A model generated the notes under the pieces. It did not search any database. It was not told the origin of the DNA and was given only the letters and a program-made list of their open reading frames with translations. A stretch of 26,455 bases of DNA from a virus (Duplodnaviria > Caudoviricetes), in the IMG/VR virus record IMGVR_UViG_3300011335_000448, positions 1-26,455 of that record, one strand, 5' to 3'. Below are positions 1 to 26,455 of this stretch, piece by piece; position 1 is the first letter of the stretch, and each line of letters begins with the position of its first letter. Both the position numbers and the translations under genes were made by a program.

Positions 1-1490
1 CCTTGAAGGCAAGCCAGCAAAGCGTAGCGAGCACTATCAATACAATCATCTGGGTCACTGAATCTACCTCGTTCATCTACATAATAGTTAGTTGCTTCAC
101 TCAAGAATTGTGTGCAATTTTCATTGACCATCAATGATCCTACTTCCAACATTTGTCGCATTTGGTTTATGCCATAGGCTTTGTGGTTGGTTGTTCTGCC
201 CTGTGGATCAGGTGGATTCATTATGGCTTTATCATAGACATTGAGTTGATACTGTTCAAATAATTCACGTATGCTGTTAGCACTCATGGTGTATCTGCCA
301 GCAGTGCTTGCGTCAGCAGGAAGAACAATAGGACAACCAAACACTTCAGGACGAAGTAAATGATTGATATACTGTGTGGGCACAGCTTCTTCAATGCCCT
401 GCACAACAATTTGTCTATGTAAGTAAGCAATTCTTTCATGGGGTTCCCAATACATTAGTGATATAACTGTTTTGTCATTGACTAATCCAAGGTCTAGGGC
501 AATAACACGCTGTATACGACTCATACGTAAGAAGTCAATGTCACCTGTTTTGTATGTGGGCCAGTTAGCAATTTGGAATACTGCTCCTTTACCCATAACT
601 GGTTTGCCTGCAATACGTGCTTCACGCTCATGTGGCAAGTAATCCCGTTCCAGTTGTCGTCTTGTTTCCATTAACAAGAATGGTAAGCCCCAGGGATCCA
701 TTTCAGGCACATCGTCCCAGGCTACACGAATGTAATTATAGCCTTCTTCTTTGTTCCAAAATTTACTTACTAGTCCGTTGAGTCCTTTGAGTGGAGTAAA
801 CGAACAGAGAATCTTTCCCTGCGTAGTTGCTGTTCTAGTAACGATCTCACTGAAGAAATCATCTGGTGGTTGTTCGTCAAAGACTGCGAGATTAAGTTTG
901 AAACCCTGTAATTGACGAACTTCCTGAGTATAGTTAGCAAACAACAAATAACTATTGCCACCACTAACATGTTTAATTTCACAGCCAATATTGTTAGCAC
1001 CATCATTACGCATAGTGTCAGCGACAATGCAACTACGAGGTATAGCACCTGTGCCAAGATTTTCTGTAATTTTAACATCCTGTGTTCCTAATAATTCGTT
1101 TTGTAATACCAGGGCTACCTGACTCCAGCCCTCGCCGGCTACCATACAAGTGATTGGTGTGGTAAATCTATGACCCTCCCACCATTCTGGATATAAACCA
1201 GTTAGGTGCATGGCAGTTTCATAACAAGTGCTTACTGTTTTACCAATACGATTGGCTGCCAGTATGCCTCTGCGTTCATGTTTGCCAGTTTGGAAGAATT
1301 TCCGTTGATGTTCAAATGGACGAAAATACTTTAACTGATTAAACTTCATGTCATCAGCAACTGTGACACTGAGATCCATGAGTTGTGTTTTTAAGTCACC
1401 ATTTAAATTGGCCAGTGCATCCAAGGGCAGTTCATATTTGTCCACTGCCCATTTCAACGCACGAGCCATTAATACTTCATTGCCCAGCAT
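1..1490 (-). CDS. terL: Terminase large subunit (P22 gp2-like), 3'-truncated by the window edge; absent from the ORF track
   Basis: Manual translation from ATG at 1490 (TAATG overlap with upstream ORF): MLGNEVLMARALKWAVDKY...FEHQRKFF...GILAANRIGKTVS (Walker A)...HLTGLYPEWWEG...; nuclease motif DPDDCIDSARYA near positions 20-57 in the same frame. Confidence 0.95.
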   Translation of the reverse strand, partial: MLGNEVLMARALKWAVDKYELPLDALANLNGDLKTQLMDLSVTVADDMKFNQLKYFRPFEHQRKFFQTGKHERRGILAANRIGKTVSTCYETAMHLTGLYPEWWEGHRFTTPITCMVAGEGWSQVALVLQNELLGTQDVKITENLGTGAIPRSCIVADTMRNDGANNIGCEIKHVSGGNSYLLFANYTQEVRQLQGFKLNLAVFDEQPPDDFFSEIVTRTATTQGKILCSFTPLKGLNGLVSKFWNKEEGYNYIRVAWDDVPEMDPWGLPFLLMETRRQLERDYLPHEREARIAGKPVMGKGAVFQIANWPTYKTGDIDFLRMSRIQRVIALDLGLVNDKTVISLMYWEPHERIAYLHRQIVVQGIEEAVPTQYINHLLRPEVFGCPIVLPADASTAGRYTMSANSIRELFEQYQLNVYDKAIMNPPDPQGRTTNHKAYGINQMRQMLEVGSLMVNENCTQFLSEATNYYVDERGRFSDPDDCIDSARYALLACLQ

Positions 1491-1696
1491 TACATTTTGC
1501 CCAGTCGTTTAATGGCCAGTCTACTTTGTAGATATCCAGCAAACATTTCAAGTTCTTCTTCAGTTAAAATTAAATGTATTTGAACATCACCTTCGTCATC
1601 TTGATTGAATCTAAAGTGAAGTTCAAATTCGTCGGGACCAGTCCAAACACCACCTACATCTATGGCTGAACTTTCATCATGCGTCAGGTTGAACAT
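1490..1696 (-). CDS. Hypothetical protein (68 aa, acidic)
   Basis: ORF track; GGAG upstream of the ATG; stop overlaps the terL start. Confidence 0.8.
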   Translation of the reverse strand: MFNLTHDESSAIDVGGVWTGPDEFELHFRFNQDDEGDVQIHLILTEEELEMFAGYLQSRLAIKRLGKM

Positions 1697-2006
1697 TATG
1701 TTCTCCCAGCACAGGATGTTGTTTGTTAATGTATGCTAGATAATACAATGCTTCACTGAGATCACGTATCTCTGCGGCTGTGCTAACCCAGGTAGCAGGG
1801 TCAGCAAGATTATCAGGTTTGGCTGTTAGCATAGACTGCAAACGTTCAGCAGTTAAACGCAGTATGTGTTCTATCTGTCCAGGGAAACGTTGTTTAAATG
1901 CTTCCCTGTGTGCTTTATTGACTTTTTGCAATATCAATGTGTCACGATACTGACGCTCTTGTTGTGCTTGGTAGATGTGGCCATCTCTTATTGTTGAGTC
2001 TGTCAT
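1677..2006 (-). CDS. Hypothetical helical protein (about 109 aa; start revised from 2105 to 2006)
   Basis: AGGA-ACTAAA-ATG at 2006 directly after the upstream stop (2008-2010); the longer track ORF would overlap the upstream gene by about 100 nt. Confidence 0.8.
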   Translation of the reverse strand: MTDSTIRDGHIYQAQQERQYRDTLILQKVNKAHREAFKQRFPGQIEHILRLTAERLQSMLTAKPDNLADPATWVSTAAEIRDLSEALYYLAYINKQHPVLGEHNVQPDA

Positions 2007-2007
2007 T

Positions 2008-2811
2008 TTAGTTCCTGATGTCAGTGCCCCAAGGATCAACAATGGCTTCACTGTTAAATTGTCCAAAGTCTCTGTCAACAAATGTATCCCAGATGTTGCC
2101 AGCATTGATACGCATACTCTGCATCATGGTGCGTAGTCTACGTCCCACTGGTGTCAGTGTGCCATCTTCACGTTGAACCATTTGTTCTCCGGTGGCTGCA
2201 CCAATCCATTTAATTACTTCAGGACGCTCACGGCCATATTTGTCAATCTTAGTGCCTGTTTCTTTTTGTTCCCAGGGACCATTGATTTCATAACTGATAG
2301 TGCCGTTGTTATACTTGCGGAATGTGCAATGACATTTTTTACCCACTGCTCTATATTCTGGATCTGGATGAGGAACAAAAGGACTGAAGAAGTAATTTTG
2401 TAATTCACTTTCAGGTGGTAGATCTTGATCACGTGCTGGTATAGGTGGCATGGGCTCTACTGGCACCATGTCTGTTTTATCTATGTAAGGATTATTGTCA
2501 CCAATAAATTTAGCGTCTATCTCAACACCATTTAATGCGTCCATGGCAGTTTGATATTTTAATTTGTTGGCACGCCCTTTTAAGTTTAGGACAATCCCCG
2601 TTTCATCAAATACAAATCTCTCAAGTTCTTTGGCCGTGGGAAAGTCGGTCATTAGACCGTCCATGTCATATTCAGCGTTGCTTGTTGATTTGGGTTGTTC
2701 TGGTTTAAGTCCAGCAATTGAAGTGGCTACTTCAATTATTTCTTGGGGTGTTGCTTCTGCATCGTCCCAGGGGCTTTTGACATCTGTGGGTGTCGTTGTT
2801 TTCTTAGTCAT
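2008..2811 (-). CDS. Hypothetical phage protein (267 aa)
   Basis: Long ORF with AAGGA RBS, downstream of a TATAAATA motif and a structured leader. Confidence 0.88.
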   Translation of the reverse strand: MTKKTTTPTDVKSPWDDAEATPQEIIEVATSIAGLKPEQPKSTSNAEYDMDGLMTDFPTAKELERFVFDETGIVLNLKGRANKLKYQTAMDALNGVEIDAKFIGDNNPYIDKTDMVPVEPMPPIPARDQDLPPESELQNYFFSPFVPHPDPEYRAVGKKCHCTFRKYNNGTISYEINGPWEQKETGTKIDKYGRERPEVIKWIGAATGEQMVQREDGTLTPVGRRLRTMMQSMRINAGNIWDTFVDRDFGQFNSEAIVDPWGTDIRN

Positions 2812-2832
2812 TTCTATTCCTTAATATAAACA

Positions 2833-2886
2833 GGGAAACTATTGTTTCCCCATTTACCTTGCTACTTGATGAGATTAATATCTCAT
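2833..2886 (-). promoter_or_regulatory. Structured 5' leader with two 7-bp hairpins
   Basis: ATGAGAT-ATTA-ATCTCAT (2869-2886) and GGGAAAC-AATA-GTTTCCC (2833-2850). Confidence 0.55.
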
Positions 2887-2891
2887 ATTTC

Positions 2892-2899
2892 TATTTATA
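2892..2899 (-). promoter_or_regulatory. T4-type late promoter motif TATAAATA (exact consensus)
   Basis: Intergenic, sense orientation, followed by N5-ATG. Confidence 0.75.
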
Positions 2900-2911
2900 T
2901 TTTAAACAGTG

Positions 2912-4123
2912 TTATCTGCTTTTGCCGCCACCAAAACTGGTGTTCATGCCGCCACGTCCTGCACTCTTGCCGCCTGTGCTGGCACCCATCTGTGCCATGT
3001 TTTGTGGTGCTTGTTGCATGGCTTGTTGGCCACCCATTGTGCTACTTAAATTTAAAGGAGCCTGTTGTCCTGGATTAGGATTAGGGTTAAATGAATTTTG
3101 TTGGCCACCCAAATATGGATCTTGCACTATGCCCGTATTTCTAGCCATTACTTCAGGATCATTGGGACCACCTACTTGATAATCTCTGCCTGGTAGATAT
3201 GCGTTATCGCTAATTTGTATGCCAGAACCTTGTTGGCCACCGAATAAAGTATTGCCAGTAACTGGATCTTTTCTATTCATAGCTCTCATGTAAGGATCAT
3301 CAGGTATTTGTCCCTGACCTTGTTGGCCAACACCGAATAGTCCTTGATCGTTTATGTTAAATTCACCAGGAAACCTAGGGGTTGGACCACCGGGTTGATC
3401 GTATGGATTGAATCCTGGACCAGGAAATGTTCCACCTGGAAAGAATCCACCAGGACCACCAGGCATGCCAGGTTCTATAATAGGCATGGGGAAAGGCATG
3501 GGGAAAGGCTGATCTATAGGATTAGGCATAGGCTGCGGTTGAGGTTGAGCCTGCGGTTGTCTAGACTTATAAAATTCTTCTAATCCCTGCATGCCATAAG
3601 GATTTTTCTGGCGCTGAGTCATGTATTCTTTATACAATTCCGGAGTGCCCATACCATACGTGCGAACATCAAATCCAGGATCATATAAGTCTGTTCCAAA
3701 GTCATCAAATATTTCACCGGGACCAAACGGAGTTCTTTGTCCAGGATTATTAATTGCAAATTGTCTTTTTGTATTTTGATCCTGTATTAAAGGATCTACT
3801 TTTGCACCTGGTGCCACTGCTCTTTGAGTAGGTGTGCGTTGAATTGTTTTTACAGGTGTTGGGGCCGGAGTAAATGCTCCTATTTTCTCGTCTATGTAAT
3901 TTGCAGGATTTATTTTTGAACCTGGTGTAGCCGCTCTAGGAGCCGCACCGGCTATAGGCTTAGGTGCTACTATAGGTCTAGCAGGTGTTCTCAATGCAGG
4001 CATCATTGGTGGCAAAATATCTGGACTAGATATTGGTGTTTGCAATGGACTAATCTTAGATGCAGGTGCCTTAGCCACCACCCTGGGTTGTGTTGTAGTC
4101 TTACTTTTTGGAATGGTAGCCAT
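2912..4123 (-). CDS. Pro/Gln/Gly-rich low-complexity, probably disordered protein (403 aa)
   Basis: ORF with AAGGA RBS; composition; ends GGKSAGRGG...GGGKSR. Confidence 0.85.
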   Translation of the reverse strand: MATIPKSKTTTQPRVVAKAPASKISPLQTPISSPDILPPMMPALRTPARPIVAPKPIAGAAPRAATPGSKINPANYIDEKIGAFTPAPTPVKTIQRTPTQRAVAPGAKVDPLIQDQNTKRQFAINNPGQRTPFGPGEIFDDFGTDLYDPGFDVRTYGMGTPELYKEYMTQRQKNPYGMQGLEEFYKSRQPQAQPQPQPMPNPIDQPFPMPFPMPIIEPGMPGGPGGFFPGGTFPGPGFNPYDQPGGPTPRFPGEFNINDQGLFGVGQQGQGQIPDDPYMRAMNRKDPVTGNTLFGGQQGSGIQISDNAYLPGRDYQVGGPNDPEVMARNTGIVQDPYLGGQQNSFNPNPNPGQQAPLNLSSTMGGQQAMQQAPQNMAQMGASTGGKSAGRGGMNTSFGGGKSR

Positions 4124-4132
4124 CGTTGATCC

Positions 4133-4438
4133 TTATTTTTTAGGTGATTTATATTTGCTGGGCAACTTTGCGCCATTGGCTGTGGAGTTCTTCTTTGGTC
4201 CAACGTTTGTGTCAGCACTTAGGCCTTCAACTGCTGGATCACGGAAACTTTGCATGCCACGACCACGTGCGGCCACAGCATCAGTTACCATGTTAGCAAG
4301 AGCACTGCGCTCATTGCCTGAACTGGCTTTTTCTTTCATGAATGTATCACGCTTGCCACCCATGTCTTGGTTACCAGTTGTTGGTCCACGCTTTTGGTTA
4401 ATAGCCGCTGCTTGTGGGTTAGATGTAGAGATTCTCAT
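4133..4438 (-). CDS. Small basic hypothetical protein with an RGPTxGN motif (101 aa)
   Basis: AAGGA RBS; ATGA overlap with the upstream gene. Confidence 0.85.
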   Translation of the reverse strand: MRISTSNPQAAAINQKRGPTTGNQDMGGKRDTFMKEKASSGNERSALANMVTDAVAARGRGMQSFRDPAVEGLSADTNVGPKKNSTANGAKLPSKYKSPKK

Positions 4439-4827
4439 AGTTGGTTTCCTTTTGTTGGGCCACGACCCATGTTAATTTTGTCTGCGTTGCCCTTGTAGTT
4501 TTGACCTTCGCTGGGCATCCATGTTCTAGTGCCAGGGAAGCGACCACCACCTGATTCACGAACTTGTGCACCACGGTTGATGTTGTCACGAACTGATCCC
4601 TGTGCTGGTAGTTTTGGAACTACTGCGGCATCTGGATATGTGCTGTCGTCATCACTTTTGTTGCCCACTGTGGGACCACGTTTGCCAGTGATTAGTTTGT
4701 TGGGGTTTTGCATACCACTGTATTGATTACCGCAGTATGATTTAATGGCTCCACGATTAACGCCATTGCCTGCCATGCCGTTAAAATCTAGATTCATATC
4801 GCTTTGTGTTTTGCTGTTATGCTTCAT
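4435..4827 (-). CDS. Gly/Asn-rich hypothetical protein with two RGPTxGN motifs (130 aa)
   Basis: AAGGA RBS; ATGA overlaps at both ends. Confidence 0.85.
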   Translation of the reverse strand: MKHNSKTQSDMNLDFNGMAGNGVNRGAIKSYCGNQYSGMQNPNKLITGKRGPTVGNKSDDDSTYPDAAVVPKLPAQGSVRDNINRGAQVRESGGGRFPGTRTWMPSEGQNYKGNADKINMGRGPTKGNQL

Positions 4828-4982
4828 TTTGTTTTTCCTTTTGTCTTTGCTGACTTCATTGCCGCTGCTCGCTTAGTTGAATACGCGATTGCCAGGGCTT
4901 GCTTTTGAGGCTTGCCTGCAGCGATTTCTGTTTTGACATTCTCTGTGAATGCTTTTTTACTGGTTGATTTTTTTAACGGCAT
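4824..4982 (-). CDS. Small Lys/Ala-rich protein (52 aa), below the ORF-track cutoff, probably leaderless
   Basis: MPLKKSTSKKAFTENVKTEIAAGKPQKQALAIAYSTKRAAAMKSAKTKGKTK*; resembles the MPLKKG...KQAVAIA small proteins seen next to phage terminase genes; fills the gap exactly with an ATGA overlap. Confidence 0.88.
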   Translation of the reverse strand: MPLKKSTSKKAFTENVKTEIAAGKPQKQALAIAYSTKRAAAMKSAKTKGKTK

Positions 4983-4987
4983 AGTGT

Positions 4988-4995
4988 TATTTATG
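4988..4995 (-). promoter_or_regulatory. Late-type promoter motif CATAAATA-N5-ATG
   Basis: CATAAATA ACACT ATG; no Shine-Dalgarno sequence. Confidence 0.72.
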
Positions 4996-5001
4996 CTTTC
5001 T

Positions 5002-5373
5002 TTAGTCTGGCTCTTGCTCGTCTACTGTAACACCGGTAAACTTACGCAGTGCTTCAGCAAAGGCTGCCTGCTTGGCTGCAACAGCGTCTGCGCTGTCTTC
5101 TACTTCTATCTTGGCTAGTGTATTCATTACTTTGTTCAAGATTAAATTGTGATACTTAATCACAGTTTCTCTGTTGCCTTCATTTCTGGCAGTTAAGAAG
5201 TCATCTACAAGTAAATCCTCATAACGTTGTCCACCGCTTCTGGCAGTTAAACTGGCTAATAAGTCTTCCACGCTGATATGGTTTTTGCTGCCGGGCTTGC
5301 GTCCTGCGTTGGCTCTGGCGCCGCCCCATTTACCGGGCTTCTTTTCTGGTTGGGATTCTATGCTATTTGTCAT
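5002..5373 (-). CDS. terS: Probable terminase small subunit (start revised to 5373)
   Basis: N-terminal WGGARANAGRKPGSKN motif typical of small terminases, helical remainder; ATG at 5373 is 5 nt after TAAATA. Confidence 0.65.
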   Translation of the reverse strand: MTNSIESQPEKKPGKWGGARANAGRKPGSKNHISVEDLLASLTARSGGQRYEDLLVDDFLTARNEGNRETVIKYHNLILNKVMNTLAKIEVEDSADAVAAKQAAFAEALRKFTGVTVDEQEPD

Positions 5374-5378
5374 AATAT

Positions 5379-5386
5379 TATTTAGC
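5379..5386 (-). promoter_or_regulatory. Late-type promoter motif GCTAAATA-N5-ATG
   Basis: GCTAAATA ATATT ATG. Confidence 0.72.
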
Positions 5387-5389
5387 ATG

Positions 5390-5397
5390 GTTAAATA
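5390..5397 (+). promoter_or_regulatory. Late-type promoter motif GTTAAATA, divergent, for the only + strand gene
   Basis: GTTAAATA then TACATTTACCT-AGGA-ATAGAC-ATG(5419). Confidence 0.68.
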
Positions 5398-5418
5398 TAC
5401 ATTTACCTAGGAATAGAC

Positions 5419-5934
5419 ATGAACAAGTATAGTTGGAGAACCGCAGTGGCCGAGGACATACCTAAAATAGTTGCCATGGCAGAGCAACATTTTCAAACAG
5501 AGATAGACACAATCTTTACACCAGAACCAATAGTTTATAGTAGACACATTACTTTTGCTGTGGTCAATCAATATTATAATCCACGTGCCGAGTTATTAAA
5601 CGTTGCAGAGAATAGTTCAGGCATGATGGTAGCTTATACCTGGGCTAAAAGTGGTGACTATACCGCTTGGAGCGACATGGAGATGATTTCAGTGCGTATG
5701 GCTCACTTGGATTTAAGTCTCAGTGCCAGAGATAGAATATATTTAATTCAGGATATGATTAATTTGTGGGAGGGCTGGGCTAAGATTATTGGTGTGCCCA
5801 TTGTATGTAGCACTACCATGCGTAATGATCAAACTGCGTTTCTAAAACTACACGCTAGAAATGGTTATGATGTGCGTGGTAGTTATGCGTATAAAAAATT
5901 GAACACTGAACAAACCGGCCTGCCAATTCCTTGA
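5419..5934 (+). CDS. GNAT-fold (acyl-CoA N-acyltransferase-like) protein
   Basis: WRTAVAEDIPKIVAMA start, LINLWEGWAK-like helix and FLKLHARNGY end are GNAT-like; AGGA RBS. Confidence 0.75.
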   Translation: MNKYSWRTAVAEDIPKIVAMAEQHFQTEIDTIFTPEPIVYSRHITFAVVNQYYNPRAELLNVAENSSGMMVAYTWAKSGDYTAWSDMEMISVRMAHLDLSLSARDRIYLIQDMINLWEGWAKIIGVPIVCSTTMRNDQTAFLKLHARNGYDVRGSYAYKKLNTEQTGLPIP

Positions 5935-5991
5935 TGCCCAGACTAGAAAGCCACAAAATCATCTGGTTCTTGATAGTGTTCCTGGTGGCTT
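5893..5991. ncRNA. Possible structured or pseudoknotted RNA element between converging GNAT and dps genes
   Basis: Complementary pairs 5901-5907/5975-5981, 5948-5954/5985-5991 and 5938-5942/5962-5966; T6 run on the - strand at 5893-5898. Confidence 0.35.
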
Positions 5992-5994
5992 AAC

Positions 5995-6426
5995 TTATTC
6001 CAATGTGCTACGGATCATCCAAATAGATTTTTCTAGATCTAGTGCTTGATCCTGTGCGTAGTTACTGACTTCTTCCAAGTCTTCTTCACTGGCTATGGTG
6101 ATTAGTTCTTTGTAGTCACTTAACAAATGTTCCAGATCCATCATCACAGTTTCCAGTAATTCATCTGCTGTGCCTTCTATGGCGTCAGTGGGTATAGTGC
6201 TATCAAAGACAACATCATTGATATCGCAGGGCATGTATTCCTGCATAGTGCGTAGTATCTCACCAATCTTATCTATCTCTGCTTGTCTACGTTCATAGAC
6301 ACCCTGTAGTAATTTGTGATCACTTCTAAAATTGCGGCCTGTAATGTTTACATGTGCGGCATGGCTTCTAAAATAAACTATAAAGTTATTTTTAAAGACC
6401 AGTGTTAATTGTTCTGCTGTTGTCAT
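5995..6426 (-). CDS. dps: Dps/ferritin-like protein
   Basis: HAAHVNITGRNFRSDHKLLQGVYE...IDKIGE and C-terminal LEKSIWMIRS match the Dps signature; the usual HWN is HVN here. Confidence 0.88.
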   Translation of the reverse strand: MTTAEQLTLVFKNNFIVYFRSHAAHVNITGRNFRSDHKLLQGVYERRQAEIDKIGEILRTMQEYMPCDINDVVFDSTIPTDAIEGTADELLETVMMDLEHLLSDYKELITIASEEDLEEVSNYAQDQALDLEKSIWMIRSTLE

Positions 6427-7163
6427 TGTTGTCCTAATACTCTTTTAGCGGCTTGAACACGCATCTGCATATTTAATCTGTCCTTGTCAAGAATTGCCTG
6501 CTCTTCGGCAGTTAATCCACCATAGCGTTGATTTCTCACTGCTGATCTTTGATTGGCTGCGCCAGCCTGTCTTTGTGTAGCATACTCGCCACGTTGAACC
6601 TGTGCATATGGATTGAATTCCAGGCCTGCGGCATTTGGGTTAGCACGAATTTTGTCTTGTTCATAGGCTGCCATTTGATAGGGCATCATTAAAGCACTTT
6701 CAGGAGCAAGTGCGCCTGTTAATAATGCTGAACCTAAACCTCTAGCACCTGCGCCCAGAGCACCAGCACCTTGACGCACAGCATTTACAGTATTACCAAT
6801 AACTTCTTTAACTGGAGTTCCTGTGGCTGTATCAGTAGCCATTTTAAACATACTTGCATAAGGAGGATGTCCAGCCATCATTGAGCCTACATCTATTGCA
6901 CCTCTAACTGCTTGTTGAACTGGCATGTTAGCCACTGTTTGAGCACCTGCTCGCACAGCATTCATGGCTTCAGGAGCCTGAGCAGCCATTTGTTGCACAG
7001 TATTGGCAACAGCACTGACAGCCTGTGGTGCTAGGTTAGGCATTGAGCCTTGTTGTGTTTGTGGTGCAGATCCTAGACTACGTGCGGCTTCATCAATATC
7101 TGCGGCTGTGGGTTCAGTTTCAAACTCAACTCGTTGTCCATTGATTTCATATATAAAGGCCAT
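6423..7163 (-). CDS. Ala/Gln-rich putative internal virion (ejection) protein
   Basis: Composition; translationally coupled to flanking genes; position after the large ejection protein. Confidence 0.65.
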   Translation of the reverse strand: MAFIYEINGQRVEFETEPTAADIDEAARSLGSAPQTQQGSMPNLAPQAVSAVANTVQQMAAQAPEAMNAVRAGAQTVANMPVQQAVRGAIDVGSMMAGHPPYASMFKMATDTATGTPVKEVIGNTVNAVRQGAGALGAGARGLGSALLTGALAPESALMMPYQMAAYEQDKIRANPNAAGLEFNPYAQVQRGEYATQRQAGAANQRSAVRNQRYGGLTAEEQAILDKDRLNMQMRVQAAKRVLGQQ

Positions 7164-9769
7164 TATTGAACCTTTTTATATTTGTTTCCACTGCTGGTAG
7201 TTCCAGAATTTGCATTGGCAGCACCAGGCTCACCAATCTTGCTACCCAATGTAAAGCCTGGCTCAAGCATACCCATGTTAATGGCATTCTTACGTTGCAT
7301 TTCTGCGGCATCCAGCATAGCATTGTGTGTCTTTGTCAGCCAAGCATTGATTGCCTGTGGAGTGCTGGTTTCACTGATAGGATTATTCTTCATCCAAGTC
7401 TCAACGTCAAAGTTACTGATTGCTGGACCCATGTAGTTCTTAATACCTTCTAATCCACCACGAGTAATTAAACTACGCAATAGTTTTGTATTGTCTGCAC
7501 CATTAGTTCCAAACTGTTCACCAAAGAACTGTTGAACTCTAGGCAATGGACCTGCACCACTTAGAGTAAAGTTAGGTCCTAGGTTGTGAACACCTGAATT
7601 GATGACATCAATACCATCTTTGAACTTATTCAATGTGCTACGAACATCAGTTGCTTTGCTGACAAATGCTTCAGCATCTTTTTGCTGTAGTTTGTTTTTA
7701 CCTTCCCAGGTTTTTAAACGGGCTTTAAAAACACTATCAGGTTCGCCAGGACGTTGAACTGGTTCTTCTGCAGGATTCTGTGCAATAGCCTGTGTCTTAG
7801 GTGGTATGTAATTGGTAGCATTGCCTGCACCCACTGGCTGTCCTGCAGCCTGTGCTTGTCCACCGGGTAATTGATTAGTTAATGTTCCAGGTTGTAATCC
7901 CAGTTCTTGTTCAATACGTTTTGGTGTAACACCTGCCATACGCAGTGCATCAAACTTTTGTTGTTGTGTTGGCTGAGAAGTTAGTTTACTCAAGTTTGAA
8001 TAACCAGCATTTACTCTAGTGTCTTCTTGTTTAGTATACTGTGCTTCTGGAATCAATACAGCCGTGTCACCTGCATAGGGTTTACCACCAAGTTTGAATT
8101 TTTGTTTTCCATCACTAAGTGTTTGCACTGATACAACTTCACCACTGTTAGGATTAATACGGGTTTCAACTTTGCTTACATGCACACCTTTACCCAGTAT
8201 GCCACCACTGGCTTGTTCCAGTAAATTACGGCTTAATCGTTCATTGCTGCCAGCAAAGTTACCCTGCAATACACGACCATTGGCAGTGGTTAAAATTTCT
8301 ACTGCACGATCATTGCCTTCTTCATCAGTGACTGTGGCATTTTGCCAGGTATGTCCAATGCCTAGTTGTTCACCTTTTTGGTTTGCTAGATCATTTAATC
8401 CAACATGTTTGAATAACAAATATTGTAACCAGTCACCAACACTGTTGCCTTCACTTTTCTTAGTGGCAATTTTGGCTAATTCATTTTGTCCCAGTGTGGG
8501 TAATGTTTCTTCAGCAATTTTTAGATTACGTTGTTGTGTTAACATGTCAGCAACACGCTCTCCTGCACGTTGGCGAAGGTAAGCAGGTTGTGTGTCATCA
8601 CTGTGAAGTTTCATCAACTCCATGGGGTTGTCTTGCACTGTTTGGTAACGAGCGATTGCTGTCTGTGTTTGATCAATCTGTGGTGTTTGTGCAGGCATTG
8701 CCATACCAGGAACACGTAATCCAGGAGCACCAGCACCTGTGGCCAAACTATAAGCACTGGCAGCCTGAGGTTGAGCATACTGTTGCAGTGCCTGCATTTC
8801 ATTTTGTGCTTGTTGTTGCACTTGTTCTGGACTTACTGGACCCATAATGGTTTGAGTGCCTTCTACACCTTGTCCAGTGGCCACTGCTACACCTTCCTGT
8901 GGCTGTGCCTGTGGGGGACGACTTGTAGCACCACTGGCTGGCATTGCCTGTCCATTTAGTCTAGCATTTATAATTGCGGCAGCCTTGTCATAACCACCAT
9001 TGGCAGCCTGTGCCTGTGGACTAATATAAGGACGACCCTGATCATCAGTTTGTGTTAAGAACTTGTGCAAGCCACTGGGACCTGCAAAGTGAGCCGCTGA
9101 TAAAACACCGGGAGTTGTTTCAATGCCACGTTGTTGTAAGAATCTAGCATTGTTATTAGTGATAATATTTTGTGCTCTAGTCTGTTGTTCTTTATTTGCT
9201 TGTGTAATGTCCGCAGGTAAACTGGGATCTGCTCTACGAGCATCAGCATACGCTGGTGCAGTGATACCGAATAATCCAAATGCACTACTCTTTGTTCTAT
9301 CATGGAATCCAATGTCTGCTCTATTGCCTGATTCTTGTTGTGCTATGCTAGAGTTGTATGCATTGACATCAAAATTTAATTTTGGTGCTGGTGTAGGCTG
9401 TGGTGTTGGCTGGGCTGCAGGTTGATTGGGATTAATTGCACCTTGAACATTGGCAGCAAAGTTTGCTGGTGCAGCCTGTAAGTTGGTAGCAAAGTTTTGG
9501 CCTGCTTGTTGAACATTACGAACAAAGTTTTCTGGCATGGCTGCTAGAGCATTGCCTAAATTTTCAAATACTGTGGGTTGTGCTTTTATGCCCTGTGCTT
9601 CTGGAGTTATTTCTTGTTTGGTAATAATCTCTTGAGTGCCATCAGCATAGACTTTACGTTCTTCAGTTTGAACGGCAGTGTTGGCAAGTTCACGCTCACG
9701 TTTGCGTTTTTCTTCCTGTTCTTCTAGAGTTAAAACTTCTTGTCCTGTGTATGGATCAATGTATGCCAT
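7163..9769 (-). CDS. Large internal virion/DNA-ejection protein with a lytic-transglycosylase (lysozyme-like) domain
   Basis: IAQQESGN (catalytic Glu), SSAFGLFGIT and LSAAHFAG motifs at about 9080-9346; remainder Gln/Ala-rich. Confidence 0.78.
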   Translation of the reverse strand: MAYIDPYTGQEVLTLEEQEEKRKRERELANTAVQTEERKVYADGTQEIITKQEITPEAQGIKAQPTVFENLGNALAAMPENFVRNVQQAGQNFATNLQAAPANFAANVQGAINPNQPAAQPTPQPTPAPKLNFDVNAYNSSIAQQESGNRADIGFHDRTKSSAFGLFGITAPAYADARRADPSLPADITQANKEQQTRAQNIITNNNARFLQQRGIETTPGVLSAAHFAGPSGLHKFLTQTDDQGRPYISPQAQAANGGYDKAAAIINARLNGQAMPASGATSRPPQAQPQEGVAVATGQGVEGTQTIMGPVSPEQVQQQAQNEMQALQQYAQPQAASAYSLATGAGAPGLRVPGMAMPAQTPQIDQTQTAIARYQTVQDNPMELMKLHSDDTQPAYLRQRAGERVADMLTQQRNLKIAEETLPTLGQNELAKIATKKSEGNSVGDWLQYLLFKHVGLNDLANQKGEQLGIGHTWQNATVTDEEGNDRAVEILTTANGRVLQGNFAGSNERLSRNLLEQASGGILGKGVHVSKVETRINPNSGEVVSVQTLSDGKQKFKLGGKPYAGDTAVLIPEAQYTKQEDTRVNAGYSNLSKLTSQPTQQQKFDALRMAGVTPKRIEQELGLQPGTLTNQLPGGQAQAAGQPVGAGNATNYIPPKTQAIAQNPAEEPVQRPGEPDSVFKARLKTWEGKNKLQQKDAEAFVSKATDVRSTLNKFKDGIDVINSGVHNLGPNFTLSGAGPLPRVQQFFGEQFGTNGADNTKLLRSLITRGGLEGIKNYMGPAISNFDVETWMKNNPISETSTPQAINAWLTKTHNAMLDAAEMQRKNAINMGMLEPGFTLGSKIGEPGAANANSGTTSSGNKYKKVQ

Positions 9770-9772
9770 TGT

Positions 9773-10510
9773 TTAACCTCCCTGCTTGCCAAACATTCCA
9801 CCAAGATCAATTTTAGATGTTGAGCCAGTAGTGTTTTGTCCTTGAGTGCCTCTAAAGTCTGGAGTGTAACTACCTGCTGGTGTTCCAAAGATTACACTGG
9901 CATATTGATTATAAAGTTGTTGTGGTGTCATTGCCGCTGATACTTGTTGTCCAGCCGCACCCAGTGCTTGTCCAATATTACCTGCGCCCATGCTGGCTAA
10001 ACTATTGGCTGCACTCATACGTTGTGCCGCAATCTGTGCTTGTTTGTCTGCGGCTATATTAGCCATTAATGCGGCGTTAGCGCCTGCAGCCTGTTGTCCT
10101 GCCAGTGCTTGTCTTGCACTACCTAAATTACCACTACCACCAAATGTTGCTGCCTGTTGTGCTATGTTTTGAGCATACTGTGTCTGTGCAGGATTCAATG
10201 CTGCCCTAATTTGATTGGCTTCATAGTTAGGATCAAATAAACTTTGCAGTCCTGCAATACCTGTGCGTAGTGCTGACTCACCAGTTTCACCCAAGGTCTG
10301 TTGTGCTTTACCAGCAGTGCCTGCTAGGTTCTGTGCCGCAGTTAAAACACCGCCTGCATTTTTATTGTAGATGTCTTTGGCACCACCAACCGCACCTGTA
10401 TAGGTAGGGATAATGACATCTGTTAACATTTTTGTCTGTGCCGCAATAGCGTCTTTTTGTTCTTGCGTTAGAACTGGTGCGCTACTACCGCTGGATTTAC
10501 CGAAACTCAT
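9773..10510 (-). CDS. DNA transfer/pilot-type ejection protein (P22 gp7-like composition)
   Basis: Ala/Gly/Gln-rich; MSFGKSSGSS start and FGGSGNLGSARQ motif; AAGGA RBS. Confidence 0.7.
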   Translation of the reverse strand: MSFGKSSGSSAPVLTQEQKDAIAAQTKMLTDVIIPTYTGAVGGAKDIYNKNAGGVLTAAQNLAGTAGKAQQTLGETGESALRTGIAGLQSLFDPNYEANQIRAALNPAQTQYAQNIAQQAATFGGSGNLGSARQALAGQQAAGANAALMANIAADKQAQIAAQRMSAANSLASMGAGNIGQALGAAGQQVSAAMTPQQLYNQYASVIFGTPAGSYTPDFRGTQGQNTTGSTSKIDLGGMFGKQGG

Positions 10511-10532
10511 AGTTGTTTCCTTTAATATCTAT

Positions 10533-10540
10533 TATTTAGC
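10533..10540 (-). promoter_or_regulatory. Late-type promoter motif GCTAAATA
   Basis: 22 nt upstream of ATG 10510, followed by AAGGA. Confidence 0.72.
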
Positions 10541-10553
10541 GTTTTTAAATTCA

Positions 10554-12530
10554 TTAAGGTTGCTCGCGAACAGGATTTAAAATAGCATCTATTTGATTTT
10601 GTATTCTAACTATAGTGGCATAGTCACCGTTTAAGGCAGCATTGTCCAAGTCACGTTGCCAGTTAGGACCCAGTGCTTGACTGATCTGTGTCTTTTGATC
10701 TGCTGTGTATAAGTCTCTGGTCTTACCTGTAGTTGCTGTTGTAGGTGCAATAGGCGCCGTAGCATTACCAACTTGAACTTGTCCATACTGTGGAACAGGT
10801 ATTGTATTTGGTTTATATGCCTGTGCTCTAGTAGCGGCAGGTGTTCCAGTGCGTTGTTGATATGTTCCGTTTATTGCTTGTAAAACTTCTTCAGGACTCA
10901 ATGGTGCCGCTATTTGTCCTAGACCCCAGGGAGTGTTAGGTGCAGCCACTTGGTTATATGCCACTGCATTGAATGGATTAGCAGGATCACCACTGTAGAA
11001 CTGTGGTCCAGATCCACCCCAGAAGAACTTACTCTGTGCCGCATTGGTTGTATTGTAGAATGGCTGTGGTTGTATGTAACCAGGATTAATCATTTCACCG
11101 GGAACAATACTGGTAATAGTCTGCGTTGGACTTTGAGTAGGTCTTACAGTAGGCGGCACTGTTGGACGTATTGTCGGTGGCAGTGTAGGCGGCAACGTTG
11201 GTGGGAACGTTGGTGGGAACGTTGGTGGGAACGTTGGGGGTATTGTTCTAGTCACTGTAACTGTTGGAGTCGGTGTCTGTGTTGTAGTCTCCGTTGGTGT
11301 TTCCGTAGGTGGAATACTTGTAATAGTTTCAGTTTCAGTTTCTGTTTCAGTTTCAGTTTCTGTTTCCGTTAACGGAGGCAGTGTTAAATCAGTAAAACTG
11401 AATGTAAATGACTCTGTTACTGTGGGTGTAGGCGTTGGTCTTTTATCAACAGTTGAGCCTTCTGGAAATTCAGTATAGGTATCTGTTTCAGTTTCTGTTG
11501 GTGTATCAGTTACTATAGGAGGTAAAGTCATCTCTGTAAAACTGAATGTAAATGACTCTGTTACTGTAGGTGTGGGAGTTGGTCTCTTATCAACTGTTGA
11601 ACCTTCTGGAAATTCAGTATAGGTATCTGTTTCAGTTTCTGTATAGATAGGAGGTAAAGTCATCTCTGTAAAACTGAATGTAAATGACTCTGTTACTGTA
11701 GGTGTGGGAGTTGGTCTCTTATCAACTGTTGAACCTTCTGGAAATTCAGTATAGGTATCAGTTGGTTCCTCTGTGGGAGGAATACTTGTAATAGTTTCTG
11801 TGTCACTGGGTCCTGGAGTATCAGTGGGGATAATATTAGTCATAGTATCTGTGGGTCCAGGAGTATATGGTTCTAAGGTTGCAGGTTCTAATGTCACAGG
11901 TTCACCGGAATAAACTGGTCCATCAGTGGCAGGTTCTAATGTCACAGGTTCACCAGTGTATACGGGATCAGTATACATAGGTTCAGTGTATATAGGTTCA
12001 GGAAAGCCTGGATCTTCTGGAAAGAAAGGATCTTTCCAGGGATCTTCTGGACTGGGTCCAAATCCATCTGCATCACTAAATGCCGCACCACCAGGTGCAA
12101 AGTCATTTAATCCACTTTGGAAATTAGTGTCGTTTACGCCTGGTGCCATGCCGGTAAAGTCCATTTTTACTGCACCTGTATCTGGATTAATACCTAGATC
12201 TACTGCGCCACCACCCTGGCCACTGCCGCCGCCATCTTGTTGATAATAATTACCATCACCAAAACCAAAACTGTCGTTGTAACCGCCGTCAAAGCCACCA
12301 CCATCATACCAGTCACCACCGTAGTCTATGGCAACGTTGCCCCAGGAGTCATCAGCAAAGGCAAACTCAGGTAATCCAGTCTTTGGATTGATTGTTCCAG
12401 ATCCACCCATGCGTTTTAACATTGCCGCTTCTTGGGGGTTGATATGTGCCAACATGGAGTCACCATGACGACCTGATTTTATCAGTGCTTGCAATTGTTC
12501 TGGTGATATTGGTTGAAATTTATTCGCCAT
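10554..12530 (-). CDS. Putative virion protein with a conserved N-terminal motif and a long Thr/Pro/Glu repeat region
   Basis: GRHGDSMLAHINPQEAAMLKRMGGSGTINPKTGLPEF resembles motifs of podovirus internal proteins; mucin-like middle. Confidence 0.75.
   Translation of the reverse strand: MANKFQPISPEQLQALIKSGRHGDSMLAHINPQEAAMLKRMGGSGTINPKTGLPEFAFADDSWGNVAIDYGGDWYDGGGFDGGYNDSFGFGDGNYYQQDGGGSGQGGGAVDLGINPDTGAVKMDFTGMAPGVNDTNFQSGLNDFAPGGAAFSDADGFGPSPEDPWKDPFFPEDPGFPEPIYTEPMYTDPVYTGEPVTLEPATDGPVYSGEPVTLEPATLEPYTPGPTDTMTNIIPTDTPGPSDTETITSIPPTEEPTDTYTEFPEGSTVDKRPTPTPTVTESFTFSFTEMTLPPIYTETETDTYTEFPEGSTVDKRPTPTPTVTESFTFSFTEMTLPPIVTDTPTETETDTYTEFPEGSTVDKRPTPTPTVTESFTFSFTDLTLPPLTETETETETETETETITSIPPTETPTETTTQTPTPTVTVTRTIPPTFPPTFPPTFPPTLPPTLPPTIRPTVPPTVRPTQSPTQTITSIVPGEMINPGYIQPQPFYNTTNAAQSKFFWGGSGPQFYSGDPANPFNAVAYNQVAAPNTPWGLGQIAAPLSPEEVLQAINGTYQQRTGTPAATRAQAYKPNTIPVPQYGQVQVGNATAPIAPTTATTGKTRDLYTADQKTQISQALGPNWQRDLDNAALNGDYATIVRIQNQIDAILNPVREQP
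11194..11241. repeat. 12-bp tandem repeat AACGTTGGTGGG x4 (last copy imperfect) encoding (PPTF)n
   Basis: Read directly from the sequence. Confidence 0.9.
11326..11369. repeat. 6-bp GTTTC(A/T) microsatellite encoding (TE)n
   Basis: Read directly from the sequence. Confidence 0.85.
11374..11759. repeat. Three copies of an approximately 110-130 bp coding repeat (periods 132 and 144)
   Basis: 11515-11627 is identical to 11647-11759 (113 bp); the third copy from 11374 differs mostly at synonymous sites; encodes DTYTEFPEGSTVDKRPTPTPTVTESFTFSFT. Confidence 0.92.
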
Positions 12531-12549
12531 CGTTGTTCCTATTATCTTA

Positions 12550-12557
12550 TATTTAAT
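12550..12557 (-). promoter_or_regulatory. Late-type promoter motif ATTAAATA
   Basis: 19 nt upstream of ATG 12530, followed by AGGA. Confidence 0.68.
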
Positions 12558-12560
12558 CTT

Positions 12561-13694
12561 TTAACGTTTAATAACTTGTGCAGTAAAGCTTCTAAAGCCA
12601 TAGGTCGCTATGGCAATAGGCTGCACGTTTGGTGATGTTGAAACATTGTTGGGATCATAATATTGATTGTTAAAGTATATCTCAAATGTATACAAGAAAT
12701 ATCCTATACCTGGACTGTCTATAACATTGTTAAATGTATTAACGTCTGGTTTAAAAAATGTATAACCATCAACCATGGTTAATGGATCAGCAAACATTGT
12801 ATATGGCACAGTAACTAAGTTACCATCCAATACCCAAGCATAACCATTATACACACTGGGAAACGTTTGTGCTCCATTGGGTAATGTTGTAGCGTTGGTT
12901 GCACGATATCTGTTTATTCTTAGTTCATAGGTTGGAGCCGTAAAGCCAACATCCAGTGTGGTGTAAACAGGATTAAAGATGTATCCTTTGAATGGTGCTT
13001 GGCAAGTAATAAACACACGGTCTGTGGGTCCTGTAACACTGACATCAGCAAACAAGTCTGTGACTATATTCTGTTGTTGCCAACTTATTTGTCCACCTGT
13101 AGTGTATGCTGTCCATGTTTGTGCGCCATCTATTCTCAGTAAACGTATGGTGCTGACACTGGGACCACTGACATAGACAGCAACTCTATAATCACCATTG
13201 AATACACTGGGTGTTACTCCGGATATTGTTACTTGTTGATTGGCCGCAAATGGATTACCTGGACCATTGTCTGTTATTTGAAATTGATCATAAATTGCTG
13301 TGGGCACTGTGCCTGCAATATCTACAAATATTGGATTAACTGTAATGGCAACATCAATGATATTGTTAGTCACTGCGGTAATGCCAGTGATTACTACGTT
13401 GGGTATGGTAATACCTGGTGGCACTGTAGGATAATAATCTATACTGCTTAACTGTGGCCAGTAGTTTGTGTTGCTGGGAGTTACTGTATTACCTGTTACT
13501 GTGGCATTGTTGGTAAACGGTGCCGACATGGCGTTGGTAAACATGTCATATTGAAATGTTGTAATAATGTCATTGGCAGGGTCAGCAGTTTTACTAACAC
13601 CTTCAAAGTTCTGTCCAAGACTTTGTGGTCCAGATAGCAGATAGTTTACTGCTTCAATTATGTCACTGCCAGTGTCTATGGGATATTGACTCAT
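12561..13694 (-). CDS. Putative tail-associated beta-rich structural protein (377 aa)
   Basis: Follows the tail hub gene; Thr/Val/aromatic-rich; internal module VTISGVTPSVFNGDYRV...AYTTGG. Confidence 0.65.
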   Translation of the reverse strand: MSQYPIDTGSDIIEAVNYLLSGPQSLGQNFEGVSKTADPANDIITTFQYDMFTNAMSAPFTNNATVTGNTVTPSNTNYWPQLSSIDYYPTVPPGITIPNVVITGITAVTNNIIDVAITVNPIFVDIAGTVPTAIYDQFQITDNGPGNPFAANQQVTISGVTPSVFNGDYRVAVYVSGPSVSTIRLLRIDGAQTWTAYTTGGQISWQQQNIVTDLFADVSVTGPTDRVFITCQAPFKGYIFNPVYTTLDVGFTAPTYELRINRYRATNATTLPNGAQTFPSVYNGYAWVLDGNLVTVPYTMFADPLTMVDGYTFFKPDVNTFNNVIDSPGIGYFLYTFEIYFNNQYYDPNNVSTSPNVQPIAIATYGFRSFTAQVIKR

Positions 13695-13699
13695 ATATT

Positions 13700-15619
13700 T
13701 TAACGATCGTCCTCAGTTTGTGTATATTGCCAGGTTATTGCACTACAGATCCAAGTGTCCGTGTAACTGACATCACCAAGTTCAATGTTGTTGACACGGA
13801 ATGCATTTTGGTTTATCTGTGCCCAGGGATTGTCTGTGTCTAATTGCACTGTAATGGCTGTGGATGTTGAACTTGAACTACCCACACTGTTGGCACCTTC
13901 CAGGGTAATATCAATACTGCCTGTGCTGGGAGTAATAGTTATACCTCGGCTGTCCACGTTGTTGACTTCGGGTAAGATCCTGTGCACCATTAACTTACCT
14001 GAATAGTCTTTGATCATCTTAATATTGTCTCTGCGGAACACTGACGTAATGTTGCCCTGGGGATTAGCCATGGTGGTTAAAAACGCTGTGCCCTGATCCT
14101 TCATAACCAGTTTACTGCTGGCAGTGCTGGGGATATAAACAACTGTTCTACTTGCCGGATCATTCTTCCAAGTGGAACTACCACCATCATAATACCATAC
14201 TGGACTTTCCACACTGGCAATAGCATTGGTGACATCACGTGGTGGATTCCATACATCCAGATCATAACGATATGATAACATCTTATTGGGACTGCCAGCA
14301 GTGGCCGCTGTAGTGGGGTAGTAAATTTCAATTTGACTCTTGTTGGTGTTTACTTCCATGTGTATCTTGTCTGTGTGTAAGGGATCTACTTGATCAAAGA
14401 AATAGTTCTTTACACGTTGATTACCCAAGCCTGTAAACTCATTGCCATCAAACATCCATATATCTCTGGCATCAATACCATAGACCATTCTATCTGTGTT
14501 GACACTGCAATTTGGATTCAACAATCCACGACCAGTGTTAAACAGTCTTACACCAATAATAGGTGCTGATGTTGTTGAATAGTTGATAGGACTGAGAACA
14601 ACTGTGTCCCAGTAACTGCAGACATATAATTGTCCATTGCTGGGAAATGCATCCTGTGCTGGACCACGCAGGGGAACTTCTAATTGGTTGGCTACGTTGC
14701 TAATGGTTGGTTGCCAAGTTGCTGGCATTTGATTAAGACCAAATTGTATACTCCACTGCACTGTGGCAGGGAATCTTGTTGTAACACCATTGGTGCCTAC
14801 AATGGTTAAGTCACCGGCAACTAATATTGATCCCACGTTGGGAGTTGAATACATACGCACAAAGCCTGCTTTAACTGATGTCCATTCTGCAGGCAAATAG
14901 TTCCAGACATAACTTTGATTGACTGTGCAGGCTGTGCCCAGAGTAATGCCAGTTAATCCACAGGCTATGTCCACATAGGTAGTTGTTGATCCTGTTACTC
15001 TCCAGTTACTGTTAAATGTTGCAGTGGTAGCACCTTCTACCTTGACATAACCACCAATGTCAAAAGGTATTGTGGCCTGTGCTGTGGTAAAGGTAATTCT
15101 AACCGTGCCTGCCACCGGATATGAAACTGTGGTAAATGGTAGTTCAGTGATTGTGCCATAGCGAACTAACACAGGTGCACCTGATCCTGTGTCAGGCCAA
15201 AACATAGGATTACCTACGTTGTCGTTGAACACTGGCACTGTGCCATTCCAACTGTCAGTGATATTGGTTGATAAACTATAACCTGATATCGCTGGCTGTG
15301 AGGTGGCACCTACGTTGGGAGTTATCTCTGTCCAGGTTGTAGTGCATGTTGCATACCAACGACCTGCTGTGGTGGCAATAACAAACCAAAAGTTACCATC
15401 CTGTCTATAACTGCCTGTGACATAAAATGGTGTTCCAGTTACAGCACCCAGGATTTCTAAGTCACCAAACACTGATTTAATACCACGCACATTGGTTTCA
15501 ACGTTGCTTCCTTCATTATATTCATTACCGCCCAGAGCCGTTGAAGGCACATCAGGACTAAATGTCATCTTAGTAAATGGTATACGAACTTCGTCTAGAG
15601 GATTTCTTATTTGTGGCAT
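13700..15619 (-). CDS. Putative tail hub/nozzle (packaged-DNA stabilisation, P22 gp10-like beta-propeller) protein
   Basis: 639 aa, beta-rich; motifs VQWS, GRGLLNPNC, DIWMFDG, RVKNYFF, IYYPT, YRYDLDVW; position upstream of the ejection genes. Confidence 0.68.
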   Translation of the reverse strand: MPQIRNPLDEVRIPFTKMTFSPDVPSTALGGNEYNEGSNVETNVRGIKSVFGDLEILGAVTGTPFYVTGSYRQDGNFWFVIATTAGRWYATCTTTWTEITPNVGATSQPAISGYSLSTNITDSWNGTVPVFNDNVGNPMFWPDTGSGAPVLVRYGTITELPFTTVSYPVAGTVRITFTTAQATIPFDIGGYVKVEGATTATFNSNWRVTGSTTTYVDIACGLTGITLGTACTVNQSYVWNYLPAEWTSVKAGFVRMYSTPNVGSILVAGDLTIVGTNGVTTRFPATVQWSIQFGLNQMPATWQPTISNVANQLEVPLRGPAQDAFPSNGQLYVCSYWDTVVLSPINYSTTSAPIIGVRLFNTGRGLLNPNCSVNTDRMVYGIDARDIWMFDGNEFTGLGNQRVKNYFFDQVDPLHTDKIHMEVNTNKSQIEIYYPTTAATAGSPNKMLSYRYDLDVWNPPRDVTNAIASVESPVWYYDGGSSTWKNDPASRTVVYIPSTASSKLVMKDQGTAFLTTMANPQGNITSVFRRDNIKMIKDYSGKLMVHRILPEVNNVDSRGITITPSTGSIDITLEGANSVGSSSSTSTAITVQLDTDNPWAQINQNAFRVNNIELGDVSYTDTWICSAITWQYTQTEDDR

Positions 15620-15642
15620 TGGTGTTTCCAGTGTTAATCAGT

Positions 15643-15650
15643 TATTTAGC
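15643..15650 (-). promoter_or_regulatory. Late-type promoter motif GCTAAATA
   Basis: 23 nt upstream of ATG 15619; context ACGCTAAATAA identical to the 10533 site. Confidence 0.72.
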
Positions 15651-15704
15651 GTAATTTAACTCAGCATTAATTTGATGATCTTTTTTGTTTGAATTTCAAG
15701 TTTG

Positions 15705-15965
15705 TTAGATCCAGACCACTGCAAAATCTTCTGTGTCAAATATTTCATTTAACTTATCACGTTGATTTTCTGCCACTCTTAGATTGGTATAACTCATCTT
15801 CTTATACTTGTAACCACTGCGAATGTTCATGGGTTGATCAACTCTAATGCTTACGGGTCTGTTCTTATAAGTGATCACATAGGTCTGCTCTGCGGCTAAT
15901 ATGTCCCAGGTAATACCTGTGTTCATAGTCACTGATTTTAATACTGGTAGGCTGGGTCTAGTCAT
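15705..15965 (-). CDS. Hypothetical protein (86 aa), resembling a small protein of large uncultured phages
   Basis: AAGGA RBS, ATGA overlap; pattern MTRP...KYKKMSYTN...KLNEIFDTEDF (similarity recalled, not searched). Confidence 0.8.
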   Translation of the reverse strand: MTRPSLPVLKSVTMNTGITWDILAAEQTYVITYKNRPVSIRVDQPMNIRSGYKYKKMSYTNLRVAENQRDKLNEIFDTEDFAVVWI

Positions 15966-16186
15966 TGTTTTTCCTTAATTCGCTGATTATTCACAGCATA
16001 GAGTTCACCCTGGCTGTAAAACTCCACAGTGCCAGAATCCAGTGTGGCATAGTAAGTTAAATTGGGATTTTTAATCAGTGCCAACATTAGTTCCTCCTTG
16101 GTTAGTTCATCAAATACTATGTCCATAAGTGGACCATCTGTGGTTTGTGCTACAATTATTCTTCTTGATGTTTTATATTTTGTCAT
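15962..16186 (-). CDS. Hypothetical protein (74 aa)
   Basis: AAGGA RBS; variant motif TAGATA at 16204-16209 upstream. Confidence 0.75.
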   Translation of the reverse strand: MTKYKTSRRIIVAQTTDGPLMDIVFDELTKEELMLALIKNPNLTYYATLDSGTVEFYSQGELYAVNNQRIKEKQ

Positions 16187-16215
16187 TTTGTTCCTTGTTA
16201 TGTTATCTACTAAAT

Positions 16216-16263
16216 GTGTTACTGAAATTATCTATAAAAGCTCTAAGAACATTTCAGTAACAC
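16216..16263. repeat. Perfect 13-bp inverted repeat with a 22-bp AT-rich spacer; candidate replication origin
   Basis: GTGTTACTGAAAT (16216-16228) and ATTTCAGTAACAC (16251-16263), immediately downstream of the helicase gene. Confidence 0.7.
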
Positions 16264-16286
16264 TTTTTCGGTTTTTCAGTCAAATA

Positions 16287-17741
16287 TCACCGGATTTCTC
16301 CGGATTTGAGCATAGCCCAGATCTCTTCATTGGTTTTACCACTGAGTTCTGGATATCTGGCTCTACGTCTCTGGCATTTTCTCTGTATGCTTACTGCCAA
16401 TTTATTTTCTTTTTGGGGTCTACCACTGGGTTTTAGTTCTTTGCTTCTAACCAAACGCATTTCAGTAAAATTGATATTGGTAAAAAATTCACCCAAACCC
16501 AGTATGACTCTATTGTCCAAACAAAATACTGTGGCAGGTTTACCTGTTCTTAGGCAACTACGCATCAGTGTTTGGTAAAAAGTGTAAACAGTTTGAGCCA
16601 TGTGAACTGTGTCCAAATTGTTGTCACTGTCAATGCCATAGACATCACGCAGAAATCTAGTCATATTGGGCGTAGCATTCAGTGCTGATTCTAGACTAAC
16701 GTATTCATAACTTCTGTAATCATTGCTGCCGGCACTGTTGTGTGGTAGTTTTCGTTCATTTTTAAATACTTGTCTATTTTGGCTGTTGTTACGCAATACC
16801 AAGACGCCGTCTTCTTGGGCTATGCCCTGACTGTGATCTCTGTATTGAGTGATTAATTCTGGTTCATTGTCCTGCTTGTAACTGCTCCAGGTAAATTTTA
16901 AATCATCGGGACCATGAATATTCATGGCGACTTCATGTGGTTTGAATGCTAGTTTTGGATGTATGTTCCAAGTTATGCCATGTTCTGTCATCCAGCGACT
17001 CATAAATGTGTATTCAAATGCCGCACTGGCAATCCAGATTGATGCCCAATTTTCTAAAATTGCTGGCAATAATTCTTGTATAATGCTGATACGTTCACTT
17101 TGAGTTACGTTACCCAAAAACTTATCATAGTCATCAATATGACAGCGGCACTGCCAGTTTGTATTCAATAAGAATCTAGTCTGTTCCGCGGCATCTGTGA
17201 TAAAACTACCCTTTAGACCGTGAAATCTCAGTTCTTTCCATTCCACTGCTAGATCCCTGGGTTCCAATAAACTAGTGTTTTCACACCAGTTAAAATCAAC
17301 TAGACATTCATCTTCGTGATATACTGCAATTTCTCTGTAGGGCATTATGGCTTCGTCTATGACGAGATGATATCGCTGTCGCTGAATATGGGATATATTA
17401 CTTTGTAAAAACGCTGCCTGTGTTATAATAACAATGTTACAGCCTGCATCCAGTTCCTGGTGCAGTTGTCTTTGAACGTTGTCTGCGTTTTGACTGGTAA
17501 TTTTGGCTAGTTGATTACTGTGATTGCCAGCACCCTCTGCATTTAGATACCGTTGAAACTCCAGTTCATAAGCATCACAGAGTTGAAGACTGGGCAACAC
17601 TACCAATACCCTGTCATTTAACTGCCAGCGCATTTTGATGTTACTCCAAGTGCTTAACACACGACCTTGATGTTTAGTGGGTGTGGGCGTGTTATCATAG
17701 GTCTTGCCCTCACCGCATCTACGACTGTCAACTATTACCAT
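16287..17741 (-). CDS. SF2-type helicase, putative origin-binding replication protein (start revised to 17741)
   Basis: Walker A CGEGKT, VLVVLPSLQL (motif Ia), Walker B VIDEA, GSNDY, motif VI-like YQTLMRSCLR, basic C-terminal GRP tail; AAGGA 4 nt before ATG 17741. Confidence 0.75.
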   Translation of the reverse strand: MVIVDSRRCGEGKTYDNTPTPTKHQGRVLSTWSNIKMRWQLNDRVLVVLPSLQLCDAYELEFQRYLNAEGAGNHSNQLAKITSQNADNVQRQLHQELDAGCNIVIITQAAFLQSNISHIQRQRYHLVIDEAIMPYREIAVYHEDECLVDFNWCENTSLLEPRDLAVEWKELRFHGLKGSFITDAAEQTRFLLNTNWQCRCHIDDYDKFLGNVTQSERISIIQELLPAILENWASIWIASAAFEYTFMSRWMTEHGITWNIHPKLAFKPHEVAMNIHGPDDLKFTWSSYKQDNEPELITQYRDHSQGIAQEDGVLVLRNNSQNRQVFKNERKLPHNSAGSNDYRSYEYVSLESALNATPNMTRFLRDVYGIDSDNNLDTVHMAQTVYTFYQTLMRSCLRTGKPATVFCLDNRVILGLGEFFTNINFTEMRLVRSKELKPSGRPQKENKLAVSIQRKCQRRRARYPELSGKTNEEIWAMLKSGEIR

Positions 17742-18312
17742 GTAATCCTTGATTGAGCATGTCAGCATATCTTATCACTGACTTTATTCTAAGTTTATCA
17801 CGAATAGTATCTATGCTGTCACTGGCACTGGGATTAAGTTCTTCAACGTAGTTAAACTCAGTTTCACCACGCTGCCTAACAATATATGGTGTAATATCCC
17901 AGTGGCCATTTTTATATTCTATGCCAGAATCTATGACTTCCTGTAATTTACGCTGATTAAAATCACTGCGTTCTTGTTTAATCTGTTGTCGTTGTAGATC
18001 TGGACTCGCGCTGATAATACTGGGTCTACTGTCTGCATCAATCACAGGATTGTCGGTGTAACTATCCAGAACAATTTTATTATTTTTTGTTTTGTAAAAA
18101 ATATTGTCTATGACCACTGTGTTATCATCGTCATAGGCCTGTAAAACAGTTTGCCATTGACTGTTATTGTTAAAATCACTGCCAATGTTTGTGTTTGCTC
18201 GCTGACCCTGAGCATTGGTCATTGTTACATGAGTGTAATCATTACCACTGTATTTGCTGGGTCGCACCACTGCACCGATGATGGTCCAGGGACCCGTTGC
18301 TTGAATTTTCAT
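17728..18312 (-). CDS. Hypothetical protein (194 aa) with a beta-rich N-terminal domain ending IDADSRP
   Basis: Strong AAGGAG RBS; overlaps the helicase start. Confidence 0.85.
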   Translation of the reverse strand: MKIQATGPWTIIGAVVRPSKYSGNDYTHVTMTNAQGQRANTNIGSDFNNNSQWQTVLQAYDDDNTVVIDNIFYKTKNNKIVLDSYTDNPVIDADSRPSIISASPDLQRQQIKQERSDFNQRKLQEVIDSGIEYKNGHWDITPYIVRQRGETEFNYVEELNPSASDSIDTIRDKLRIKSVIRYADMLNQGLHGNS

Positions 18313-18336
18313 TGTTTACTCTCCTTATTGTGTATG

Positions 18337-18344
18337 TATTTATC
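18337..18344 (-). promoter_or_regulatory. Late-type promoter motif GATAAATA upstream of the helicase operon
   Basis: 24 nt upstream of ATG 18312. Confidence 0.65.
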
Positions 18345-18355
18345 TTCTATAGTCA

Positions 18356-18703
18356 TTATATTGTTCCATTTTGTAGATAATATGCTTTGAGCATAACACG
18401 TTTAATACGTTTACCGGGATCTTTGATTAGTTGTTTAGTGCGTAACTTTTCCAAACTGCGTCCCAGGCTGTCATAGTCACTGGTTGACATCCAAATAGCA
18501 TTTTTAATTTCCGCTATGCATTGTTCAAGATCAGTAATGTCTGCCAGTTCTGCATAACCCAGATCACTGTGTTCTCTGCGACGTTCACTGGGTCGCTGTA
18601 AAACCCAGTCATTTTCTTTGATTACAAAATGTTCGCAGGCAGTGATCAATTGTTCATCTAGGCCATGTAATACCATTATAAATTTAAATTCATTGTAAGT
18701 CAT
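18356..18703 (-). CDS. Hypothetical protein (115 aa)
   Basis: ORF fills the gap; CA-rich leader without a Shine-Dalgarno sequence. Confidence 0.7.
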   Translation of the reverse strand: MTYNEFKFIMVLHGLDEQLITACEHFVIKENDWVLQRPSERRREHSDLGYAELADITDLEQCIAEIKNAIWMSTSDYDSLGRSLEKLRTKQLIKDPGKRIKRVMLKAYYLQNGTI

Positions 18704-18723
18704 TGTTGTTGTTTTATAATAAT

Positions 18724-18745
18724 GGGCCCAGCTTGCGCCAGGCCC
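18724..18745 (-). terminator. GC-rich hairpin with a GCAA tetraloop after the ParB-like gene (weak terminator or stabilising hairpin)
   Basis: GGGCCTGGC-GCAA-GCTGGGCCC (9 bp with two G-U pairs), followed by ATTATTAT rather than a U-run. Confidence 0.6.
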
Positions 18746-18751
18746 TGTTTA

Positions 18752-19738
18752 TCAGTCTTGTTTAATCAAAGTTTCAATTACACTTTTCTTCAATGTAACA
18801 GCAAATGCTGGCTTCCAATACGTGCTTTCTTTGAAGTCTTTGTATAGACCATAGGCCAGTAATGGTGCTACACCACTGTTGCCACTGAGTCCTCGGGGTT
18901 TCCAGTTTACTTTACTTTGATCCTTTTGACTGGCTAGGCCAATGAGGTATTGTTGTAGTGCAAAATTTATGGTGTTTTTGCGAGCATCTGGATAGATCTG
19001 CATGAGTTTGATTAAACCCCAGTAAATGTCCTGATTAATCACAGTGCAACCATTGGGATTGTTAGCCCAGGCAATAGCAATCATGTCTCTGGCTTGTCTG
19101 CACAGTGTAATGTCATTGCCCGCAATTTTGATGCCTTCAGCAAAGGCACGATAGCCAATGTTGATATGTCCCTGTGGAGTTGGACTGGGCACACTGAAGT
19201 CAGTGTCACCTTGAACGTATAAACCCAGTAAGTCCAGGATCTCTGCTTCTTTGACTGCAGTTTCTTCACCGCTGTAGAAACGATTGACAAACAAGACTTC
19301 TTTGCTCAGTGTTCTGCGTCCACGTTCCTGGCTGTAAGCAAAGTAAAAGGCAGCCTGTTCCTTTTTACCATCAATGACGATGCAGGGAACTTCTTCTAGG
19401 CCAATAGCAGTGGCCAGTGCGTGTCGTCCACAGCCGTCCCAGACATAATGGTTACCGTCACGTTCATCATAGCAAACTGACAATGTGCCAAATGCCCACA
19501 TGTCAACGCCTTCTCTGTCAACGATGCGATCTGTAACCCATTTTTCCTTGGTGAAACGTTGACTGTCCAAGGGAATAAGATCCTTGAGTTTCAGTGTTTG
19601 TAGTCTTAGGTTGATGTCTTTATTATATACACGATTGCTACCGTGTTTGTCCAAAGTCTTTTGAACTGTTTCGCCTGTAGTATCACCGCGAAATTTAGTG
19701 TGAAATTTGCCAGTAGTGGCAAGAGTTAAAGTTGTCAT
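18752..19738 (-). CDS. ParB/Srx-like N-terminal domain protein (DUF6551-like)
   Basis: LIPLDSQR...FGTLSV...HYVWDGCGRHALA...EVPCIV...AAFYF; DGCGR replaces the usual DGQHR; AAGGA RBS. Confidence 0.7.
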   Translation of the reverse strand: MTTLTLATTGKFHTKFRGDTTGETVQKTLDKHGSNRVYNKDINLRLQTLKLKDLIPLDSQRFTKEKWVTDRIVDREGVDMWAFGTLSVCYDERDGNHYVWDGCGRHALATAIGLEEVPCIVIDGKKEQAAFYFAYSQERGRRTLSKEVLFVNRFYSGEETAVKEAEILDLLGLYVQGDTDFSVPSPTPQGHINIGYRAFAEGIKIAGNDITLCRQARDMIAIAWANNPNGCTVINQDIYWGLIKLMQIYPDARKNTINFALQQYLIGLASQKDQSKVNWKPRGLSGNSGVAPLLAYGLYKDFKESTYWKPAFAVTLKKSVIETLIKQD

Positions 19739-19753
19739 TTTATTTTCCTTATC

Positions 19754-19812
19754 GGGAATCGTATCCCAGTGTTGGCTTTCGCCCTGTGTGTCAGCAACCC
19801 AATGTCGCTGAC
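19754..19812 (-). promoter_or_regulatory. Structured 5' leader with three consecutive hairpins
   Basis: GTCAGCGAC-ATTGG-GTTGCTGAC, GGC-GAAA-GCC and GGGA-TACGAT-TCCC between the promoter and the RBS. Confidence 0.55.
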
Positions 19813-19822
19813 TACAAGTTTA

Positions 19823-19850
19823 ATTATACACGTAATTCAATAAAAGTCAA
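19823..19850 (-). promoter_or_regulatory. Sigma70-type promoter for the ParB-like gene
   Basis: TTGACT-N16-TATAAT. Confidence 0.78.
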
Positions 19851-19919
19851 CACAATTATTGATTTAATTAAAACTGTGAATACCAGAAAATAACTCGGTC
19901 TACAGCGTTTTTACCCTGG

Positions 19920-19932
19920 TAACTTGTTGATT
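19920..19932 (-). promoter_or_regulatory. IHF-consensus site
   Basis: AATCAACAAGTTA matches WATCAANNNNTTR; flanked by CAGCGTTTTT direct repeats (19903-19912 and 19949-19958). Confidence 0.5.
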
Positions 19933-19991
19933 TCATTGAAGTTTTTTTCAGCGTTTTTCGGGGTGCTACCCAAGTATACCCAGGATAAAAA

Positions 19992-20143
19992 AGCCAAAGA
20001 AAAAGCCCTAGATTGTTAAATGTTGTTTTTTGCAACAAAAAACCGATCAGGCACAGCGCCGTCCATTCCCCTCTGTTCAACTATACCAGTATACTAATTA
20101 CTGGATTTACTGTCAACAGGTTATTCAGCCAAAGAAAAAGCCC
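19992..20143. repeat. 17-bp perfect direct repeat AGCCAAAGAAAAAGCCC
   Basis: Copies at 19992-20008 and 20127-20143. Confidence 0.85.
20088..20116 (-). promoter_or_regulatory. Sigma70-type promoter with an overlapping palindromic operator
   Basis: TTGACA-N17-TATACT; CCAGTA-N7-TACTGG (20086-20104) overlaps the -10 box. Confidence 0.75.
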
Positions 20144-20158
20144 CAGTAAACTGAGGCT
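20131..20158 (-). terminator. Rho-independent terminator
   Basis: AGCCTCAG-TTTA-CTGGGGCT followed by TTTTCTTT. Confidence 0.8.
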
Positions 20159-20289
20159 CATTCCCGAATCACCTTACCCTACAAACAATATTGGAGATTA
20201 AACGTATGACAGCGATGATTCTAACAAGGATAATAACAACAAACAGACTATACTCTAATGGCCGTAAGATGGGAATCTGCCGTTGTCAT
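20131..20289 (-). ncRNA. Putative structured small RNA of about 155 nt
   Basis: Bounded by ACTAAATA (20293-20300) and an intrinsic terminator; long imperfect stem 20273-20290/20205-20221; second pairing 20264-20271/20170-20177; only a 13-codon ORF on this strand. Confidence 0.62.
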
Positions 20290-20292
20290 ATA

Positions 20293-20300
20293 TATTTAGT
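20293..20300 (-). promoter_or_regulatory. Late-type promoter motif ACTAAATA driving the putative sRNA
   Basis: Same motif, placed just before the 5' arm of the RNA stem. Confidence 0.65.
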
Positions 20301-20321
20301 ATGTAAAACTAAAATATGGGG

Positions 20322-20888
20322 TTATATATCTGTATTTTCCTGGAAATTACTGTGATCATTTATATCAAAATTTGCCAATATATCTCTGCTTGGACCCAGG
20401 GCATAATTCAAATAACTGTCGTCGGTGTTAAACAACTGTGATCTTAGTAGATCATAGTAGCCCATGGTAAACAAACGTTCATTGTCTGTAAGTGTGCGTT
20501 CACCACTACTGCCCTTGGCCCAGAGTAATCTACGCTGTGGTCTAAGTTTACTGGCATTGTTGTGACGCCAACGTGCCAGCGCAGGCATGTTCAGCATCCA
20601 TAGATCAAATTCAGCGATCTGTTCTTCGGGCACATAATAAACTGTAAACCATACTCGTCTACCAGCATCAAAATAATATACTTGATCTTCAATAAAACTA
20701 CAGATCCGTGATTTGATATCACAGATACTGCGATTGTAATTATTGGGTTCGGGTGTGGTGTATTCCGTTACTGGACTGGTTGTTTTAATCCAACCAATCT
20801 GTCTGGCTATGGCAACTCTGGGGTCTGGTAATTCTGGAAATTCACAGGCTGGCAGGATATGCCAGTCTCTGGTGTTATGGTAATTCAT
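20322..20888 (-). CDS. Hypothetical protein (about 188 aa; start revised from TTG 20915 to ATG 20888), probably leaderless
   Basis: GTTAAATA-CGGCT-ATG. Confidence 0.8.
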   Translation of the reverse strand: MNYHNTRDWHILPACEFPELPDPRVAIARQIGWIKTTSPVTEYTTPEPNNYNRSICDIKSRICSFIEDQVYYFDAGRRVWFTVYYVPEEQIAEFDLWMLNMPALARWRHNNASKLRPQRRLLWAKGSSGERTLTDNERLFTMGYYDLLRSQLFNTDDSYLNYALGPSRDILANFDINDHSNFQENTDI

Positions 20889-20893
20889 AGCCG

Positions 20894-20901
20894 TATTTAA
20901 C
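20894..20901 (-). promoter_or_regulatory. Late-type promoter motif GTTAAATA-N5-ATG
   Basis: Embedded in a short palindrome GCCGT-TAAAT-ACGGC. Confidence 0.7.
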
Positions 20902-20911
20902 GGCAGTATTC

Positions 20912-21184
20912 TCAATGAGTAATCAAATATCCAAGGACACCAATGACTGCTACAACGATTGTGCCCACTGTGGTGATTAATGTAGTTTGCTTACTGGAAT
21001 TTTGACGCTCCAGTAATAGCTTGATTTCAGTGAATCCTGTTTGCATCTGCGCTTTAATAGCAGAGATATCAGTTTCCACCTTATCAAGTCTTCGTTCAAT
21101 GACATTAAATTTATCCTCAATTCCCTGATAACGTATGGCACATATCTCTACATGCGTGGCTAAGTCTGTTTCTTCTCTGCTCAC
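20912..21184 (-). CDS. Coiled-coil protein with a C-terminal transmembrane helix (XhlA/holin-like)
   Basis: LATHVEICAIRY, heptad repeats, hydrophobic LITTVGTIVVAVIGVLGYLI; GGAG RBS and GTG start; follows the tail fibre. Confidence 0.7.
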   Translation of the reverse strand: MSREETDLATHVEICAIRYQGIEDKFNVIERRLDKVETDISAIKAQMQTGFTEIKLLLERQNSSKQTTLITTVGTIVVAVIGVLGYLITH

Positions 21185-21185
21185 T

Positions 21186-24100
21186 TTATGCTCCCACTGG
21201 TGTTAATGATATAAACGCTGCCGCTGTGCTTGGTCCAAATGCTGTTGCGGCAAAATATGGGAATACTAATGCTACATTATCTACAGCATACATCAATTCA
21301 AAATAATCAGTTGATGCTGTTGCTTGAACCAAGTTGTTCCAAGCACTAATAGTTTGGTGTTGTTTAGTAACATAGACACGACCCATTGATCCAGCAATGT
21401 CTGTGCCATTCTTACGCCACCAAATATAAGCAGTATGATCCGCGGCATTGTCGGTATTGCTTAACTGAACGCTGAACTGTAAGTTGTAGAAACCTACAGC
21501 GTTGGGTTGTATTCTGCTGGTGTTAGTTGCACTGGCTATGTTAGCATAGTCTGTAACAGCACTACCACCCTGCCATTGGAACGCATAAGCAGTATTGGCA
21601 GCCGCTGGTGTTATAGTAGCATCATACTGCCATTGTCCATAAACACGATTGTAACTTATTTTGCTACTGCCAACTAGACCTGTGCCCGTATTATCATTTA
21701 AGGCCAGTGCATCACTGGCTATTACAGCATTGCTACTGTTAATGCTGATAGCATCATAGGGTGTGCTACCACCGATTTTATCCAAGTTGATAGCAAATGC
21801 ACCACCAGAATTTGTAGCAGTAAAGTTTTCAGCAGCCGTAGCTCTAAAGCGAACGCTGGGACCCAGTGTAGTAAATGCGCTGGTAGTGCCATAGTTACCT
21901 GCAAAGAAGAACTCACCTAGATAATCACCACTTTGCGTAGCACTGAATACATTAGTGCCAGTGTTATAATTACCTGTGTTAAATGTAATTGTTGATGCTT
22001 CACTGCCACTGGTTGTTGCTGTTTGCACACGCAGTTGACTGATTCTATCATTGAAACCTGCCGCCGCTGGATTACCTGCATTGATTAGCATGTTACTGGC
22101 GCCACCGTAAGTTGTCTGTGTTGTGGGGTTAAACAAGGACAATAAAGTGGTATTAACAGTGGTATTTGTATTACCAGAAGTCATAGTGACAACATCACTG
22201 CCACCACTGTTTTTAATTACATTGGTTAATAATCTTGGAGTAGCCAATGCATCTAATGTTGTGCCATCACTGCCCACAAAGCCTGCCGCGCCTGTTATTG
22301 TGCCACTTGCCGCTGTAACAGTTTGACTGACTGTCCAAGTAGAACCACTACCAGAACCAGTAAGGTTCCTGACAATGTAAACACCAAATGATGTAATGTT
22401 TGCACCAGTGAGTAATTGACCCACTGCTACAGTGCCTGATGTCACTGTGCCAATAGTCAGCGTTGTGCCACTGATGCTGGATCCTGTGGCCGTAAATGCC
22501 GATGTCTTACCTTTGGCAATGGCAAATGCATCACTGCGTAAACTTAAACCCTGTGGATTAACCAATATAACAGGTGTTAAACTTGCACCACTGGTAATTG
22601 TTGTTGCTGTTGGTGCCAAGGCCAGAGTATATTGTGTGCCCAAGTTGGTTGTGCCGACCCAGTTTTCACTGGCAGTAAACACTTGTGTTCCAGTGGGCGC
22701 CGCTACTAGATCTGCTACCCAACCTGTTGATGTGTAACCTGTGGCTTCAACGCTGCCAAGTTGATCAGCACTTTGAACTGCTGTGGGACTAGCACTTGTG
22801 CCACGAGCCTTTTCTAATACAACACGAGGGCGAACTGCATTACCATTGACTGCACCACCACTGAAACTGCGTGCCAGTGTTTCAGGTCCTTTGGTTGTGT
22901 CAGCACTGTTGTCCAGGCTGATACCTCTGTAGCCGCTGCCGCCGGGACCAAAGGTCCAGATATCACCAGCAGCCGCTGATGTTGAGTTGCGTATTGCACC
23001 CTGAACATAGTTGCGTGTATTAGTTAAGTTACCACCATTGGCCAGTGTAAGTGCCACACTACCTGTGCCATTGGGTGCTAACGTAAGATTTCCATTAGCA
23101 CCGGCTGTTAATGTCATTGTGCCAGCATTTACACCAGCGGCTGTTTGTAATACTAGGTTACCACTGGTAGTGCTTATTGTTTGAGCAGTATCAACACCCA
23201 CTGTAACGTTACCAAATATGTGACCACTGTTGTCAGCCATGTCATAAAAAGTAGTGCCATCATTGGTAAACTGCCAACGATCTGTAGTTTCGTTCCAACG
23301 CAGTGATACATTAGCACTGCTGCCACGATCTGCAGTTATATAAGCATCCAGTGCGGGCACACCAGACTGTGCTCTGTTTAATGATAGTTCACTTTGCCAG
23401 ACATCAACACCAAAATTACCCGTAGTCATGTTGGTTATGTAATTGGCGCCGTCATCAATGCTGGTTGAAAAATTGATACTGGGTTGTGTAGAATTATAAG
23501 TGCCACTGATCAAAGCAAATTCGTTGGCGGCTTGACTGTCACTGTCTACTTCAAATTTAAATCCAGGACCATCACCGTCAGCGAATGGAGTGGCACCACG
23601 GTTTTTACGCATTGTTAAAACACTGTTAATGCCAGCACCAGTGTTGTCATATTGAAATACAGGTCTATTGCCGCCAACACTGGTGGCAATTGTGCTACTG
23701 TTTACAAAGTTAGTGCCATTGTAGTAAAATAAATTGCCTTGTCCAGGTGTAGTAATAACCACATCACTGAGGTCATCCAAGGTTTGAACAAATGGACTCC
23801 ATGTAGAACTATCTGCACTGAATTCAAATTTGTTTGTTGAATTATTCCAGCGAATGGCAGCGTTGTTGTTTGGTGCCACACGACCAAAATTTAGATATAC
23901 AGGTAAATTTGTTTTATCACCGTTGATAATTATTATATCTGCGTTAACAGTAAAATCACCATCAACAACACCATCGCCTTTGATAGTTGTTATGCCTGGA
24001 AAAGCCGCACCTAAATTTAGTGTAGTGGCTGCACCAAATGCATTTACGGTTGTTGCTGTGGTATTGAACACTGACGCAGTTGTTTGTGTAGTTGTTAGAT

Positions 24101-24932
24101 CACCACCATTGACAGCAACGTCACCTGTGGTTGTTAAACTAGCAAATGTTGGTGTGCTAGTTGTAGCAATGCTTTGTGGTGTGCTTAATGTAACAGCACC
24201 TGTGCTTGCACTGGCAATAACCTGATTGGCTGTGCCTGTAATACTGGTTACGCCTGCTGAACCAGGACTGCTATTGGTAATAGTAATTGTGTTGGCATCA
24301 GTTCTTGTCACTGTGATACCAGTGCCTTCGGCAAATTTAACTGTGTCTGTGCTGGCATCACTGCCAGTTAGGTTTAAGTTGGCGCCACCTGTTGTAGAAC
24401 TAGCATCAATATTATAAGTTGTATTTGTGTCTGTGGCATTTACTGTTACAGCACCTGTTGCACCACTGACCGTTACGTTTGTGCCTGCTACAATACTGGT
24501 AACACCTGTGTTGCTGACTACAACTGCACCAGTTGTTGGGCTAACACTGATACCTGCACCACTGCCTGTGACACTGTTTACAAGACCCAGTCCACTGACT
24601 GATGTCCAGGACGTAGCACCACCGCCATTGGTAGTCAATACTTGTCCAGCACTGCCCACTGCATTTGCCAGTGTGTAATATGCGTTGCTTAAATTTCCTG
24701 TTGCTGTAACGTTGGCAAATGTTACATTACTGGCAGTGCTAACAGCCTGTCCAATACTAACTACAACATTACCTGTTGTTGGATTTACTGTTACACCAGT
24801 GCCACCACTGACACTGGAAACAGCACTGCTGACCACACCTGTGGTAAAGTCTGTGGTGTTACTGTATAAACTGGTTAAATTGGTAGTTGATACCGTGCCT
24901 GTTTCAGGTGTTGTTTCATATAAACTTGGCAT
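21186..24932 (-). CDS. Long modular tail fibre/receptor-binding protein (1248 aa)
   Basis: Gly/Thr/Ser-rich V(S/T)S(V/I)xxGxG repeats, repeated RWN...W/F modules, C-terminal C1q/TNF-like jelly-roll pattern (GFYNLQFSVQL...WWRKNG...DYFELM). Confidence 0.85.
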   Translation of the reverse strand: MPSLYETTPETGTVSTTNLTSLYSNTTDFTTGVVSSAVSSVSGGTGVTVNPTTGNVVVSIGQAVSTASNVTFANVTATGNLSNAYYTLANAVGSAGQVLTTNGGGATSWTSVSGLGLVNSVTGSGAGISVSPTTGAVVVSNTGVTSIVAGTNVTVSGATGAVTVNATDTNTTYNIDASSTTGGANLNLTGSDASTDTVKFAEGTGITVTRTDANTITITNSSPGSAGVTSITGTANQVIASASTGAVTLSTPQSIATTSTPTFASLTTTGDVAVNGGDLTTTQTTASVFNTTATTVNAFGAATTLNLGAAFPGITTIKGDGVVDGDFTVNADIIIINGDKTNLPVYLNFGRVAPNNNAAIRWNNSTNKFEFSADSSTWSPFVQTLDDLSDVVITTPGQGNLFYYNGTNFVNSSTIATSVGGNRPVFQYDNTGAGINSVLTMRKNRGATPFADGDGPGFKFEVDSDSQAANEFALISGTYNSTQPSINFSTSIDDGANYITNMTTGNFGVDVWQSELSLNRAQSGVPALDAYITADRGSSANVSLRWNETTDRWQFTNDGTTFYDMADNSGHIFGNVTVGVDTAQTISTTSGNLVLQTAAGVNAGTMTLTAGANGNLTLAPNGTGSVALTLANGGNLTNTRNYVQGAIRNSTSAAAGDIWTFGPGGSGYRGISLDNSADTTKGPETLARSFSGGAVNGNAVRPRVVLEKARGTSASPTAVQSADQLGSVEATGYTSTGWVADLVAAPTGTQVFTASENWVGTTNLGTQYTLALAPTATTITSGASLTPVILVNPQGLSLRSDAFAIAKGKTSAFTATGSSISGTTLTIGTVTSGTVAVGQLLTGANITSFGVYIVRNLTGSGSGSTWTVSQTVTAASGTITGAAGFVGSDGTTLDALATPRLLTNVIKNSGGSDVVTMTSGNTNTTVNTTLLSLFNPTTQTTYGGASNMLINAGNPAAAGFNDRISQLRVQTATTSGSEASTITFNTGNYNTGTNVFSATQSGDYLGEFFFAGNYGTTSAFTTLGPSVRFRATAAENFTATNSGGAFAINLDKIGGSTPYDAISINSSNAVIASDALALNDNTGTGLVGSSKISYNRVYGQWQYDATITPAAANTAYAFQWQGGSAVTDYANIASATNTSRIQPNAVGFYNLQFSVQLSNTDNAADHTAYIWWRKNGTDIAGSMGRVYVTKQHQTISAWNNLVQATASTDYFELMYAVDNVALVFPYFAATAFGPSTAAAFISLTPVGA

Positions 24933-24941
24933 GTTTTGTCC

Positions 24942-26141
24942 TTATCTAATATTGTATTGGCGATAAACTCTGGGCTGCCATACTGAAGTCAATTTAGTAT
25001 GACCTCCACTCCATTTACCTAGGTTGTTTTGATCCTCTACAATATTATAAGCATTTTCATACTTTTGACTGTATATTTGAGCATCTTGTTCATTGTGTCT
25101 TTTAATGTAATATTCACGCAGTGTAGCATATACATAACCTTCTGGCCAAGTATTCAATACAGCATTACTTTGAACTGTTTGATTAGTTAACGTAATGTCT
25201 GTTACCGTGCCTGCTGTGGGTGTTGTGCCACCTGTGGCAGTAAAGGTAATACCTGTGCTGCCTATTAAACTTGCCACTGTGTATACGCCGGCGCCACCAC
25301 CTAGGCTACCTGTGCCTGCTGTGGCAATTATTGTATTGCCCACTGCCAATCCTGCATTGCTAACCATGCCTGATATAGTTGCAGTCCAGGGACCACTGCC
25401 ACTGATACTGCCCACTGTGCCTGTTGCACTGATAACAGTATTTTGAACAGGACTAAACAACAATGGCCATGCTTTGTAATAATACATGTTAATGGCAGTG
25501 CCTTGTCCAATCAATGGTAAGAATTGATATTGATTATAAACTTCACTGAACTTACCACGGATAACCTGTGGCACGTTGTATGGTTGCATGTATAACTGTG
25601 CTAACATGCCCTGACTGATAATGTCTCTGTCACCAATGCGATCATAGACTAACCAAGGACCATTGCCTGTAGTGCCACCCGCTGGTGTTGAAAATGTTAT
25701 TGTGCCACTGACAGTGGTGGTATTGGCTAAACTTAGTCCTACTGTGCTGCCACCTGTGTAAGTAGTAATAGTGGCTCCTGTGGCAATACCTGTGCCTGTG
25801 ACAATCATACCAGTGGACAAGTTTTGTCCCGGAGTAGATATTAGTGTTATTACGTATTCACCAGTGTTTCCTGATGCTGTGGCAGAAGTTGTTACTTGAT
25901 TGCCCTGTCTAAAAAATACAATGGGCTTGTTCATGTCACCGGGAATGTCAATACGTCCGTTTTCATCGGCTATGCCAATGTTTTCTACTGCATAAGGGTC
26001 ACTGCGTAATGCTGGTAATTCAATGTTACGCATTGATAACTCAGCCATAAAGATACATTTCTTTATTTCTTCATCATTGGTGCTGCCTGTGAAATCTTGA
26101 ACAAACGTTACTAGGTCATCGGCTGTGGGTATTACAAACAT
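24942..26141 (-). CDS. Putative head-tail adaptor with two inserted Gly/Thr-rich beta modules
   Basis: Helical N-terminus (IKKCIFMAELSMRN) and C-terminus (NAVLNTWPEGYVYATLREYY) typical of podovirus adaptors. Confidence 0.68.
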   Translation of the reverse strand: MFVIPTADDLVTFVQDFTGSTNDEEIKKCIFMAELSMRNIELPALRSDPYAVENIGIADENGRIDIPGDMNKPIVFFRQGNQVTTSATASGNTGEYVITLISTPGQNLSTGMIVTGTGIATGATITTYTGGSTVGLSLANTTTVSGTITFSTPAGGTTGNGPWLVYDRIGDRDIISQGMLAQLYMQPYNVPQVIRGKFSEVYNQYQFLPLIGQGTAINMYYYKAWPLLFSPVQNTVISATGTVGSISGSGPWTATISGMVSNAGLAVGNTIIATAGTGSLGGGAGVYTVASLIGSTGITFTATGGTTPTAGTVTDITLTNQTVQSNAVLNTWPEGYVYATLREYYIKRHNEQDAQIYSQKYENAYNIVEDQNNLGKWSGGHTKLTSVWQPRVYRQYNIR

Positions 26142-26144
26142 TTT

Positions 26145-26455
26145 TTATATTCCTTTGAAGAATCGTTGTTGTCCCTGTTTTGTGGGATAGGGAACAGCAA
26201 TGGGTATGGGTAGTTTGCCACCGGGATAGCAAACAAACTGTGGATATTCTGTTTCCACAACTCGGTAAAACTGTGCTTTTAATGTGCGATCATGTTTAAG
26301 TGTATGCCAGGGCATGCCACCAAAATAGTCATCACTGATTTTGATAGCAACTACATTGGGTAGATCCATCCATTTCCAACCAATTGTGCCATCAGGCATG
26401 TATGGTCCCAGGGGATCTGCCACACCCTTTTCTGCCATAGTTCTATAGTCTTTGA
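26145..26455 (-). CDS. Hypothetical protein, probably 5'-truncated
   Basis: Frame stays open from ATG 26438 to the window edge. Confidence 0.75.
   Translation of the reverse strand, partial: KDYRTMAEKGVADPLGPYMPDGTIGWKWMDLPNVVAIKISDDYFGGMPWHTLKHDRTLKAQFYRVVETEYPQFVCYPGGKLPIPIAVPYPTKQGQQRFFKGI

Follow-up and report, generated by a model that had tools for sequence, protein, structure and literature searches.

The 26,455-nt stretch of viral DNA analyzed here (the window) is a fragment amounting to 74% of a podovirus genome of approximately 35 kb, and belongs to a large freshwater family whose virion genes are preceded by a solitary TAAATA hexamer arranged like a T4-type late promoter. Because these elements stand before virion genes and no reader for them is detectably encoded, particle production is likely to be helper-dependent. 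We slightly favor the interpretation that the family members are virion-encoding satellites that would borrow the gp55-type late sigma factor of a co-infecting large T4-like phage. Evenly balanced, in our estimation, is the narrower proposal that this fully tailed 35 kb family, widespread and abundant, depends obligately on the transcription machinery of T4-like jumbo phages as a counterpart of virophages in bacteria, and that a phiEco32-like ancestor lost its sigma factor, polymerase and lysin as its late promoters were rewired to the gp55 of the helper. The original prediction for this DNA had also invoked a helper. The T4-late geometry, the lack of a detected sigma factor and the small genome speak for that reading; its claim that replication genes fire only with a helper is not supported in that form, and the dependence itself is something we infer.

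The window does not derive from a large genome, since four relatives with terminal repeats close at 33.9-36.0 kb (n = 4). Coverage of positions 1-20000 by four sequencing runs from two studies was likewise counted against a large-genome origin. These complete relatives encode a terminase, a portal and a major capsid protein, in agreement with the proposal that the element builds its own virion. The portal and major capsid protein are of the SU10 type (PF23899, E 2.5e-47; PF17236, E 1e-17), and thus the virion module resembles that of SU10 and phiEco32 rather than that of P22. The tyrosine integrase family PF00589 has no match in any of the four complete genomes, and no serine recombinase scored well in general domain scans. 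Among 134 scanned proteins there is no match to a polymerase or an endolysin. The absence of a DNA polymerase is normal in independent small phages, which counts against the satellite reading.

The hexamer occurs 13 times in the window, 11 times on the minus strand and twice on the plus strand. All ten sites cited in the original prediction are present, with the plus-strand copy placed at 5390 actually occupying 5392-5397, and an additional sense copy resides at 6470, 49 nt upstream of a Dps-like gene. A recount with curated genes again found the motif in 9 of 11 non-convergent gaps of at least 19 bp. Scored by sense orientation, 10 of 12 non-convergent gap orientations carry it, a value reached in none of 5000 dinucleotide shuffles of the same gaps (mean 2.3, maximum 7), demonstrating enrichment over shuffled intergenic DNA. 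Over the whole window TAAATA is rarer than chance (13 versus 21.2), and so the signal lies in placement rather than abundance. Coding DNA is short of the hexamer on both strands (1 versus 8.1 and 2 versus 9.9).

Nearly all genes lie on one strand, here the minus strand, downstream of strong sigma-70 promoters. The truncated terminase large subunit at the contig end (3..1490; phrog_2, E 4e-25; Terminase_6N) is followed by a gene for a 267-aa protein (2008..2811) found in 11 of 11 family genomes; TAAATA at 2892..2897 lies 86 nt upstream of it, and a 3-codon mini-ORF begins at the -11 geometry. The first T of the copy at 4988..4993 is 11 nt from the ATG of a 52-aa gene, which is predicted to be leaderless. 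Next comes a divergent pair, also seen as tight pairs in relatives. Its minus-strand member (5379-5384) is 11 nt from the ATG at 5373 of a universal 123-aa protein (5002..5373, 11 of 11 genomes) that has no library match and that we take to resemble a small terminase, and its plus-strand member (5392-5397) is 27 nt from a gene for a GNAT-like protein (5419..5934, plus strand), an orthologue of which matches phrog_1249 weakly (E 0.002). The site at 6470 serves the Dps/ferritin-like gene (5995..6426; PF00210; 11 of 11 genomes), whose best GenBank matches are S-EIVl and 7-11-type podoviruses. Probable internal virion or ejection proteins, assigned from position and size, occupy 6423..12530, with TAAATA at 10533 and 12550, and tail and virion structural proteins (phrog_3287, E 1.7e-22) occupy 12561..15619, with TAAATA at 15643. 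Beyond an 86-aa gene (15705..15965) lies a probable replication module (16287..18312) with TAAATA at 18337, encoding a 194-aa protein and an SF2-helicase-like protein (phrog_2467). Directly 3' of the helicase-like gene is a 22-nt inverted repeat (16212..16267), a candidate origin or terminator. TAAATA at 20293..20298 faces a 583-bp non-coding gap with just a 13-codon ORF downstream, and the copy at 20894-20899 sits at -11 of a 188-aa gene (20322..20899), within a short hairpin. The map ends with a small holin/XhlA-like membrane protein (20912..21184, weak matches only) and a block (21186..26438; phrog_2941) that encodes a tail-fibre-like protein of 1248 aa and an adaptor-like protein of 399 aa and includes the 3' half of a conserved 194-aa gene. 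A likeness of a 328-aa protein to ParB was not confirmed. Rfam gave no match.

The same arrangement recurs across the family. In 318 upstream regions from 11 genomes there are 98 TAAATA sites, compared with at most 44 for each of 14 anagrams and 10 for antisense TAAATA in the same regions. Their positions peak at -11 and at -26 to -33, and before orthologous virion genes the box lies at -11 or at -23 to -34. The motif is kept at orthologues (11 of 11 and 10 of 10; 9 of 10 for the portal); all 11 genomes have it upstream of the orthologue of the 245-aa gene. When related, and hence not independent, loci are counted, TAAATA occurs in 243 of 1242 family upstream regions versus 70.9 after shuffling, in 194 of 1149 at jumbo-phage sigma loci versus 77.5, with two identical spacing peaks, and in just 30 of 1802 versus 48.8 in a sister clade (40-43 kb) that has a related terminase. 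Chance or AT-richness as the origin of the motif is ruled out by comparison with shuffled sequence, with anagrams, with the antisense orientation and with the sister clade. An archaeal TATA box is ruled out by the -11 class, the presence of ribosome-binding sites and the absence of a TTT prefix. All 11 genomes are depleted of TAAATA in coding DNA, whichever strand is read; the anagram AAATTA is depleted as well in several of them.

T4-family late promoters consist of a lone AT-rich box one helical turn upstream of the start, with no -35 element (PMC2988020). The family elements conform to this geometry, with a lone TAAATA at -11 to -6 (with distances counted from the ATG rather than from a mapped transcription start) and, as originally reported for the window, no -35 box: there is no base preference around -35 over the 98 sites. 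The likeness to the gp55, gp33 and gp45 system of T4, including its Aeh1 variant, extends to AT-rich sequence downstream and to placement before virion genes. Moreover, (a/g)C precedes the hexamer at -13/-12 in 43 of the 98 sites, matching the Aeh1 late variant (PMC2988020). A ribosome-binding site is missing at 27 of 27 genes of the -11 class, which is partly imposed by the position of the motif and is therefore not independent evidence. T4-like phages encode the sigma factor, co-activator and clamp that serve such promoters, whereas the 35 kb family has the promoters only; T4-like phages also combine gp55 with a T4-type replication and virion gene set, whereas the family lacks a gp55 match in all four complete genomes and has an SU10-type capsid.

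If the hexamer is a promoter, its reader might be encoded by the family itself. We consider it unlikely that these are independent lytic phages in which TAAATA is read by an unrecognized small activator or sigma-like factor of their own, in the way that gp36 of phiEco32 reads its single-element promoter, although several properties invite the comparison. As in phiEco32, SU10 and 7-11 (Kuravirus and relatives), the family has an SU10-type portal and capsid, a related terminase, a Dps-like gene (common to 7-11), and sigma-70 early promoters with a separate late promoter class. The sigma factors of phiEco32 and 7-11 are highly divergent, with 15% mutual identity, and that of phiEco32 reads a single-element promoter (PMC8948821). 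For a Thermus phage, a preprint infers that a lone late -10 variant is served by a factor from the phage. Several universal small family proteins have no assigned function, and HTH proteins adjoin a holin-like gene in two relatives (G002 and G008), one of them weakly matching a 'late transcriptional activator' family (E 0.002). However, those known phages are 75-90 kb, encode their own sigma factor and DNA polymerase and use different late promoters (PMC8948821), whereas the family is less than half that size and neither gene was found in it.

Homology searches, by which the absence of a sigma factor is defined here, returned no candidate. As originally stated, no sigma factor, RNA polymerase, DNA polymerase or clamp is matched in the window (28 proteins against PHROG and Pfam, 27 against NCBIfam). 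The gp55 families phrog_234 and phrog_12791, which do detect the 328 kb jumbo phage G011, and Sigma70_r2 match none of the four complete, terminally repeated relatives, extending the claim to full genomes. A custom gp55 profile gave a best E of ~1 against the family, and phiEco32 gp36 a best E of 0.067, where such sigma factors share only ~15% identity. In a profile-profile test the best family match to gp55 (2.8%) fell below reversed controls (14%), with the positive control itself reaching just 29% probability. The universal 123-aa protein was rejected as a hidden gp55, its match lying in the N-terminal part of a jumbo-phage sigma factor and below reversed controls. Also against an own factor, the universal genes lacking a function sit in the TAAATA-driven module, and none of the variable, sigma-70-driven early genes is common to all four complete genomes. 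The two proteins modeled, of 267 aa and 86 aa, are predicted as alpha/beta folds (the former with a small N-terminal helical domain) with no sigma match, and an own factor would require convergence on both the motif and the spacing of the T4 system. In these two models no clear fold match was obtained (best Z 4.2 and 5.1), and no named family emerged from the ESM Atlas; we would not read such poor matches as proof of a new fold.

A bacterial reader is a further option. That an alternative sigma or other factor of the freshwater host reads a lone TAAATA appears distinctly improbable to us. GTDB genomes contain no close family prophage (four loci at 28-40% identity, none a family member), a plasmid search returned 25 records (best 30% identity) with none a member, and a Neptunomonas prophage has no TAAATA excess. 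Against a host reader, the sister clade lacks the motif, TAAATA misfits the spacing of TANNNT, and a literature search found no bacterial sigma factor with such a promoter. In addition, sigma-70 promoters close to the consensus are present in the early module of 8 of 11 genomes, with a perfect TTGACA-17-TATAAT in six, which argues that the host's main sigma factor is ordinary. In the window two such promoters (19823..20116, minus strand), both overlooked originally, match sigma-70 at 11 of 12 positions: TTGACA-17-TATACT at 20116 and TTGACT-16-TATAAT at 19850. Early genes therefore likely need no helper to fire.

These strong early promoters also suggest a third alternative, in which read-through from sigma-70 promoters, or antitermination, lets the element grow unaided, and TAAATA serves it to survive, or profit from, the takeover of host polymerase by a T4-like phage. 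Read-through is geometrically possible with nearly all genes on one strand, and the family is common (~690 IMG/VR stretches; 1193 protein clusters for one gene). Yet no antiterminator was recognized, nor, as noted, an endolysin or integrase. The opposite-strand GNAT-like gene, preceded by TAAATA in 8 of 9 orthologues, has no read-through route, and the loss of the hexamer from either strand of coding DNA implies that these genomes regularly meet the factor that reads it. We regard facultative exploitation as rather improbable, somewhat below an own factor.

Under the favored satellite reading, host sigma-70 would, after entry, transcribe a short, exchangeable set of early genes (helicase or primase, methylases, HNH). 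The late sigma factor of the helper, on host core RNA polymerase, would then open TAAATA at -11 to -6, yielding leaderless or short-leader mRNAs for portal, capsid, tail and terminase, and DNA polymerase and lysis would be supplied by host or helper. The element might await its helper as an episome or travel on the helper virion. Among known satellites, MiniFlayer and MulchRoom of Streptomyces resemble the family in that they encode capsid and packaging proteins themselves, lack key genes for replication and have terminal repeats. MiniFlayer is non-integrating and depends on a virulent helper (PMC10690885), a dependence shown there and inferred here. The family differs in its full podovirus tail module, in its swappable helicase/primase module (primase/helicase matches in G002 and G004, an SF2-helicase-like gene in the window, and thus not the lack of primase and replicase that marks MiniFlayer) and in that its predicted dependence concerns late transcription; the words 'promoter' and 'sigma' do not occur in that report (PMC10690885).

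Satellites such as P4, PICI, cf-PICI and PLE likewise have a helper-triggered late programme, and the Ogr protein of the P2 helper activates P4 late promoters. However, they integrate and take helper capsids or tails, whereas the family encodes a head and tail itself and lacks a tyrosine integrase. Virophages, which share a late-promoter motif with their giant-virus helpers, offer an analogy only: they are small viruses that make a virion themselves and exploit the machinery of a giant virus, but their hosts are eukaryotic and their lineage unrelated, and no homology is claimed.

If the satellite reading is correct, a satellite can pass for an ordinary, complete phage and betray itself only by its promoter grammar, and a late-promoter motif without a sigma factor would provide a cheap virome screen for hidden hyperparasites. 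According to a 2026 review, it is not clear that satellites are more frequent among large phages, and few systems are cultivated (PMC13359090). Hundreds of members of this family are known from metagenomes; helper dependence, if real, may be part of the reason that such phages are hard to isolate as plaques, and it would act as a further check on freshwater jumbo-phage populations.

Comparison with large phages, as the original prediction had proposed, revealed a gp55-encoding jumbo class with identical spacing. Its representative G011 encodes a gp55-type sigma factor and a clamp loader, and carries TAAATA in 88 of 397 upstream regions versus 28 expected; the 211 of its 398 ORFs that were scanned include no recognizable sliding clamp or gp33. 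Because CTAAATA is rare in such jumbo phages (GC or AC at 6 of 197 sites), this clade is probably not the exact helper. In the tested stretches of PA5oct and Atu_ph07, TAAATA is not enriched (7 of 56 versus 5.7; 4 of 48 versus 2.6). Tail-fibre relatives pinpoint no helper among the 120 matches listed, as their stated contigs are all at most 39 kb except for one weak match on 133 kb. Jumbo-like contigs co-occur in the four sequencing runs, which is compatible with a helper, there being no negative control. Several accessory genes have their best matches in T4-like or jumbo phages. The five matches of the helicase-like gene are all Aeromonas and Serratia phages of 161-168 kb, although weak (E about 5e-4). 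The 86-aa protein, present in 6 of 11 family genomes, is common to PA5oct/Atu_ph07/SCTP-2-type jumbo phages: all 15 GenBank matches are jumbo phages of 284-490 kb, and a profile search gathered 617 proteins. Small-phage and jumbo copies fall on two sides of one branch, which does not support recent transfer. Finally, the glycosyltransferase of one relative is ~70% identical to that of S-CAM7/ACG-2014f.

The hexamer TAAATA, which is the box of T4-type late promoters, is rarer in the window than chance would predict (13 copies versus 21 expected from shuffles), and 11 of the 13 reside on the coding minus strand. All ten sites cited in the original prediction are present, and its placement of the box in 9 of 11 non-convergent gaps of at least 19 bp held when curated genes were used, which give 10 of 12 sense orientations. 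The predicted enrichment over a shuffled background is likewise evident, as dinucleotide shuffles of the same gaps average 2.3 such orientations and none of 5000 reaches 10. At 4988, 5379 and 20894, the first T lies exactly 11 nt upstream of an ATG, a geometry predicted to make transcription begin at the A of that codon. Five sites lie 25-30 nt upstream of an ATG. The box at 2892 is followed, at the -11 geometry, by a 3-codon mini-ORF upstream of a 267-aa gene (2875-2897, minus strand), possibly a leaderless upstream ORF. The 20894 box lies within the loop of a short hairpin with a GC clamp (20886-20904), which ends just upstream of the ATG.

We compared the window with ten rebuilt relatives from its freshwater podovirus family, using genes called with a simple script. 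Among 318 regions lying upstream of conserved genes in these 11 genomes, counted within 40 nt, TAAATA occurs 98 times versus at most 44 times for any of 14 anagrams and 10 times for the antisense hexamer. Its position distribution has one peak at -11 and another between -26 and -33. At these 98 sites, AT-rich sequence follows the box and no signal is present at -35. Orthologues retain the box in 11/11, 10/10 and 9/10 (portal) cases, and two others in 8/9 each; the terminase and capsid genes, which have no TAAATA of their own, reside inside operons. When coding DNA is compared with synonymous-codon shuffles, TAAATA is underrepresented on both strands in all 11 genomes, where the control TAAAAT is mostly not depleted and AAATTA is also low in several. 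TAAATA thus behaves like a selected promoter. The pattern matches the T4 late promoter as described in PMC2988020, and the a/gC at -13/-12 given there for the Aeh1 variant occurs at 43 of the 98 sites.

The nearest GenBank relative, MW202484 (41.8 kb; 52% terminase identity), carries Cro-like, Erf, SSB, RusA and chitinase genes and has TAAATA at none of 72 upstream sites; in VPp1 the count is 1 of 68. Across 80 loci of the MW202484 clade, 30 of 1802 upstream sites carry the box versus 48.8 in shuffles, and across 80 family loci 243 of 1242 versus 70.9, where the counted loci share ancestry and are not independent trials.

The window and the record in the database are one and the same (26,455 bp; 74% complete by CheckV), and bases 1-20000 are covered by contigs from four runs of two studies; one of these runs may be its source. 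Its terminase has about 690 IMG/VR relatives, the best 80 of which (79-93% identity) reside on contigs of at most 36 kb. Four relatives with terminal repeats measure 33.9-36.0 kb, and so the genome is indeed small, as originally proposed, rather than a piece of a large one. One family member is already in GenBank (UFOVP1369), where the matched gene is named hypothetical. Common to the rebuilt relatives is a syntenic block of virion and packaging genes, whose portal and major capsid protein are SU10-type; they also have a variable module of 4-8 kb. By synteny, the portion absent from the window comprises the terminase tail, portal, scaffold and capsid, and therefore the whole variable module lies inside it. 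A Dps/ferritin-like gene (5995-6426; 11/11 genomes) and a GNAT-like gene (5419-5934; 9/11) are fixed parts of the late module, and 10554-12530 encodes a long Thr/Pro/Glu-rich repeat protein that ranges from about 350 to 1050 aa across relatives. The major capsid gene of relative G001 is divided into two ORFs about 270 bp apart (L082 19566-20000 and L083 4217-5005), possibly by an intron, an insertion or an assembly error.

Among 134 scanned family proteins (all genes called in G001, and a single member standing for each remaining cluster of 55-999 aa), we found no sigma factor, RNA polymerase, DNA polymerase, clamp, integrase or credible endolysin, the single weak endolysin-family match being a virion-module gene. 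Six-frame searches of four complete genomes were negative for the gp55 families phrog_234 and phrog_12791 and for Sigma70_r2, as well as for the tyrosine integrase family PF00589, and a jumbo phage control was positive for both gp55 families. Against 1439 family proteins, a profile combining jumbo sigmas with Aeromonas gp55 reached no better than E about 1. The best E obtained with phiEco32 gp36 was 0.067. When 91 families were compared profile to profile, the highest value was 2.8%, under the reversed controls, with the positive control itself reaching only 29%. Predicted models of the 267-aa and 86-aa proteins are alpha/beta and lack a sigma match. The family might nevertheless encode its own, unrecognised late factor, which we consider unlikely. 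Room for this explanation is provided by phiEco32-like phages, which according to PMC8948821 use divergent sigmas of their own and single-element promoters, and HTH proteins adjoin a holin-like gene in relatives G002 and G008. However, no variable-module gene is common to all four complete genomes, and thus there is no conserved early candidate for such an activator.

Two sigma-70 promoters with 11/12 consensus matches, overlooked in the original prediction, lie upstream of this early module at 20116 and 19850, in a region whose 17 weak matches in total are at chance level. In 8 of 11 genomes the variable module contains near-consensus sigma-70 promoters, and six of the 11 carry a perfect TTGACA-17-TATAAT there. 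The host thus probably has a canonical primary sigma, and the early genes can probably be transcribed in the absence of a helper (a co-infecting large T4-like phage). Consequently, the claim that replication genes fire only with a helper is not borne out. That an alternative host sigma reads TAAATA strikes us as very unlikely. Rather, we lean toward an arrangement wherein the small early module would be expressed from host sigma-70, and virion genes would need the late sigma of a co-infecting T4-like phage for transcription. Facultative use of T4-type late transcription seems quite unlikely.

The variable module alternates among an SF2-helicase-like gene, a primase-helicase, and a DUF3987 and primase pair. 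One low-depth contig from run X4 joins both ends of 18354-19845 and omits the 115-aa and 328-aa genes, so that the population is heterogeneous in its early module. Besides two sigma-70 promoters, the 583-bp non-coding gap at 19739-20321 contains one TAAATA, a direct repeat of 20 nt and a hairpin resembling a terminator; it has no Rfam match.

On the helper-dependent reading, the family would work like virophages and, as PMC10690885 describes for MiniFlayer, encodes its own virion. On the features tested, it falls outside the T4-like phages, integrative satellites and phiEco32-like phages. Full-text searches of a literature collection with few subscription journals found no published description of a small phage with T4 late promoters but no sigma.

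The window's 86-aa gene has 15 GenBank matches, every one in a jumbo phage (284-490 kb), namely the PA5oct group, Atu_ph07, Phosso and SCTP-2. Among its best 80 IMG/VR loci, 70 lack family structural genes, and the five records that were checked proved to be jumbo genomes or pieces of them. One of these, the 328 kb G011, encodes a sigma of the gp55 type (E 8e-86 and 4e-24) as well as a clamp loader and a T4-type capsid, and has TAAATA before 88 of 397 genes versus 28 in shuffles, with a -11 peak as in the family; 80 loci around related sigmas repeat the pattern. Many G011 genes (L184-L200) have the box 10-13 nt upstream of the ATG, predicting leaderless late messages. Jumbo-like contigs occur in all four window-holding runs, a comparison without a negative control, and run X1 holds a 27.8 kb contig collinear with G011. 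A specific pairing is disfavoured by the rarity of CTAAATA in G011-type jumbos and by the 86-aa tree, in which small-phage and jumbo copies form separate groups; it was built from 11 copies of small phages, 25 of the 44 distinct copies of large phages, and those of PA5oct and Atu_ph07. TAAATA enrichment is absent from the PA5oct and Atu_ph07 stretches tested, and the promoters given for PA5oct in the accessible part of PMC7318152 are sigma-70-type only.

The window's helicase-like gene has matches, all weak, in Aeromonas phage 25 and Serratia PS2/SP1 alone; the homologue in Aeromonas phage 25 (L206 3926-5365) lies directly 5' of gene 55. A glycosyltransferase of relative G005 (L087 8193-9311), which has its own TAAATA, shares about 70% identity with its counterparts in cyanomyophages S-CAM7 and ACG-2014f and may hint at the group of the helper or of the host, or else at DNA modification. 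The best matches of an AAA gene of G001 are enterobacterial phages of 164-176 kb.
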